This document shows positions 1 to 64,000 of a stretch of DNA of 64,000 bases, piece by piece; within the stretch, counting starts at the first letter, position 1; each line of letters starts with the position of its first letter. The notes beneath the pieces were generated by a model. It was given only the letters and a program-made list of their open reading frames with translations. It did no database searches and was not told where the DNA came from. The stretch covers positions 4,128,001-4,192,000 of the forward strand of contig OZ245817.1 of NCBI GenBank assembly GCA_965228475.1, in the 5' to 3' direction. This stretch comes from Myxococcota bacterium (lineage in GTDB: Bacteria > Myxococcota_A > UBA9160 > JAFDDA01). The position numbers and the translations under genes are program-made.

Positions 1-168
1 ATCCGGGCCGCGAACCGGGCTCATCGGCCCGCAGGCCTCACCGCCATCGCCGGGTACGATGTTCCCGCCTTCCGTCGACGAGAGCCGCATGCACCCGCCG
101 CTCCCGACGAAGAGAACCAAGACGCTCAGCAGCCGGACACACGTGCCCCCCGAAGCGAACCCTCCCAT
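1..168 (-). CDS. N-terminus of a putative lipoprotein (runs off the window edge)
   Basis: Manual translation MGGFASGGTCVRLLSVLVLFVGSGGCMRL...; hydrophobic stretch then G-G-C lipobox; purine-rich RBS upstream; not in the ORF track. Confidence 0.45.
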   Translation of the reverse strand, partial: MGGFASGGTCVRLLSVLVLFVGSGGCMRLSSTEGGNIVPGDGGEACGPMSPVRGPD

Positions 169-437
169 CGCTCCCCCCCTTGCCCTTTCATCGGTTCGCG
201 GGGGACCGCCTTGAAGGGCCTGCCCGGCGGGGAGAGGAGGGGACGCCGCCGCTGCCCGAGGAACCCGGCGCCGCCCCGAGGTGTCCGAATCCGGTCACCG
301 CGCGTCCGCGTTTCGTCACCCGAGGGTGGCAGTGCCGCGGAAGGCGGCGCTCAGGGGAAAGCCCCGGGGGATTGGAAGTGATCGAATTTACAGGGGTTCG
401 GCGGCGTCTATCCCGTGCACCCCGGCGGCGCCGTCCC

Positions 438-453
438 TGGCATGGAACGTGCT
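438..453 (+). promoter_or_regulatory. Candidate sigma-54 (-24/-12) promoter
   Basis: TGGCATGGAACGTGCT has GG-N10-GC spacing and resembles TGGCAC-N5-TTGC; about 30 bp upstream of the ATG at 486. Confidence 0.55.
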
Positions 454-485
454 TCGTCAGAGGGCATCCCGTTGGGAGGGAAGTC

Positions 486-713
486 ATGAGCAACGCCGCC
501 GTTCGCTACCAACCCGCCGAGCCCCGCCCCGCCCGCAGCGGCCCGGAGGCGGATGCGGCCCCCGTCGACACGACGCTGCTCGCGCTGGTCCAGGCCGTCT
601 CCGAGACGACCGAGGACGACCGCGAGGTCGTGAGCACGATCCTGCACATGATCCGGAGCGGCACCGTCCGCCTGCGCGGCATCTTCCGCGACGAGGCTCC
701 CCAGGACTTCTAG
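486..713 (+). CDS. Small hypothetical protein (75 aa)
   Basis: GGGAGGG RBS before ATG 486; MSNAAVRY...TTLLALVQAVSETTEDDREVVSTILHMIRSGTVRLRG. Confidence 0.65.
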   Translation: MSNAAVRYQPAEPRPARSGPEADAAPVDTTLLALVQAVSETTEDDREVVSTILHMIRSGTVRLRGIFRDEAPQDF

Positions 714-730
714 GCCCTCGAACCCGGCCC

Positions 731-1741
731 CTACAAACCGAGAGCGGCTTCGAGCTCTTCCCGGTAGGCGAACAGGCCGGGCGCGCCGCCCGTGTGCCAG
801 AAGAGCACTGGCCCTTCGCGCAGCTTCCCACTGCGAACGTCCGCGATGAGCCCGGCCATCGCCTTGCCCGTGTAGACCGGGTCGAGCAACAGGCCCTCGG
901 CGCGCGCGACGAGGGCGATGGCCTCGAAGGTCGCCTCGCTCGGGACGCCGTAGCCGTCGCCCAGGAAGGCGTCGTCGAGCCGCGGCGCGTGGCTCGGGCC
1001 GAGCTCCATCTCGAGCAGCGGGCCGAGGCCTTCGAAGAGCAGGTCGACTTCGCGCCGGTGCCGCACGGCATCGCCGAGCACGCAGATGCCGTTCACCCGG
1101 GTGCGCAGGGCGCGCCGCGCGAGCCCGCAGGCGAGGCCGGCCACGGTTCCGCCGGTCCCGACCGCCGCGTAGAGATCCGTGAACTCGACCCCCTGCCCCG
1201 CCGCCTGGTCCGCGAGCTCCTCCGCGGCCTGGACGAAGCCGAGGGCGCCGACGGCCGTCGAGCCGCCCGCCGGGTGGACGACGGCGATGCGGCCCTCTTC
1301 GCGCGCCTGCTCCTTCAGGCCGAACACCTTGCGCAGCGCCGCCGCCTCGTCCTTCATGATGAAGACCTCGGCGCCGAACAGGCGGTCGAGCAGGACGTTC
1401 CCGCTCTCTTCGTATTCGATGCCGCCGCGCGGCACCACGCGCGGCAGGACGAGCTGGCAGCGCATGCCGAGCCGGGCCGCGGCCGCCGCCGTCTGGCGCG
1501 CGTGGTTCGACTGGACGCCGCCGACGGTGACGACGGTGTCCGCGCCTTCCTCACGCGCCGCCCCGAGCAGGTACTCGAGCTTGCGCGCCTTGTTCCCGCC
1601 GAAGCCGAGCCCCGTCGCGTCGTCGCGCTTCACCCAGATCTCCGGGCCGCCGAGCTGCGCGCTGAGGCGCGGCAACGGCTCGAGCGGCGTCGGGAGGTGG
1701 GCGAGGGAAACGCGCGGGAACGATTCGAGCGAACGCGGCAT
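731..1741 (-). CDS. D-cysteine desulfhydrase / ACC deaminase family PLP enzyme
   Basis: PTPLE, WVKRDD-TG-FGGNKARKLEYL, GGVQSNHAR and DPVYTGKA motifs. Confidence 0.92.
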   Translation of the reverse strand: MPRSLESFPRVSLAHLPTPLEPLPRLSAQLGGPEIWVKRDDATGLGFGGNKARKLEYLLGAAREEGADTVVTVGGVQSNHARQTAAAAARLGMRCQLVLPRVVPRGGIEYEESGNVLLDRLFGAEVFIMKDEAAALRKVFGLKEQAREEGRIAVVHPAGGSTAVGALGFVQAAEELADQAAGQGVEFTDLYAAVGTGGTVAGLACGLARRALRTRVNGICVLGDAVRHRREVDLLFEGLGPLLEMELGPSHAPRLDDAFLGDGYGVPSEATFEAIALVARAEGLLLDPVYTGKAMAGLIADVRSGKLREGPVLFWHTGGAPGLFAYREELEAALGL

Positions 1742-1767
1742 GGGGGCGACTCTAGCGATCGGCCGGG

Positions 1768-3255
1768 TCACGGGCGCTCGCCGTTCGCGGTTTTTTCTTC
1801 GCGGTTCGAGAGGCGCGGCGGGATCCAACCCCCGAGCCCTTCTTCGAGCGCCATCGCCGCGGCGATGCAGAGCGCGTCGTTGCCGTGGCGGGCGGCGACC
1901 TGCACGCCGAGGGGCAGCCCTTCCCGGGAGAGTCCCAGGGGCACCTGGGTCGCCGGCAGCTCCATCGGGTTCAGGACGCAGGTGTAGGCGTAGTCCATCC
2001 GCAGGAGGAGCTGCCGCCGCAGGGGCTGGCCGTGTTTCGGTGCGGTCCGGACGTACGAGGGCAGGAGCAGGACGCCGCCGTCGCCGAGCAGGCGGAACAG
2101 GCGGTGCTGGAGCTGCCTTCCGAGGTCGACCATGCGGGCCTGATGCTTCGGGAAGCGCGCCACGAGCCGCTCGGAAACCGCGAGCAGGCAGGACATCAGC
2201 GTGAACTCGGACGCGCCCATCAGGCAACGCGCAAGCTCGCCCCACGGCGAAACGGCCCGTCCCTGCCCCAGGAGTTCGGTGAACGGCTCGTCGGAAGAGA
2301 CGGCGAGCATCGAAGACCAGATCTCGAAGGCGTGCTCGAGCTCAGGGAGCCGGATCGACTCGACCTGCGCTCCGCGGTCCGAGAGATGGTCCGCGGCCCG
2401 TCGCTGGACCGCCACCAGCTCGGCGCTGACCGGATGCCGCGGGGTGCCCGAGCAGTCGAAGACGCGAAGCGCCGAGAGGTCGATCTTCTCGGGGTCCTCG
2501 AGGGTGAGGTCGATGCAGGCCGCGTCCTCGCCGTCCGGCCCGGCCAGGATGCGCAAGATCGGCATCAGGTCCTCGGCCCGTCGGCAGAGCGGCCCGCTTC
2601 CGAGGAACGAAAGGGCCCGGTCACTCGCCAGGGGGTACTGGCCCGTTGCCGGCACGAGGCCACCGGAAGGCTTGTGGCCGAAGACCCCGTTGAAGAAGGC
2701 CGGCATCCGGATCGAGCCGCCGATGTCGCTGCCGAGCCCGAACGGCGAGCCCCCCGCGCCGATGATCGCGCCCTCGCCCCCCGAGCTCCCACCGACGGTG
2801 CGCTTCGGGTCGTAGGGGTTGTTCGTACGTCCGTAGACCGGATTGTCCGACTCCATCCACATGCAGAGTTCGGAGATGTTCGTGACGCCCAGCGGGATCG
2901 CGCCGGCCTTGCGGAGGCGGCGGACGGCCGTGGCATCCCGTTCGGCGACGAGACCCTGGCGGGCGGCGAGGCCCGAAGTGTTCGGCATGCCCTCGAGGGC
3001 GAAGCACTCCTTGATCGTGCACGGGACACCGTGGAGCGGACCGAGGGACGCGGCCGGCTTCTCGCGCACCAGCGCGTCGGCCCGATCGGCCTCCGCGAGG
3101 GCGGCCTCTCGCCGGAACGCGACGACCGCGTTCAGGCCGGGATTCACGCGGTCGATCTGAGCGAGGTGCGCCTCGACGATTTCCCGGGACGTCGAGGCCC
3201 CGGTGCGAATCCGCCGGGCCAGCTCGACCGCCGAGGCCTGGTTCAGCTCCTGCAC
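1768..3255 (-). CDS. Amidase signature family protein (fatty-acid amide hydrolase-like)
   Basis: GPLHGVPCTIKE, GGSSGGEGA and GSDIGGSIRMPA motifs (Lys-Ser-Ser triad). Confidence 0.92.
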   Translation of the reverse strand: MQELNQASAVELARRIRTGASTSREIVEAHLAQIDRVNPGLNAVVAFRREAALAEADRADALVREKPAASLGPLHGVPCTIKECFALEGMPNTSGLAARQGLVAERDATAVRRLRKAGAIPLGVTNISELCMWMESDNPVYGRTNNPYDPKRTVGGSSGGEGAIIGAGGSPFGLGSDIGGSIRMPAFFNGVFGHKPSGGLVPATGQYPLASDRALSFLGSGPLCRRAEDLMPILRILAGPDGEDAACIDLTLEDPEKIDLSALRVFDCSGTPRHPVSAELVAVQRRAADHLSDRGAQVESIRLPELEHAFEIWSSMLAVSSDEPFTELLGQGRAVSPWGELARCLMGASEFTLMSCLLAVSERLVARFPKHQARMVDLGRQLQHRLFRLLGDGGVLLLPSYVRTAPKHGQPLRRQLLLRMDYAYTCVLNPMELPATQVPLGLSREGLPLGVQVAARHGNDALCIAAAMALEEGLGGWIPPRLSNREEKTANGERP

Positions 3256-3257
3256 GC

Positions 3258-4025
3258 TCAGGCCGCAGGAAGGAGCGGGCCGTGGACACCGCGAGCCGGA
3301 ACGGAGCGGCGCCGCAGTGCAGGCTTGGGGAACCGCTCGAGAAGCAGATCCGCGGCGAGCGACGAGCCCAACGGGGAGAGGTGGAGCGGATCCGCGAACA
3401 GATCGTCGTCGGCTCCGGCCTGGGGGGGAAGCCCGATCTCCCTTTCGCCGACGGCCCCGCCGTCCCGAACGATGCGCGCGAAGAGGTCGGCCAGGTCGAC
3501 GAAGCGGGCGCCGTACATGCGTGCGATCACGGAGAGGCCGGTCCGCCAGTAGGCGTCCATGCGCGCGAGGCTCCGAAGCGGGGCGTCCGCCTCGCCCGCA
3601 GCCTCCTCGGAGATCCGGCCGAACATGCGCCAGGCGGCCGGCGTGCTCGCGAGCGCCAGCGGCTTCACGAGGAGGACGCTCGCGCCCGTGGCGTTGAGCT
3701 TCGCAACGACGAGCTCCGTCTCGAGCAGGAGATCCTGCAGGAACTCGACTTTCTCCTCCGCGGCGGCCCGCAGCTGGTTCCCGGCATCGACGATGCCGAG
3801 GCTGACCAGAGCCGTCGTCGGGCGAAGGCCGACGGCGAGCTCGAGCTGCTCCTCGATGACCTCCCGGGCGCTCGAGCCCGTCTCGGAGAGGTCGATCAGC
3901 TCGGCTCCGAGGCGCTCGGCCAGGAGTCCGAACGGCCCGGCCGCGTCCCAGAGCAGCGCGCCCGCGCCGTCCCCCAGTGCGACGAGCCTCGAAACGTCGA
4001 AGCGGCGCTCGGCACGGCGCGGCAT
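3258..4025 (-). CDS. Divergent SGNH/GDSL hydrolase-like protein
   Basis: LVALGDG (block I-like, catalytic Ser absent), SLGIVD, FVDL and LFADPLHLSPLG (DxxH); ATG 4025 overlaps the upstream stop (TGATG). Confidence 0.6.
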   Translation of the reverse strand: MPRRAERRFDVSRLVALGDGAGALLWDAAGPFGLLAERLGAELIDLSETGSSAREVIEEQLELAVGLRPTTALVSLGIVDAGNQLRAAAEEKVEFLQDLLLETELVVAKLNATGASVLLVKPLALASTPAAWRMFGRISEEAAGEADAPLRSLARMDAYWRTGLSVIARMYGARFVDLADLFARIVRDGGAVGEREIGLPPQAGADDDLFADPLHLSPLGSSLAADLLLERFPKPALRRRSVPARGVHGPLLPAA

Positions 4026-4183
4026 CACGAAACCCGGCTTTCGGCGACCGGAGGCGTGGGGGCCTCCAGGCCGGCAGCGCCGGCGAGCCCGGCGGAGAGA
4101 AGCACGAGCGCGAGACCGAGACCCGCGAGGAGGATTCTGGGAAAGAGCCCTTGCCGGGGATCGACTTGATCGACTGCGTTCAT
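4025..4183 (-). CDS. Small secreted peptide (52 aa; signal peptide plus ~16 aa)
   Basis: GAGGAGG RBS; MNAVDQVDPRQGLFPRILLAGLGLALVLLSAGLAGA|AGLEAPTPPVAESRVS; leader and N-terminus resemble the gene starting at 11442. Confidence 0.6.
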   Translation of the reverse strand: MNAVDQVDPRQGLFPRILLAGLGLALVLLSAGLAGAAGLEAPTPPVAESRVS

Positions 4184-4298
4184 CGGGCGCCCTCCTCGCG
4201 GGTCGGTCACACGGGGAGGACCCGCAGCGCCGGGGGGCACCGCGAGAACCTTCCCAGGTTCGCTTTCGTGTGTAACCCGGGAGGGCGCCGGCCTGAAG

Positions 4299-4329
4299 GG
4301 ACGTCATGGGATGGTCAAGAAGTCATCAG
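4299..4329. repeat. 31-bp direct repeat, copy 1 (copy 2 at 10722-10752)
   Basis: GGACGTCATGGGATGGTCAAGAAGTCATCAG is identical at both sites. Confidence 0.95.
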
Positions 4330-4381
4330 GCTCCGGAGAGATTCGGAGCCAGGAGGACGCGCGAGTACCGACGCGAGCGAA

Positions 4382-4400
4382 CATGAAGGCAGCATGAAGA
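4382..4400 (-). promoter_or_regulatory. Candidate wHTH-regulator box (CTTCA repeated at 11-bp spacing)
   Basis: Minus strand TCTTCATGCTGCCTTCATG; 17/19 identical to 7566-7584 (+). Confidence 0.5.
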
Positions 4401-4487
4401 TCCAGGAGGAGGCGCTCAGCCGGCTTCAGGGCGCGCGAGGCGCCCGGTCGAAAGCACCGAGCTGATATCATTTCCCCTGTTGGGCCG

Positions 4488-7400
4488 ATGATGAGCGACT
4501 CCTTCGTCCACGTCCGATTCGGGGGCTTCGAGCTCGACGAGGCCGCCTTCGAGCTTCGCCAGGCGGACGGGGTCGTTCCGATCGAACCCCAGCCGCTCAC
4601 GCTGCTCTTGATGCTCGTGCGCCATCGGGACCGGGTGATGCGCCGCGAGGAGCTGACCCAGGCGCTCTGGCCGGACACGGCCGTGGGCTCGACGTCCCTT
4701 CCCCAGGCCATCCGCAAGGTACGGGACGCCCTCGGCGAATCCGGCGGCGAACGGGGCGCGATCCAGACCCACCGGGGCCTGGGCTTCCGCTTCGTCGCGG
4801 AAGTCGAGGAAGAGCCCGAGGCCCCGCTCCGCGCGCAGCCGAGGCGACGAAGGGGGGAACCCGGGCTCTATGGCCGCGAGGCCGACTGTGAGGCCGTGCT
4901 CGAAGCGCTCGACGGCGCCATCGCCGGACGCGGCAGCGCGACGTTCGTCACCGGCGCAGCGGGCATCGGCAAGACGCGGCTCGCGGCCTTCGCCGCGGAG
5001 GCGGCCCGCCACTCGGACACCGAGACCCATCGTGCCGGTGCCCTCGAGGAACGCGGCGCTCCGCCCTTCTGGCTCTGGGTCCAGATCCTCCGCTCCTACG
5101 CGGACACCCTGTCCGAAGGAGAACTGGCCGACGCTCCCGGGTCCGCGGCCCTCGACTTGGCGCGGCTCGTCCCGGACCTGAGCCCCGACGCGGCACCGGA
5201 GTCGACCGGACCCGCCGACTCGGACGAAGCCCGTTTCCGGCTCTTCGATGCCCTGGTCCGGTTCCTCGTCTGGCGGTCGCGCGAGCGGCCCCAGGTCCTC
5301 GTCCTCGAAGACCTCCACTGGGCCGACCCGGCCTCGCTGGCCGCGTTGGGCCACCTCGCGGGGGAGCTCTCGGAGCATGCCATCGCCATCGTCGCGACGT
5401 TCCGCGACGACGAACTCGGTCCCGGGCACGCGATCCTCGACATCGAGGCCGAATGCGCCCGTCACGACGCCCTGCGCCGGATCTCTCTCGGGGGCCTCGC
5501 ACCGGGCGACGTCACACGGCTCGTAACCGACCTGGCGGGCTTCACGCCGTCGGACTCGCTGACCCAGACCATCGTGCAGCGGACCGGAGGCAACCCCTTC
5601 TTCATCAAGCAGATCGTCAGCCTCGACGTCGAAGCCGCACGGACCTCGGACGATCCGGAGCGGCAGCTCGACGTGACCCTCGCAACCATGCCGCGCGAGG
5701 TCCGGCGCGTGGTCGGCCGGCGCCTCGGCCGTCTCTCGGAGGATGCGCGCACGGTGCTGGCTGCGGGCGCGGTCCTCGGGCGAAGCTTCGACGTCGCGAC
5801 GGTCCTGCGGATGGTTCCGCTGGCGCGAGAGGCACTCCTCCAGGCCCTCCAGGAAGCGGGAGACTCCCGGGCGATCCAGCCGGTGGAAGGGACGGAGCAC
5901 CGCTATGCGTTCCTGCACGACCTGCTCCGCGAGGTCGTCTACGACGAACTCGACGAAACCGCGCGGATGCGACTGCACCGGGCGGCTGCCGAGGCGCTGG
6001 AAGACATCCACCCCGAGGACAGGACGCCGGTCGTTCCGGCACTGGCCCACCACTACGGCTGCGCGGCCCCGCTGCTCGACGGAGCCGAGGCGGTCGACTA
6101 CGCCAAGTGGGCCGGCTCCCTGGCGCAGAGTTCCCTCGCCTACGAAGAGGCGTTCCAGTTCTACGACCGCGCGCTCCACGCGATGGACCTCACCCCCGAA
6201 CCGAGCATCGGCCTTCGGGCGGAGCTGATGGTGCTCCGCGGCTTCGCCCTCCAATCCTGCGGCCGGCACGAAGAGGGGCGCCAGGCGCTGCGCGAAGCGC
6301 TGCACGTCTCCCGCGTCGCCGGCTCCGGAACGCTGATGGTGGCCTCGGCCGTCGGACTCGCCGAGTTCGGGATCGGACTCCCCGACGCAGAGACGCTCGA
6401 CGCGCTCGAGCAGGCGCGGGCCGCCCTCGCCGAGCCCGAGGGCATGCTGCACGTCTGGGTCTACGGGCTGCTCGCGGCGAACCTCGCCAACGATCGGGAA
6501 CGGTTGCCTGAAGCGGACTCGCTCTCGAAGCGGGCCGAGACGGTCGCCAACGAGATCGATGATCCGGGCGCGCTCAGCCTGGCGCTCTCGAGCCAGGCCG
6601 CAGTCCAGAGGCTGCTCCCCTCCGGGCACCCGAAGGATCGAGACGCCATTGCCGCCCGCTCCGCGGCGTGCGCTGCCGATGCGCGCGACCCGACGGCCGA
6701 ACTCCTGGCCCGCCTGCAGCGCTTCGGAGCGCTGCTCGAACGGGGAGACATCTCCGAGGTCGATGCGGAGACCGCACGGATCGACGAACTCCTGCAGCGA
6801 TTGCGGTCTCCCTACTGGGGATACGTCCGCCCGTCCCTCCGCGCCATGCGTGAGCTGCTCCTCGGCCACTTCGAGGAGTCCGAGCGCCTCGCCCTCGAGG
6901 CCTACCAGGGAACGGAACACCCGCGACTGAATCTGGCCGCCGCCCTGGCCGGGATGATCGCGAGCATCCGCTACCAGCAGGGCCGCATGGGCGAGCTCGT
7001 TCCCGTCATGGGCCCGCTCGTCGCGCAGAACCCGAAGCTGCCGGCCCTCCGGGCCGGAGCCGTCCTTGCCTTGAAGGAGGCCGGACGGCTCGAAGAGGCG
7101 CGCGAGGAGATTCGTCACATCGCGGCCGACGGCTTCGGTGCGATCGTCGGGAGCGAAAGCTGGCTCTGCGCTCTCGCGATGCTCGCGGAGGTCGTCGCCG
7201 AGCTCGGGGAGCGAGAAGCTTGCGAAGACCTCCTCGCGATCCTCGAGCCCCGGGCGGACCAGTGCATCATCATCGCCAACGGCCACTACAGCCACGGCCC
7301 CGTTTCCTTGCAACTCGGCAAGCTCGCGACGACGCTCGCCGAATGGGATGCCGCCGAATCCCACCTCGAAGACGCGCTCGAGCGAAGCGACCGGCTTCGA

Positions 7401-7553
7401 TCCCCGGTTTGGCGGGCTCAGACGCTCGCCTCCCTCGCCCGCCTCCATCGCACCAGCGGAGACCGGGAGCACGCTCGGGCCCGCGCTGCCGAAGCCACGG
7501 CGATCGCCACGGAGCTGGGCATGACCGGACTGACGCGATCCCTCCGGGCGTAG
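4488..7553 (+). CDS. Large transcriptional regulator 1: OmpR/PhoB-type wHTH + AAA/STAND NTPase + TPR-like C-terminus
   Basis: RFGGFELD...IQTHRGLGFRF wHTH; Walker A GAAGIGKT; Walker B LVLEDLHWAD; GGNPFF motif; helical repeat tail. Confidence 0.9.
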   Translation: MMSDSFVHVRFGGFELDEAAFELRQADGVVPIEPQPLTLLLMLVRHRDRVMRREELTQALWPDTAVGSTSLPQAIRKVRDALGESGGERGAIQTHRGLGFRFVAEVEEEPEAPLRAQPRRRRGEPGLYGREADCEAVLEALDGAIAGRGSATFVTGAAGIGKTRLAAFAAEAARHSDTETHRAGALEERGAPPFWLWVQILRSYADTLSEGELADAPGSAALDLARLVPDLSPDAAPESTGPADSDEARFRLFDALVRFLVWRSRERPQVLVLEDLHWADPASLAALGHLAGELSEHAIAIVATFRDDELGPGHAILDIEAECARHDALRRISLGGLAPGDVTRLVTDLAGFTPSDSLTQTIVQRTGGNPFFIKQIVSLDVEAARTSDDPERQLDVTLATMPREVRRVVGRRLGRLSEDARTVLAAGAVLGRSFDVATVLRMVPLAREALLQALQEAGDSRAIQPVEGTEHRYAFLHDLLREVVYDELDETARMRLHRAAAEALEDIHPEDRTPVVPALAHHYGCAAPLLDGAEAVDYAKWAGSLAQSSLAYEEAFQFYDRALHAMDLTPEPSIGLRAELMVLRGFALQSCGRHEEGRQALREALHVSRVAGSGTLMVASAVGLAEFGIGLPDAETLDALEQARAALAEPEGMLHVWVYGLLAANLANDRERLPEADSLSKRAETVANEIDDPGALSLALSSQAAVQRLLPSGHPKDRDAIAARSAACAADARDPTAELLARLQRFGALLERGDISEVDAETARIDELLQRLRSPYWGYVRPSLRAMRELLLGHFEESERLALEAYQGTEHPRLNLAAALAGMIASIRYQQGRMGELVPVMGPLVAQNPKLPALRAGAVLALKEAGRLEEAREEIRHIAADGFGAIVGSESWLCALAMLAEVVAELGEREACEDLLAILEPRADQCIIIANGHYSHGPVSLQLGKLATTLAEWDAAESHLEDALERSDRLRSPVWRAQTLASLARLHRTSGDREHARARAAEATAIATELGMTGLTRSLRA

Positions 7554-7565
7554 CCCCGTTCATCG

Positions 7566-7584
7566 TCTTCAAACTGCCTTCATG
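7566..7584 (+). promoter_or_regulatory. Candidate wHTH-regulator box
   Basis: TCTTCAAACTGCCTTCATG, CTTCA at 11-bp spacing, upstream of the small ORF at 7630. Confidence 0.5.
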
Positions 7585-7629
7585 AAGCCATCACGCCACG
7601 CGCGAGCTCCGTCCGCGAGACTCCGAGCC

Positions 7630-7818
7630 ATGGCGAAGGAAACCCCGAAGGCATCGACGACCGACGAGACGTCCGAGGCGAATCGCCCCGCCCCCCAGGA
7701 CGAGAACCGCTCGAGAGAGCGGAAGACGCCCGCGGCGCCGCCCAGCGGGGACGATTCGCAGGATTCCGCCTGGCTTTCGAACGCGGTCCTCCGCGCTCTT
7801 CGATCGCGAATCCCGTAG
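7630..7818 (+). CDS. Small charged hypothetical protein (62 aa)
   Basis: MAKETPKAS...DSAWLSNAVLRALRSRIP; same cassette position and similar C-terminal helix as ORF 24400; RBS weak. Confidence 0.45.
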   Translation: MAKETPKASTTDETSEANRPAPQDENRSRERKTPAAPPSGDDSQDSAWLSNAVLRALRSRIP

Positions 7819-7856
7819 CCACGCACGCGGGAACACGCGGCCGCTCGATACCGCGA

Positions 7857-7875
7857 TGTTCAAAGTCCCTTCAAG
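7857..7875 (+). promoter_or_regulatory. Candidate wHTH-regulator box upstream of PEP-CTERM gene
   Basis: TGTTCAAAGTCCCTTCAAG; 15/19 identical to 7566-7584. Confidence 0.5.
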
Positions 7876-8041
7876 GTCGACCCACACAGTTTCGCGTTAC
7901 AACGAAACCGTCGCGCAAGAAACGCGCGGCACTGGGAATGGGGAAGGTTCGGAGTTCGTTCCTTCACCCGAACCCCGCAAGCGGAAGAGGTTGCGGGGCA
8001 AACGAGCGGTCGCATCGACCGAGTACCTGGAAGGATCTCTC

Positions 8042-8722
8042 ATGAGCCGATTCATCAAGCTGTCCGCGTTCGTCGCCTTCATGGCCCTGGCGAGCCCGGC
8101 CCACGCAACGTTCCTGAACATCGACCTCACGCCGACTGGCTTCTACCACACGTTCGATACGGCGGGCGACTTGCTCTCGAACACGAACGAGCAGTCGACG
8201 GGCAACGCCCTCTGGGCGGGCAGCGACGGATTCTTCGCGGAGAACGGCGTCTGGTACGTGGTCGACGGAAGCGAGACCTGGCACTCGTTCGCCTCGGCGA
8301 CGGACATGGTCCTGGCCCAGAACGAGATCGCCAGCGGCAGCTCGGTCTGGAACTCCGAGGACGGCTACTTCGCCGCGGACAACGTGTACTACCAGATCAG
8401 CAACGACAACACGTGGCGCTCCTACGGCTCGGCCGCGGACCTGTTCTCCAACTCGAACATGATCGCGACCGGCACGTCGGCCTGGGCCTTCAGCGACGGC
8501 TTCTTCGCGGTCGACGGCGCCTACTACAACGTCGACGGCGGCGGGAACTGGCACCAGTACGCCACGGCGGCGGACCTCCTCTCGAACATCAACGAAGTCG
8601 CCACCGGAACGTCGAGCTGGGGCTCCGCGGACGGTTTCGCTTCGGACGTGCCCGAGCCGGGCACGCTGCTCCTCCTCGGTGCAGGGCTCTTCGGCCTCGC
8701 ACTCACCGGACGCCGGAGCTAA
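8042..8722 (+). CDS. PEP-CTERM protein with four ~45-aa internal repeats
   Basis: Signal peptide ending AHA; repeats W-H-S-F-x-S-A-x-D-L...SDGFFA; C-terminal VPEPGTLLLLGAGLFGLALTGRRS. Confidence 0.93.
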   Translation: MSRFIKLSAFVAFMALASPAHATFLNIDLTPTGFYHTFDTAGDLLSNTNEQSTGNALWAGSDGFFAENGVWYVVDGSETWHSFASATDMVLAQNEIASGSSVWNSEDGYFAADNVYYQISNDNTWRSYGSAADLFSNSNMIATGTSAWAFSDGFFAVDGAYYNVDGGGNWHQYATAADLLSNINEVATGTSSWGSADGFASDVPEPGTLLLLGAGLFGLALTGRRS

Positions 8723-8767
8723 CCGCTCACGCCCGACCTCTCGCGGGCGCATCCGCGAGAGAACTGC

Positions 8768-8800
8768 CCGCCCCGTGAGCTCCGCTCACGGGGCGGCTTC
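8768..8800 (+). terminator. Hairpin after PEP-CTERM gene (terminator or stabiliser)
   Basis: CCGCCCCGTGAGC-TCC-GCTCACGGGGCGG, perfect 13-bp stem, weak U-tract. Confidence 0.6.
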
Positions 8801-8822
8801 GTTCTCAATCAAGGAGACCCTC

Positions 8823-10244
8823 ATGTTCCGAGCACCCATCCACTCCGCCGCGCTCTTGATCCTGGCCGGGAGCCTGTGTGGCGCCGGCTGCAAGCCCGCT
8901 GCCGACGTCAACAAGGACGGCGTGGTCGACCAGCTCGACGTCGACGCGGTCGTCGCCTGCCTGGGGCTCACACCCCAAGCGCACCCGGAGTGCGCTCCCG
9001 CCAACGTCATCGCCGACGGACTGGTCGACCTCGCCGACCGCAACTTCGTCTACTCCCGAAAGCACGACCTCGAGTGCAACGGGGCAGCGCATCTCTGCGA
9101 TCGGCGCTTCGACGCCGTGGCCTACCCGATGACGCACAACGCCTACAGCACCCAGGCCGACGGCTACATCGCACCCAACCAATACCTCTCGATGGCACAG
9201 CAGCTCCAGGACGGCATCCGGGCCATGGAGCTCGACATCTATTCCTACCAAGGGCAGACCGTGATGTGTCACGGGACCGGCGGCGCCTGCCTGGTCGGCG
9301 GGTCCCGGAGCCTGGTCGACGGCCTCGTCGACATCCGGAACTTCCTCGATGCGAATCTCGGCGAGATCGTGGCCCTGCACTTCGAGGCCTTCGTCAGCCA
9401 AGAGGACGCGGCCGCCGCGTTCGCCCAGGCGGGCCTGCTCGGCTACACGCACGTCCCGAACATCGGGGAACCCTGGCCCACTCTGCGCAAGATGATCGAA
9501 CGCGGAGAACGGCTCGTCGTCCTGACCACGGACCCCACGGGAGGCTACCCCTGGTACCGCTTCAACTGGGACTTCACTTTCACGACGCCCTATGAAGCCT
9601 TCGCCATCGCCAACTTCAGTTGCGACTTTCTCTCGGGCGCCCCCTGGGCGACACTCTTCCAGCTCCCGCACTTCCTGACCCAGTTCGGGCCGGCGCCCCT
9701 CGCGGCCCCGACCGTCAACGCCAACCCGTTCTTCCTCGGCCGCGTGCTCGAGTGCGAGGGCGCCCGCAACCATTTTCCGAACTTCGTGAGCGTCGATTTC
9801 TACGACGTCGGCGACCTGTTCGAAGTCGTGGCTCATCTGAACGGCGAGTGGACGATCTTCGAATCGGAGAGCGACTTCTCTCACGGGATCGGAAGGGCCG
9901 ACGAGGACGGCTGGTCGGCATCCACGACCGAAGACGCCGAGGGACACCTGAGCTTCGGCCCGTACACGACGGAGCTATCCCCCGGCCTGCACGTCGCCTA
10001 CTACCGGCTGATGATCGACGACAACGACGCCGACGACCTCGCCGTGGTCGACATCGACGTCTACGATGCGACCGCGGGGCAGGTTCTCGCCCACAAGCCG
10101 GTCACCCGCCGCCAGTTCGATGCCACCTACGAGTACCAGGACTTCGTCCTGTCCTTCGACGTCCCGGCTGGCCACGAGATCGAGTTCCGCACCTACTGGC
10201 ACGACGTCGCCTACATCCGCCAGGACCACGTGGCCGTCCGCTGA
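8823..10244 (+). CDS. Lipoprotein: dockerin/EF-hand-like motif + PI-PLC (PLC-X)-like domain + C-terminal beta-sandwich
   Basis: AAGGAG RBS; lipobox GAGC; DVNKDGVVDQLD; CNG...LCDRRFD...PMTHNAY, QLQDGIRAMELD, CHG and PNFVSVDFY typical of PLC-X-like proteins. Confidence 0.85.
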   Translation: MFRAPIHSAALLILAGSLCGAGCKPAADVNKDGVVDQLDVDAVVACLGLTPQAHPECAPANVIADGLVDLADRNFVYSRKHDLECNGAAHLCDRRFDAVAYPMTHNAYSTQADGYIAPNQYLSMAQQLQDGIRAMELDIYSYQGQTVMCHGTGGACLVGGSRSLVDGLVDIRNFLDANLGEIVALHFEAFVSQEDAAAAFAQAGLLGYTHVPNIGEPWPTLRKMIERGERLVVLTTDPTGGYPWYRFNWDFTFTTPYEAFAIANFSCDFLSGAPWATLFQLPHFLTQFGPAPLAAPTVNANPFFLGRVLECEGARNHFPNFVSVDFYDVGDLFEVVAHLNGEWTIFESESDFSHGIGRADEDGWSASTTEDAEGHLSFGPYTTELSPGLHVAYYRLMIDDNDADDLAVVDIDVYDATAGQVLAHKPVTRRQFDATYEYQDFVLSFDVPAGHEIEFRTYWHDVAYIRQDHVAVR

Positions 10245-10250
10245 ACGGGC

Positions 10251-10721
10251 TCAGGCCGCCTCGGCCATCCGCCCCTCGCCTGCCGCCAGCGCGGCGGGCG
10301 AGGGGATCAGGGTCTCGCGCCGGATCTCGAGCACGCCGAGCTTCTCGAGCAGCAGACAGAAGCCATAGCCGATGTCGACCTCCCACTTGGTGAAGGAGAA
10401 CTTCGCCGAGGTCGCGTAGCGGTGGTGGTTGTTCTGGAAGCCCTCGCCGAAGATCAACCAGGCGGCGAAGTGGTTGTTGCGCGAGTTGTCGTTCGTCTCG
10501 AAGTTCCGGCCGCCCACGGCGTGGCCGAGGGTGTTGACGATCCAGCCCTCGATCGGGTGGCTCATGATCCCGGAGTAGTAGGCCGCGGCGAGGAGCCACA
10601 TGCCGGTCGGGATGGCGATGGCCAGGGCGATCGCGGCGTGGGCGACGTAGGGAAGCATCCAGAGGCGGTTCCGGTTCAGCCAGTGGATCGGGAAATCGAG
10701 GTCCTCGACCCCGCGCGTGTA
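10251..10721 (-). pseudogene. 3' fragment of fatty-acid desaturase (duplicate of 30627-31097)
   Basis: 471 bp at about 96% identity to the 3' part of the intact gene; lacks the first two His boxes; homology ends exactly at the 31-bp repeat. Confidence 0.9.
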
Positions 10722-10752
10722 GGACGTCATGGGATGGTCAAGAAGTCATCAG
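10722..10752. repeat. 31-bp direct repeat, copy 2
   Basis: Identical to 4299-4329; overlaps the stop of the 10738-11442 gene and supplies an ATG in frame with the desaturase fragment. Confidence 0.95.
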
Positions 10753-11442
10753 CTTCCGGGCAGGCTGGAGTCGAAGTGCGGCAAGACCGCCGACGGCCAT
10801 CAGGAGGAAGGCCCCCGGTTCCGGAAGCGCCGTCACGGCGATGGTTCCGGCGACGGAACCCTGGACGGGAGCCTGCGCGGCCACCAGTGCGCCCACGTCC
10901 TGGGCCGCCGCCGAGAGAGCGACGCTCAGGTCGAGGTCGAGCCCGAAGGCCAGATCGTCGAGAGACGGGTACGCGCCGGGAGACGAGAGCTGAACGTTGC
11001 TCACCTCCGGAGAGACCATTGGAGCCAACACCCCCGACCCCCCGACGGCGAGGAACTGGCCGGGGTCGAAGTTCGCGGTCAGGACGAGTTGATCCGCGTG
11101 ATCCCGGATGCTGAGCGAGTAGGTGAGTGTGTCGTCGATCTCGAAGAAGTACACCGAACCGAACTGGCTGAAGAGCCCGGTCAGAACGACGTCGTCGAGT
11201 CCGACGGAGAAACCGAGCGGGAGGGGATCGGGCACGTCTGCGTTGTCACGTGCGGCGGTGATCTCGAGGTCGTCGCCGAAGTCGATCACCAGGCCCTGAA
11301 CCAGGAAGCTCCCGTTGCTCGAGGCGAAATCCACCTGCGCCAGAGCGAAGGCGTTCCCGGACCCGAGCGAAGCCAGCCCGAGGGCGAGCCCGAGGAGCAC
11401 CCTGCGGGCGAGTCCGGGTTTGATTCGATCGGCAGCATTCAT
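10738..11442 (-). CDS. PEP-CTERM protein
   Basis: GAGGAGG RBS; signal peptide ending AFA; C-terminal LPEPGAFLLMAVGGLAALRL. Confidence 0.85.
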   Translation of the reverse strand: MNAADRIKPGLARRVLLGLALGLASLGSGNAFALAQVDFASSNGSFLVQGLVIDFGDDLEITAARDNADVPDPLPLGFSVGLDDVVLTGLFSQFGSVYFFEIDDTLTYSLSIRDHADQLVLTANFDPGQFLAVGGSGVLAPMVSPEVSNVQLSSPGAYPSLDDLAFGLDLDLSVALSAAAQDVGALVAAQAPVQGSVAGTIAVTALPEPGAFLLMAVGGLAALRLQPARKLMTS

Positions 11443-11561
11443 CGGGTGTCCTCCTCGCTGAGAAGCCCCGGGGCGAGGAGGCCGCGAATCGCCGGAGGCG
11501 CCGCGCTCCACCCTCCCCAGGGTTCGAACCCGGTTTACCGCGTGGAGGGCATCCGGAATAC

Positions 11562-11593
11562 GACCGGAATGAAATCGTCAGGATCTCCTCATG
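11562..11593 (-). promoter_or_regulatory. Diverged homologue of the 31-bp element (TGA motif at 11-bp period)
   Basis: Minus strand CATGAGGAGATCCTGACGATTTCATTCCGGTC, about 20/32 identical to the 4299 element and at a similar distance (~120 bp) from its ATG. Confidence 0.5.
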
Positions 11594-13987
11594 TCACCGA
11601 GAGCCTCCGGAGTGGACCGCGAGGCCAGCCCGCGCCGCGAGCATCTCCGAGCGCGCTTCTTCTGCTTGGCCGAACGCTCCGGGAACGCGCAGGGCTGCCT
11701 CGAAGGCGGCCGCGGCGGAGCGGTTCCGCCAGTCCCGTCGGAGTGCCAGGCCGAGCCGGTAGAAATACGTCGGCTCCGGCGCTCCGTTGGCCCCGGCGAG
11801 GTCCGCGGCACGGGCGAGCTGCGCCACGGAGGCGGGAACCAAGCCCCGCTGGAGCAGGGCCCAGCCGAGGACGTGATTCGCTTTCGCGTCGTCGGGGAAC
11901 GCGGCCACGCCGTCGGCGGCCAGCCGGTGGGCCCGTTCGGCGTCCGACCCGCGTTTCAGGAGCGCTTCAGCCAGTCGGACCTTCGCCACCGGCGAGTCGC
12001 TGACGGCGAGCACCCGTTCGAGCTGCTGCTCTGCCTCTTCATCTTCCCCCATGGCTTGCAACAGCTCAGAGAGGACGACCCGGCCCTCTTCGGAGAGGGA
12101 GCCCACACGATCGGCTTCGTGAAGCAGTGCGATGGATTCCTCGGGAGCCCGGTCTTCCGTGTGGAGTGCGACGAGCAGCGATATCGCCTGCCGACTGGCC
12201 GGCGCCACGCGGAGCGCGCGGTGCAGATCCTCGCGGGCCTCTTCGATTCGGCCCAGGCCGAGGAGGATGTCAGCGCGCAGGACGAGCAGGCGCTCGTATC
12301 CGGATGCCGGGTCCCCGATCCTGCGCGAGATCGTTTCGATCGCCCGCTCGGGCGTGGTCACGGCTTCGATGCGGGCAAGCGTCTCGACCAGCGAGAGGTC
12401 GTCGACTCCGGCGACCAGATGGCGTCGGAGGCGAGCACCGCCGCTCCCTGCCCGCTCTTGCTCTTCGCGACGGGCGAGGAAGACGAGAGCACCGACGTGC
12501 GGCGGATCGCCGGCAGCGATCACTTCGAGGAGCTGCCTGGCCTCCCGCCACTTGCCGCGGGCGTCCCAGGCCTCGGCCAGCACCAGCCGCTCATCCGGTG
12601 TCAGCGCGCGGAGGCGCCAGACCCGCCAGAGATCCCGCTCGGCCGCGCGGTGGTCGCGGGAGGCCGCATGCATTCGGGCTCGCAGCGAGAGAGCCTGGTC
12701 GACGTGCGACAGCGCCGTTCGCCCGCTCGCCGCGACGGCCGGCAAGCGAAACAGGCGATCGATGCTCTCGCGCGCCCGGTGGAGATCTCCGGCGCGCAGC
12801 GCCGCGGCGGCATGGAGACCCACCAGGACCGGATCCCGGCTCTCGGATGAGAACGTGCGGATCGCGCGCTCGGCGGCACCGGGCCGGGAGCGCGCGAGGG
12901 CCTTGCGGGCCTGGGTCCGCAGCGTCTCCGGGCGGGCCGCATGGGATCGCTCCAAGCGGCTGAGGATGCGATCGAACGCCGGCCCGTCCCGCGCGGCGAG
13001 GTGAACCTCCGCCAGCAGCTCGAGGACGGCCGGGTCGTCGTCTGCACCCGCGAGCCGTTCGACCCTCCGCGCCGCGCGACGTACGGCACCGTCCCGGAGG
13101 AAGCGGCGAACGGACTCGAGAGCGCTCTCGTGACCCGTCTCAGGCGTCTCGAGCGCGGTCGTGAGTTCCTCGTTCGCCTCGCTCAGCTCGAGCGCGAGCC
13201 AGGTCTCGGGGTCGGGTGCACGGTCTGCAAGGGCAAGCGACAGCAGCATCGCCCGCACGTCGATAGGCCGGTCGCGGAAGAGGCCGGGGGGGACACGTCG
13301 CACCAGACGTTCCGACTCACCCTCCGCCCCTCCTTCCCGGAGCGAGCGCAGCGCCCGCCCGTGGTACTCGAGAGCCTGGTCGCCGGCCGGGTCGAACAAG
13401 AACTGCGCGATGGCGGCGCCGAACCATGCGCGCCAGGCCGGAATCGATACGGGGGCGGCTGCGGCCCTTCGGAAGTGCTCGATCGCCTCGCGAGCGTCGG
13501 CTGGCGACTCACCCGATGGAAAGCGGATGGCCCTGGCCAAGAGCCCATGGGCCAGGGCGAAGTGCAGGTCACCATGGCCTTCGTGCATGGCCAGCTCCCG
13601 GCGTGCGATGGCCAGGCCGCCGGCGAGGTCTCCCAGCCCGACATCGGCCCGCGCCACGATCGACCAAGCTTCCGGATCCGAAGGGCGGCGTTCGAGCACC
13701 CGATCTGCGAGGAGACGAGCCCCCACCGGATCGTGTTTCAGGAGAATTCGCGCCTGCCACAGGATCAGCTCGTCACGCTCTGGCACGGACCGAAGGGCAT
13801 GGGTGAGCGCGGCAACGGCGAGCGCATCGTCTCCGGCTCGATGGCGCTCACGGGCGAGTGCGACGTAGCGGTCGGCGGGGTCGTCGACCGTGGCGGCGCG
13901 CGGCCCTGGATCCCGCTCCCCACAGGCCGTCAGCAGCATGACCACGACGACCCAGAGCGTTCCGCAGTGCCGAAGACGGCTCGTCAT
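11594..13987 (-). CDS. TPR-repeat lipoprotein (PrsT-like)
   Basis: Lipobox LLTAC; many TPR-like helices (ANHVLGWALLQRG, YFYRLGLAL); ATGA overlap with upstream gene. Confidence 0.75.
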   Translation of the reverse strand: MTSRLRHCGTLWVVVVMLLTACGERDPGPRAATVDDPADRYVALARERHRAGDDALAVAALTHALRSVPERDELILWQARILLKHDPVGARLLADRVLERRPSDPEAWSIVARADVGLGDLAGGLAIARRELAMHEGHGDLHFALAHGLLARAIRFPSGESPADAREAIEHFRRAAAAPVSIPAWRAWFGAAIAQFLFDPAGDQALEYHGRALRSLREGGAEGESERLVRRVPPGLFRDRPIDVRAMLLSLALADRAPDPETWLALELSEANEELTTALETPETGHESALESVRRFLRDGAVRRAARRVERLAGADDDPAVLELLAEVHLAARDGPAFDRILSRLERSHAARPETLRTQARKALARSRPGAAERAIRTFSSESRDPVLVGLHAAAALRAGDLHRARESIDRLFRLPAVAASGRTALSHVDQALSLRARMHAASRDHRAAERDLWRVWRLRALTPDERLVLAEAWDARGKWREARQLLEVIAAGDPPHVGALVFLARREEQERAGSGGARLRRHLVAGVDDLSLVETLARIEAVTTPERAIETISRRIGDPASGYERLLVLRADILLGLGRIEEAREDLHRALRVAPASRQAISLLVALHTEDRAPEESIALLHEADRVGSLSEEGRVVLSELLQAMGEDEEAEQQLERVLAVSDSPVAKVRLAEALLKRGSDAERAHRLAADGVAAFPDDAKANHVLGWALLQRGLVPASVAQLARAADLAGANGAPEPTYFYRLGLALRRDWRNRSAAAAFEAALRVPGAFGQAEEARSEMLAARAGLAVHSGGSR

Positions 13988-16434
13988 CGCCCGATGGGTC
14001 GCAGCGGCCTTCCCTCGCGGGCCCCCTGGATCTGCGCGGCGATGTCCGTCCGCTCGACGAGACTCGGATCGATCTGCAACGCCAGCTCGAAGGCCTCGAG
14101 CGCGGCGCGGTTGCGCTGGCTGCCGCGGCGCGCCACCCCGAGGTCGTACGCGTACTGCGGCCGGTCGAGCCCCCGGTTCGTCGCCATCTCGACGGCGCGC
14201 GCGAGCGCTTGCTCCGCCCCGTACCAATCGCGCTCGTGCATCAGGACGACGCCCAGCGTGTGCTGAACCTCCGGTGTATCGGCCAGCGCCTTGGCCGCCT
14301 GCTCGGCGTAGGGCCGCGCCTCGCTCGGACTCCCTCGCTCGTGGAGATGCAGCCAGGCCAGATTGTTCGCGGCGACGTCGGCTTCGGGGCCCCTCTCCTG
14401 GACGATCCGTTCGAGCTGGGCCATCGCCGGAGCCATGCGATCCGCTTCGATCAATAGCTGGGCGAGGGCGAGCCGACCCCTGCCAGTGAGCCTCGGTTCG
14501 ACCGCGAGCAGGGTCTCGAGGGCGCGCGGCACATCGCCTGCCTCGCGTCGCAAGGCGGCCAGTCCGAGCGCCGTTTCGCCGTCGTCGGGGTGCCGGCCCA
14601 GACGCGCCTCGAGCATTCGAATCGCCTCCGCCGGCCTCCCGACGCCGCGCAGGGCCTCTGCTCTCATCCGAACGAAGAGTCCGGAAGGATCCGCCTCCTC
14701 TTCGACGGAATCGAGCCAGGCCAGCGCCTCCGCAGGCTTCTCCGCCGCGAGGGCGCGAGCGGCCAACCGGGCCCAGGCGGTGGGTCCGAGGGGCCCGGCG
14801 GTGGCAGGCTCTTCGGTCCACCGAGCCTGCGCTCCGTAGCGCGCCAACGCGAGGACGACGGCTTCCGGCGGGCGTTCGATCGACTCGACCCACTCGAAGA
14901 TGCGCTGGGCCGCCTCATCGTCCCCGTTCTCGGCGAGGCAGGTTCCCAGGAGAACCAGATCGCTGACCGCGAGCTCCTGGGCGCGATGAACCTCCGCGAG
15001 CAGGGGCAGGCCGGCCTCGCAGCCGTCGAGACCGTGGAGGATGCGCGCGCCGGTCGCCGCAACGCGGGCAGAGTCGGGCGCAGCCCGGCGTGCAGCGGCG
15101 ACGCTCCGGCGTGCCGCATCCGCATTTCCGAGTGCGTTCTCGGCCAGGGCCAGAAGCCGCCAAAGCTCACCGTCGTCGTGGTCGCCCGCTGCGGTACGGA
15201 GCTTCGGAAGCTCCGCAGCCGCCTTCCCCGTGGCCAAGGCGATCCGCGCACGCATGCGCGCAACCGGGAGGCTCCCGGGTCGTTCCCTCGAAAGGTCTTC
15301 GGTGAGGGCAGCGACCTCTTCGAATCGCCCGGTCGTAAGCCATAGCTCCGCGAGGCGTTCGGCTGGCCGTAGATCTCGCGGAGCCGCTTCACGCAGTTTC
15401 AACAGCTCGGCTTCGGCCTCGTCGAGCCGCCCGGCCCTGAGCTTCCACTGGGCGGACTCGATCGCCAGCGTGACGTCGTCCGGCCGTTGCTTGCGCGACC
15501 GCTCGAAGAAGGTCTCCGCGGCCGCCGGGCCCTCCGTCGCCTCTTCGAGCCGCGCGATCTGGCGCCAGCCGATCGCGAGGGACTCGCTCGCGAGGAGCGT
15601 CGCCAGCGATTCCCTCCGCAATACGGCGTTCTCGCTGGCCACGGCGTGCAGGTAGGCGGTGGACGTCACCGCCACGACCGCGCCCGGAGGCGCTTCCCGA
15701 GCTGCAGCCAGCGCGTGACGGAAGGCGTCGATGGTGTCGGGGCGGTCCGCCAACGCGGCGACCTGGGCGAGGCCGAGGCGGGGTTGCCAGCGGTCCCCTT
15801 CGCTCGCCAGGGCGTCGGCCCGCGCGAACGCCTCCTCCGCTTCGCCGACCAGGCTCGCCTGTCCCTCCGTCAGGGGCAGGGCCTGCCGGAGCTCGAGCAG
15901 GATTGCAGCGCCGAGGGTCTGGTTCTCCTGGTATCCGTCCGCGCGGGCGCGGGCTTCGCGAGCCGCCTGGAGGGCCGACGCCGCATCTCCGCGCAAGAGC
16001 AGAAGTCGCGCGAGCAAGGCGTGGGCTCCGGCTTGCTCTGGATCGGCGGCGAGCAGCGTCCGAACCTCGGCAAGCCCTTCTTCCGGAGCATCCCTGGCAA
16101 GGAGCTCGGCCCGCGCGAGCCGCGCATCCGGCCGCGCCGGGTCGAGACGCAGCACCTCGCCGTAGTAGAAAACGGCGTCCGCGAGCCGCCCGTTCGACGC
16201 GGACAGCTCGGCGACCAACCGGTTCGTCTCCACGTCGAGCGGCCTGTTGCGCAGGGCCTGCCTCGCTTCGATGTAGGCCTCGCGGAGCGCACCGTCGGCT
16301 TGAAGTTCGAGAGCGCGGGTGAAGGCATCCTCGCCTTCCCGCGCACCGGAGCCGCAAGCCAAGGCGGCCAGGGCTCCGGCGACGGAAAGGCACTTCACGA
16401 CTGAGCCTGATTTGACCCGGTCTCCCCGTGCCAT
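13984..16434 (-). CDS. TPR-repeat lipoprotein (PrsT-like)
   Basis: Lipobox ALAC; TPRs; C-terminal ANNLAWL...VQHTLG pattern typical of PEP-CTERM-system PrsT. Confidence 0.78.
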   Translation of the reverse strand: MARGDRVKSGSVVKCLSVAGALAALACGSGAREGEDAFTRALELQADGALREAYIEARQALRNRPLDVETNRLVAELSASNGRLADAVFYYGEVLRLDPARPDARLARAELLARDAPEEGLAEVRTLLAADPEQAGAHALLARLLLLRGDAASALQAAREARARADGYQENQTLGAAILLELRQALPLTEGQASLVGEAEEAFARADALASEGDRWQPRLGLAQVAALADRPDTIDAFRHALAAAREAPPGAVVAVTSTAYLHAVASENAVLRRESLATLLASESLAIGWRQIARLEEATEGPAAAETFFERSRKQRPDDVTLAIESAQWKLRAGRLDEAEAELLKLREAAPRDLRPAERLAELWLTTGRFEEVAALTEDLSRERPGSLPVARMRARIALATGKAAAELPKLRTAAGDHDDGELWRLLALAENALGNADAARRSVAAARRAAPDSARVAATGARILHGLDGCEAGLPLLAEVHRAQELAVSDLVLLGTCLAENGDDEAAQRIFEWVESIERPPEAVVLALARYGAQARWTEEPATAGPLGPTAWARLAARALAAEKPAEALAWLDSVEEEADPSGLFVRMRAEALRGVGRPAEAIRMLEARLGRHPDDGETALGLAALRREAGDVPRALETLLAVEPRLTGRGRLALAQLLIEADRMAPAMAQLERIVQERGPEADVAANNLAWLHLHERGSPSEARPYAEQAAKALADTPEVQHTLGVVLMHERDWYGAEQALARAVEMATNRGLDRPQYAYDLGVARRGSQRNRAALEAFELALQIDPSLVERTDIAAQIQGAREGRPLRPIGR

Positions 16435-16446
16435 CCGGCGACGCCG

Positions 16447-17091
16447 CTACTCCGTCCGGGTTCGGCCGGTCCGAATTCGGCCGGCCCGGGAGCGGCCGAG
16501 AACGAAGAGCCCGAGCAAACCGGCCCCGGCCAACGCACTGCCCGCCGGCTCGGGGACGGACCACGAACCCTGCGCGAGGAAGCCTGTACCGATCGCGTCG
16601 CTCCCAGCGAAGAGGGCATCGAATACGCTGGTGATCCGATTCTCGTCCGGAAGCAGCGACGGAGTGGTACCCAGCGGAACGGTCGTAGACATGAGAACGA
16701 GGAACACGGCGTCCAACGAGGCATCGAACGCAGCGGTCGCAACCTGGGACGTATCGAGCGCCGTGCTTCCCGCACCCTGGGAACTGATCGTCGGCAGCCC
16801 ACTCGTAGTGATCGTCGTGGGGTCGAACGGCACGAGCGAATAGCCGATGGACGGAAGCTCGAGGCGAGCCTCGAGCCACTGCATCGTCGTCGGGTGGTCG
16901 TAGTCGATACCGACCGATGCGGTAACGAGATCGCCGATGGCCAACCCGGATGTTCCGGCACCAGTCGCACTGTCCGCCCAGCCGATGATCGAACCCGAGA
17001 AATTGAAAGTAACGACACCGGCTTGCGCAGGCGCCCCCGCGACGATCGAGGCCGTGAAGATTCCCACGGCAATGGCGCGAAGCATGGACAT
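16447..17091 (-). CDS. PEP-CTERM protein
   Basis: GGAGG RBS; signal peptide ending AQA then GVVTFNFSG; C-terminal VPEPAGSALAGAGLLGLFVLGRSR. Confidence 0.88.
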   Translation of the reverse strand: MSMLRAIAVGIFTASIVAGAPAQAGVVTFNFSGSIIGWADSATGAGTSGLAIGDLVTASVGIDYDHPTTMQWLEARLELPSIGYSLVPFDPTTITTSGLPTISSQGAGSTALDTSQVATAAFDASLDAVFLVLMSTTVPLGTTPSLLPDENRITSVFDALFAGSDAIGTGFLAQGSWSVPEPAGSALAGAGLLGLFVLGRSRAGRIRTGRTRTE

Positions 17092-17164
17092 GCGATCCCT
17101 CCCCTCCTGGACCGATCCAGTGGTCCAGCGATGCGCATTGTTCGCCATGCGACGAGATTTTGGT

Positions 17165-17193
17165 CTGAAGGTTCCCTGCAGGTTGACTGCAGA
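17165..17193 (-). promoter_or_regulatory. Three heptamers at exact 11-bp period upstream of PEP-CTERM gene
   Basis: Plus strand CTGAAGG (17165), CTGCAGG (17176), CTGCAGA (17187). Confidence 0.5.
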
Positions 17194-17215
17194 AGAGGCG
17201 CCGACGAGGGAGGAA

Positions 17216-17803
17216 CTACGACCCGACCAGTCGGTCCATGTAGTGGTCGAGATGCGCGAGCTGTCGCTTCGCCGTCCAGGTGTCAGGATCGAACATGGCC
17301 CGCAAGCCGATGCCGTCGACGTGCGCGGCCAGGTTGTGGGCTTCCATCTCGATGTCGATGGCCGAATCGATCAAGCCGTGTTCGATCCCCGTGCTCAACG
17401 CATGGGTGATGCCCCGGATGTAGACGACGTAGCGCGCGGTCATCTCCTCCGCGTGGCGTGCGGACGTCGCGGCGCGCGCCCAGAACGGCATCCAGACCGT
17501 CCACTCGTCGCGCGTGCGTGGGTCGAGCGGGAGCGCCAGCGCCATGGCCCCACGCAGATCCTTGGGGAAGCGATGGATGTGGCGGAGCATGCGCTCGCCC
17601 ATGGCCGAGTTGACGTACTGGAGGGCGGCCCAGAGCACCGCCTCCTTGTCGGTGAAGTAGTAGTTGACCATCCCGGTGGTGCAGGCGGCGCGCTCGGCGA
17701 TGTCCGTCATGCGGACCTCCTCGAGGCCCTTCTCGGCGATGGCCTGGGCCGCGGCCATCGCGATCCGGCTCCGTCTCTCCGCGTGATCTACGTTCTTCGG
17801 CAA
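17216..17803 (-). CDS. TetR family regulator (BetI-like C-terminus)
   Basis: TTG start; PKNVDHAERRSRIA...MTDIAERAACTTGMVNYYFTDKE HTH. Confidence 0.85.
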   Translation of the reverse strand: MPKNVDHAERRSRIAMAAAQAIAEKGLEEVRMTDIAERAACTTGMVNYYFTDKEAVLWAALQYVNSAMGERMLRHIHRFPKDLRGAMALALPLDPRTRDEWTVWMPFWARAATSARHAEEMTARYVVYIRGITHALSTGIEHGLIDSAIDIEMEAHNLAAHVDGIGLRAMFDPDTWTAKRQLAHLDHYMDRLVGS

Positions 17804-17950
17804 GCCCGCCTCGCTCGCATCTATTTGGAATCCAGGGGTTTCTCGTCCTGAAGCGTATCGTATTAATGGGTATGATTCCGGTTGTAATGATATCAGAGAG
17901 TATGATACCGGTGAATACTGCATGAAGACTGGCGAGCGAGGAGCAGACCC

Positions 17951-20900
17951 GTGACGGACGCCCACCGCGGCGGCCCCAAGGCCCCTTCGACCGACACCAT
18001 TCTCGCGGTCCGGTTCGGACGGTTCGAACTCGATGAAGCGACTTACCGGCTGACCGGCGAAGGGCAACCGATCCGGGTCGAGCCGAAGCCGTTGGCCCTG
18101 CTCTTCCACCTGGTCCGCCACCGCGATCGCGTCGTGACGCAGGAAGAGCTCCGCCAGCTGCTCTGGCCCGACGCCATCGTCAGCGGCGACTCGCTCTTCC
18201 ACGTCGTCATGAAGGCAAGGGAAGCGCTGGGCGAACGCGGCAAGAAGGACGGCACCATCCAGACGATCCGCGGCCGCGGCTTCCGCTTCGCGGTCGAGGT
18301 CGAACCCATCGCCGACGCTGCCCGCGCGCCGAGCCATCGCGTCCCGGAACGGCCGAAGGCGATGCGCTCGCTGATCGGACGCGAAGGCGAACTGAAGCGA
18401 CTGCGCGAGATCCAAGCGGCCACGAACGGCGAAACGGGGCGCGTGGTCCTCGTGGAGGGGCCGGCCGGCATCGGCAAGAGCCGGCTCGTCCGGGAGTTCA
18501 TCGAAGGATTGCCGCCGAACTCCTGCGAGATCCACCAAGCGACCGCACCGGAAGCGGGGGGAGCGCCGGCCTACTGGCTTTGGGTCCAGATACTCCGCTC
18601 GTGGCTTCGCAACGCTCGGGAGAATCCCGGCGCTGCAGTCTCGGACATCGAGCGGCTGCTCTCGGAACTCGGCGGTAGCGAGACCTCGGACACCACCGAG
18701 ACCCTGGACTCCGAAACGGCACAGTTTCAACTGATCGACGATCTGGCGCGCTGCCTGCGCGACCATGCGAGGGAACGGCCGCTGCTTCTCGCCTTGGAAG
18801 ATCTCCAGTGGATCGACGCCGGCTCGGCCAAGGCATTGGCGTTTCTCGCGGATACGATCGCCACGGCGCCGATCCTGATCGTCGGCACCTGCCGCGATGT
18901 GGAACTCGGCCCCGATCATCCGCTGGAACCAGCGCGCGTGGAATGGATCCGACGGGATCTGCTCGAAGTGGTTCCGCTCGTGGGCCTCGACCCGGACGAA
19001 ATCACCACACTCGTCGCGGACGTCACCGGCTACGAGGCCGACGATGGCTTCATCGAGGCGCTCTGGTCGCGCACGCAGGGCAACCCGTTCTTCGTCCGGC
19101 AGATCCTTGCCCTGGCCCTGGCGCGGAGCGACCCGACGGAGAAGCTCGACGAGCGCCTGCGGAGCGAGGTCGGAACGATCCCCCACGAAGTTCGGCGCGT
19201 CATCCGCGGCCGGCTCGCGCGGCTCGACGGACCCACCCAGATGGTCCTCTCGTGTGCCGCGGCCTTCGGGCCCGAGTTCGGGCTGGCCGCGCTGGCCCGC
19301 TGCGTCGATCTCGACCGCGCTGCCTTGCTCCGGGCGCTGGAACGCGCCAGTACCGAGCAGATCATCGCACCGCGGGCCACACTCGAGTTGCCCTACTCGT
19401 TCACTCACGGCCTGCTCCAGGAAGTCGCATACGCGGAGCTCGATGCGACGGAACGCGCTCAGGTCCACCACCGAATCGCAGCAGCACTCGAAGAGCTGCA
19501 CGCCGATCATCTCGAGCCGGTCGTTCCTGCCCTCGCCCGTCACTATCTGGAAGCCGCCCCGTTGCTCGAAGGGGATGAAGCCGTGCGCTACGCGAAGTGG
19601 TCGGGCGACCTGGCTCGCGACGGCCGTGCGTACAAGGAGGCGGCCGAGCACTACGGGAGGGCCCTGCGCGCCCTCGACCTGCTTCCGAACCCGTCGACGG
19701 AACGCCGGGCGGAGCTCGCGGTCTTGCGAGGCTTCGCGCTCCAGACGTCCGGCCGGCATGAGGAGGGCCGACAGGTTCTCCACGAAGCGCTAGGGGTCGC
19801 AAGGGATGCGGGCCTGAAGAACTTGATGGTGGCGGCCGCAGTCGGGTTCGCGGAGTACGGGCTCGGGCTCTCCGACCTCGCAGCGGTCGACGCCCTCGAG
19901 CAGGCAAGGGACGCGCTCGAAAAGCCGGAGGGCATGCTTCACGTCTGGGTCTATGCACTGCTGGCGACGAACCTCGGCAACGAACGGGATCGGCTCGACG
20001 AGGCCCACGCGCTCTCGATGGAGGCCGAGGAGATCGCCAACCGGCTCGGCGAACCGGGCGCCCAGAGCCTGGCCCTCTCCAGCCGGGCCGCCGTTCAGCG
20101 GCTGCACCCTGCTGGACAGCCCGCCGAACGTGCGGACGTCGCCGCGCGCGCCGCCGCGCACGCCGCGGAGGCGCGCGACCCGAACGCCGAGCTCATCGCC
20201 CGGATCCAGCGCTTCGGAGCCCTGCTCGAGCAGGGGGACATCAGCGCCGTCGACGCAGAAGGCGTCCAGCTCGACCAGGTACTGCAGAAGCTTCGCTCCC
20301 CCTATTGGGAGTACGTCCGACCTTCCCTTCAGGCCATGCGTGCGCTGCTCGACGGCCACTTCGACGCAGCAGAGCGGCTGGCCCTCGAGGCCTACCAGGG
20401 AACCGAGCACCCGCGCTTGAACCTGGCGGCCGCGCTCGCCGGAATGATCGCCAGCATCCGGCACCAGCAGGGTCGCCTGGAGGAACTCATTCCGGCCTTG
20501 GACGCGATCGTCTCGCAGGATCCGAAGATCCCGGCGCTGCGTACCGCGGCCGTGGGTGCACTCCTCGAGGCCGGGAGGGAGGAGCAGGCGCGCGACGAAC
20601 TCCATCGAATCGCCGCCGATGGTTTCGATTCGATCGTCGGGACCGAGAGCTGGCTGTGCTCCCTCGCGATGCTGGCCGAGGTGGCAGCGCGGGTCGGAGA
20701 CGAACAGCAGATCTGCGCCTCGCTCTTCGAGATTCTCGAACCTCGGTCGGAGCAGTGCATCATCATCGCCAACGGTCACTACTGCCACGGCCCGGTCACG
20801 CTCTACCTCGGAATGCTCGCCACGGCCCTCGAGAGGGGGGCGGAAGCCGAGCAGTACCTCGAGGACGCCCTCGAACGCAGTGAGCGTCTGCGCTCTCCCG

Positions 20901-21046
20901 TCTGGCGAGCGCAGACCCTGGCGGCGACCGCCCGTCTCGGACGGGCGAGTGGCAACCGATCCCTCGGACAAGCGGCGCGAAAGGAGACGCTCGCCATCGC
21001 CAAGGCGCTGGGCATGGCCGCGCTCGTGAGGGAGTTCGCCGGGTGA
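17951..21046 (+). CDS. Large wHTH-STAND-TPR regulator 2
   Basis: Same architecture as 4488-7553; GPAGIGKS, LEDLQWID, GNPFF. Confidence 0.9.
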   Translation: MTDAHRGGPKAPSTDTILAVRFGRFELDEATYRLTGEGQPIRVEPKPLALLFHLVRHRDRVVTQEELRQLLWPDAIVSGDSLFHVVMKAREALGERGKKDGTIQTIRGRGFRFAVEVEPIADAARAPSHRVPERPKAMRSLIGREGELKRLREIQAATNGETGRVVLVEGPAGIGKSRLVREFIEGLPPNSCEIHQATAPEAGGAPAYWLWVQILRSWLRNARENPGAAVSDIERLLSELGGSETSDTTETLDSETAQFQLIDDLARCLRDHARERPLLLALEDLQWIDAGSAKALAFLADTIATAPILIVGTCRDVELGPDHPLEPARVEWIRRDLLEVVPLVGLDPDEITTLVADVTGYEADDGFIEALWSRTQGNPFFVRQILALALARSDPTEKLDERLRSEVGTIPHEVRRVIRGRLARLDGPTQMVLSCAAAFGPEFGLAALARCVDLDRAALLRALERASTEQIIAPRATLELPYSFTHGLLQEVAYAELDATERAQVHHRIAAALEELHADHLEPVVPALARHYLEAAPLLEGDEAVRYAKWSGDLARDGRAYKEAAEHYGRALRALDLLPNPSTERRAELAVLRGFALQTSGRHEEGRQVLHEALGVARDAGLKNLMVAAAVGFAEYGLGLSDLAAVDALEQARDALEKPEGMLHVWVYALLATNLGNERDRLDEAHALSMEAEEIANRLGEPGAQSLALSSRAAVQRLHPAGQPAERADVAARAAAHAAEARDPNAELIARIQRFGALLEQGDISAVDAEGVQLDQVLQKLRSPYWEYVRPSLQAMRALLDGHFDAAERLALEAYQGTEHPRLNLAAALAGMIASIRHQQGRLEELIPALDAIVSQDPKIPALRTAAVGALLEAGREEQARDELHRIAADGFDSIVGTESWLCSLAMLAEVAARVGDEQQICASLFEILEPRSEQCIIIANGHYCHGPVTLYLGMLATALERGAEAEQYLEDALERSERLRSPVWRAQTLAATARLGRASGNRSLGQAARKETLAIAKALGMAALVREFAG

Positions 21047-24000
21047 AAGCCCGGCCCACCCGAGGGTTCGGGCAGGAGAACGACCGCGTGAGCACCGGAC
21101 CGCCCACAGAAGAAGGCCCCTCGCAGCTCCCCGCGCTTCGCTTCGCGGGCTTCGAGCTCGACGAAGCCACCTACCGGCTGACTCGAGGCGGGCACCCGAT
21201 TCGCCTGGAGCCGAAGCCGCTGGCCCTGCTGTTTCATCTGGTCCGCCACCGCGACCGGGTCGTAACGAAAGAGGAGCTCCGGCAGCTGCTCTGGCCCGAC
21301 GCCATCGTCAGCGGCGACTCGCTCTTCCACGTCGTCATGAAGGCAAGAGAAGCGCTCGGCGAACGAGGCAGGAAGGACGGCACGATCCAGACGATCCGCG
21401 GCCGCGGCTTCCGCTTCGCGGCCGAAGTGGAGCTCCTTATCGACGACACCGTTCCAGGCAGCGGCGCCTCGGAGAGGAGCCCTTTGGCGACGCGCTCCCT
21501 GATCGGACGCGGAGCCGAGCTTCAGCGGTTGCGGGAGATTCACGCTGCCACCGGCCAGGGCAGCGGGCGCGTCGCCTTGGTCGAAGGACCGGCCGGCATC
21601 GGCAAGAGTCGACTCGTTCGGGAGTTCGTGGAAGGGTCGTCACCGGCTCTTCGCGAGATTCATCATGCCACCTCGCCGGAATCGGGGGGCGCGCCGGCCT
21701 ATTGGTTGTGGGTGCAGATTCTCCGCTCCCTGCTTCCGGTGGCGCGCGAGAGTTCCTTCGAGGACGCCCCGAGCATCGAGGCCCTGCTCGCCGAACTGAC
21801 GGGCGCTGGCGGACCGGCGCTGGCCGACATGGCGGATGCCGACGAGGCCGAGTTCCGGCTGCTCGACGGCCTGGCGACCTCCCTTCGCGACCACGCCGAG
21901 AAGCAGCCGATCGTCCTCGTTCTCGAAGACCTCCAATGGGTCGATTCGGGATCAGCAAAGGCCTTGGCGTTCCTCTCGGACGCGATCGCGACGGTACCGA
22001 TCCTGATCGTCGGCACTTGCCGCGATGTCGAGCTCGGACCCGATCATCCGCTGGAACGAGCGCGCGTGGAATGGATGCGGCGGGACCTGCTCGAAGCGGT
22101 TCCGCTCGCGGGGCTCGACCCGGACGATGTCACCACGCTCGTCGAGGAGGTCACCGGCTACGAACCCGACGATGGCTTCATCGAATCGCTCTGGACGCGA
22201 ACGCGGGGCAACCCATTCTTCGTCCGCCAGATCCTCGCGCTGGCCCTGGCGCGGACCGACCCCACGGAGGAACTCGGCGCGCGACTGCGGAGCGAGGTCG
22301 GAACGATTCCCCAGGAAGTTCGGCGCGTCATCCGCGACCGCCTCGCGCGGCTCGATGGACCCACCCAGATGGTGCTCTCGCGTGCCGCGGCCTTCGGGGC
22401 GGAGTTCGACCTGGCAGCGCTCGCTCGCTGCGTCGATCTCGACCGCGCTTCCCTGCTGCGAGCCCTGGAGCGCGCCAGTGCCGAACAGATCATCACCCCG
22501 CGGGCCACGCTCGCGAAGCCCTACGCTTTTTCCCATGGCTTGCTTCGGGAAGTCGCGTATGCGGAGCTCGATGCGAGCGAACGCGCGCAGGTGCACCGGC
22601 GGATTGCGGAAGCACTCGAAGAACTCTACGCCGATCGCATCGAATCCATCGTCCCCGCCCTCGCCCGGCACTACGGGGATGCTGCTCCACTCCTCGAGAG
22701 CGATGAAGCGGTGCGATACTCGAAATGGGCGGGCGACCTGGCGCGCGACAGCTGTGCCTACCAGGATGCCGCCGAGGCCTTCGCGCGGGCCATCCGCGCG
22801 CTCGACCTGCTGCCGGACGCAACTGCGGAACGCCGCGCGGAGCTGCTCATCTGTTCGGGGTTCGCGCTCCAGAGCGCCGGGCGCAACGAAGAGGGACGAA
22901 GCCAGCACCGAGCCGCGATGGCCCACGCCCGCAGCGCCGGCAATCCGAAACTCTTTGCGGCCGCCGTCTTGGGGTTGGCCGAGGTGGGTGTCGGCGGAAA
23001 CGACCCGGAACTGCTCGAGCTCTTGGAGTCCCTCGAGGAGGCGCTCGCAGGGCTCGAGGCCGTCGACGAGGACGAAGGCCCGCTTCGGATCTGGCTGCTC
23101 TCCGCGGTCGCCGTGCGCGCCGCACCGCTCGGGCGCCTCGCGCGCGCAAAGGCGGCCTCGCACGAGGCCGCCGAACGGGCCCGGGCTTCGCGAGACCCGA
23201 GCTGGTTGGCGTGGGCCCTGGCCAGCGTCTCCGAGGTTCGCCGGTTCGACCCCGAAACGCTCCCGGAACAGCGCCTTGCACTCTTGGATGAAGCGTCCGA
23301 ACGCGCCGACGACGCGCGCAACACGAACTTCGCGATCGTTGCGTCGGTACAGCGCTACGGCGTCCTGATGGAGCTCGCCCGCCGCCAAGAAGCGGAACGC
23401 GAATGCGAGCGCATGGCGGAGCTCGTCGAGCGGTCGCGATCTTCGTACTGGGGCTACCTCGTTCCGAGCCTGCGGTCGGGCCTCCTGAGCCTCGACGGCG
23501 ATCTCCCCGGCTCCGAGCGGCTGGCGCACGAAGCGTTCGACCGCAGCGACGGTCCGCACCTGCAGCTCGCCTCGGCCCGCGCCGGCAGCCTCGCCATGAT
23601 CCGCTACCAGCAGGGCCGCCTCTCCGAGCTGCTGCCGGCCGTCTCGGCGCTCCGCGCAGGCTCCTCCTTGACGGGCGTGCTCGACTCCGCCGAGATCGCG
23701 GCGTTGATCGAGACCGGAGACGACGCCACCGCGCGCGAGCGGCTCGACGAAGTCGCTGCCGATGACTTCCAGGCCTGCCTCGGCAAGGAGGCGTGGATCC
23801 TCTCCCTCTGCACGATCTCCGAGGCCTGCGAGGATCTCCACGACGAAGCCCGCGCCCGCACGCTGTACGCACTGCTCGAGCCGCGCGCCGACCACGCCGT
23901 CATCGTGGACAACGGCCAGCACGTCCACGGCCCCGTTGCCTTCTTCCTCGGCATCCTGGCCAAGACCTTCGGCGATCTCCCTCTCGCCGAGGAGCGCCTG

Positions 24001-24198
24001 GAACACGCGCTCGACGTCGCGAACCGGCTGCGCTCGCCCGTCTGGCGCGCCCATGCGCTCGGTGCCCGGGCCTCCCTGGCCGTCGCCCACGGCGAACGGG
24101 CGGAGGCCCGGCGGCTGGGCCGCGAGGCGCTCGGCCTGGCCGACCCGATGGGCCTGGCCCGGGTCCTCCGCCGCCTCCGGGCGCTCGAGCTGACCTAG
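21043..24198 (+). CDS. Large wHTH-STAND-TPR regulator 3 (start may be GTG 21088)
   Basis: N-terminal half nearly identical to regulator 2; AGGAG RBS before 21088. Confidence 0.9.
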   Translation: MKARPTRGFGQENDRVSTGPPTEEGPSQLPALRFAGFELDEATYRLTRGGHPIRLEPKPLALLFHLVRHRDRVVTKEELRQLLWPDAIVSGDSLFHVVMKAREALGERGRKDGTIQTIRGRGFRFAAEVELLIDDTVPGSGASERSPLATRSLIGRGAELQRLREIHAATGQGSGRVALVEGPAGIGKSRLVREFVEGSSPALREIHHATSPESGGAPAYWLWVQILRSLLPVARESSFEDAPSIEALLAELTGAGGPALADMADADEAEFRLLDGLATSLRDHAEKQPIVLVLEDLQWVDSGSAKALAFLSDAIATVPILIVGTCRDVELGPDHPLERARVEWMRRDLLEAVPLAGLDPDDVTTLVEEVTGYEPDDGFIESLWTRTRGNPFFVRQILALALARTDPTEELGARLRSEVGTIPQEVRRVIRDRLARLDGPTQMVLSRAAAFGAEFDLAALARCVDLDRASLLRALERASAEQIITPRATLAKPYAFSHGLLREVAYAELDASERAQVHRRIAEALEELYADRIESIVPALARHYGDAAPLLESDEAVRYSKWAGDLARDSCAYQDAAEAFARAIRALDLLPDATAERRAELLICSGFALQSAGRNEEGRSQHRAAMAHARSAGNPKLFAAAVLGLAEVGVGGNDPELLELLESLEEALAGLEAVDEDEGPLRIWLLSAVAVRAAPLGRLARAKAASHEAAERARASRDPSWLAWALASVSEVRRFDPETLPEQRLALLDEASERADDARNTNFAIVASVQRYGVLMELARRQEAERECERMAELVERSRSSYWGYLVPSLRSGLLSLDGDLPGSERLAHEAFDRSDGPHLQLASARAGSLAMIRYQQGRLSELLPAVSALRAGSSLTGVLDSAEIAALIETGDDATARERLDEVAADDFQACLGKEAWILSLCTISEACEDLHDEARARTLYALLEPRADHAVIVDNGQHVHGPVAFFLGILAKTFGDLPLAEERLEHALDVANRLRSPVWRAHALGARASLAVAHGERAEARRLGREALGLADPMGLARVLRRLRALELT

Positions 24199-24399
24199 GA
24201 ACGCCTCCGCCGGACGGATGGCTCGCACCTTCTGACTGAACGCCGGGGCCACGGGAACACGTCGCGGTGTCGTCGGCGGTTCCACACGACGGAAAACCCT
24301 ATTGAAGTCGACCGGTTTCGCCTTCGGTCAAGCACAAGGAAAGGTTCAGCGTCGTTCACCCGGGACCGGGGTTAGAAGTGCTTCCGGGAAGGGCGAAAG

Positions 24400-24774
24400 G
24401 TGTCGCAGAACCAGTCGCAAGATCCGGCGCGCGAGCAGCGCACGAAGCCGAAGCGTGACGATGCGCAGCGCGAGGAGCGCCAGCGGCCGGAAGGCGAATC
24501 CGCCTCCGAGCCCAAGAAGAAGCGCGGATCGCCGGGCATCGACGACGCGGAGATCGAGCGCGCGGCCCGCCGCGCCTGGCGCCGCCTGTTCCCCCTGATC
24601 GCGCTGCTCGCCGGCCCGATGGCCGGCTCAGCCGAGGCGCTCGCCGACGGCGCCGCGCTCGCGATCCGTGCAGTGGCTCCGAACCACGGCCCCATCGCAT
24701 CCACCGTCCTGCCTCCGGGCTTCGACGGAACGGAAAGTGACCTCGCAGCGGACGGTCCGCTCGGGGACGACTAG
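24400..24774 (+). CDS. Small hypothetical protein: charged N-terminus, amphipathic helix, hydrophobic segment
   Basis: ...GIDDAEIERAARRAWRRLFPLIALLAGPMAGSAEALA...; cassette position equivalent to ORF 7630. Confidence 0.55.
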   Translation: MSQNQSQDPAREQRTKPKRDDAQREERQRPEGESASEPKKKRGSPGIDDAEIERAARRAWRRLFPLIALLAGPMAGSAEALADGAALAIRAVAPNHGPIASTVLPPGFDGTESDLAADGPLGDD

Positions 24775-24861
24775 GGACGGCCGGCCCCTCGGTGCCGGTG
24801 GGAGATTGAACTGGGAAGGCTGCCACACCGGCAGCTCGTTCAAAGGGAAGAGGAAGTTGTC

Positions 24862-25587
24862 ATGATTCGAAACATCACGAACTACGTGGCCATGGTGGCC
24901 CTGTTGCTGTTCGCGGCCGGGAATGCCTCGGCAACCGTCATCGCGACCTACGACGGTGGTGACGTCCGCTCGTTCACGGACTCGGCCAGCTTCGTTACCG
25001 GCCCCGCTGGAGGGACGGGGGTCTCTCCGCTGGGCACTCACAGCTTCGCGGAGGTGACCTTCGCCGACAACGCGACCGGCACCATCTACGCGGTCTACGA
25101 GGGCGGCGACGTGCTGAGCTTCGCCTCCATCGCGGACTACGTGGCGGGCCCGGGTACGGGCACGTCGGTTGCGGGCCCGGGAACGCACCTGTTCCTGGAC
25201 CGCGGCGCCTACCAGGACGGCGACGGCACGATCTACGCGACCTACATCGGTGGTGAGGTGCTTTCCTACGCTTCGGTTGCGGACTTCCTGACGGGTCCGG
25301 GCACCGGAACCACGGTTGCGGCGGCCGGCACGCACGCGTTCGGCGAGACGCTGTACCGCGACGACACGACCGGCGAGATCTTCGCCGCGTACGAAGGCGG
25401 CGACGTCTACAGCTTCGCCAGCAGCGCGGACTACATCTCCGGCATCGGAGCCGGGACGCTCGTCGCTCCGGCCGCGACGCACCTGCTGCTCGATCGCGGC
25501 ACGTTCTTCGTGCCGGAGCCGGGCTCGGTGCTCCTGCTCGGCAGCGGGCTGCTGGGTCTCGCGCTGGTGGGCCGCCGCCGCAGCTAG
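24862..25587 (+). CDS. PEP-CTERM protein with four ~49-aa internal repeats
   Basis: Signal peptide ending ASA; repeats TIYAxYEGGDVxSFASxADY...GTH; C-terminal VPEPGSVLLLGSGLLGLALVGRRRS. Confidence 0.93.
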   Translation: MIRNITNYVAMVALLLFAAGNASATVIATYDGGDVRSFTDSASFVTGPAGGTGVSPLGTHSFAEVTFADNATGTIYAVYEGGDVLSFASIADYVAGPGTGTSVAGPGTHLFLDRGAYQDGDGTIYATYIGGEVLSYASVADFLTGPGTGTTVAAAGTHAFGETLYRDDTTGEIFAAYEGGDVYSFASSADYISGIGAGTLVAPAATHLLLDRGTFFVPEPGSVLLLGSGLLGLALVGRRRS

Positions 25588-25620
25588 CGGTGGGTTCACG
25601 CCCGGTCACCGCCGGGCACC

Positions 25621-25661
25621 AGGGCCCACCTCGGTCTCCACCGGGGTGGGCCCTTTCTCTT
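25621..25661 (+). terminator. Intrinsic terminator after PEP-CTERM gene
   Basis: AGGGCCCACC...GGTGGGCCCT stem followed by TTCTCTT. Confidence 0.7.
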
Positions 25662-25694
25662 GGCGCGACCCGCGGTCCGCGCTTCGGAGGGTTC

Positions 25695-28004
25695 ATGGAT
25701 CGTCATCGCCTCCTCTGGGTCAGTCTGGCAGCCCTGGTTTTCTCGGGGACGAGCTGCAAGCCGGCTCCGCTCACGGTCGCCATCACCTCTCCGCAGACGG
25801 GGACCTTCACTCAGGCAGGCTCGATCCTCGTCGCGGGAACCGTCGGGGGCGGCACCGCCGCGGAACTCGCGCTGACGGTCAACGGTGTCGCCGTCCCGGT
25901 CGCTGCGGACAAGACATGGAACGCGTCCGTCCCGCTCGACCCGAGCCGCGTGTTTCAACCGATCCTTGCCGAGGTCCACCACACGGTCTCCGGCAAGACG
26001 AAGCGCGATCGCGTGACCGTCGTCCTGGGCGATTCCGTCGTCGACGGCGGCTTCTCCACAGAGAGCGTGGCGTTGCGGCTCACCGACCGCGGTCTCGACG
26101 CCATGGAGCCCCGGATGGGCGCCCTGGTCGAGTTCGATCTCGCCACGTTGATTCCGGTCGGAACCTTCTTGACGAGCTTCCCGTTCGGCCTTCTCAACTA
26201 TGACGTCTACGTCGCGAGCCCGGCGCCGAGCCTCCAATACTTCCACGTCCATCTCGACGCCCTGAATCAGGCCGCCGAGGTCGAGATCGACATCGACGAC
26301 CTCCTGATCTGGCTCTTCGTGGATGCGCCGGTGATCGATTGCGATGCCTATCTGCTCTCGAGCGACGTCCGGATCTTCGCGGACTTCGCACTCGAGCCGA
26401 ACGCTTCGGATCCCCGGCTCGTCGATGCCACGCAGGTGGGCAGCCTCTCGATCCAGACCTCCGGATTCTGGATCGACTTCACCTCCGGGGATTGCGTCGG
26501 CGCGGACGGCGACTACACGGGCGACGTGGTTCCCGCCCTCATCGCCTTCCTGAGCCAGACGGACGCGGAGGGCAACACCGTGATCGCCGCTGCGATCGAA
26601 GACGCACTCAACGACCTGGCCTTGGCCGAGACGATCGGCACCTCCCTCAGCGTCTCCCTCGACGCGCCGATGTCCGAGATCTCCGAGGACGACGACGGCG
26701 TCACCCTCGGCGCGGACACCGCCTTCACGTCCGTTGCGGGAACCGACCCCGGGGAATGCACGCCGCCGGCCGAGGCGCCGGACCTCTTGGCTTCCTACCA
26801 CGTGGCTGAGCCGTTCCCGACGTTCGCGACCACCACGCCCACGGGCGGTCTCGACTACGACATCGGGATCGGGCTCTCGAGCTCGGCGTTCAATCAACTC
26901 CTGATGGCCCAGGTCGAATGTGGGCTGCTTGCGAGCGACGTGACCGAGATCGATCTCGGTGGCGGCCCCGTCGCGGTGACCGCCGGCGTTCTGGCGCTCT
27001 TCGATCCGGCTTTCGGCACCTACCCGCCGACGACGCCCTTCCGCATCGAACTGCGACCCGCTCTGGCCCCGGTCTTCACCGGGGCACCCGGCCCCTCCGG
27101 CGAGATCCGAGAGATGCGCATCGGTCATCTGCTCGTCCGCGTCGTCGAAGAAGCAACCGGTGCGCTCGCGCTCGCCGGAGCCGTCGATGCCCGCTTCGGC
27201 GTCGACCTGGCGATCGCGGAGACCGAGATCGCCTTCACACCGGCAGTGCCGCTCGCGGGCGACCTTGCGGTGACGGTGCTCGAGAACCCCGTGGGTGCAA
27301 ACGTGGCAACGCTCGAAGCCGCTCTCCCTCTGGTGCTGGCTCCGGTCTTCCCGACGCTGGCCGCCGGCCTCGAAGGCGTTTCGCTGCCCACGTTCCTCGG
27401 ATTTTCACTCGACGGCGTGGAGGTCTCGGACCAGGGCCAGTTCCTGGGCGTCTTCGCGGACTTCGTTTCCGGCGACCGCTACTGGCGCCGCTACGGAAAC
27501 CAGCTCCGAGCCTTCGGGAGTGCCGTGGATGCGGCGGCGAATACCGGGCTCCAGGAGTGGTACGCGGTGGACGGCAGCCATCAGGACTCCATGCTGTTCG
27601 ATGGCGCGCTCTACTGGCGGCGCTACAGCGGCACACTCGAGGGCTACGTGTCGCCTTCGGACTTGGCGACCCGTAGCAATCCGGTCGCGGTCCATCCGGC
27701 AGATGGCAACGACTCCGACGCGATGATGTACGACGGCACCCACTATTGGCGGCGCTACGCCGACCAACTCGAAGGCTATTCCACGGCCGCCGACATGGCG
27801 GCGCGAACGAACCTCCAGATCGTCCACACCGCGACGGGCTTCCCCGACGAATCGCTCCTGCACGACGGGATCGACTATTGGCGGCGTGTCGGGCCGTGGC
27901 TCGAGGCCTACCCGACGGCCGCGGACCTCGCCGCTGGGACCAACCTGCAGATCAGCCTCCCGGCCGTTGGTGCGGCCGAGGATGCCATGATGTTCGGGCC
28001 CTAG
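25695..28004 (+). CDS. Lipoprotein: Ig-like domain + BPI/LBP(TULIP)-like region + four 44-aa C-terminal repeats
   Basis: GGAGG RBS; lipobox GTSC; VALRLTDRGL and IGLSSSAFNQLL resemble BPI/LBP barrel starts; four G-x-x-YWRR repeats. Confidence 0.7.
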   Translation: MDRHRLLWVSLAALVFSGTSCKPAPLTVAITSPQTGTFTQAGSILVAGTVGGGTAAELALTVNGVAVPVAADKTWNASVPLDPSRVFQPILAEVHHTVSGKTKRDRVTVVLGDSVVDGGFSTESVALRLTDRGLDAMEPRMGALVEFDLATLIPVGTFLTSFPFGLLNYDVYVASPAPSLQYFHVHLDALNQAAEVEIDIDDLLIWLFVDAPVIDCDAYLLSSDVRIFADFALEPNASDPRLVDATQVGSLSIQTSGFWIDFTSGDCVGADGDYTGDVVPALIAFLSQTDAEGNTVIAAAIEDALNDLALAETIGTSLSVSLDAPMSEISEDDDGVTLGADTAFTSVAGTDPGECTPPAEAPDLLASYHVAEPFPTFATTTPTGGLDYDIGIGLSSSAFNQLLMAQVECGLLASDVTEIDLGGGPVAVTAGVLALFDPAFGTYPPTTPFRIELRPALAPVFTGAPGPSGEIREMRIGHLLVRVVEEATGALALAGAVDARFGVDLAIAETEIAFTPAVPLAGDLAVTVLENPVGANVATLEAALPLVLAPVFPTLAAGLEGVSLPTFLGFSLDGVEVSDQGQFLGVFADFVSGDRYWRRYGNQLRAFGSAVDAAANTGLQEWYAVDGSHQDSMLFDGALYWRRYSGTLEGYVSPSDLATRSNPVAVHPADGNDSDAMMYDGTHYWRRYADQLEGYSTAADMAARTNLQIVHTATGFPDESLLHDGIDYWRRVGPWLEAYPTAADLAAGTNLQISLPAVGAAEDAMMFGP

Positions 28005-28024
28005 CCCCGAACGGGAGTCTTCCG

Positions 28025-30607
28025 ATGTTTCACCCGCTCTCGCGGACGCTCGTGGTTCTCGCCACCGTCCTGCTCTCCCCGCTTGCCTCCGCTCAGCTCA
28101 CGCTTCCCGCGGCGGTCTCCCTCGACCAGGGCCAGGCCTTCTACCCGGCCGCCAACGTGATCGGAACGTCCGGCATGTTCATCGGTGGCGACGGACTGAC
28201 GGTCGACGACCGCTTCGTGAGCGAAGCCAGCGCGCTGAACGCCTTCGTGACGGATGCTTTCCTGCCGAGCTACTTCGACGACGGCGGTGTCGCTCCCGTC
28301 TTGACGTTCACGTTCGCAGCCCCGACCGACCTCGACGGCATGGTGGTCTGGAACTACCCGAACACCGCGGCCGTGGGCAATGCGGCGCGCGAAGGCACCG
28401 TCGAGCTCGACACGGGTTCCGGATTCGGTCCACCGATTCCCGTCACACTCAAGACCGGCTCATCCGCCAGCGCTTTTCTCGCCCCGACTCGCGTTTCGCT
28501 CGGCTTGCATGCAGGCGTGGTGGCGGCCCGGCTGACGATCGCCGCGAACTACCGCGGCTTCGGCGGCGCCCCAGGCGGCGACCGCGTCGGCCTGGGCACG
28601 GTCGCCTTCGGCCTCCTTCCCCCGGCGGCTCCGTCTCCGAACCTCGTTCCGGACACGAACTCGATGGACTTCTTTCCGGACGACCTGGAGGCCTACCCGG
28701 GAAACCCGGTGCTGGAGGGCGGGGACGTGACCGACTCTCCCTCGGAAGGCATCGCCGATCCGTTCCTCTTCAAGGACGGCAACGACTGGTACCTCTTCGC
28801 CGAGATCATTCAGGAGGGAACGGGGCACGGCGACCTCTCGGTGGCCACGAGTGAAGACGGCCTCCATTGGCAGTACGAGCAGATCGTTCTCGACGAACCG
28901 TTCCACCTCTCCTACCCGCAGGTCTTCCAGGTCGACGGCACCTACTACATGATCCCGGAGACCCATCAGGACCAGTCGATCCGCCTCTACCGCGCGACGA
29001 ACTTCCCGTACGACTGGACCCTCGAGTCCGTGCTCCTCACGGGCCGCCCGTTCGTCGATGCGTCGATCCTCCACTACGAAGGCCGCTGGTGGATCTTCGC
29101 GGCGGAGCCGCCCAACACGCACACCTTCCTCTACTCCTCGGACTCGCTCACGAGCGGCTGGGTGGAGCACCCGCAGAGCCCCGTCATCGCGAACGACGCC
29201 AACATCGCCCGACCCGGCGGCCGCTCGTTTTCCTTTGCCGGCGGAACCCGTGCGATCCGAACGGCGCAGGACGACTTCCCCTTCTACGGAGAGGCAGTCC
29301 GGCTCTTCGAGATCATGGAGCTCTCCCCGACGCACTACGCGGAGGTCGAGCTCCCGACGAGCCCGATCCTCACGCCCGAAGGCTCGGGCTGGGCCGGCGG
29401 GGGCTACCACCACTTCGACCCCTGGCCGAACGGCGACCACTGGCTGGCGGTCATCGATGGCCAGCTACCGGGCCAGGGCGGTTGGTCGATCGGGATGACG
29501 ATTGCCCGCTCCCCGGACGCGCCGGATGGCGAGATCGACACGCCGGCTTCTTCACTGTCGATCCAGGCGGGCGAGACCGTGCTCTTCTCCGGAACGGCGA
29601 CGGATCCGCAGGGCGACGCCATCGACAGCCACGTCTGGCACTTCGGCGCCGGCGCCGGCATCGCCGACGCGCACCTTCCCGACCCGGGGAGCGTTCGCTT
29701 CACCGCTCCCGGCAGCTTCGAAGCCGAGTACGCCGTGTGGGACGAACACGGCCACGCGGATCCGATGCCCGCGCGACGTACCGTCCACGTCGCACACCAC
29801 TTCGCGTCGATCCTCTCGATCACTGCGACGAACTCGAACACCGACCCGGCCTTCGCACTGGGCCAGATCATCCAGGGCCAGGGCGCTGGCTTCGCGAACG
29901 ATGCCCCGCACCCGGCGCTGTCGGACCTCTCCTGGTCGACGCAGACCGTAGGCGCCGGAAACGACTACTTCGCCGTGAACCCCGCTCCGGTCGTGATGGA
30001 CTTCCTGCTCGACGACGTGCACATGGTCGACGGCATCGCCCTGTGGGCGAACTTCTTCGCGCCGGGCAACTCGCTGCGAAGCTTCGAGGCGCAGTTCTCG
30101 ACGACGGGGAGCGCCGCGGGTCTCGGCGCGCCGATCGCCTTGGCTGCAAGCGACCTCGAGTCCGCGACCATGGAAAAAGTCCCCGTGCCGCCGACCGAGG
30201 CGAACTACGTCCGCCTCACACTCACAGACAACCAAGCCGGATTCGCGCTTCCCGGCGGCGACCGCCTCGGACTGCGGGAGATCGCGTTCACGGTCGACGT
30301 CGGCCCGGCCCTCGTCGTCGCGTGTGCGAACGGCCTCGACGACGACGGGGACGGCCTGATCGACGCCGGCAACGACCCGGGCTGCCGGGACGCCGACTTC
30401 CCCTACGAAGCTCCCGCCTGCGATGACGGACTCGACAACGAAGGCGACGGGCTCGTCGACCTCGACGACGCCGAATGTGACGCTGCCTGGCGACACCGGG
30501 AGACACCGAAGGCGGCGTGCGGGCTCGGATTCGAGGCCGCCCTCCTGCTCCCGCTCTTGGGGGCGTGGCGTAGCCAAGCAACGCGAGGTCGGGCGGGCCG
30601 TCGATGA
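28025..30607 (+). CDS. Secreted multidomain protein: discoidin-like, GINT1/GH43-like beta-propeller, PKD, discoidin-like, Ca-binding repeats, CGLG-type sorting tail
   Basis: ADPFLF, LDEPFHLSYPQVF...YYMIPET; WHFG...FTAPG PKD; two GGDR-x-GL-x-x-x-AF domains; CANGLDDDGDGLID; ACGLGFEAALLLPLLGAWR. Confidence 0.8.
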   Translation: MFHPLSRTLVVLATVLLSPLASAQLTLPAAVSLDQGQAFYPAANVIGTSGMFIGGDGLTVDDRFVSEASALNAFVTDAFLPSYFDDGGVAPVLTFTFAAPTDLDGMVVWNYPNTAAVGNAAREGTVELDTGSGFGPPIPVTLKTGSSASAFLAPTRVSLGLHAGVVAARLTIAANYRGFGGAPGGDRVGLGTVAFGLLPPAAPSPNLVPDTNSMDFFPDDLEAYPGNPVLEGGDVTDSPSEGIADPFLFKDGNDWYLFAEIIQEGTGHGDLSVATSEDGLHWQYEQIVLDEPFHLSYPQVFQVDGTYYMIPETHQDQSIRLYRATNFPYDWTLESVLLTGRPFVDASILHYEGRWWIFAAEPPNTHTFLYSSDSLTSGWVEHPQSPVIANDANIARPGGRSFSFAGGTRAIRTAQDDFPFYGEAVRLFEIMELSPTHYAEVELPTSPILTPEGSGWAGGGYHHFDPWPNGDHWLAVIDGQLPGQGGWSIGMTIARSPDAPDGEIDTPASSLSIQAGETVLFSGTATDPQGDAIDSHVWHFGAGAGIADAHLPDPGSVRFTAPGSFEAEYAVWDEHGHADPMPARRTVHVAHHFASILSITATNSNTDPAFALGQIIQGQGAGFANDAPHPALSDLSWSTQTVGAGNDYFAVNPAPVVMDFLLDDVHMVDGIALWANFFAPGNSLRSFEAQFSTTGSAAGLGAPIALAASDLESATMEKVPVPPTEANYVRLTLTDNQAGFALPGGDRLGLREIAFTVDVGPALVVACANGLDDDGDGLIDAGNDPGCRDADFPYEAPACDDGLDNEGDGLVDLDDAECDAAWRHRETPKAACGLGFEAALLLPLLGAWRSQATRGRAGRR

Positions 30608-30626
30608 GACCGTCGCCCTCGCTTGC

Positions 30627-31421
30627 TCAGGCCGCCTCGGCCATCCGCCCCTCGCCTGCCGCCAGCGCGGCGGGCGAGGGGATCAGGGTCTCGCGCCGGA
30701 TCTCGAGCACGCCGAACTTCTCGAGCAGGAGGCAGAACCCGTAGCCGATGTCGACCTCCCACTGGGTGAAGGAGAACTTCGCCGAGGTCGCGTAGCGGTG
30801 GTGGTTGTTCTGGAACCCCTCGCCGAAGATCAGCCAGGCGGCGAAGTGGTTGTTGCGCGAGTTGTCGTTCGTCTCGAAGTTCCGGCCGCCCACGGCGTGG
30901 CCCAGCGTGTTGACGATCCAGCCCTCGATCGGGTGGCTCATGATCCCGACGTAGTAGGCCGCGGCGAGGAGCCACATGCCGGTCGGGATGGCGATGGCCA
31001 GGGCGATCGTGGCGTGGGCGACGTACGGCAGCATCCAGAGGCGGTTCCGGTTCAGCCAGTGGATCGGAAAGTCGAGGTCCTCGACCCCCCGCGTGTACTC
31101 GCGCTCGCCGCGCGCCAGGCCGACGAGCGTCCGCTCGTAGGACCGGAGCTGGCCGAAGAGCACGCCCATCGTCCCCTGGTAGACCGGGCTGTGAGGGTCG
31201 CGCTCGGTGTCGGAGTAGGCGTGGTGCCGGCGATGCATCGTGGCCCAGCCCTTCGGGTCGAGGCCGGTGCACCAGATGCCGCCGTGGATGGCGAGCTTCC
31301 GGGCGAAGGGGCTGAGCGTGACGGCGCGGTGGGCGAGACCGCGGTGGTAGAAGATCGTGATCATGATGGCGTTCACGAGGTAGGCGGCGAGGAAGACGCC
31401 GAGACAGGCCAGGATGTACAT
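30627..31421 (-). CDS. Fatty-acid (acyl-CoA delta-9-like) desaturase
   Basis: His boxes YHRGLAH, HRRHH and QNNHH; DPHSP; AAGGAG RBS. Confidence 0.92.
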   Translation of the reverse strand: MYILACLGVFLAAYLVNAIMITIFYHRGLAHRAVTLSPFARKLAIHGGIWCTGLDPKGWATMHRRHHAYSDTERDPHSPVYQGTMGVLFGQLRSYERTLVGLARGEREYTRGVEDLDFPIHWLNRNRLWMLPYVAHATIALAIAIPTGMWLLAAAYYVGIMSHPIEGWIVNTLGHAVGGRNFETNDNSRNNHFAAWLIFGEGFQNNHHRYATSAKFSFTQWEVDIGYGFCLLLEKFGVLEIRRETLIPSPAALAAGEGRMAEAA

Positions 31422-31453
31422 GGGTTCTCCTTTGGAGGACGGCAGGTCAAAAC

Positions 31454-31497
31454 TTACGATGCCGTAACTAACGATAGCGTAACTTACGGCAGCGTAT
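31454..31497. promoter_or_regulatory. Three tandem 14-bp palindromic operators (15-bp period)
   Basis: TTACGATGCCGTAA, TAACGATAGCGTAA, TTACGGCAGCGTAT between the divergent desaturase and tetR genes. Confidence 0.75.
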
Positions 31498-31511
31498 TAA
31501 GCTCGTCAACC

Positions 31512-32129
31512 GTGTCCCGCAAGAAGCTCAGCGCCGCCGAGCGGCGCGCCCAGCTGATCGAAGTCGGCAGAAAGGCCTTCGCCGAGAACGGCTACGAGGC
31601 GACCTCCGTCGAGCAGATCGCCGAGCGCGCCAAGATCTCGAAACCCATTGTTTACGAGCACTTCGGAGGCAAGGAAGGCCTCTACGCGGTGGTGGTCGAC
31701 CGCGAGGTCGAGCACGTCGTGGCCGCGATCTCCGAGGCCATCTCCTCGGGCACGCCGCGGGAGCGCGTCGAGCGCGCCTCCCTCGCCTTCCTGACCTACG
31801 TGAAGGACCACCCGGACGGCTTCGCCGTCCTGGCCCACGACGCCCCCATCACCGCCACCCGGGGAAACCTCTCGAGCCTGCTCTCGGACGTCGCCGAGCG
31901 CGTCGGCAAGGTCTTCGCCGCCACCTTCAAGGAGGCCGGCTACGACCCGAAGATCGCCCCGCTGTACGCCCACGCCCTCGTCGGGATGGTCACCTTCGTC
32001 GGCCAGTGGTGGACGGAGACGCGCAAGCCCTCGGTCGAGAAGGTCGCGAGCCACCTCGCCGCCCTCGGCTGGATGGGGCTCCGCCACCTGCCGCGCAAGC
32101 CGGATCCGCTCCGAAAGGGCGACGCCTAG
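31512..32129 (+). CDS. TetR/AcrR family regulator
   Basis: ERRAQLIEVGRKAFAENGYEATSVEQIAERAKISKPIVYEHFGGKEGL. Confidence 0.92.
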   Translation: MSRKKLSAAERRAQLIEVGRKAFAENGYEATSVEQIAERAKISKPIVYEHFGGKEGLYAVVVDREVEHVVAAISEAISSGTPRERVERASLAFLTYVKDHPDGFAVLAHDAPITATRGNLSSLLSDVAERVGKVFAATFKEAGYDPKIAPLYAHALVGMVTFVGQWWTETRKPSVEKVASHLAALGWMGLRHLPRKPDPLRKGDA

Positions 32130-32161
32130 CCGTACGTACGAAGACAAGATATCGTCCGTAC

Positions 32162-32389
32162 ATGGTGAAACGGCTGACCCGCTCTGGAAACAGCTTGGCG
32201 CTCGTCATCGACCGGCCCCTCCTGGAAGCGCTCGAGATCGACGGGGACACGGAGCTCGAACTCTCCACGGACGGTGACGTCCTGGTCGTGACTCCGGTCC
32301 GCGACCGCCAGAGAAAAGAGCGGCTGGCCGATCTGGTCGCCGAAGCGGACGAGCAGTACGGCGGCGTGTTCCGCCGGCTGGCGGAGTGA
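32162..32389 (+). CDS. AbrB/MazE-type antitoxin
   Basis: MVKRLTRSGNSLALVID swapped-hairpin motif; ends YGGVFRRLAE; GTGA overlap with the toxin. Confidence 0.88.
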   Translation: MVKRLTRSGNSLALVIDRPLLEALEIDGDTELELSTDGDVLVVTPVRDRQRKERLADLVAEADEQYGGVFRRLAE

Positions 32390-32781
32390 CGGAACCGCTC
32401 TTCCTCACACTCGACGAGGTCCTCGGCATCCATGCCAGCCGAATCCGGCGGTACGGCGGCTCTCCGGGGGTTCGCGATCTGAGCCTTCTCCGCTCGTCGG
32501 TCGCCATCCCCCAGGCAACCTTCGGGGGAGAGTTCCTGCACGCCAGCCTGTTCGAGATGGCGGCTGCGTACTTGTTCCACCTCGTCCGAAACCACCCCTT
32601 CGTCGACGGCAACAAGCGAACCGCGTTGATGTGCGCGCTCGCCTTCCTCGGAATGAACGGACAACGCCTCACCGCTTCGGAGGATTCTCTCTACGACCTG
32701 GTCTACGGCGCCGCGGCGGGGAAGATCGGCAAAGCAGAGATCGCCGTGTTCCTTCGCGAAAGCTGCTCTCCACGCAGTTGA
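32386..32781 (+). CDS. doc: Death-on-curing (Doc/Fic) family toxin
   Basis: HPFVDGNKRTA Doc motif. Confidence 0.9.
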   Translation: MTEPLFLTLDEVLGIHASRIRRYGGSPGVRDLSLLRSSVAIPQATFGGEFLHASLFEMAAAYLFHLVRNHPFVDGNKRTALMCALAFLGMNGQRLTASEDSLYDLVYGAAAGKIGKAEIAVFLRESCSPRS

Positions 32782-32790
32782 CGTGCCCCC

Positions 32791-33354
32791 CTACGGCCTT
32801 CGCAGCGTCGTGTGGGACCAGTGCCCGGGCGTGCCGACGCGGGACCCCTCCCAGCCGCGCTTCCGGAGCGCCCCGCAGAGCAGGTAGTTGAAGAAGCCGT
32901 GGGCCACGACGCCGATGTGCTCGCTCTCGCCGGACCACTCCCCGAGCTGATCCGCCGCCTCCGCGACGCGGCGGTAGGTGCCCCGGGCCGATTCGACGCT
33001 CCCGGCGTAGCCGCCGAGCCAGGCGAGCCGCCCGAGCACGCGCCAGCCGGCGCTCGGCATGCGGAGGATCGGAAGCGGGACGCCCGGGATCGGCGCCTCC
33101 CGGAAACGGGCGTCCTCGAGGGGTTTCGCGTCGGGGCGGACGCGCTCGAGGGAGTGCTTCGCCCGCCGCAGGTTGCTCGTCACGAAGCGGTCGCAGTCCG
33201 CGAGGGCCGGGGCGAGTTCCTGCGGGGGATGGGAGTCGTCCACGAGGCCGGCCTCGTCGTAGGCCTGCCACCAGGCATCGAAGGCCCGGGCCGGGATCCA
33301 GGAGTCCTCATCGCAGAGGGGACGGCCGTGTCGAACGAGGGTGATGCGCGGCAC
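32791..33354 (-). CDS. Histidine phosphatase superfamily protein
   Basis: ITLVRHG, TSNLRRA and VVAHGFFN motifs; GTG start inferred. Confidence 0.8.
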   Translation of the reverse strand: MPRITLVRHGRPLCDEDSWIPARAFDAWWQAYDEAGLVDDSHPPQELAPALADCDRFVTSNLRRAKHSLERVRPDAKPLEDARFREAPIPGVPLPILRMPSAGWRVLGRLAWLGGYAGSVESARGTYRRVAEAADQLGEWSGESEHIGVVAHGFFNYLLCGALRKRGWEGSRVGTPGHWSHTTLRRP

Positions 33355-33478
33355 GGGCGGCAGGATAGCGGCGCCTCGGGCCCACCCTTCCCTCCCCCGA
33401 GCGACTTTCGGCGCCGACTTGACCCTCGGCGTCCAGAGCGGGATCTTCCTCGGGTCCATCACGCCAGGGGGGTGAGCG

Positions 33479-35212
33479 GTGGCCGATCAGGAGAAATTCG
33501 TCTTCGCCTCCGGGGGAGGCGCGGTGAAGAAGAAAAAGAAGGCGCCGGCGCGCAAGGCGTCCGCGGCCAAGAGCAAGGCTCCCGCGAAGAAGGCGGCGCA
33601 CAAGAAGAAGGCGCCCCAGCGCTCCGCGAAGAAGCCCGCCGAGCCGCGCAAGCGCGCGACGGCCAAGGAGATGAGCGCCCAGGCGCGGGACATCTCCGTC
33701 TCCGAGTTCTTCGCCAAGAACCGGCACCTGCTCGGCTTCGACAACCCGAGCAAGGCGCTCCTCACGACGGTGAAGGAAGGCGTCGACAACTCCCTGGATG
33801 CGTGCGAAGAGGCCGGCATCGTTCCCGACATCCGGGTCGAGGTGACGCAGAAGGACGAGAACCGCTTCCGCATCGCCATCGAGGACAACGGGCCGGGGAT
33901 CGTCGCGGCCCAGGCGCCCAAGATCTTCGGACGGCTCCTCTACGGCTCGAAGTTCCACCGCCTGCGCCAGAGCCGCGGGCAGCAGGGCATCGGCATCAGC
34001 GCCGCGGGCATGTACGGCCTGCTCACCACCGGCAAGCCGATCGAGATCATCACCCGGACCAGCCCGAAGAAGCCGGCGCATCACTTCGTGCTCGTGATCG
34101 ACACGCGCAGCAACGAGCCGCGGGTGAAGAAGGACGAAGAGGTCGAGTGGCACCGCGATCACGGCACGCGCGTCGAGATCGAGCTCGAGGGCAACTACCG
34201 CGGCGGCCAGCACTCGGTCGACAACTACATCCGCCAGATCTCCCTCGCGAACCCGCATGCGCAGATCACCTACCAGCCGCCGAAGGCCGAGGCCTACGGC
34301 GCCGAGCACGTCTTCCCGCGCGTGACGGACGAGCTCCCGCCGGAGACGGAGGAGATCAAGCCCCATCCCTACGGGGTCGAGCTCGGCGTGATGATGCAGA
34401 TGTTCCGCGACACGAAGTCGCGCAACGTCCGCGGCTGCCTGACTGCAGACTTCAGCCGCGTGTCCGGCCGCATCGCCGACGAGATCCTGAAGACGGCCAA
34501 GGTGGCGCCGACGCGCCGTCCGCGCGAGGTCACCCGCGAGGAAGCCGAGAAGATCCACAAGGCGGTGCAGAAGACGAAGATCATGTCGCCGCCGACGGAT
34601 TGCATCGCCCCGATCGGCGCGGAGCTGATCGAGAAGGCACTGAAGGCCGAGGTGAAGGCCGACTTCTACGCCTCGGCCACGCGGCGCCCGACGGTGTACC
34701 GCGGCAACCCGTTCCTGATCGAGGCCGGCATCGCCTACGGGGGCGAGCTCTCGGGGGACGACGCCGCGACGGTCTACCGCTACGCGAACCGGGTCCCGCT
34801 GCAGTACCAGCAGGGCGCGTGCGCCATCACGAAGGCCGTCACCGGTACGGACTGGCGCGGCTACCAGATGCAGCAGCCGCGCGGCGCGCTGCCCGTCGGG
34901 CCGATGCTCGTCATGGTGCACATCGCGAGCGTGTGGGTGCCCTTCACCTCCGAGAGCAAGGAAGCCGTCGCCCACTACCCGGAGATCATCAAGGAGATGC
35001 GCCTCGCGCTCCAGGAGTGCGGGCGTCAGGTGGCGACCCACATCCGCAAGCAGCGCCGCGAAGCCGACGAGGCGAAGAAGCGCGCCTACATCGAGAAGTA
35101 CATCCCGCAGCTCGCCGTCGGCGTGCAGCAGATCCTCGAGCTCTCGGACCCCCAGCGCGACAAGATCGTGACCAACCTCTCCGACGTGCTCGAACGCAGC
35201 CGCAAGCCCTAG
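33479..35212 (+). CDS. top6B: DNA topoisomerase VI subunit B
   Basis: ISVSEFFAKNRHLLGFDNP, KEGVDNSLDACEE, DNGPGI, SRGQQGIGIS (GHKL), RYANRVPL, VPFTSESKEA. Confidence 0.96.
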   Translation: MADQEKFVFASGGGAVKKKKKAPARKASAAKSKAPAKKAAHKKKAPQRSAKKPAEPRKRATAKEMSAQARDISVSEFFAKNRHLLGFDNPSKALLTTVKEGVDNSLDACEEAGIVPDIRVEVTQKDENRFRIAIEDNGPGIVAAQAPKIFGRLLYGSKFHRLRQSRGQQGIGISAAGMYGLLTTGKPIEIITRTSPKKPAHHFVLVIDTRSNEPRVKKDEEVEWHRDHGTRVEIELEGNYRGGQHSVDNYIRQISLANPHAQITYQPPKAEAYGAEHVFPRVTDELPPETEEIKPHPYGVELGVMMQMFRDTKSRNVRGCLTADFSRVSGRIADEILKTAKVAPTRRPREVTREEAEKIHKAVQKTKIMSPPTDCIAPIGAELIEKALKAEVKADFYASATRRPTVYRGNPFLIEAGIAYGGELSGDDAATVYRYANRVPLQYQQGACAITKAVTGTDWRGYQMQQPRGALPVGPMLVMVHIASVWVPFTSESKEAVAHYPEIIKEMRLALQECGRQVATHIRKQRREADEAKKRAYIEKYIPQLAVGVQQILELSDPQRDKIVTNLSDVLERSRKP

Positions 35213-35223
35213 AGGACGATGCC

Positions 35224-36450
35224 ATGGCCGCACGCAAGAAGAAGACGGTGGCGAAGAAGAAGACCGCCGGCGGGCGCAAGAAGGCGCCCGCGAAGCGCAA
35301 GACGAAGAAGAGCGTCGCCGTCGACATCGCCGCCGTCCGCAAGCGCAACCAGCAGCTCGACAAGCTCGCGATCAAGGGCATCGTGAACGCCGCGAAGGAC
35401 GTGCACGAGCACATCCTGAAGCGGCGCAAGCCGGACCTCTCGTTCCCCGTCCGCTCGCTCGGCAACGTCGAGTACTCGAAGAAGCAGGGCTACTTCTCGA
35501 TCGGCAAACAGAAGAAGGTCCGCACGCTCACCGTGAACACGGTGAAGGGCTTCGCCCAGACGCTGCGCATGATGGGGCTCAGCAAGGAGCTGATCGAGAC
35601 CAACGACTTCGCCACCAAGCGAGACGCCTACTACCAGAGCAAGAACTGGGAGGACGCGCGCTTCGACGAGCAGACCGAGTCCGACTCGGTCATGGACGAC
35701 ATCGAGGCGCTGTTCAGCGTGGACGGCGTCTCCCGCGAGCAGCTCCGCTTCGTGCCGGACGAGCACGGCGGCGCCGTTGCCGGGCAGCTCATGGTGATCG
35801 ACCCGGACCGCGACACGGGCGAGATCGAGCGCATCGACTGCACGCGCTTCGGCTCCGGGGCGTACTCCATCCCGAGCAATGTCGAGCACCTCTCCTTCGA
35901 GACCGATGCCGAGTTCGTGCTCGTGATCGAGACGGGCGGTGTCTTCCAGCGCCTCCAGAGCCACAAGTTCTGGCAGACGAGCAACTGCATCCTCGTCTCC
36001 ATGGCCGGTGTGCCGACGCGCTCGACCCGGCGCTTCGTCCGCAAGCTCTCGGACGAGTGCGACCTGCCGGTCTACGCCTTCGTCGATTGCGACCCCTACG
36101 GGATCAGCAACATCTACCGCACGCTGAAGGTCGGCTCGGGCAACGCGGCCCACCTCTCCCAGTTCTTCTGCGTGCCCCAGGCGCGCTACCTCGGCGTGAC
36201 GCCGCAGGACATCGTCGACTACGAGCTGCCCACCCACCCGCTCCACGACGTCGACATCAAGCGGGCCAAGGACGCCTTGAAGAACGACCCCTTCTTCAAG
36301 ACCCACACCGAGTGGCAGAAGGCCATCAACCAGCTCCTCAAGATGGGCGTCCGCGCCGAGCAGCAGGCCCTGGCCAAGTGGGGGCTCAACTACGTGATCG
36401 AGGAATACCTGCCGCAGAAGCTCGATCAGCGGGCGCGCTTCCTGCCCTGA
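35224..36450 (+). CDS. top6A: DNA topoisomerase VI subunit A (Spo11 family)
   Basis: TKRDAYY (catalytic Tyr region); TOPRIM VIETGG and VDCDPYG; RAEQQAL. Confidence 0.95.
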   Translation: MAARKKKTVAKKKTAGGRKKAPAKRKTKKSVAVDIAAVRKRNQQLDKLAIKGIVNAAKDVHEHILKRRKPDLSFPVRSLGNVEYSKKQGYFSIGKQKKVRTLTVNTVKGFAQTLRMMGLSKELIETNDFATKRDAYYQSKNWEDARFDEQTESDSVMDDIEALFSVDGVSREQLRFVPDEHGGAVAGQLMVIDPDRDTGEIERIDCTRFGSGAYSIPSNVEHLSFETDAEFVLVIETGGVFQRLQSHKFWQTSNCILVSMAGVPTRSTRRFVRKLSDECDLPVYAFVDCDPYGISNIYRTLKVGSGNAAHLSQFFCVPQARYLGVTPQDIVDYELPTHPLHDVDIKRAKDALKNDPFFKTHTEWQKAINQLLKMGVRAEQQALAKWGLNYVIEEYLPQKLDQRARFLP

Positions 36451-36480
36451 TCGGCCCGCCTTGCTACCGTACGCCGCGCA

Positions 36481-37350
36481 ATGAAGGGCATCATCCTCGC
36501 AGGCGGCTCCGGGACGCGGCTCCACCCCATCACGCGGGCGGCGAGCAAGCAGCTCCTCCCGGTCTACGACAAGCCGATGGTCTACTACCCGGTCTCGACG
36601 CTCATGCTGGCGGGCATCCGCGAGCTGTTGCTGATCAGCACGCCGGCGGACCTGCCGGGGTTCCAGCGGCTCTTCGGCGACGGCTCCCACCTCGGGCTCG
36701 ACATCTCCTACGCCGAGCAGCCGAGCCCGGACGGGATCGCCCAGGCCTTCCTGATCGGCGAGGACTTCATCGCGGGCCAGCCCTGCGCGCTCGCGCTCGG
36801 CGACAACGTCTTCTACGGCCACGGCCTGCCCGAGAAGCTCGAACGCGCGGCGGGCCGCAGCGAGGGCGCCACCGTCTTCGGCTACTGGGTGAACGACCCG
36901 GAGCGCTACGGCGTGGTCGAGTTCGACGCCGAGCAGCGCGCGGTCACGATCGAAGAGAAACCCGCCGTGCCGCGCTCCCACTGGGCGGTCACCGGCCTCT
37001 ACTTCTACGACAGCCAGGTCGTCGACGTGACCAGGAGCATCGAGCCCTCGGCGCGCGGCGAGCTCGAGATCACCGACGTGAACAAGGTCTACCTCGAGCG
37101 TCAGAACCTCCACGTCGAGCGGCTCGGCCGCGGCTTCGCGTGGCTCGACATGGGCACGCACGAATCGCTGATGCAGGCGGGCCAGTTCATCCACTCGATC
37201 CAGGCGCGGCAGGGCCAGCAGGTCGCCTGCCTCGAGGAGATCGCCTTCCGCAAGGGCTACATCGGGCGCGAGGCGCTGCTCGAAGAAGCGAACAAGCTCA
37301 AGCAGAACGCCTACGGCCAGTACCTGCAGCGGGTGGCGCAAGAAGGCTAG
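36481..37350 (+). CDS. rfbA: Glucose-1-phosphate thymidylyltransferase
   Basis: [16 protein letters not shown]...[22 protein letters not shown]. Confidence 0.97.
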
Positions 37351-37907
37351 TGCCGAAGTTCACCCCCCAGAGCGTCCCGGACGTCGTGCTCGTCGAGCCC
37401 GACGTCCACCGCGACGAGCGCGGCTTCTTCCTCGAGACCTGGCAGATCGAGCGCTACGCCGCCGGCGGCGTGGCGCGCGAGTTCGTGCAGGACAACCACT
37501 CGCGCTCCCAGCGCGGGATCCTGCGCGGCCTGCACGCCCAGCTCCGGAGCCCCCAGGGCAAGCTCGTGCGCTGCACGGAAGGCGAAGTCTACGACGTCGC
37601 CGTCGACATCCGGCACGGCTCGCCGACCTTCGGCCAGTGGGCCGCGGTGACGCTCACCGCCGGGAACTTCCATCAGCTCTGGGTGCCCCCGGGCTTCGCC
37701 CACGGCTTCTGCGTCGTCTCGGAGTCCGCGCAGTTCGAGTACAAGTGCACCACGCTCTACGCGCCGGACGACGAGATCACCCTTGCCTGGGACGACCCGG
37801 CGCTCGCGATCCCGTGGCCGATCTCGGAGCCCACGCTCTCCCAGAAGGACCGGCAGGGGCTCTCGATCGATGCCGTGCGCGAACGCGTGGCCGAGGTGGC
37901 GGGGTGA
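37350..37907 (+). CDS. rfbC: dTDP-4-dehydrorhamnose 3,5-epimerase
   Basis: DERGFFLE, FVQDNHSRS, LRGLH, QGKLVRC, WVPPGFAHGF; GTG overlaps the rfbA stop. Confidence 0.95.
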   Translation: MPKFTPQSVPDVVLVEPDVHRDERGFFLETWQIERYAAGGVAREFVQDNHSRSQRGILRGLHAQLRSPQGKLVRCTEGEVYDVAVDIRHGSPTFGQWAAVTLTAGNFHQLWVPPGFAHGFCVVSESAQFEYKCTTLYAPDDEITLAWDDPALAIPWPISEPTLSQKDRQGLSIDAVRERVAEVAG

Positions 37908-38749
37908 AGATCCTCGTCGTGGGCTCGAACGGCCAGCTCGGGCGCGCTCTCGCAAACGAGCTCCGCGCCCACGAACTCGTCCTGCGGGACCTCCCGGAGC
38001 TCGACGCCGCGGACGAAGCCGCCGTCGCGGCCCTGTTCGAAGCAGAACGCCCCGAGTGGGTGATCAACGCCGCCGCCTACACGGACGTCGACGGCGCCGA
38101 GACCGACGCCGAAGGCGCCGAGCGCGGGAACGTCACGGCGCCGCGGGTGCTGGCCGAGGCGAGCGCGGCGCGGGGCGTTCCGATCGTGCACGTCTCGACC
38201 GACTACGTCTTCGACGGAGAGACCGACCGCCCCTACACCGAGAGCGACGCCCCGAACCCGCAGACCGCCTACGGCCGGACCAAGCTCGCCGGAGAAGATG
38301 CCGTGCGCGCCGCCAACCCGAAGCACTTCGTCGCGCGCACCGCCTGGCTCTACTCGACGGGGGGCCGGAACTTCGCGCTCACCATGCTCGGCGCCGCGAG
38401 CCGCGGGAGCGTCCGCGTCGTCGACGACCAGACCGGGTCGCCGACCTACGCGCCGCACCTCGCCGCGGGCATCGCCCAGCTCCTCGCGCGCGACGACTGG
38501 GGCACCGTCCACCTCGCCAACGCCGGCCAGACCACCTGGTACGGCCTGACCCGCGCGCTCTACGAAGCCTGCGGCGTCGCCTGCGAAGTCGCCCCGTGCA
38601 CGACCGACGAGTTCCCCCGCCCGGCCCCGCGCCCGCGCTACTCTGCCCTCGCATCGAATGCGGAGCCCCCGATCAATCTCCCGAGCTGGGAGGACGGGGT
38701 CCGGGCCTTTGCCGCCGACCGCCTCGCTGCGCGCCGCGATACCCGATAG
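37904..38749 (+). CDS. rfbD: dTDP-4-dehydrorhamnose reductase
   Basis: GSNGQLG, NAAAYTDVD, STDYVFDG, YGRTK, VDDQTGSPT. Confidence 0.95.
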   Translation: MKILVVGSNGQLGRALANELRAHELVLRDLPELDAADEAAVAALFEAERPEWVINAAAYTDVDGAETDAEGAERGNVTAPRVLAEASAARGVPIVHVSTDYVFDGETDRPYTESDAPNPQTAYGRTKLAGEDAVRAANPKHFVARTAWLYSTGGRNFALTMLGAASRGSVRVVDDQTGSPTYAPHLAAGIAQLLARDDWGTVHLANAGQTTWYGLTRALYEACGVACEVAPCTTDEFPRPAPRPRYSALASNAEPPINLPSWEDGVRAFAADRLAARRDTR

Positions 38750-38758
38750 GAGCCCCCC

Positions 38759-39526
38759 ATGGACGTCGAAGGAAAAGCCGCTCTCATCACCGGCGGAGGG
38801 ACCGGCGTCGGCCGGGCGACCGCTCTCGAGCTGGCCCGCCGCGGCTGCTCGGTCGTGGTGAACTACAGCCGCTCGAAGGACGAGGCCGAGGAGGTCGCGG
38901 CCGCCATCTCCGCCGAGGGCGTGCGCGGCCTCGCCGTCCAGGCCGACGTCGCGAAGGACGAGGATTGCCGGCGGCTCGTCGAGACGACCGTCGGCGAGCT
39001 CGGCTCCCTGAACGTGCTCGTCCAGAGCGCCGGCGTGACGAGCTTCATCCCCCACCCGAACCTCGAAGACGTGAAGGACGAGGATTGGGACAAGATCTTC
39101 GGCGTGAACGTGAAGGGCAAGTTCCAGACCGCGCGCGCCGCCAAGCCGGCCATGGACGCGGCGGGCGGCGGCTCGATGGTGCTCGTCTCGAGCGTCGCGG
39201 GCATCGCCGGCGTCGGGAGCTCCATCCCCTACTGCGCTTCGAAGGCCGCCATCAACAATCTGACCATCACCCTAGCGCGCGCCCTCGCGCCGAAGATCCG
39301 CGTGAACGCGGTCGCTCCGGGCTTCATCACCGGCCGCTGGCTCGCCGAGGGTCTCGGCGAAGCCGCCTACGAAGCGGTCAAGGGCGCGATGGAAGCGCGC
39401 GCCCCGCTCGGCAAGGTGTGCGACCCGGAGGACGTCGCCGACGCGATCGTCTCGCTCGTCACCGGCTCGGAGCTCGTCACGGGGAACGTGCTCCCCGTCG
39501 AAGGCGGAATGCTGATCGCGGGATGA
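38759..39526 (+). CDS. Short-chain dehydrogenase/reductase
   Basis: TGGGTGVG, YCASK, VNAVAPG. Confidence 0.92.
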   Translation: MDVEGKAALITGGGTGVGRATALELARRGCSVVVNYSRSKDEAEEVAAAISAEGVRGLAVQADVAKDEDCRRLVETTVGELGSLNVLVQSAGVTSFIPHPNLEDVKDEDWDKIFGVNVKGKFQTARAAKPAMDAAGGGSMVLVSSVAGIAGVGSSIPYCASKAAINNLTITLARALAPKIRVNAVAPGFITGRWLAEGLGEAAYEAVKGAMEARAPLGKVCDPEDVADAIVSLVTGSELVTGNVLPVEGGMLIAG

Positions 39527-39546
39527 GGCGCGCGGCACGCCCGGGG

Positions 39547-40059
39547 ATGACGCCGGTGCTCCGAGCGCCCCTGCTCACGGCCTTCGCCTTGTGGTTCTCG
39601 GCCTGCGCCACGGCCCGCGGCCCGGCGCCTCTCCCCGCCGACCACACGCTTCTGCCGGGAACGAAGATCTCCGTCGCCCTCCCACCGGACTTCCGGCTCC
39701 AGGCGAACGGCGAAGGGCTCGAGAGCGCCGACGGCCGCTCGGCGATCTTCGGGAACGAGCTCGCCGGCTCCGTCTACGCGACGATGCGCTCCTTCTCCTC
39801 GGACGGTTTCCGCAAGGGCGGGATGGACCTCCACACCCAGGAGCGCCTCACCATCGACGACTGGCCGGCGCGCCTCTACCGCGTGACCCAGCCCGTGGTC
39901 GGCGCCGAACTCATCCGCTTCGTGCTGGTCTTCGGCGACTCCGGAACGAGCGTCGTCCTGAACGCGGTCGCCCCCGGCCCGGACGAAGCGGCCGCCCTGC
40001 GCGAGACCCTGCTCTCGGCGCGCTGGCACCGGGCGGGCGTCCTCGAGGCCGGGCCCTAG
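39547..40059 (+). CDS. Hypothetical lipoprotein
   Basis: MTPVLRAPLLTAFALWFSAC lipobox; coding-like composition. Confidence 0.65.
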   Translation: MTPVLRAPLLTAFALWFSACATARGPAPLPADHTLLPGTKISVALPPDFRLQANGEGLESADGRSAIFGNELAGSVYATMRSFSSDGFRKGGMDLHTQERLTIDDWPARLYRVTQPVVGAELIRFVLVFGDSGTSVVLNAVAPGPDEAAALRETLLSARWHRAGVLEAGP

Positions 40060-40217
40060 AAGTCCTCTTCGAGCTCGGCTTCTTCGTCCTGGGTGGGGAG
40101 CCGGGTCACCGTGAAGGGTGCCGTGCAGTACTGGCACACGACGGTGTCGCCGCGCTTCTCGTCGCCGGCGAAGAGCAGGTCCGCGTCGCAGAGCGGACAG
40201 GCGGAATCCTTGGCCAT
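40056..40217 (-). CDS. 53-aa zinc-ribbon protein, LysW-like layout (absent from ORF track)
   Basis: Manual translation MAKDSACPLCDADLLFAGDEKRGDTVVCQYCTAPFTVTRLPTQDEEAELEEDF; GGGAGG RBS. Confidence 0.75.
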   Translation of the reverse strand: MAKDSACPLCDADLLFAGDEKRGDTVVCQYCTAPFTVTRLPTQDEEAELEEDF

Positions 40218-40326
40218 GGGTCACCCCCTCCCTTCGATTTCGGCCGCTTTGCGCCCGGCCTTGAGTGCGAGAACTCACACGGGCGCTCCGGCTCGCGATA
40301 GGATGGGCCCATCCTCAGGAGAACCC

Positions 40327-41421
40327 ATGGCCGAGCCCCAGCCCACCCCCTCCCTCCCCGAAGCGCATCCGAACGGCAGCCAGGTCCAGGCCGCCTTCGA
40401 CGCCGTCTACAACTGGAACTACGAGCCCGAGATCGACGAGCTGCGCACGCTCTACGCGAATGCCCTCGACCGCCAGTGGATCGCCATGCGCGACCTCGAC
40501 TGGAACCGCGAGATCGACAAGAGCGCCTTCGCCGAGACGCGCGTCGGGATGATCCCGGTCCAGGAGACCGACTACTGGCAGACCCTCGACGACGACACGC
40601 GCTGGGAGATCTCGCGGCGGAGCGCGGCGTTCCTGCTCTCGAACTTCCTCCACGGCGAGCAGGGCGCGCTGATGGTCGCGGCCCAGCTCGTGAACGCCGT
40701 CCCCCACATGGACGGCAAGTTCTACGCTTCGACCCAGACGCTCGACGAAGCGCGCCATGTCGAGGTCTTCGCGGCGTACATCAACAAGCTCGACGAGGTG
40801 CAGGAGATCGCGCCGTCCCTGAAGGAGCTCCTCGACGACGTCCTCGCCACGGACGACTGGATGAAGAAGGCCGTCGGGATGCAGGTCGTGACCGAGGGCC
40901 TCGCGCTCTACTCCTTCCGCGACATGCGCAACCAGACGCGCGAGCCCCTGCTGAAGGATCTGCTGACGAACGTCACCCGCGACGAGGCGCGCCACACGGG
41001 CTACGGCATCAAGTACCTGAACGCGATCGTCCCGACCCTCGACGAAGCCACGAAGGCCGAGATCGAGGACTACGCCTTCGAGGCCGCCCGCAAGCTCGTC
41101 GATTCGCGCGGCGGGACGTCCATGCGCGAGTCCGTCTTCCAGATCTGGCGCGAGGCCGGGGTCGACCCGATGGAAGCCTTCGCCGAGATCATGAAGGAGC
41201 GCGAGAAGATCGCGGCGGCGATCCAGGCCCAGGGCGGCCGGCGCGGCCCGATCCGCGGCTTCGTCATCCCGACCCTGCGCGGCATCGGCCTGTTCAGCGA
41301 GCGCATCCAGTCGCACTTCGACGACATGTTCCAGAACAACCTGGGCGCGCTCGCCGGCACGATCGCCGACGACCCGGCGGATCTCCCCGAAGACCTCGAG
41401 GCCTGGGCGCTCGGCGAGTAG
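40327..41421 (+). CDS. Ferritin-like diiron protein (AurF-like superfamily)
   Basis: HGEQGAL, DEARHVE, EGLAL and DEARH: two ExxH motifs; AGGAG RBS. Confidence 0.85.
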   Translation: MAEPQPTPSLPEAHPNGSQVQAAFDAVYNWNYEPEIDELRTLYANALDRQWIAMRDLDWNREIDKSAFAETRVGMIPVQETDYWQTLDDDTRWEISRRSAAFLLSNFLHGEQGALMVAAQLVNAVPHMDGKFYASTQTLDEARHVEVFAAYINKLDEVQEIAPSLKELLDDVLATDDWMKKAVGMQVVTEGLALYSFRDMRNQTREPLLKDLLTNVTRDEARHTGYGIKYLNAIVPTLDEATKAEIEDYAFEAARKLVDSRGGTSMRESVFQIWREAGVDPMEAFAEIMKEREKIAAAIQAQGGRRGPIRGFVIPTLRGIGLFSERIQSHFDDMFQNNLGALAGTIADDPADLPEDLEAWALGE

Positions 41422-41530
41422 CCGAACGGATCACGGGACCGAGGCCTGGGCGCTCGGCGAGTAGCCGAACGGATCACGGGACCGAGGCCTGGGCGCTCGG
41501 CGAGTAGCCGAACGGAGCACGGAACCGAGG
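41397..41530. repeat. Tandem repeat, three copies of 43 bp plus a partial copy
   Basis: CGAGGCCTGGGCGCTCGGCGAGTAGCCGAACGGATCACGGGAC at 41397 and 41440, and at 41483 with 2 mismatches. Confidence 0.95.
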
Positions 41531-41540
41531 GCGGGGCGCC

Positions 41541-42551
41541 CTACTCTTCCGGCTTCGCGGGCGGCGGGGCGAAGTCCACGGTGGCGTGGAAGCCGAGGGT
41601 CGACTGGCCGAAGCCGTCGGGCTCGAGCAGCATGGCTTCGACGCCCTCGTGATCCGCGAGCAGCGGGAAGGCTTCCTCGGGCGGGAGCACCAGCAACGCC
41701 TTGCTCCAGGCTTCGGCCACGGCGCCGCTCGGCGCGACGATCACCGCGCCGGTCTGGCGATCGACCGGCAGGCCCGAACGCGGATCGATCACGTGCCCGA
41801 GGCGCTTGCCGTCGACCACCGCGGACTCCCGGAAGCTCTCGCTCACGGAGACCGAGACGTCCGTCAGGCTGGCGATGCCGGCATAGCCGCCGCGCGGATC
41901 CTTCACGAGCACGCGCCAGACCGGGCCGTCCTCGGGCTCGCCGAGGGCGAGCAGGCTCGACTGGCCGAAGGACAGGAGCGCCCGCTCGATGCCGCGATCC
42001 TTCAGGAGCTCGCCGAGGCGGTCGAGGGTCCAGCCCTTGGCGAAGCCGCCGAGATCGATGGACATGCCGGCCCGCGCGAGCCGAACCTTCTCCTCGTCGA
42101 TCTCGATGCCCTCGAAGCCGGTCTGGGCGCGCGCCGCGGCGAGGGCCTCCTCCGCGGGCCAGACGCCGCTCTCGCCGGCCTGCTTCCAGACCCCGACGAG
42201 CGGGCCGACGGTCGGATCGAAGGCCCCCTGGGTCGCCCGCGCCAGGGCGACGGCGTCTTCCAGGATGCGCGTCACCTCCTCGGGAACCTCGGAGATCTCG
42301 CCGCCCGCGCGCCGGTTCAGCTGCGCGACGGCGGAATCCTCGCTCCAACCCGTAAAGAGCTTCTCGAGCGCGTCGGCCCGGGCGAAGCACGCCTCGAGGG
42401 CCGCGCGCGCCTTCTCCCCGTCCTCGGCAACGACGGTGATCTCGAGGGCGGTCCCCATGGCGGTCCGCCCTTCCCGCACGGTCTCGGCTTCGGCCACCGG
42501 CGCGAGCGCCAGTGCCAGTCCGAGCGCCCACCCCAGGAACCGCGAGATCAT
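41541..42551 (-). CDS. apbE: FAD:protein FMN transferase
   Basis: AMGT, GAFDPTVGPL, IDLGGFAKG, HVIDPRSG; signal peptide. Confidence 0.9.
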   Translation of the reverse strand: MISRFLGWALGLALALAPVAEAETVREGRTAMGTALEITVVAEDGEKARAALEACFARADALEKLFTGWSEDSAVAQLNRRAGGEISEVPEEVTRILEDAVALARATQGAFDPTVGPLVGVWKQAGESGVWPAEEALAAARAQTGFEGIEIDEEKVRLARAGMSIDLGGFAKGWTLDRLGELLKDRGIERALLSFGQSSLLALGEPEDGPVWRVLVKDPRGGYAGIASLTDVSVSVSESFRESAVVDGKRLGHVIDPRSGLPVDRQTGAVIVAPSGAVAEAWSKALLVLPPEEAFPLLADHEGVEAMLLEPDGFGQSTLGFHATVDFAPPPAKPEE

Positions 42552-43057
42552 CCGAAGTCCTCCCCGGACATGTAGTTCTCGGACTTCGCCGTGAAGACGG
42601 ACCACAGCGAGATCACGACCAGAACCGCGAGGCTCGATTGTAGCGAGACGAAGCCGAGCACCTTCACGAAGGCCAGGTCCGCGGAGACGAAGCGAACCAG
42701 CCAGCCGCCGGCCTCGTCGACGAGCGCGGAGGCGAAGGGGAGCACGATCAGCCAGAGCTTCCAGCGGTTCGAGATCGGCACGAACAGCATCAGATGCGTC
42801 AGGACCAGAAGGAGCATTCCCATCGCGAACAGATGGAAGTGCGAGACCTCGAGCAGGCCCTGGTAGCTCCGCGGCTGCAGGAACTGCTCCTCGTTGCCCA
42901 GGTAGTAGTGGACTACCGAGCTCGGCCAGAGGCTCATCTTGTTGAAGTAGAGGAGCGCGTTCGTCCACCAGAGGCCGATCACGTAGATCGAGTAGAGCAC
43001 GACGATCGTCTGGAGCAGACGATTGCGGTCCCATTCCCCGGTGACGACGAAGCGCAT
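42548..43057 (-). CDS. Four-helix membrane protein with His residues (start 43057 or 43087)
   Basis: Four hydrophobic segments; EVSHFHLFAMG...LTHL; overlaps both neighbours. Confidence 0.75.
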   Translation of the reverse strand: MRFVVTGEWDRNRLLQTIVVLYSIYVIGLWWTNALLYFNKMSLWPSSVVHYYLGNEEQFLQPRSYQGLLEVSHFHLFAMGMLLLVLTHLMLFVPISNRWKLWLIVLPFASALVDEAGGWLVRFVSADLAFVKVLGFVSLQSSLAVLVVISLWSVFTAKSENYMSGEDFG

Positions 43058-43058
43058 G

Positions 43059-43664
43059 CTACCGCTCTCCCAGGGGTTCATTAGCACCCCCCGCGGCGGG
43101 CGCCTCGTCTTTCACGAGGAGCCGGTGGAGCGCGAGCGCCCGGCGGACGCCCCCCGCGACCGCCCGCGCCGAGAGCGTCGAACCGGCGATGCCGTGGATG
43201 GCGCCCCCGATGCGGGTCTCGTCCTCGAGCCCGCGCGCCTCGAACTGCTCGAGCCAACGCTTCGAGGGCTCGTACTCGGGCGGCTCGTAGAAGGCCAGGA
43301 CCCGAAGGTTCCGAACCTTGCCCTCGGGCGTCATCACCACGAGGAACGCCTCCGGGAGGGTCCGGACGGTGTGGATGTCGATCACCGCGTAGCCGGTGGC
43401 CTGCCCCGCCGCGTCGTAGGCGGTGTAGAGCTTCACGATCTTGCTCTCGAGCTTCGACCGGGCGTCCTGCTCGACGGCATTCGCCTGGGCGGCACTCAGG
43501 ACGTGGGTCTTCTCCTCGACGCGGGCGGCGCCCGGGAAGGCCCACTCGAGCGCCTCCTTCCGCGAGAGATGCACCTTCGCCGTGGCCGGCAGAGCCAGTC
43601 CCACGGCGAAGATCGATCCGAGGAGAAGCGCGCCCCAGGCGCGCAGCGTGTGACTAGAAAGCAA
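43059..43664 (-). CDS. FMN-binding (flavinylated) domain protein
   Basis: Signal peptide; IHGIAGSTLSARAV matches the D-x-x-[ST]GAT-x-S flavinylation motif; apbE in the same operon. Confidence 0.8.
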   Translation of the reverse strand: MLSSHTLRAWGALLLGSIFAVGLALPATAKVHLSRKEALEWAFPGAARVEEKTHVLSAAQANAVEQDARSKLESKIVKLYTAYDAAGQATGYAVIDIHTVRTLPEAFLVVMTPEGKVRNLRVLAFYEPPEYEPSKRWLEQFEARGLEDETRIGGAIHGIAGSTLSARAVAGGVRRALALHRLLVKDEAPAAGGANEPLGER

Positions 43665-44994
43665 GCCCCATTCCCACGGCGACCTCGTCGGGCCGCTCCC
43701 CGGCGTGCGGGTCGAAGTTCCGGTACTCCAGCTTCAGCACCACGTTCGGGTGCGGATAGAACTGGATCCCGGGATTGTAGAGCCAGAACGTACGATTGCG
43801 ATTCGCGATGAAGCCCGTTGGGACCTTGCGCTGGGTGTCGACGTACTCGACCCGGAAGAAGGGCTCGAGGCGCTTGCTGTGGTCCCCGAAGAGCAGCGAC
43901 CAGATGTCGTAGGCGAACTCGACGTAGCCGCCGAGCTGGGTGCCGGCGATCGGGGCGTTCACGCCGGGGACGCGGCCGAGCGAGAGGTTGAAGTCCCGCA
44001 CGTTCGAGAGGTGGGAGTACGCCAGCAGGACGCGGGTGTGGAAGCCACCCCGCTGAAACTGGCCGTGGAACTCGGCGATCATGAGCGCGGACTCGTCGAG
44101 GTCGACGCCGTTCACCTCGAGATCCTGATCGACCTCGCCGTAGAAGAACGAGCCGCCGAGCAGCAGGCCTTCGACGGCGTCCGGGCGCCAATCGAGCCGC
44201 ACCACGCCGGCCCAGTCTTCGGCGAGGGCTCGGTTGCCCTTCTGGCGGCCGCCGCGGATGCCCGCGTCGCTGAAGCGCGAGCCGTTCAGGCTGTTCATAG
44301 CGTAGACGCGGTACTCGAGCGTCTCGCTGAGCCGCCCGAAGATGCCCGCGCCGTTCTCGCGCCAGGTGGTCGGGATGATCGTCTGCTCCGTCACCGGGCG
44401 CTGGACGCCGTAGAAGAACGGCGGCTCGTGGATCTCGTTGACGAAGCCGATCGGCGCGAGCAGCATGCCGCCGCGGAAGTTCAGCTTCTCGTGGAAGAGG
44501 TAGTCGAGCGTCGCGAGCTCGACGGAGACGCTACCGCCACCGCTCACGTTGGTGATGGCGCTCGTGCTCGCGTGCTCGAACTCGATCTCGGTGTTGAAGA
44601 TCAACTTCTCGGTGAACTTGTACCCGAAGTACATGACCATGCGCAGGAAGTCGGCGCGGTCGAGGTCCGTCGAGTCCTTGTCGTCGACGAACATGCGGTA
44701 GTTCGCCTCGGCGTAGCCGCCGATCGAGAGGCCGCGCTCGACGCCGTAGATCTTGCTCGCCGCCGGGCCGAGGCCGTAGACGGAGGTGAGCTCGGGCTCG
44801 TCGGGTACGGCGACCTGATCGCGCAGGCGCGCGAGCTCGTCGATGACGGTGGCGAGGGTGCCTTCGAGCTGTTCGATCCGGTCGTCGCGGGCGCGGATCG
44901 CGTCCGCGTCCTCGCTAGCGGCGAAGGCCAGCGGCGAGAGGGTGATTCCCCAGGCAAGCGCCACGGCTACGGTCAGAGAAGTGGGTCGGGTCAC
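43654..44994 (-). CDS. Outer-membrane porin-like protein with N-terminal coiled coil
   Basis: Signal peptide; IGGYAEANY, FNTEIEFEH, GFVNEIHEP; alternating beta pattern; terminal Phe. Confidence 0.8.
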   Translation of the reverse strand: MTRPTSLTVAVALAWGITLSPLAFAASEDADAIRARDDRIEQLEGTLATVIDELARLRDQVAVPDEPELTSVYGLGPAASKIYGVERGLSIGGYAEANYRMFVDDKDSTDLDRADFLRMVMYFGYKFTEKLIFNTEIEFEHASTSAITNVSGGGSVSVELATLDYLFHEKLNFRGGMLLAPIGFVNEIHEPPFFYGVQRPVTEQTIIPTTWRENGAGIFGRLSETLEYRVYAMNSLNGSRFSDAGIRGGRQKGNRALAEDWAGVVRLDWRPDAVEGLLLGGSFFYGEVDQDLEVNGVDLDESALMIAEFHGQFQRGGFHTRVLLAYSHLSNVRDFNLSLGRVPGVNAPIAGTQLGGYVEFAYDIWSLLFGDHSKRLEPFFRVEYVDTQRKVPTGFIANRNRTFWLYNPGIQFYPHPNVVLKLEYRNFDPHAGERPDEVAVGMGLAF

Positions 44995-45119
44995 GGAGCA
45001 CTCCCGGAACGGGCGCCGGCCTCATGAGCGGCGCGCGCGGGTGGGGACTCGGGACTCGGGGTCTCTGGCCTCTGCGGTGGACGAGAAGATCGTTCGTGAG
45101 GGTTCGGGCGGCGGGCACG

Positions 45120-45371
45120 CTAGCGCCCCCGCCCGATGGAATGGACGACGCGGGCCGCGGGCCGGCCCGGCGCCAGCGCCGGAGAGGATGTGGCCTCGAC
45201 CCAATCGTTCCCGGCGCTGAAGGGAACGAGCAGGTCGCGCTTGCAGCGCCGGCAGCGGATCTCGACGCCGTTCTCGACGATCCGGGCGAGCAGGCTGCCG
45301 CACTCGCAGCGGCACTGGTCCGTGGCGGGCGCGCGCCGAGACTCACTCGTTTCGGGCTGATTTAGCCCCAT
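45120..45371 (-). CDS. Com-like zinc-ribbon protein
   Basis: RCECGSLLAR...VEIRCRRCK matches the phage Mu Com family pattern; GGGAG RBS. Confidence 0.7.
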   Translation of the reverse strand: MGLNQPETSESRRAPATDQCRCECGSLLARIVENGVEIRCRRCKRDLLVPFSAGNDWVEATSSPALAPGRPAARVVHSIGRGR

Positions 45372-45440
45372 GATTGGACTCCCGGGTGCCTGGGCCGTTC
45401 GAGGCGGCCTCGTTCGGCCCGTTCGAGCGTCGTGCGCTTC

Positions 45441-45466
45441 AAATGAAATTGAAAATGAAATTCAAT
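45441..45466. promoter_or_regulatory. Fur box
   Basis: AAATGA-AATTGA-AAATGA-AATTCA hexamer array containing the palindrome ATTGAA-N7-TTCAAT; AT-rich island; fur gene 1.8 kb away. Confidence 0.8.
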
Positions 45467-45477
45467 ATCCGGCGCGC

Positions 45478-45506
45478 AGAGTACGCCCGCTGCCCGGGGG
45501 TGTCAA
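45478..45506 (-). promoter_or_regulatory. Sigma-70 promoter
   Basis: TTGACA-17 bp-TACTCT on the minus strand, directly upstream of the Fur box. Confidence 0.75.
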
Positions 45507-45526
45507 TGGCGGGGGAGGAGATGGGG

Positions 45527-47203
45527 CTAGTTCGTGGCGGGCGGTGCCGGTGCGGGCGGCTTCGGCGCCTGGAGCGGGAGGGCCCGGCCGTCGAGGACCT
45601 TCGGCGGGGGGATCCCGAGATGCTCGGCGAGGGTCGGGGCGAGGTCGACCGTGGCGACCTCCCCGGAGATCCGGCCCTTCTCGATGCCCGGCCCGTAGAA
45701 GACGAGCGGGACGTTGCGGTCGGCCGGGTACGGCGAGCCGTGGTTCGCGCCGGTCGGGTAGCTCGTATAGAGACAGGTGGGCTCGGCCTGGATCTCGAAG
45801 TCGCCGCCGCGCTCCGGGTCCCAGGAGTTCGCGTAGAGCGTGGCGTAGGGCTCGGGCCCGCTCCCCGCCTGGATCTCCGCGGCCGTCCAGACGCGGCGGA
45901 TCCCGGGCTGCTTCTCCAGGTAGCTCTTGGCCTCGGCAACGATCTCGTCGACCGCGACCTGCCGCTCGGCGGCGAAGGATCGGTTCACCGTGAAGCGGTA
46001 GCCCGAGCGCTGGGCCCACTCCCCGTCCGCGTGGGCGAAGTTCTTCTCGAGATGGGCGTTGAGCCCCGCCGCCAGGGCCCGGGAATCGGCGCGCCCGCCG
46101 GGGATCGGACACTTGCCCCGGCCCGTCTCGTGCAGCCACTCCGGGATGGGCGTCACACCGTGGTCCGAGGTGACCGCGATCCAGAGCTTGTCCTGGTCGA
46201 CCTCGTCCTCGACGTCGTCGAGGAAGTCCTCGAGCCAGGCATCGAGCCGCTGCAGCGCATCCAGGGCTTCGTGGCTCTCGGGGCCGTGGAGGTGGCCCAC
46301 GTAGTCGAAGCTCGAGAGGGAGACGGCCAGCAGGTCGAGGTGCCCGCGCCGCTGACCGAGGCGCTCGCCCTCGATCAGCTCCTTGGCGAAGCGCAGGACG
46401 ACCTCGTCGCCCCAGGGCGACCAGGTGAAGCGCTCCGCGTCGTCCGCCTCGTCTTCGCCGAGCAGGAGCGGGTGCGGGCTCCCGCGGCCGAAGCGGTCGG
46501 ACTCGAGCGCGTAGTCGTCGCGACGCCCGCTCGGCAGCGGCGCCGTCGCGTGCGTCCACATGCGCGGAGCCTCGTCGAAGAAGTCGCGCCGGTTGAAGCG
46601 CTTCACCCACTCCGGGAGGTCGCGCCGGTAGTAGCGGCTGGTCGTGAAGCCCGCGCCCTCGGCGCTGCGGAACCAGAACGCCCCTGTCGCGCGCCGGCCG
46701 CCCAGCATGATGGCCGCGCGGTCCTTGCTCGAGACCGCGTAGACCTTCGAACCCGGGTCCGCGCCGCGCATCCAGTCGCCGAGGGTCTCGACGCGCAGCC
46801 AGCGCGGCGAGCGCCCGCCGTCGCCGTGGAGCGTCGCGGTCGCGGGGTTCGGGTCTTCGACGCAGTAGCGCGTCTCCCCGGACTCCCGCTGGACGAAGAC
46901 GTTGCCGGGGATGCCGGCCGGGCCGGCGTGGCGCCCGCTCAGGATGACCGCGTGCCCGGGGCAGGTCTCGGTGTGCGCGTGGCCCACGGCGGCGTCCGTG
47001 AAGAAGCGGCCCTCGCGCGCCAGCCAGCCGAGCCCCCCCGGCAGCTCCGGGTCGAGCTCATCCGCGCGCAGCTGATCGATCACGAACACGAGCACGAGGC
47101 CCTCGACGCTCCCTTCCGGGGCATCGGCGGGGACCGCCATCGGCAGGCCCGAAGAGCAGCCGAGGACGGTGGCAGCCAGCAATGCGAGAGACCGCTTCGT
47201 CAC
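45527..47203 (-). CDS. Alkaline phosphatase family protein (PafA-like)
   Basis: VIDQLR, TETCPGHA (Thr nucleophile), DYVGH, TSDHG, HGSPY. Confidence 0.9.
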   Translation of the reverse strand: MTKRSLALLAATVLGCSSGLPMAVPADAPEGSVEGLVLVFVIDQLRADELDPELPGGLGWLAREGRFFTDAAVGHAHTETCPGHAVILSGRHAGPAGIPGNVFVQRESGETRYCVEDPNPATATLHGDGGRSPRWLRVETLGDWMRGADPGSKVYAVSSKDRAAIMLGGRRATGAFWFRSAEGAGFTTSRYYRRDLPEWVKRFNRRDFFDEAPRMWTHATAPLPSGRRDDYALESDRFGRGSPHPLLLGEDEADDAERFTWSPWGDEVVLRFAKELIEGERLGQRRGHLDLLAVSLSSFDYVGHLHGPESHEALDALQRLDAWLEDFLDDVEDEVDQDKLWIAVTSDHGVTPIPEWLHETGRGKCPIPGGRADSRALAAGLNAHLEKNFAHADGEWAQRSGYRFTVNRSFAAERQVAVDEIVAEAKSYLEKQPGIRRVWTAAEIQAGSGPEPYATLYANSWDPERGGDFEIQAEPTCLYTSYPTGANHGSPYPADRNVPLVFYGPGIEKGRISGEVATVDLAPTLAEHLGIPPPKVLDGRALPLQAPKPPAPAPPATN

Positions 47204-47213
47204 CCGACCCTCG

Positions 47214-47645
47214 TCAGTCTTTGCCGCAATCCGAGCAGTGACCGTAGAGTTCGTGGCGGTGACGCAGGATGCGGAAGCCGTAGCGCTCCGCGATCCGGTT
47301 CTGCGTGGACTCGATCATCGCGCACTCGAACTCGATGATCTTTCCGCAGCGGGTGCAGACGAGGTGATCGTGATGCTCCTGCTCGATCTCGTAGCGCGTC
47401 ACGCCGTCTTCGAAGTTGCGCTCGATGGCGAGGCCTGCGTCGCACAGGAGTTTCAGCGTGCGGTAGACCGTCGTGAAGCCGATGTTCGGGTGGTCGTCGC
47501 GAACCTTCTGGAAGAGCTCGTCGCTCGTGATGTGGCCCTTGGCGTTCAGGAACACCTCGAGGATCGCGTCGCGCTGCTTCGTCTGCTTGAGGTTGTGGTC
47601 CTCGAGATAGCGCGCGAGTGCCTGTCGTTCGACCTCGTGGGACAT
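47214..47645 (-). CDS. fur: Ferric uptake regulator family protein
   Basis: TKQRDAIL, TVYRTLKLL, HHDHLVCTRCG, C-terminal CSDC. Confidence 0.93.
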   Translation of the reverse strand: MSHEVERQALARYLEDHNLKQTKQRDAILEVFLNAKGHITSDELFQKVRDDHPNIGFTTVYRTLKLLCDAGLAIERNFEDGVTRYEIEQEHHDHLVCTRCGKIIEFECAMIESTQNRIAERYGFRILRHRHELYGHCSDCGKD

Positions 47646-47715
47646 GGCGTTCCAACCTACTAGAGGGCATGGGGCCCGGCAACTTCCCCCGCAGGCACCC
47701 GCCTGCGGCCCGCTC

Positions 47716-48192
47716 TTAGAGACGGGCGAGCAGCTCCTCGGCCTCGTAGGCGACGTCGTCGTCGCCGCTGCTCTCGAGCACGCGAAGCTGGCTCTTCACG
47801 CCCCGGGAGATCTCGAACGCTCCGGCGTCGAGGCCCGCCGCGAGGCTCCGGATCGCCTCGGCCACGACGGCGGGATCGTCCGCATCGAGGAAGAGCGAAA
47901 GCAGAGAGGCATCGTCCGGCGTGCCGACGGCGGCGTGATACGCCTGGCAGGCTTCCGTGAAGGCCGGCGTCCCGTGGGCGTCTCGGACCGCCTTCGCCAG
48001 CTCCTCGCCGGCGGCGCCGCCCTTCGCCTCGCTGAAGAGTTTGTCGGCCTCCTTGAGGTAGCTCTCGGTGGCCTGCTTCATCTGGGCCTCGGCCCGTGCG
48101 CCGCGCGGCCGCCGGGGGCCCGGCCCATCGCCCTTCTCCTTCCGGAGACGGTCGAGCTCGCTGAAGGTCAGCTTCTGGCGGTCGTCACTCAT
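47716..48192 (-). CDS. Hypothetical helical protein
   Basis: MSDDRQKLTFSELDRLRKE...; GGGGAG RBS; overlaps the upstream gene. Confidence 0.7.
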   Translation of the reverse strand: MSDDRQKLTFSELDRLRKEKGDGPGPRRPRGARAEAQMKQATESYLKEADKLFSEAKGGAAGEELAKAVRDAHGTPAFTEACQAYHAAVGTPDDASLLSLFLDADDPAVVAEAIRSLAAGLDAGAFEISRGVKSQLRVLESSGDDDVAYEAEELLARL

Positions 48193-48568
48193 GGGACTCC
48201 CCCTTGGGCGCGCGCGGCTCCGCGGCGACGGGAGGCAGGAGCCGTCCGGCCCGGGCCGCCTGCAGGTTGTGCTGCGCCGCGTCGTTGTCGCAGTCGAGAT
48301 CCACGGCGCGCTCGAAGGCGCCGAGGGCCTCGGCGTCCCGCCCGACCCGCGCGTAGGCGAGGCCCAGGTGGTTGTGGACCTCGGAGGCCTCGGGCAGCAG
48401 CCTCGCCGCGGCCTCGAGATCCTCGACGGCGTGGGCGTGCCGCCCGGCGTCGAGGGCCTCCGTCCCGCTCGCGTAGAGCTGTGCGCCCCGGACGCCGGCA
48501 CATCCTGCCGCCGTCGAGAGCACCGCGAGGGCCAGGGCCCCGAACGGGCTGAACCACTGCCTACTCAT
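48185..48568 (-). CDS. Small TPR lipoprotein
   Basis: Lipobox AAGC; VHNHLGLAYARVG...AFERAV TPR. Confidence 0.75.
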   Translation of the reverse strand: MSRQWFSPFGALALAVLSTAAGCAGVRGAQLYASGTEALDAGRHAHAVEDLEAAARLLPEASEVHNHLGLAYARVGRDAEALGAFERAVDLDCDNDAAQHNLQAARAGRLLPPVAAEPRAPKGESHE

Positions 48569-48874
48569 CGGGAAAAGGGTACCGCTTCCCATCCGGCCTC
48601 GGGCCCGGAATTGCCCGAACGAAGCGGGCGTGGTACTTCTCTGTCGTTGAACGAGCGGTCCGTTGCTCGTTCACGATTTCCTGCCGAGAGGATTCTCGAT
48701 GAATTCCAACTTCATGCAGAAGCGATTGCCGGGCGGGCGCCTTCGGGCCGGCCTGCCGTCTGGCACCCCCTATCGCGTTCGTCCATGAAGTAGGCGGCTC
48801 CCGATGCTTCACCGGAGGCCACGGACGCGAAAGCGACCGTGGCCTCCGTCGTTTCCGGCATCCGGAGTCTCCTC

Positions 48875-50236
48875 ATGACCCAGCTCCAAGAATCCTACGA
48901 AGCCAACCCGCGCGCGCGCGGCGGGATGCGCGAACTCTCCCTGCTCGCCTACCCCGTCGTGCTCTCGCACCTCTCGGGCTCGGCCATGCAGGTGATCGAT
49001 TCCATCATGGTCGGCCGCCTCGGTCCGACCGAGCTCGCAGCCGTGGGCTACGGCGGCATCTGGATCTGGACCGCGCTCACGCTCTTCATGGGCACGGCCA
49101 CGGGCGTCCAGACCTTCGTGTCCCAGGCCGACGGCGCGGGCGAAGCCGAACGCTGCGGCCGCTGGACGTGGCAGGGCTTCTACGCGGTCGCGCCGGTGAC
49201 GGTGCTCTGGATCGGTGCGTTCGTCGCCGTCTTCCCGGCCCTGCTCGAGGCGCTCGGGCCGTCGGAGGCCCTGCGCGAGCACTCGATCGCCTACGTCTCG
49301 ACGCGCTCCCTCGGCTGCCTCGGGCTCGGCGCCTTCATGGTGCTGTCGTCCTTCTACCGGGGGATCGGCGACACCCGCACGCCGCTCGTCGCGAGCCTGA
49401 TCTCGACGGCGGCGAACGTCTTCGCGAACTACGTGCTGATCTTCGGCCACTTCGGGGCGCCGGCCCTCGGCGTGAAGGGGGCGGGCCTCGGGACGGCGAT
49501 CGCGGAGTGCACGGGCGCCCTCGTGCTGCTCGTGCTGGTCTTGCGCCCGCGCTTTGCCCGCTTCGAGCTCGGCATCGTCGCGCCCTCCCACCGGGAGATC
49601 GTGCGCTTCCTGCGCACGAGCCTCCCGATCGGCGGGCAGTGGTTCATCGAGATGTCCTCGTTCTCGGTGTTCTCGACCCTCGTCGCGCTGATGGGGGACC
49701 GGGCGATGGCCGCGAGCCAGGCGCTGATCGCGCTGCTCTCGCTCTCGTTCATGCAGGCGGTCGGGATCGGCATCGCCTCGGCGACGCTCGTCGGGCGCTA
49801 CATCGGCGCCCGGCACCTCGACGCGGCCGAGCGCGCGCACGGCAACGCCCTCCGGCTCGGCTGTCTGCTCGCGACGGTCGTCGGGCTGCTGCTCTTCTTC
49901 GGCGCCGAGAGCCTGATGCGTCTCTTCACGGACGACGCCGAGGTCGTCCAGCTGGGTGCGCCGCTGATCCGGGTCGGCATCCTCGTGCAGGCCTTCGACG
50001 CCCTGAACATCATCACGAGCGGCTCACTCCGGGGCGCGGGCGACACGCGCTGGCCCTTCGCGGTGCAATCGCTCATGGCCTGGGGCGTCGGCGTTCCGCT
50101 CGCCTATCTCTTCGGGGTGATGATGGGGCACGGCGTGATCGGCGCCTGGGGCGCCCTCGCCGTTTCGATGGCGCTGCTCTCGGCCCTGCTGGTGCGGCGC
50201 TTCCACGGAGGCGCCTGGCGGCGGATCCACATCTGA
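48875..50236 (+). CDS. MATE family efflux transporter
   Basis: About 12 TM segments; RGIGDTRTP and LRGAGDTR motifs. Confidence 0.92.
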   Translation: MTQLQESYEANPRARGGMRELSLLAYPVVLSHLSGSAMQVIDSIMVGRLGPTELAAVGYGGIWIWTALTLFMGTATGVQTFVSQADGAGEAERCGRWTWQGFYAVAPVTVLWIGAFVAVFPALLEALGPSEALREHSIAYVSTRSLGCLGLGAFMVLSSFYRGIGDTRTPLVASLISTAANVFANYVLIFGHFGAPALGVKGAGLGTAIAECTGALVLLVLVLRPRFARFELGIVAPSHREIVRFLRTSLPIGGQWFIEMSSFSVFSTLVALMGDRAMAASQALIALLSLSFMQAVGIGIASATLVGRYIGARHLDAAERAHGNALRLGCLLATVVGLLLFFGAESLMRLFTDDAEVVQLGAPLIRVGILVQAFDALNIITSGSLRGAGDTRWPFAVQSLMAWGVGVPLAYLFGVMMGHGVIGAWGALAVSMALLSALLVRRFHGGAWRRIHI

Positions 50237-50259
50237 GGCGGCACGGGTGCCGCGGGCCG

Positions 50260-51267
50260 CTACTCGGCGTCCCAGTCTTCGGAGTCCGGGAGGCTCACGC
50301 GGGCGATCACCGGGAGGTGGTCGCTCGCCATGCGCGAGGCTTCCGTGTCGTGGGCCCAGACCTTGGCGACGTGGGCGCCGCGGGCGTAGATGCGGTCGAG
50401 CGCGAGGACGGGCTTCGCGGAAGGAAAGGACGACGGCCACTTCAGGTTGTCGTGCATGTGGAGCTCTTCGTCGAGCTCGCGCGTGGCCGGGCAGCGGCGC
50501 CAGGCGTTCATGTCGCCCATCAGGATGGCCGGGCCGTTCACCGCGAGCTCCGGGTGCCGCATCAGCGAACCCACCTGGCGCTTGCGCGTGCGGTCCACCA
50601 GGGAGAGGTGCGTCGCGATCACGGCGAAGCGCCCCATCTGGCCGGTGAACCGGGCCGCCAGCGCGGAGCGCTTCTCGATGCGCGAGTGCGAGATGTCGAG
50701 GGTGCTCGCGCTCTGGATGGGCCAGCGCGAGAGGATCGCGTTGCCGAGCTGGCCGCGCTTGTGCTCGCGCGCCGCGGCGAAGGCCACGTGCAGGCCGAGC
50801 CGGTCCGCGATGTCCTCGAGCACGCCGGGCTCGTCCCGCGGCCGGAGGACTTCCTGGAGTGCGATCACGTCGGCGCCGAGCTCGGAGAGCACGAACTCCG
50901 CGTGGGAAGCGTCGGGCGTTCGCCGGCCGTTCCGGCCGGTCCACCGGTGAACGTTGTAGGTGGCGACGGTGAGTTCGCTCGGCACGACCAGGGGTGTCTC
51001 CACGGGGGTCATCGGCACCCGCGGCGCGTGGACCAAGCACAAATAGGAGTGGCTCGGGCCCGCGGCGCGCTTGGCGCTGCGGAAGCTCAGGTTGCGGCGT
51101 TTTTTGCCTGTGCTCGAACCGGTAGTCACGCCCCGTTTGGACGCAGTTTCCCCGGAAGAGGTTCGCGACGATCGGGTCTCGAGCCCGGCCCCCGGCCCGC
51201 GTTCGGATTCGGGATCGGGGTCCGCTGCTTCGGGTTTGCGAGCCGTGCGCTTTTTCCGCAGAGCCAC
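50260..51267 (-). CDS. Endonuclease/exonuclease/phosphatase family protein with basic N-terminal extension
   Basis: ATYNVH, IALQEV, THL, GDMN, LDRIY, SDHLPV; AGGAGG before GTG 51267 (alternative start 51012). Confidence 0.85.
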   Translation of the reverse strand: MALRKKRTARKPEAADPDPESERGPGAGLETRSSRTSSGETASKRGVTTGSSTGKKRRNLSFRSAKRAAGPSHSYLCLVHAPRVPMTPVETPLVVPSELTVATYNVHRWTGRNGRRTPDASHAEFVLSELGADVIALQEVLRPRDEPGVLEDIADRLGLHVAFAAAREHKRGQLGNAILSRWPIQSASTLDISHSRIEKRSALAARFTGQMGRFAVIATHLSLVDRTRKRQVGSLMRHPELAVNGPAILMGDMNAWRRCPATRELDEELHMHDNLKWPSSFPSAKPVLALDRIYARGAHVAKVWAHDTEASRMASDHLPVIARVSLPDSEDWDAE

Positions 51268-51436
51268 CGGGGCGCCTCCTGGGGCGAGTGAGGAGGATAG
51301 CCCACAGCCTTCCCGCAGACGCATGAATTCAAAGCGGAAAGTCGTTGGCAATCGCGTGGCGAAACACCCTCCCGGCGCGGCGATTCCACGCTTGGGCCCA
51401 AGCGCCTGCCACGGCTTGCCGATACGCTTTCCCGCC

Positions 51437-52819
51437 ATGGCGAAACGAGGAAGAAGCCCGCTCGAGGCCCTGACCGACGCGCCCGCCGTCCGCGAAGCGG
51501 CGGCCGCACTGGTGAAGGCCGTGCAGGACGAATGGCACGGTCGCGCCCTCGAAGCGCGCAGCTACGACCGGGCGATCCGCGAGCTCGAGCGGCGGCGCGG
51601 GCGGCCCCTCGCCTTCCCCATGCTGACGGCCGGCCCGGGCCGCGGCGCCCGCATCACCCTCGCCGACGGCACCCACAAGCTCGACTTCGTCGGTGGGATC
51701 GGCGTCTACGGCTTCGGGCACTCGGACCCGGACCTGCTCGAGACCGCCGTCGCGGCCGCGGCCGTCGACACCGTCTTCCAGGGCCATCTGGCGCCCGGCC
51801 CGGAGTATCTGCGCCTGACCCGCGCCCTGCTCAAACATGCCGGAGCCTCGATCAAGCACGCCTGGCTCTCGGTCTCGGGCGCCATCGCCAACGAGAACGC
51901 CCTGAAGATGATCCTGCAGAAGCACGCCCCGGCGGACCACATCGTGGTCTTCGACGGCGCCTTCGCGGGGCGGACCCTGGCGCTCTCGGAGCTGACGGAC
52001 CGGCCGGCCTTCCGCGAGGGGATGCCGCTGCGCGGGAACGTCCTCCACGTCCCCTTCTACGACCCGGACGACGGCGATGCCTCGACCGAGCGGGCCGTCG
52101 CGGCCCTCGACCGGCACCTCGCGCGCCACCCGGGCCGCATCGCGGGGATCCTCTTCGAGCTGATCCAGGGGGAAGGCGGCATCCGCCCGGCCCCGCGTAG
52201 CTTCTTCACCGCGCTGATGGAGCGCTGCCGCGAGGCCGATCTCGCCATCTGGGTCGACGAGGTGCAGACCTTCGGCCGGACCCCGGGCCTCTTCGCCTTC
52301 CGCACGCTCGAGCTCGACGAGTACGTCGACCTCGTCACCGTCGGCAAGATGCTCCAGGGCAGCGCCGTGCTCTTCCGCAAGAAGTACAACCCGAAGCCCG
52401 GCCTCGTGGCCGGAACCTACGCCGGGTCCACCACGGGCATGGCGGTCGGCGCCCGCGTGATCGAGCGCATGGAAGAGGAAGGCTACCTCGGGGAGGAAGG
52501 CCGCATCGCCGTGCTCGGACGGCGCGTCGAGCGGCGCTTCGAGATCCTGCGCGAGCGGCTGCCGCGAGCCGTCGGCCCGAACGCCGGCATCGGCGCCATG
52601 CACGGCTTCGTGCCCTTCGACGGGAGCGCCGAGGTCGTGCGCGACGTGCTGCAGACCGCCTTCGAAGAGGGCCTCCTGGTCTTCGCCGCCGGCGCCAACC
52701 CGGGGCGCGTGCGCATGCTGCTCCCGGTGAACGTCACCGACGAAGAGCTCGAGGCGGCCTTCACCGTGCTCGAGAAGACGCTGACCCGCGTCGCGGAGGC
52801 CCGGGAGCTCCCGTGCTAG
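51437..52819 (+). CDS. Class-III aminotransferase (AstC/ArgD-like)
   Basis: FELIQGEGG, DEVQT, TVGK; overlaps astA. Confidence 0.85.
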   Translation: MAKRGRSPLEALTDAPAVREAAAALVKAVQDEWHGRALEARSYDRAIRELERRRGRPLAFPMLTAGPGRGARITLADGTHKLDFVGGIGVYGFGHSDPDLLETAVAAAAVDTVFQGHLAPGPEYLRLTRALLKHAGASIKHAWLSVSGAIANENALKMILQKHAPADHIVVFDGAFAGRTLALSELTDRPAFREGMPLRGNVLHVPFYDPDDGDASTERAVAALDRHLARHPGRIAGILFELIQGEGGIRPAPRSFFTALMERCREADLAIWVDEVQTFGRTPGLFAFRTLELDEYVDLVTVGKMLQGSAVLFRKKYNPKPGLVAGTYAGSTTGMAVGARVIERMEEEGYLGEEGRIAVLGRRVERRFEILRERLPRAVGPNAGIGAMHGFVPFDGSAEVVRDVLQTAFEEGLLVFAAGANPGRVRMLLPVNVTDEELEAAFTVLEKTLTRVAEARELPC

Positions 52820-53829
52820 TCCTGCGGCCGGTGCGCAGCGCCGACCTCGACGACATCGTCGCCCTCGCCGAGGGCCTCGACTCGGTCAATCTCCCGAAGG
52901 ACCCGGGCTTCATCGCCGGGCGGATCGCCGCCTCGGTGCGCTCCTTCGGCGGCGGCCTCGAAGACTGGCGCGACGGCGTCTACATGTTCGCGCTCGAAGA
53001 CACCGAGGCGCGCCGCTGCGTCGGGACGTCGATGATCCTCGCCAAGGTCGGCCGTCCGGGCGAACCCTACTACTGGCTCGAAGTGACGACGGAGGAGCGC
53101 CGCAGCGTCGAGCTCGACAAACGCTTCGAGCACAAGCGGCTGCAGCTGCGCAGCACCGAAGACGGGCCGACCGAGATCGGCGGCCTGATCCTCGACCCGG
53201 CCTACCGCGGCCACGCGGAGAAGTGCGGCAAGGCGCTCTCGATCGTGCGCTTCGCCTACATCGCGGCACACCCGGACCGCTTCGAGCGCGACGTCATCGC
53301 CGAGATGCTCTCGCTCTTCGCGGCGCCCGGGAAGAACCGCCTCTGGGACGCCTTCGGCAAGCGCTTCACCGGCCTCCCCTACCGCGAGGCCGACCAGCTC
53401 TCCGCGCAGAACCGCCGCTTCATCGCGGATCTCTTCCCGCGCGAACCCGTCTACGCGACGCTCTTTCCCGAGGACGTACGCGCCGAGATCGGCCAGGCCC
53501 AGGCGAAAGCCGCCATCCGCATCCTCGAGCGCGTCGGCTTCCACGACCTCGGGCAGGTCGACCCCTTCGACGGCGGCCCCTACTACGGCGCCGCGCGCAA
53601 CGCGATCCGCTCGGTGCGCGAGCGGCGTGAGCTCGTACTTCCGGCCGTGCCGCGGGAGCCCGAAGACTGCGAAGGGCCGCTGGCGCTCGTCTCCGCCGAG
53701 GGCCTCGAAGGCTTCCGGGCCACGGTGGCGCCCCTCGAGTACGACGGCTCGCCCTCCGTTCCGAAGGAAATGCGCGACCGGCTCGGCGTCGCCGCCGGCG
53801 ATCGCGTCGCCGTGACGCCGCTTCCGTGA
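52813..53829 (+). CDS. astA: Arginine N-succinyltransferase
   Basis: MLVLRPV...DLD, GPTEIGGLILDP, VIAEM, DPFDGGP. Confidence 0.88.
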   Translation: MLVLRPVRSADLDDIVALAEGLDSVNLPKDPGFIAGRIAASVRSFGGGLEDWRDGVYMFALEDTEARRCVGTSMILAKVGRPGEPYYWLEVTTEERRSVELDKRFEHKRLQLRSTEDGPTEIGGLILDPAYRGHAEKCGKALSIVRFAYIAAHPDRFERDVIAEMLSLFAAPGKNRLWDAFGKRFTGLPYREADQLSAQNRRFIADLFPREPVYATLFPEDVRAEIGQAQAKAAIRILERVGFHDLGQVDPFDGGPYYGAARNAIRSVRERRELVLPAVPREPEDCEGPLALVSAEGLEGFRATVAPLEYDGSPSVPKEMRDRLGVAAGDRVAVTPLP

Positions 53830-53851
53830 GTTGGAGTTGGACCCCGCTGCC

Positions 53852-55279
53852 ATGAACGACGACGTTCTCGAAAGCCGAAACCCCGCGAACCCCGATGAGG
53901 TACTCGGGACCGTTCCGATCGCCGACGCCGCGGCGGTGGCTGCCGCCGTCGGCCGCGCGCGCGGGGCCTTCCCCGCCTGGCGCGACGCCGGCTTCGACGC
54001 GCGCGCCGAGGTGATCCGCCGCTTCCAGGAGATCACCGCGGCACCCGCGCGCAAGGAGGAGCTCGCGCGGCTCATCGCCCGCGAAGCCGGCAAGGCGCTC
54101 TGGGAGGCCCGCGCGGAAGCCGCGCTCGTCCCGGCGAAGGTCGACGTCTCCCTCGGGCCGGGCATGGAACGCGTGGCCGAGCGTGACATCGGCGGCGGCG
54201 CGCGCGCGACCTACTTCCCGCGCGGCACCCTGGCGGTCTTCGGCCCCTTCAACTTCCCGGCGCACCTCCCGAACGGACACATCGTTCCGGCGCTGGCCTG
54301 CGGCAACACCGTCGTCTTCAAGCCGAGCGAGCAGACACCGCTCGTCGGCGAGTGGATGCTCGAGCGCTGGCAGGAAGCCGGCTTGCCCGAGGGCGTGATC
54401 TCGATCGTCCACGGCGGTGCCGAGACCGGGCGCCGCCTCGCGAGCTACCGCGCCATCGACGGCATCCTCTTCACGGGCTCCTACGGCGTCGGCCGCTCGA
54501 TCCAGGAGGCGAACCTCGACCAGCCCGGGAAGATCCTCGCCCTCGAGATGGGCGGGAAGAACGCCATCGTCGTGCTCGCGGACGCGGACTTCGAGCTGGC
54601 CGTCGCGCAAACGGCGCTTTCGATCGCCGCGACGACCGGCCAGCGCTGCACCTGCGCGAGCCGCATCTTCGTCGAAGCCGGCCTCTACGACGACTTCGTC
54701 GAGCACCTGACGGAGACGCTCGGTTCCCTCGTGATCGGCGACCCGCTCGCGGAGGGCACCTTCATGGGCCCCCTGATCAACCAGGACGCCTACGACCGCG
54801 TCGAGAAGGTCCGCGCCACGGCGCGCGAGGCCGGCGGCGAACGCATCGACCTGCGCGTGGACCTCCCGGCACCGTTCGTCGGCCCGGGCCTCGTCCGCTT
54901 CCCGGAGGTCCGGCAGAGCCACCCCTACCAGCGCGACGAACTCTTCGCGCCGGAAGCCGCGATCTATCCCGTTTCGGACCCGGAAGCGGCCATCACCGCC
55001 GTGAACGATTCGGACTACGGCCTCGCCGCCGCCCTCTTCACGCGGGACCGCGAACGTTACGAGCGCTGCATCGGCCGGATCCGCACGGGCATCCTCAACT
55101 GGAACCACGGCACCATCGGCGCGAGCGGAAAGCTCCCCTTCGGCGGCATCGCGAAGAGCGGCAACGACCGCCCCGCCGGCGTGGAGGCCAGCGTCTACTG
55201 CACCGTCGCCCAGGCCCACCTGGAAAGCGACGCGCCCTTCGACCCGAGCACCCTGCCCCCGGGATTCCCGAAGCCATGA
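53852..55279 (+). CDS. astD: Aldehyde dehydrogenase, succinylglutamate-semialdehyde type (start 53831 or 53852)
   Basis: VFGPFNFPAHLPNGHIVPAL, KILALEMGG, GQRCTCA, SGNDRP. Confidence 0.85.
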   Translation: MNDDVLESRNPANPDEVLGTVPIADAAAVAAAVGRARGAFPAWRDAGFDARAEVIRRFQEITAAPARKEELARLIAREAGKALWEARAEAALVPAKVDVSLGPGMERVAERDIGGGARATYFPRGTLAVFGPFNFPAHLPNGHIVPALACGNTVVFKPSEQTPLVGEWMLERWQEAGLPEGVISIVHGGAETGRRLASYRAIDGILFTGSYGVGRSIQEANLDQPGKILALEMGGKNAIVVLADADFELAVAQTALSIAATTGQRCTCASRIFVEAGLYDDFVEHLTETLGSLVIGDPLAEGTFMGPLINQDAYDRVEKVRATAREAGGERIDLRVDLPAPFVGPGLVRFPEVRQSHPYQRDELFAPEAAIYPVSDPEAAITAVNDSDYGLAAALFTRDRERYERCIGRIRTGILNWNHGTIGASGKLPFGGIAKSGNDRPAGVEASVYCTVAQAHLESDAPFDPSTLPPGFPKP

Positions 55280-56235
55280 CGACCGAGATGAAGCGCACCG
55301 TGCTCATGGGCGATCCGAGCCACTTCAGCGTGCAGGGCGGCGCGAACCCGCACACGCGGACGCGCTGGGGCACGCGGCGGCAGGTCGACCGCGCGAAGGC
55401 CGTCCGCCAGTGGCACGAACTCAAGGCCGTGCTCGAGAATCTCGGCGTCCGCGTGATCGTCGTTCCGCCGGACCCGGCCCAGCCCGGCCTCGTCTACCCG
55501 GCGAACGCCGGCTTCCTCACCGAGGTCGACGCGCGCAAGCCGATCGCCGACAAGACCTTCTACCTCTCGAACCTCCTGCCGACCCGCGCCGGCGAGCGGC
55601 CCCACTACGAGCGTGCCGTTCGCGAGACCGGCTTCCGCATCGGCGAGATCGACGAGAAGTTCCGCTTCGAAGGCGAAGCGGATTTCTTCCCCGTCGGCGA
55701 CTTCTACCTGCTCACCTACGGCGGGCTCGAGAGGCAGCGCTTCGTCCCGGCCTTCGGCATCCCGCCCTGGAAGCGCGTCTACGGCTTCCGCACCGACGGA
55801 CGCCTGATCGCCACCCTCGGCCCGATGGTCCTGCCGCGCAAGACCCTGCGCGTCCGCCTCACCGACGAAGCCCACTACCACGGCGACACCGCCCTGTGTG
55901 CCTTCGGCCCGCGCCGCAAGCACCTGCTCGCCTACCGCGCCGGCATCGACCGCGACAGCTGGAACGTGCTCCTCGACCACCTCGCCAACGCCATGATCGA
56001 ACTCAGCGAAGAAGACGCCCGCGTCTACGCCGCGAACTCCTTCACCCTCACCGAGCCGGCCTCCGACGGCGGCGCCGACGAATCCTTCCTCGTCATGCCC
56101 GCCGGCGTCTCCGACCGCCTCCAGGACGAGATCCGCGAACGCGGCACCACCCCCATCACCGTCGACGTCTCCGAGTTCCTCAAGAAGGGCGGCGGCAGCG
56201 TGAAGTGCATGATCGGGGATCTCGGGCCGGTCTAG
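55276..56235 (+). CDS. Amidinotransferase / dimethylargininase (pentein) family protein
   Basis: VLMGDP...NP, LVYPANAG, FEGEAD, YHGDT, VSEFLKKGGGSVKCM (catalytic Cys). Confidence 0.85.
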   Translation: MTTEMKRTVLMGDPSHFSVQGGANPHTRTRWGTRRQVDRAKAVRQWHELKAVLENLGVRVIVVPPDPAQPGLVYPANAGFLTEVDARKPIADKTFYLSNLLPTRAGERPHYERAVRETGFRIGEIDEKFRFEGEADFFPVGDFYLLTYGGLERQRFVPAFGIPPWKRVYGFRTDGRLIATLGPMVLPRKTLRVRLTDEAHYHGDTALCAFGPRRKHLLAYRAGIDRDSWNVLLDHLANAMIELSEEDARVYAANSFTLTEPASDGGADESFLVMPAGVSDRLQDEIRERGTTPITVDVSEFLKKGGGSVKCMIGDLGPV

Positions 56236-58112
56236 AGCGTCGACCCGCTGCCCCCGGGCCCTTTGCCACTGCGCCGTGGCGTGGAGGCCAGGCGATCCGT
56301 CGGCACTCGCTTCCCCATCCGCGCCACCTCGCGGCTCAGCGCCTCGACGACGTCGCGGCCGTGGAAGGGCTTGCCGATGAAGCCGAATCGTTCGGTGTCG
56401 AGGCGGCTCAGCGCCTCCGAGCGATCGAAACCGCTCATCACGAGGATGGCAAGATGGGGGGCGCGGATGGCCAGCTCGTCGGCCAACTCGGCGCCGTTCC
56501 CATCCGGCATGGAGAGGTCGACGAGAGCGACATCGAAGTCCCGCAACGTCGCTGGGTCGATCGCCCTCGCACTGCGGCAGCCATCTGCATCGACCACCTC
56601 ATACCCTGCATGCTGGAGAAGCTTGCGGGCCACGCGTCGAACAGCCGGCTCGTCATCCACGACCAGTACCCGCAAGCAACCGCTCGCGACGCCCTCGGCC
56701 TCCGCGTCGGTTGCCGAGACCAGTATTGCGTCGCTTGCGGGCAGAAAGAGCCGCACCGTCGTACCCACGCCCGGCTCGCTCTCCACCTCGAATCCACCGT
56801 TCTGGGCGTGGGAAAGCCCGAGGGCCGCCGCGAGCCCGAGCCCGGTGCCCGAAGCCTTCGTCGTGAAGAAGGGGTCGAACATCCTCTTGCGGGTGGCTTC
56901 GTCCATGCCGCAACCGGAGTCCCGAACCTCGATGCATGCGTATCGACCGGGCCCGGCTTGCTCCGGGAACTGCAAGCGTGCGATCTCCGCATCGTCCAGG
57001 TTCTCGGACCGGATGTCGATCGTCACCGTGCCCCGCTGGCCGGGAAGCGCGTCCGCAGCATTCTGGACCAGATTCACCACGATCTGCGCCGTCGCCGTTG
57101 GGTCGACCTCAACCGAGGGCGTATCGGGAGCCACACGGACCTCGAGCGCCGTAGTTTTGGCCAGCGACACCTCGATCAGCCGCAGAGGCTCGCGCAACAA
57201 CCCCTCCAGGCTCAAGACGCGGGGCTCGATGGGGGCCCGCCCGGAATAGGCCAGCATCTGACGGCTGAGGTGAGCCGCCAGTTCGCCCGCGGACAGAATC
57301 TCGCCGAGCGATGCTCGCACTTCCGGGTCGCGCGAGCTGAGCATCGCGAGCTCCGCGTGCCCCAGAAGCACGGTCAGGAGGTTGTTGAAGTCGTGGGCGA
57401 CGCCGCCGGCCATGACGCCGAGGCTCTCGCGGCGTTGTGCTTCCGCAAGACGCTGGTCCCGATCGCGCACCTCCTGCTCCGCGCTCTCGCGCCGGATCAA
57501 CTCCTCTTCCGCGCGAGCCAGAGCGCGGTTCGCCTCTGCGCGACGGCGCTCGGCGAGTTCGCGGAGGGCGACCAACCGGAAGACGCCCCGAAGCCGCACC
57601 TCGTGGACCGTTGCAGCGAGCAGGCACGCCAATCCCAGCATCGCGCCCCAGTGGAACCAGGCCGGATCCGGCGCCGCTGCGGCCGCTGCGAGGCTCCAAC
57701 CCGCCGCGTTCAAGCCGAGGACGGCGAACAGCCATGGACGCGAGAGCAGCAGGAGCCCCGCCGCGAGGGCCAGGATGATCATGTTCGAAGTCTGGATGGG
57801 CTGAGGCACCCAGAAGAGGTACGCGGTGGCATTGGCGACCATCGCAGTGCCGAACGCGAAGAGCGTTGGATGTGCGCGCTCGGAGCGTACGGGAGCCCGG
57901 CGAAGCAGCACCCACGCCAGACCGAACCCAACCGAGGTGACCGCTGCAAGGAGCGCGGCCTGGGGAGGCGAATACGGTTCGCCGAAGAGCCACCGACTGA
58001 GAGGGTGACAGGCAGCGAGGAACGCGTAGACGACCGAGAGCGAGGCCGCCGCGGGGACCACGGCGCGCGCCGCGAGCTTGTCGGGGCTTCCGGGCGACTT
58101 CTCGCGACCCAC
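56232..58112 (-). CDS. Membrane-bound hybrid histidine kinase (kinase + receiver)
   Basis: TM helices; GVAHDFNNLL, NLVQNAADA, DSGCG, FFTTK, GTGLGL; receiver VLVVDDE...DLSMP; start uncertain. Confidence 0.9.
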   Translation of the reverse strand: MGREKSPGSPDKLAARAVVPAAASLSVVYAFLAACHPLSRWLFGEPYSPPQAALLAAVTSVGFGLAWVLLRRAPVRSERAHPTLFAFGTAMVANATAYLFWVPQPIQTSNMIILALAAGLLLLSRPWLFAVLGLNAAGWSLAAAAAAPDPAWFHWGAMLGLACLLAATVHEVRLRGVFRLVALRELAERRRAEANRALARAEEELIRRESAEQEVRDRDQRLAEAQRRESLGVMAGGVAHDFNNLLTVLLGHAELAMLSSRDPEVRASLGEILSAGELAAHLSRQMLAYSGRAPIEPRVLSLEGLLREPLRLIEVSLAKTTALEVRVAPDTPSVEVDPTATAQIVVNLVQNAADALPGQRGTVTIDIRSENLDDAEIARLQFPEQAGPGRYACIEVRDSGCGMDEATRKRMFDPFFTTKASGTGLGLAAALGLSHAQNGGFEVESEPGVGTTVRLFLPASDAILVSATDAEAEGVASGCLRVLVVDDEPAVRRVARKLLQHAGYEVVDADGCRSARAIDPATLRDFDVALVDLSMPDGNGAELADELAIRAPHLAILVMSGFDRSEALSRLDTERFGFIGKPFHGRDVVEALSREVARMGKRVPTDRLASTPRRSGKGPGGSGSTL

Positions 58113-58197
58113 CGAGGATCCCTCCCGAAGCGAGCGTCCGCGCCGTCCTGGGGAATCTCGGCTCGCCGATCATCCCAGAGACGAATCTACCAGAATC

Positions 58198-58350
58198 TCA
58201 CCACCCCGAGGCGGCCTTCGGCCGCGGAATCGAGGGGACGATCCTCGTCATGCCCGCCGGCGTCTCCGACCGCCTCCAGGACGAAATCCGCGAACGCAGC
58301 ACCACCCCCATCGTCGGCGACGTCTCCGAGCTCCCCAAGAAGGGCGGCGG
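58198..58350 (+). repeat. Degenerate duplicate of the near-3' part of the amidinotransferase gene (56042-56195)
   Basis: 58242-58350 matches 56087-56195 with 7 mismatches in 109 bp; weaker similarity extends about 45 bp upstream. Confidence 0.9.
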
Positions 58351-58358
58351 GACCGTAC

Positions 58359-60566
58359 CTACTCGATGACGGGAACCCCGGAGAGAGCGCTCTCGTAGAA
58401 GTCCACGCGCTGGGGTTCGCTGTCGCCCTGCGCACAGTAGTGGCCCTCGAAGCCCGGGCAGGCGTACTGGACGATGGCCGCCGTGGTGTTCGCGTCGACG
58501 TTGCCCTGGATCGGTCCGGCCAGCTCGGGCAGGTCCGGCACCGGCACGGGCGCGAACCCGGTGAGCTGCGGGATGCCGCCGAGCTGCCGGGCCAGCGAGC
58601 GCGTGCTGTTGTTGGCGGTGAAGCTGTCGTCGATGCCCTCGACGACCAGAATGCTCGCCTTCTGCGTCGTGCCATCGACCCCGAGCGGTTCGCGATAGAG
58701 GAAACGCGCGTGGTTGTGGGGGTCCTGGGGGTCGTAGGACAGCGCGAAGAGGTGCAGGCCCATCCACAGGTCCGCCGCGCGAAGGCCGGGCAGGAAGCCC
58801 GGGAGCTGTGTGCGCAGCAGCGGGGCTCCGCCCAGGGGCAGCGTGCGATCCTGATGCTCGAGCAGCTCGGCGAAACGCACCGCGCCCACCACGAGCGCCG
58901 CGGCGTCGATCTGGGGCTCGTAGGCGAGGAAGGCCTGGGCGTGGTTCGAGCCGTAGCTGATGCCCTCGTAGCCGAGCACGCTCGGGTCCACGTCCGGGAC
59001 GCCATCGGGGGCGCCGATCGGCAGCACGTCGAGCGTGCCGAGGGTCTTCAGCGCCTGGGCGAACGCCATCTGCTCGCCATAGGTCTGGACGTAGAAGTCG
59101 GGGGACGCCCCGTTCAGCAGCACGTTCGCGAGGATGGCGATGGTCTGCTCCTGCACGCCCGCGAAGGACCGGTTGATGACGTCGGTGAAGCCGGCGACGG
59201 CGAAGCCCGCCGCGCCCATGTGCGAGACCGCCGCGCTCGGCACTTCCAGCTGGGCGCTACCCGGGTTGCCGTGCTGATACATCACGAGCGGGGCATGGCC
59301 AGAGACCGCAGCTTCGGCGGGCAGCGCGAGCACGAACTCGACCGACTCCGTGCCGCTCGCGAGGGGCAGTCCATCGGGGCCGCGGTCGAAGTAGGGCCCG
59401 GTGCGCCACACGGGCACGTCGAAGGTGCCGTAGACGAGGGCCGCGACGTTCGGGTCGCCAAGCGCGTCGACGACGTCGATCACCACGTTCGGGGGCGTGG
59501 CCTGCACGTCCTGGCGCATCGAGAGCGGATCGTCGACGAAGTGGCCCGTGCTGCGGATGGTGATGCGCATGGCGGCCACCACGTCGGACTGCGGAATGGG
59601 CACCGGGGAGAGCGCCTCCGCCGCGGCGAGCACCTCGGCCACGAGCGGCCGGGTCGCGGTGATTTCGGGCGCCTCGCCGGCCTGGGGTGCGGCCACGGCC
59701 GCCTCGAAGAAGCTCGAGCGCGCGAGGGGCTCGCCCGCGGCGTCGAGCACGCGGTCGGTGGCCACGAAGCCGTAGGTGCCCTCGGGCTCGAGCGCGATGC
59801 CGGGCGAGATCACCCAAGCGTGGACGACCGGGTTGGGCGCGAAGGTGTCGCTGCGCGGGATCAACGAGAACGGGATGCGCTCGCCGAAGCTCGGGCTTCC
59901 GGGGGTCATGTCGATCAGGGCGACGGTCGAGAGCGGGTCGAGCGAGGCGGCGCGGTCCAGCGGCAGCGTCGTCGGGTCGGCCGGCGCGTCGATCTCCACG
60001 CTGATGTGTCCGAGCGGGCTCCAGCCGTCGGCTTCGGCCTCGACGACCCCGGCCAGCGCCGTCAGAAGGTTGAGGGACGGAGCCGTTGCGTTCGGCAGCA
60101 CGAGATCGAGCCCGAAGCCCGTGGGGTTTGCCGGGTTGGGCACGAGATAGAGATCGTCCGGGAACGGCAGGGGCTTGTCGGGCGCCGTGCGGTCGAACAC
60201 GACCTCGAAGGGCGCGCCGGCCGCCTGGGTCTGGAAGGCGATCGTCTCCTGGCCGGCCGTCGTATCGAGTTCGATCTCGCAGGCGGCGCCGGCCGGAAGC
60301 TCCGGCTGAAGGATGAGGGTGTCGGCGTCGAGCTGATTCGGGCGGGGCGGGATCCAGACGCCCGCGCAGCGCACGGCGGCATGCGAGGCACTCAGGGCCT
60401 GAAACGAGCCCGCAAAGTCGAGCACCAGCCAGGCGGAGCGGGCGACCGTCTCGCCGGCGGCGGGCGAGCTGGCGGCGAGTGCCGGGAGGAGCGGGGCCGG
60501 CGTGCACGTCGGGGCGAGCAGCCAGGGCAGCAGGAGCAGGGCGAGCAGGGGCGCGCGGCGCGGCAT
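58359..60566 (-). CDS. Secreted alpha/beta-hydrolase (lipase-like) with Ig-like N-terminus
   Basis: Signal ending APTC; PFPDD, YQHG, GISYG nucleophile elbow; GGAGG RBS. Confidence 0.75.
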   Translation of the reverse strand: MPRRAPLLALLLLPWLLAPTCTPAPLLPALAASSPAAGETVARSAWLVLDFAGSFQALSASHAAVRCAGVWIPPRPNQLDADTLILQPELPAGAACEIELDTTAGQETIAFQTQAAGAPFEVVFDRTAPDKPLPFPDDLYLVPNPANPTGFGLDLVLPNATAPSLNLLTALAGVVEAEADGWSPLGHISVEIDAPADPTTLPLDRAASLDPLSTVALIDMTPGSPSFGERIPFSLIPRSDTFAPNPVVHAWVISPGIALEPEGTYGFVATDRVLDAAGEPLARSSFFEAAVAAPQAGEAPEITATRPLVAEVLAAAEALSPVPIPQSDVVAAMRITIRSTGHFVDDPLSMRQDVQATPPNVVIDVVDALGDPNVAALVYGTFDVPVWRTGPYFDRGPDGLPLASGTESVEFVLALPAEAAVSGHAPLVMYQHGNPGSAQLEVPSAAVSHMGAAGFAVAGFTDVINRSFAGVQEQTIAILANVLLNGASPDFYVQTYGEQMAFAQALKTLGTLDVLPIGAPDGVPDVDPSVLGYEGISYGSNHAQAFLAYEPQIDAAALVVGAVRFAELLEHQDRTLPLGGAPLLRTQLPGFLPGLRAADLWMGLHLFALSYDPQDPHNHARFLYREPLGVDGTTQKASILVVEGIDDSFTANNSTRSLARQLGGIPQLTGFAPVPVPDLPELAGPIQGNVDANTTAAIVQYACPGFEGHYCAQGDSEPQRVDFYESALSGVPVIE

Positions 60567-60732
60567 GGGGCCTCCCGGGGCGGATGCCCCACGAGACTCC
60601 TTCTACCACATCGTCGCCCTCTCCCGTGGGGCGCGGAGGCGCATCCGCCGTGCAGCTTGGCCATCAGCGCTCCGGAAACCCAGCGGGTACGCTCGCGCCA
60701 TCCCGGAGGCCCCGGGCCGGAGGAAGGACGCC

Positions 60733-61869
60733 ATGACCATCGGTTCCGGATCGCTCGCCGACCTCGCCCGCCTGCGCGACTTCGAACGCCACCGCCTCTC
60801 CTCCTGGGACCGCTCGGGCGGGAACGCGGACGCGCTCGTCATCGCGCCTGGCGAGACCGCCGAGCTCGGGACGATCGAAGGCGCAGGCTGCGTGAAGCAC
60901 TGGTGGGTCACGACCATGACCCTGCCGAACGACCCGCACGAGCTCGTGAAAAGCGTGCTGCGCATGTACTGGGACGGCGAAGCCACCCCGAGCGTCGAGG
61001 CCCCGCTCGGCGACTTCTTCGGCATGGGCTTCGGACGCCGCCGCAACTTCGTCTCCCTGCCGCTCCAGATGAGCCCCGAGGACGGCAAGAGCATGAACTG
61101 CTGGTTCCCCATGCCCTTCGCCGACGGCGCCCGCTTCACGCTCGAGAACCAGGGCGAGAGCCGCGTCGTCTTCTACTACTACGTGGACTACGAGGCCTAC
61201 GCCACGCTCGAGCCCGGCCTCGCGCGCTTCCATGCCGTCTGGAACCGCGCGAACCCGAGCGCGGGGCTCGCACGCGAGAAGGGCTTCACGCGCAAGGACT
61301 ACCGGCTCGACGACCGGCGCCCGGTCGGCGCCGGCCTCGGCTTCGGCGCACCGTGGTCCGAGCCGAACCTCACCGGCGAGCACAACTACACGCTGCTCGA
61401 GACGACCGGCCGCGGCCAGTACGTGGGCTGCGTGCTGAACGTCGACGTCTTCGAGCGCCAGGTGAACGACTGGTACGGAGAGGGCGACGACATGATCTTC
61501 GTCGACGGCGAGGCCTGGCCGCCGCGCCTCCACGGAACCGGCACCGAGGACTACTTCAACACCGCCTTCTGCCCGACCCAGGAGTACTCGGCGCCCTACC
61601 ACGGCATCACGCTCTACAGCGGAACCCCCGCGTGGCCCTGGGGCGGCAAGAACAGCATGTACCGCTTCCACGTCGAGGACCCGATCCCCTTCCGCGAATC
61701 CATCCGCGTGACGATCGAAACCGGCCACGCCAACGCCCTGGCCAACGACTACTCGAGCACGGCGTACTGGTACCAGCAGGGGCGCAGCGAGCCGCTCCCT
61801 CCCCTACCGCCGGTATCGGAACGCCTGCCGCGGCCGGACCCGCCCGAGCTCGCCGCCCCGCGCGGCTGA
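60733..61869 (+). CDS. DUF2961 / GH172 family protein
   Basis: SSWDRSGGNAD, LRMYWDGE, PLGDFFG, WYGEGD, GTGTEDYF. Confidence 0.9.
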   Translation: MTIGSGSLADLARLRDFERHRLSSWDRSGGNADALVIAPGETAELGTIEGAGCVKHWWVTTMTLPNDPHELVKSVLRMYWDGEATPSVEAPLGDFFGMGFGRRRNFVSLPLQMSPEDGKSMNCWFPMPFADGARFTLENQGESRVVFYYYVDYEAYATLEPGLARFHAVWNRANPSAGLAREKGFTRKDYRLDDRRPVGAGLGFGAPWSEPNLTGEHNYTLLETTGRGQYVGCVLNVDVFERQVNDWYGEGDDMIFVDGEAWPPRLHGTGTEDYFNTAFCPTQEYSAPYHGITLYSGTPAWPWGGKNSMYRFHVEDPIPFRESIRVTIETGHANALANDYSSTAYWYQQGRSEPLPPLPPVSERLPRPDPPELAAPRG

Positions 61870-61877
61870 GCCGACGC

Positions 61878-64000
61878 CTAGAACGTCCGGCGGAAGATCA
61901 CCCAGAGCTCGTCCTTCTCGCGCACGGCGTTCAGGCGGGTGAAGCGCTCGCTCTGGTAGGTCTGGTTGGACTCGCCGGCCGCACCGAGGCCGATCGGGAT
62001 CCGCCAGGCGGCGCCCGGCCCGTAGAAGTGGCTCATCCCGATGGTGACCGTGAAGTTCGCCGTGTAGCGGTACCGCAGGTCGAGGGCGACGGCGCCGGAC
62101 TCGGACTTCACGTCGTAGACGAAGGTCGCGCTCGGCACGAGGCGGTCCTGCAGGAAGCCCGTCTCGACGGTGAACACGCCGAGTGCGGTGAAGGGCCCGT
62201 CGACGGCGAAGCCGCGGTGCCGATCGTCCGGCCCCCGCCCGACGTAGTCCGGGATGTACTCCATGAACCACTGCATGTTGAAGAAGAACGTGCGCTCGCG
62301 GTTCAGGAAGCGGATGAAGGTCGGGCGATCGATCGAGACCGTCAGGGCCAGGAGGTCGCTGTCGCTGCGCAGCGACGGCACCTCGCTGTTCACGAAGTCC
62401 TTGCTGGCGGTCCAGGTGAACTCGACGCCCCAGTTGGTGGCGGTGACGTCCTCCGCGAAGTCCACCGCGAAGCCGAGCGTGTTGACCTTCTCGTACTCGA
62501 GCACCACCTCGCCCGCCGCCGCCCAGGCGAAGTCGCGCCGGCCGTAGGCGCCGTTGCCCCCGGCGCGGAGCTCGGGGCGCGTCACCTGGGTCACGGAGAA
62601 GAAGTCCTGCACCGTGGGACAGTTGATCGGCGCGGTGGGGTCGACCGTGCCGCCGGCCGGGGCCACGTCGGGGAAGAAGCACGGAAGCGGCACGCCCGTC
62701 CCCACGTCGAGGGCCACCACGAACTGGAGCGCGTTCACGGAGAAGGCCTCGAGCTCGCTGCGGTACGGAAGCCCGGTCACGGGGTTCAGACCCGCGGGCG
62801 GTGTGCCGTCGACGAGCGGGGTGTAGCCCGGGTCGCCCGGCCCGCGCGCGCCAGGCAGGATGACGGTCTGGCCGTTCACGAAGCGCGTCGCGGTGGGGGA
62901 ACCGGGCGTGCGGCCCGGCCAGGCCTGGAAGACGACGCTCGCCTCGGCGTTGAACAGGTCGATGCCATCACGGTCGCAGTCGCTGCCGAAGTACGGCCCG
63001 CAGCCGAGGAGCGCCTCCTGCTGGACCGTGAGCACGTCGCGCAGGCCGCGGCCGACGTTGCCCACCGCCGGTGCGGACTGCACCGTGAACGGGCTGTCGT
63101 TCGCGAAGCTCTGGTTGACGTTGGCGATGCCGGGCAGGAACGGCGCCGGGAGGGGCGCCGGCGTCACGCAGTCCGCCAGGAAGGCATCGCAGGCGTCGAA
63201 GTTGAGCGGTGTCACGGCGAAGGGAGAACCGGCGAGCCCGGCCAGGATGCCCGACGCATCGGTATTCCCGGCGGCCGTCGCGCTGATGATGTGACGCAGC
63301 TGGACCGCCTGGAGGAGCGTCGCGAAGTCCGGCAGCGTCGCGAGCTGGGTCTTGGCGAGCGAGTTGGTGATGGTCAGCGCGCACACGGACGGATCGAGCG
63401 TGAAGAACGCCACGCTCGAGGCGCAGATCACGTCGTAGATCTGCCTGTTCTGGGGCGAGTGGGCCAGCGCGTTGTTCTCGCCCGAGGTCCCGGGCCGGAG
63501 GCACCAACGCTCGGCGCCCGTTTCGCACCGGGCATCCGGCGGTGCCAGCGCGGCAAGGGGCCGGCCGGAGTCCGGGTCCACCCGCCGCTGGTAGCGGTTG
63601 AAGATGCGCGGCAGCGCCGTGTCCTCGTAGTGCCAGAAGTCGGTGATCGCGAAGCTGAAGCGGTCCCAGCGAAACTCGAGCCGCGCGCCGATCTCGACGC
63701 CCGAGAGGTCCTCCCACCAGTTCGGCGGACGGCGCTCCCCCGCGAGCCCGATGCCGAGCACGGCGTGCTCGAAGACCCCGAAGCTCTTGTCGCAAACCGG
63801 AAGCGGCGCGTACGGCTCGCCGCAGCGGCCGACGTCGTGGGGCTCGAAGTCGTCCATCATCCAGGCGATCTCGAGCCGCACGTCGTCCAGGGGCCCGACG
63901 TTCCAGAAGGACCAGATGGCGCGCATGGACCAGAGCGGAATGCGCGATTGCTCGAGGTCCGGCAGGGTCACGAGCGCGAGGTCGCTCGGGTTGAACTGGT
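61878..64000 (-). CDS. DUF1302-like outer-membrane protein (5' end outside the window)
   Basis: Frame open to the window edge (QFNPSDLALVTLPDLEQSRIPLW); beta-rich C-terminus ending RRTF. Confidence 0.7.
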   Translation of the reverse strand, partial: QFNPSDLALVTLPDLEQSRIPLWSMRAIWSFWNVGPLDDVRLEIAWMMDDFEPHDVGRCGEPYAPLPVCDKSFGVFEHAVLGIGLAGERRPPNWWEDLSGVEIGARLEFRWDRFSFAITDFWHYEDTALPRIFNRYQRRVDPDSGRPLAALAPPDARCETGAERWCLRPGTSGENNALAHSPQNRQIYDVICASSVAFFTLDPSVCALTITNSLAKTQLATLPDFATLLQAVQLRHIISATAAGNTDASGILAGLAGSPFAVTPLNFDACDAFLADCVTPAPLPAPFLPGIANVNQSFANDSPFTVQSAPAVGNVGRGLRDVLTVQQEALLGCGPYFGSDCDRDGIDLFNAEASVVFQAWPGRTPGSPTATRFVNGQTVILPGARGPGDPGYTPLVDGTPPAGLNPVTGLPYRSELEAFSVNALQFVVALDVGTGVPLPCFFPDVAPAGGTVDPTAPINCPTVQDFFSVTQVTRPELRAGGNGAYGRRDFAWAAAGEVVLEYEKVNTLGFAVDFAEDVTATNWGVEFTWTASKDFVNSEVPSLRSDSDLLALTVSIDRPTFIRFLNRERTFFFNMQWFMEYIPDYVGRGPDDRHRGFAVDGPFTALGVFTVETGFLQDRLVPSATFVYDVKSESGAVALDLRYRYTANFTVTIGMSHFYGPGAAWRIPIGLGAAGESNQTYQSERFTRLNAVREKDELWVIFRRTF

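Follow-up and report, generated by a model that had tools for sequence, protein, structure and literature searches.

What regulates a PEP-CTERM surface-protein gene when the regulators described for such genes are missing? In their 2006 paper (PMC1569441), Haft et al. link PEP-CTERM genes with PrsK, PrsR, PrsT, and sigma-54 and note that the set of regulators and motifs is not yet complete. We analyzed a 64,000-nucleotide stretch (the window) from the genome of a Myxococcota bacterium (GTDB class UBA9160; contig OZ245817.1), in which a STAND regulator, a small open reading frame (ORF), a PEP-CTERM protein, and further secreted proteins are encoded in the same order twice, as cassettes A and B (Table 1). 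We consider it fairly probable that the regulators are AfsR-like one-component STAND activators of neighboring PEP-CTERM genes and that the locus also has a history of allele stacking.

Table 1. Features of the variable locus (positions within the window).
Feature	Position	Strand	Description
R31, left copy	4299-4329	+	Exact 31-bp direct repeat; three TCA at 11-bp period
Cassette A	4330-10721	+	Recently added allele; related-strain contig joins 4279 to 10725
STAND-A	4488-7553	+	PhoB-type wHTH; AAA_16 NTPase with both Walker motifs intact; helical/TPR part as putative sensor; BTAD absent
Candidate operator before small ORF A	7569-7622	+	TCA three times, repeated every 11 bp; weak -10-like hexamer ending 7 nt ahead of ATG
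Small ORF A	7630-7818	+	62 aa; disordered-looking N-part, amphipathic C-terminal helix; putative coding
Candidate operator/promoter of PEP-A	7860-7903	+	Two repeats, 11-bp period; -10 TACAAC 27 nt past last repeat
PEP-A	8042-8722	+	Signal peptide, four 45-aa repeats, PEP-CTERM tail
Hairpin, terminator-like	8768-8796	+	13-bp
Putative lipoprotein	8823-10244	+	PI-PLC-X-like domain (Pfam 19.3 bits, cutoff 23.1); lipobox read from sequence
Desaturase copy	10249-10721	-	5'-truncated; 473 bp, 96.2% identical to whole gene
R31, right copy	10722-10752	+	Includes stop codon of gene 10738
PEP-CTERM-type gene	10738-11442	-	Resident allele; below Pfam cutoff
Two TPR-repeat genes	11594-16434	-	PrsT model below cutoff
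PEP-CTERM-type gene	16447-17148	-	Low GC3 (0.76)
TetR-family regulator	17216-17851	-	Divergent from STAND-B1
STAND-B1	17951-21046	+	Trans_reg_C + AAA_16 + TPR
STAND-B2	21043-24198	+	Trans_reg_C + AAA_16 + TPR
Candidate operator/promoter of small ORF B and PEP-B	24335-24378	+	Weak; TTCAGC, -10-like TAGAAG 27 nt on
Small ORF B	24400-24774	+	124 aa, GTG start
PEP-B	24862-25587	+	Four 49-aa repeats aligning with PEP-A repeat, PEP-CTERM tail
Intrinsic terminator-like hairpin	25621-25654	+	T tail
Putative lipoprotein	25695-28004	+	Ig-like domain; core with a lead to BPI/TULIP only; four repeats at C-terminus
Secreted protein	28025-30607	+	GINT1_N propeller (188 bits), PKD, acidic disulfide repeats, Cys-Gly-Leu-Gly C-terminal tail
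Fatty acid desaturase, intact	30627-31421	-	Right flank; 30625-31097 is the repeated part

Two alleles at one locus

A preliminary description of this DNA had noted that the gene order occurs twice, with a hairpin (cassette A) and a terminator (cassette B) after the PEP-CTERM genes, and all of the parts it named were located. It had taken the repetition as a sign of modularity, a reading we abandon. The 31-bp direct repeats (R31), a desaturase stump, and an empty site point to two alleles stacked at one locus, and the doubled order is therefore no evidence of modularity. Cassettes A and B represent two alleles of a single variable locus rather than modules independent of each other. Shuffling never reproduced the exact repeat (0 matches in 100 shuffles). 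The empty site was seen in depth-2 contigs of one study (two runs), in which depth across cassette A was low as well. A desaturase gene does lie at both cassette ends, as had been described, although in antisense orientation and, at the end of cassette A, as a truncated copy. Of the 157 codons of that copy, 17 differ from the intact gene, 13 of them synonymously. The desaturase also adjoins TetR in genomes G006 and G020. Its orientation had been overlooked earlier, as had the exact 31-bp repeat and the minus-strand block of 7.2 kb between the cassettes, which holds two PEP-CTERM-type genes, two TPR genes, and the TetR gene.

Misassembly of the tandem is unlikely, given zero-difference contigs over 1800-4328, 4300-10278, and 10723-18184. 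A further contig, from a second run, spans 9949-10751 and reaches 30 letters into R31, one fewer than the bridging rule requires; both runs may depend on the source. Among the genes called and scanned in 4299-31421, there was no integrase or transposase, and the amidase flank was not found at E 1e-60 in genomes G001-G004. Homology between the intergenic regions of A and B was considered and rejected, with 28 of 500 shuffles scoring as high.

We propose that B was the resident allele of a locus between a GDSL operon and the desaturase, and that A would have come from a close relative and been placed in tandem with it through homologous exchange at the left flank. Illegitimate joining within the donor desaturase could have left both the 31-bp duplication and the desaturase stump. 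For the T6SS and Rhs loci of Vibrio cholerae, array growth by homology-facilitated illegitimate recombination has been proposed (PMC5361080). There, too, a conserved upstream flank would anchor the incoming module, and the resident one would be shifted downstream. The present case would differ in that a 6.4-kb regulator and surface-protein allele was added, leaving the resident intact and a far-flank stump at the donor end. The locus offers an instance of allele stacking in which both ends and an empty site have been mapped.

STAND regulators beside PEP-CTERM genes

The regulators of the window combine a winged helix-turn-helix (wHTH; PF00486, Trans_reg_C, 45 to 47 bits), for which PhoB provides the closest solved structures in a PDB comparison, with an AAA_16 NTPase part (80 to 86 bits) and a putative C-terminal repeat sensor with TPR matches in profile searches. 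In STAND-A, the wHTH extends to residue 102, and AAA_16 begins at residue 127. The alignment contains GxxGxGK[ST], hhhEDLxW, and GNPFF, so that the Walker A, Walker B, and GxP motifs by which STAND NTPases are recognized are all present. A search of the PDB by sequence yielded no solved NOD relative. BTAD (PF03704) had no match at E 0.01; because SARPs are defined by this domain (PMC12224297), the regulators are not SARPs. STAND-B1 is a mosaic, with an N-half 57 to 87% like that of B2 and a C-half 57 to 74% like that of STAND-A. Strong matches to the regulator family occur in 121 of the 193 genomes of the order.

Among known systems, AfsR of Streptomyces coelicolor likewise carries an OmpR-type wHTH, NOD, and TPR in one chain (PMC10936776), and its repeat geometry, considered below, resembles that predicted for the window. 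Unlike AfsR, the regulators here have no BTAD and have AAA_16 rather than NB-ARC, and they stand in another phylum, next to surface-protein genes and not in antibiotic control. The same source describes MalT and GutR-type proteins as ligand-switched STAND activators (PMC10936776). These resemble the window regulators in coupling a STAND switch to a TPR-like sensor. MalT has a C-terminal LuxR HTH, whereas the DNA-binding wHTH here is N-terminal. For the combination of Trans_reg_C, AAA_16, and TPR, the literature searched, largely outside subscription journals, gave only Streptomyces work, which was not relevant.

The STAND-TPR architecture and the mosaic, fast-shuffling sensor halves would also suit immune or conflict sensors of the Avs/NLR kind that respond to phages or predators by turning on a protective coat at the surface, with the small ORF as a relay. 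The patchy distribution (none in G001 or G002) and the toxin-antitoxin neighbors in the genus g74 are consistent with this idea. We regard it as very improbable: none of eight proteins matched a PADLOC defense profile, the effector is a DNA-binding domain and not a nuclease or pore, and the putative targets behind STAND genes across the class are mixed and include metabolic genes.

Activation of neighboring genes is the reading that we favor, and the genomic context of the regulators is consistent with it. In a tree of 108 proteins, the window regulators fall into a clade of 11 (FastTree support 1.0) that, among the 225 class genomes examined, is confined to the host genome and g74. Of the 9 g74 loci, 7 have a PEP-CTERM gene at a distance of 700 bp or less, compared with 6 of 108 other STAND loci of the class; three of the four clade genes of the host genome also have one, B1 being in tandem with B2. 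As background, only 143 of 4066 host-genome genes have a PEP-CTERM gene at most 700 bp away, so that the pairing exceeds chance, even though A and B do not count as independent occurrences. This adjacency rests on two genera, and g74 consists of four related species whose seven PEP-adjacent cases reduce to about two PEP types. The tie between STAND regulators and PEP-CTERM genes thus recurs outside this genome; that the former regulate the latter we infer. A conserved gene order is not supported, since the PEP-CTERM gene is upstream of the regulator in 6 of the 7 g74 cases and at the fourth paralog of the host genome. PEP-C and its g74 counterpart (43% identity) are both upstream of their regulators. 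At metagenome loci of STAND relatives (28 to 39% identity, mostly without wHTH, on short contigs), PEP-CTERM genes were found in 0 of 78 cases.

PEP-A and PEP-B are four-repeat PEP-CTERM proteins, as initially described. Both exceed the Pfam and TIGR02595 cutoffs, and they have a signal peptide (read from sequence), PEP motif, transmembrane helix, and basic tail, with an exosortase in the genome. Exosortase matches (PF09721), of which two are strong and one is weak, lie only elsewhere, near 2.14 and 2.55 Mb, and none in the window, which agrees with the earlier proposal of processing in trans. The tails of PEP-A, PEP-B, and PEP-C agree at 17, 17, and 15 of 20 residues, compared with a mean of 7.5 over 2701 pairs. 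The model of PEP-A (pLDDT 90, pTM 0.84) is a hemopexin-like four-bladed propeller. Its top 11 VIA-align matches are all hemopexin-like (Z 10.3 to 12.2, rmsd about 3 Å over 132 to 155 residues, 8 to 14% identity), the best having Z 12.2 and rmsd 2.7 with 144 aligned. A single-sequence model reached pLDDT 47 only, and Foldseek returned larger propellers and missed the hemopexins. The predicted fold is that of MMP PEX domains, hemopexin, and plant albumin PA2; in contrast to these, the proteins here are bacterial, carry PEP-CTERM tails, and lack a Pfam hemopexin match (0 of 17 repeat-family members at E up to 1). From the repeat alignment, PEP-B would have the same fold, and the propellers are probably adhesin- or lectin-like. 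PDB sequence matches of the repeat profile were to designed repeat proteins over 12 to 16 residues and were judged spurious. The profile had two weak matches in 224 other class genomes. Nothing was found for PEP-A in a word search near its length or in the Atlas, nor for PEP-B in a word search that covered longer proteins only, and PEP-C was absent from a sample of 400 genomes of the phylum. With 21 representatives, this is a bacterial hemopexin-like repeat family without a Pfam model. Searches of the literature, largely outside subscription journals, gave no relevant match for PEP-CTERM proteins in UBA9160 or with hemopexin.

The locus shares with the PrsK/PrsR system the PEP-CTERM tail, an exosortase in trans, and large upstream regions. 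It differs in that PrsK and PrsR are missing above cutoff from the genome, which is 96% complete (best scores, 418 of 502.6 and 98 of 300 bits), and that a simple regular expression found no sigma-54-like -24/-12 site in the 300 nt before PEP-A, PEP-B, or PEP-C. Such sites precede 7 of 71 other PEP-CTERM genes (control, 16 of 1500). In our best reading, an AfsR-like local activator stands in for PrsK/PrsR at a surface-propeller gene, which makes the window regulators candidates for the additional regulators anticipated by Haft et al. (PMC1569441), who left open the control of PEP-CTERM genes lacking the sigma-54 site.

Eleven-base-pair repeats as candidate operators

A TCAG repeat with an 11-bp period, about 26 nt before a -10 box, precedes several STAND neighbors and was recovered by an unguided Gibbs run. 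The afsS promoter has two 11-bp direct repeats, the upstream one over a poor -35 (TTCAGC, -38 to -33), about 26 nt before the -10 (PMC10936776). In a blind test, repeats followed the stop codon of 14 of 83 nonclade STAND genes versus 6 of 500 control genes. This enrichment was seen at period 11 only (14 versus 0 to 4 for the other periods in 8 to 14), and the repeats span many families, with TAnnnT-like boxes at about +25 to +27.

For the window itself, we used repeat models whose training sites were picked by eye. The G000-trained model placed 4 of 5 independent g74 regions within the top 2% of 1422 controls; in this reverse cross-test, L038 failed (0.45). With the g74-trained model, only 0.3% of the 1422 controls scored as high as the PEP-A region, which passed along with R31 as the only regions of the host genome. 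Four of six target regions (window cassettes or PEP-C) failed, the fractions of controls as high being 0.16 for small ORF A (not significant), 0.14 for small ORF B, 0.12 for PEP-C, and 0.84 for the 200 nt before PEP-B. The triple before small ORF A is one of four such in 5 Mb, with a leave-one-out peak at period 11; before small ORF B, the peak was at period 12, not 11. Left R31 ranked first among 461 intergenic matches of the g74-trained model. Its reading as an autoregulatory promoter of STAND-A was downgraded because no -10 follows at the expected distance and because R31 belongs to an opposite-strand module. The left copy is upstream of a minus-strand promoter and signal-peptide module (ORF 4025-4183, GDSL operon), which has a paralog in the region at the 5' end of gene 10738 (0 of 500 shuffles) and occurs also in the allele without cassette A. 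Rfam gave four weak matches in 1-33000, none near gathering, and hence no known RNA or riboswitch in the leaders.

The failing sites, together with R31 and an array near 11589 that point away from their genes, could mean that there is no regulatory link. STAND and PEP-CTERM genes would then merely travel together in variable islands rich in genes for secreted proteins, and the repeats would be operators of other OmpR/PhoB-type regulators. The host genome has at least 74 PEP-CTERM genes, and the loci of g74 are surrounded by toxin-antitoxin and IS-like genes. We consider this explanation unlikely, however, because immediately downstream of STAND genes in many families the motif is overrepresented at one period, with TAnnnT-like boxes, and among 47 host PEP-CTERM genes with a free upstream region, only PEP-A, itself in the training set, passes the threshold.

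ATP-switched regulators probably turn on neighboring surface-protein genes through 11-base repeats. The NOD and TPR parts would hold the PhoB-type wHTH inactive until a signal and ATP binding release it. The freed domain could then bind direct repeats of the TCAG type, spaced by one helical turn; the last would overlap a poor -35 lying about 26 nt upstream of the -10 box, and the neighbor gene would be activated. In the clade of the window, the usual neighbor is a PEP-CTERM protein, presumably on the surface, whose N-domain is exchangeable and whose exosortase is encoded elsewhere. The parts and the mechanism are of known kinds, and the PEP link rests on two genera. In the literature searched, largely outside subscription journals, a STAND route to surface-protein genes via 11-bp repeats is not described. 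For one clade, the result is a testable answer that names a regulator, an operator, and a promoter geometry, the latter two predicted; for a widespread regulator family, it supplies a candidate operator.

Small ORFs and downstream secreted genes

The small ORF had been described as a shared part of the cassettes, but a family relation did not emerge: the best pairwise E was 0.18, and in leave-one-out profile tests, 2 of 6167 controls scored as high as ORF B and 45 as high as ORF A, while L033 and L034 failed. No new member appeared among 368 ORFs near STAND ends. ORF A is the best of six frames, with a near-neutral codon score, and ORF B has full-length relatives at 93% and 99%. A modeled complex of ORF A with STAND-A residues 120-1021 scored 0.02, which counts neither way. 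AfsS is a small protein, and the small ORF next to the regulator is a further likeness to AfsR.

A bolder version of the favored reading, possible though rather doubtful in our view, is a horizontally exchanged sense-and-display cassette. In it, a BTAD-less STAND, its 11-bp operator, and a PEP-CTERM gene whose tail stays constant while the propeller head can be swapped would move together, with a small amphipathic-helix protein as modulator, with reshuffled sensor halves and heads, and with stackable and perhaps amplifiable alleles. If so, each sensor would answer to one outside cue (a prey, host, or neighbor glycan) with display of a matching lectin-like propeller.

The preliminary description had gone further and proposed that the STAND induces the PEP-CTERM protein together with lipid or glycolipid effectors that are interchangeable, all in a single regulon of fixed order. 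Secreted genes do follow the PEP-CTERM gene directly and on the same strand in both alleles, a BPI-like lipoprotein is encoded two genes upstream of the clade STAND L034 and near L078, and the window's lipoprotein shares the kind of repeat found in PEP-A and PEP-B. Yet the order is not kept, hairpins precede the cargo, and the desaturase is an antisense flank. Members of the BPI-like lipoprotein family are present in 59 of the 225 class genomes; none of the 29 loci checked has a STAND or PEP-CTERM gene within 1.5 kb, and 0 of 119 STAND loci have relatives of PI-PLC or GINT1. We find a lipid-targeting cargo correspondingly improbable. The downstream genes are best read as secreted proteins of the variable locus that would be expressed with PEP-CTERM genes at most via terminator read-through.

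As for these proteins themselves, GINT1_N is a propeller domain resembling glycoside hydrolases. For the BPI-like core, there was no Pfam or PDB match; the lead came from an Atlas cluster in which 57% of members have LBP_BPI_CETP_C (score 0.92). The C-terminal repeats of this lipoprotein (27477-28001) align with the PEP-A repeat. The PI-PLC-X-like lipoprotein had no PDB match. It shows THN and CHG motifs, in which the two catalytic histidines of an X domain would lie, and has a paralog at 42% (C1, 585 kb).

Cassette make-up and the doubled gene order

Gene calls together with domain, repeat, and hairpin checks recovered every part that the preliminary description had named in the window, which covers C1:4128001-4192000 of a closed genome of 5.0 Mb (GC about 70%). 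The STAND regulators (STAND-A in cassette A, STAND-B1 and STAND-B2 in cassette B) have Trans_reg_C, AAA_16, and TPR matches with intact Walker motifs, and a domain scan found no BTAD in them. Their winged helix-turn-helix (wHTH) is nearest to PhoB among solved structures, and their relatives include proteins of Myxococcota and Deltaproteobacteria. PEP-CTERM matches in the genome number 47 over the Pfam cut-off and 74 by a self-built profile above 20 bits. As described, exosortases are absent from the window; they sit elsewhere in the genome.

The order of genes is indeed present twice, but the desaturase stump, the flanking repeats, and an empty site indicate that the doubling would be a single locus seen in two alleles. 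The stump ending cassette A is 96.2% identical to the 3' part of the desaturase flanking cassette B. They differ at 17 codons, 13 of them synonymously, as would be expected had the sequence stayed an intact gene of another strain while it diverged. Cassette A has an exact 31-bp direct repeat (R31) on both sides, the right copy abutting the stump. The layout is thus a GDSL operon; R31, A, and stump; R31, a minus-strand block, and B; and the desaturase. In sequencing runs X4 and X5, which belong to one study and have depth 2 (strain about 95 to 98% identical), a contig skips A, joining 4279 to 10725 with 22 letters between. That strain still has the resident PEP-CTERM-type gene 10738, the TPR genes, TetR, and STAND-B1. 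Depth across A in these runs is low (0.5 to 2.6), and its source may be a different strain or other organisms. The small ORF of cassette B has a 99% copy on an 8,470-bp contig, and the X5 record with the desaturase end is also 8,470 bp, which is no more than a hint.

Genes called and scanned between 4299 and 31421 included no integrase or transposase. Because the incoming DNA stops within the right flank of the locus but sits at its left boundary 20 kb off, homology must have guided insertion. In STAND-B1, B2-type and A-type sequence form a mosaic. Cassette A would be the allele of a close relative, inserted by homology-facilitated illegitimate recombination, for which a precedent has been proposed (PMC5361080); a circular intermediate is another possible route. 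In a further run, X2, zero-difference contigs over 1800-21700 had depths of 20.5 in the left flank, 37 to 42 across both cassettes, and 61 at the repeated desaturase part. An amplified locus in that population could account for these values, though contig depth is not copy number.

Positions of features (window coordinates unless C1, the contig, is given)
Feature	Position	Strand
Cassette A	4330-10721	
Desaturase stump repeat in A	10249-10721	
Matching part of desaturase	30625-31097	
Desaturase	30627-31421	-
R31 copies	4299-4329; 10722-10752	
Exact TCA triples (intergenic)	4304; 7569	
Promoter/signal-peptide module	4025-4345; 11350-11620	-
Start-less frame	4330-4465	
PEP-A leader inverted repeat	7930-7974	
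Cys-Gly-Leu-Gly tail of secreted protein	30500-30607	
Antitoxin/Doc-like pair	32162-32781	
Topoisomerase VI-like genes	33479-36450	
STAND-C	C1:4878259-4881339	
CVNH gene (L032)	C1:4882692-4883762	
PEP-CTERM genes with a sigma-54-like site (examples)	C1:857211; C1:4198650	

Pairing of regulators and PEP-CTERM genes beyond the window

A fourth paralogue, STAND-C, has a PEP-CTERM gene (PEP-C) directly upstream. The tails of PEP-C and of the genes beside STAND-A and STAND-B2 (PEP-A and PEP-B) have 17, 17, and 15 of 20 residues in common, compared with a mean of 7.5 over 2,701 pairs. No PEP-CTERM gene adjoins the fifth wHTH-STAND of the genome (30% identical) or one at 4.22 Mb. Directly upstream of PEP-C, on the same strand, is a gene with a CVNH lectin domain.

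Of the 193 genomes examined in the order, 121 have strong regulator matches. For the class, 121 loci were drawn from the highest-ranking matches rather than from all of them, and 117 had the wHTH part. In a tree of 108 near-complete proteins, the four proteins of this genome and seven from another genus (g74) form one clade (support 1.0); the partial L043 and L256 were placed there by similarity. PEP-CTERM genes lie within 700 bp of 7/9 g74 loci, two of which (L033 and L034) have less than 400 bp of downstream flank, versus 6/108 other class loci (two downstream, four divergent), a contrast whose Fisher-test significance is overstated since the clade loci are kin. Four g74 fragments (L257, L258, L180, and L182), none with a PEP-CTERM gene, were excluded from the count. 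Given background rates of 3.5% of genes in this genome and 11 distant PEP-CTERM genes per 1.07 Mb of loci, enrichment outside the clade is slight. Neither G001, a genome of the same genus that is 89% complete, nor G002 yielded a clade member. The L036 protein is 43% identical to PEP-C, and L035 and L038 have a different head. Judged from sequence, the pairing is seen in two genera, each from a different family, and one tail type carries at least four heads. The gene order proposed as fixed is not: six g74 PEP-CTERM genes lie upstream and one downstream of the regulator.

No PrsK or PrsR in the genome exceeds the cut-off. A sigma-54-like site precedes 7/71 PEP-CTERM genes and was not found before PEP-A, PEP-B, or PEP-C, placing the pairing outside a PrsK/PrsR regulon (PMC1569441); another enhancer-binding protein may serve the genes with such sites, PrsR being below cut-off. 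The pairing would work like AfsR at afsS, with the difference that the window regulators, lacking BTAD, are not SARPs (PMC12224297). It matched no known defense system, with 0 of 8 proteins hitting a PADLOC model. Literature searches found no paper on STAND/PEP-CTERM pairing. A Geobacter SARP-type mutant alters PEP-CTERM gene expression, with direct control not shown in the portion seen (PMC10599522), and the passages seen of bioRxiv 10.64898/2026.07.10.737566 do not mention PEP-CTERM.

A candidate operator with an 11-bp period

PhoB binds 11-bp repeats. Run without guidance on nine upstream regions, a Gibbs search returned a TCA[G/A]-type repeat with an 11-bp period. There are four exact copies of TCA-n8-TCA-n8-TCA in 5 Mb; three are intergenic, and two of these lie in the window. 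With training sites picked by eye and 1,422 controls, a model trained on this genome placed 4/5 independent g74 regions in the top 2%, L038 failing. The g74-trained model placed the PEP-A region at 0.3% and R31 at 0.1% of controls, and ranked low small ORF A (16%), small ORF B (14%), PEP-C (12%), and the 200 nt before PEP-B (84%).

A blind test used non-clade loci, 83/108 of which had a called gene and sufficient flank. Above the score threshold, the motif followed 14/83 STAND stops versus 6/500 other stops, at period 11 only; divergently upstream it occurred at 6/82 versus 11/460. A cruder pass gave 18%, 10%, and 6% of 101. At many sites, a TAnnnT-like box lies about 25 to 27 nt past the last repeat. 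The regulator-surface gene pairing is real, and the candidate operator plausible. In the afsS promoter, a pair of 11-bp repeats overlaps a poor -35 (TTCAGC, -38 to -33), which puts repeat and box at the same distance as here (PMC10936776).

Only 1/47 PEP-CTERM genes with a free upstream region in this genome passes the motif threshold, namely PEP-A, which was in the training set; the motif is therefore not a general PEP-CTERM promoter. Non-clade targets are mixed, comprising secreted proteins and, by sequence reading, Coq4-like, methyltransferase, esterase, and ammonium transporter genes. The candidate operator also precedes recurring non-PEP targets (at L056, L084, L233, and L270; L040 and L041; L216 and L217), which may hint at the ligands of other STAND clades.

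A repeat-model scan ranks R31 first in the genome, yet no -10 lies behind it. R31 aligns with an array upstream of gene 10738, inside a duplicated minus-strand promoter and signal-peptide module of about 200 bp (similarity matched by 0/500 shuffles). The module precedes a GDSL-coupled 52-aa ORF and gene 10738, with an inverted 11-bp array upstream of each. The PEP-A leader holds a long inverted repeat, and the motif CTGGGAAG recurs in several leaders; neither matched Rfam.

Putatively displayed repeat proteins and neighboring genes

Four mutually alignable repeats are present in each of PEP-A, PEP-B, and the C-terminal 175 residues of the cassette B lipoprotein; direct evidence that they are related is modest, with hhalign probabilities of 30%, 2%, and 1%. 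With the lipoprotein profile, PEP-A ranked first among non-self ORFs (E 0.045). Among 1.84 billion, a joint profile picked out 21 representatives (E 0.001). The lipoprotein is one of these; of the remaining 20, 9 match PEP-CTERM in Pfam, and in none did the repeat match a Pfam family. The predicted PEP-A structure (pLDDT 90, pTM 0.84, 17-row alignment) had hemopexin-like four-bladed propellers as its top 11 matches, the best at Z 12.2 with an rmsd of 2.7 over 144 aligned residues and the next fold at Z 7.9. PEP-A may act as an adhesin or lectin.

The cargo had been described as lipid targeting, a theme that proved mostly a matter of labels. The lipoprotein's nearest Atlas clusters are mostly from Myxococcota. 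Its BPI-like core is a lead, and the family of that core is present in 59/225 class genomes. A STAND or PEP-CTERM gene lay near 0/29 BPI-like loci (top matches, 1.5-kb flanks), and the family lay near a STAND at 2/119 loci. Relatives of the PI-PLC-like and GINT1_N proteins occurred at 0/119 STAND loci. GINT1_N is a propeller resembling glycoside hydrolases, and the desaturase lies on the opposite strand and is paired with TetR in genomes G006 and G020.

Next to STAND-A, STAND-B2, STAND-C, L033, and L034 lie small ORFs that combine a disordered part, acidic or charged, with a single amphipathic helix; four of the five stand behind repeat arrays. Full-length conservation is seen for small ORF B; comparison of the ORFs beside clade STANDs did not demonstrate shared ancestry. 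A start-less frame before STAND-A bears a faint likeness (E about 1) to the small ORF that precedes STAND-C and is possibly a truncated small ORF. Ten large secreted proteins of the contig share a C-terminal tail of Cys-Gly-Leu-Gly-x-Glu, a hydrophobic stretch, and basic residues, which looks like a second sorting signal. Judged by translation only, the window further holds a small antitoxin/Doc-like pair as well as genes that look like topoisomerase VI subunits.
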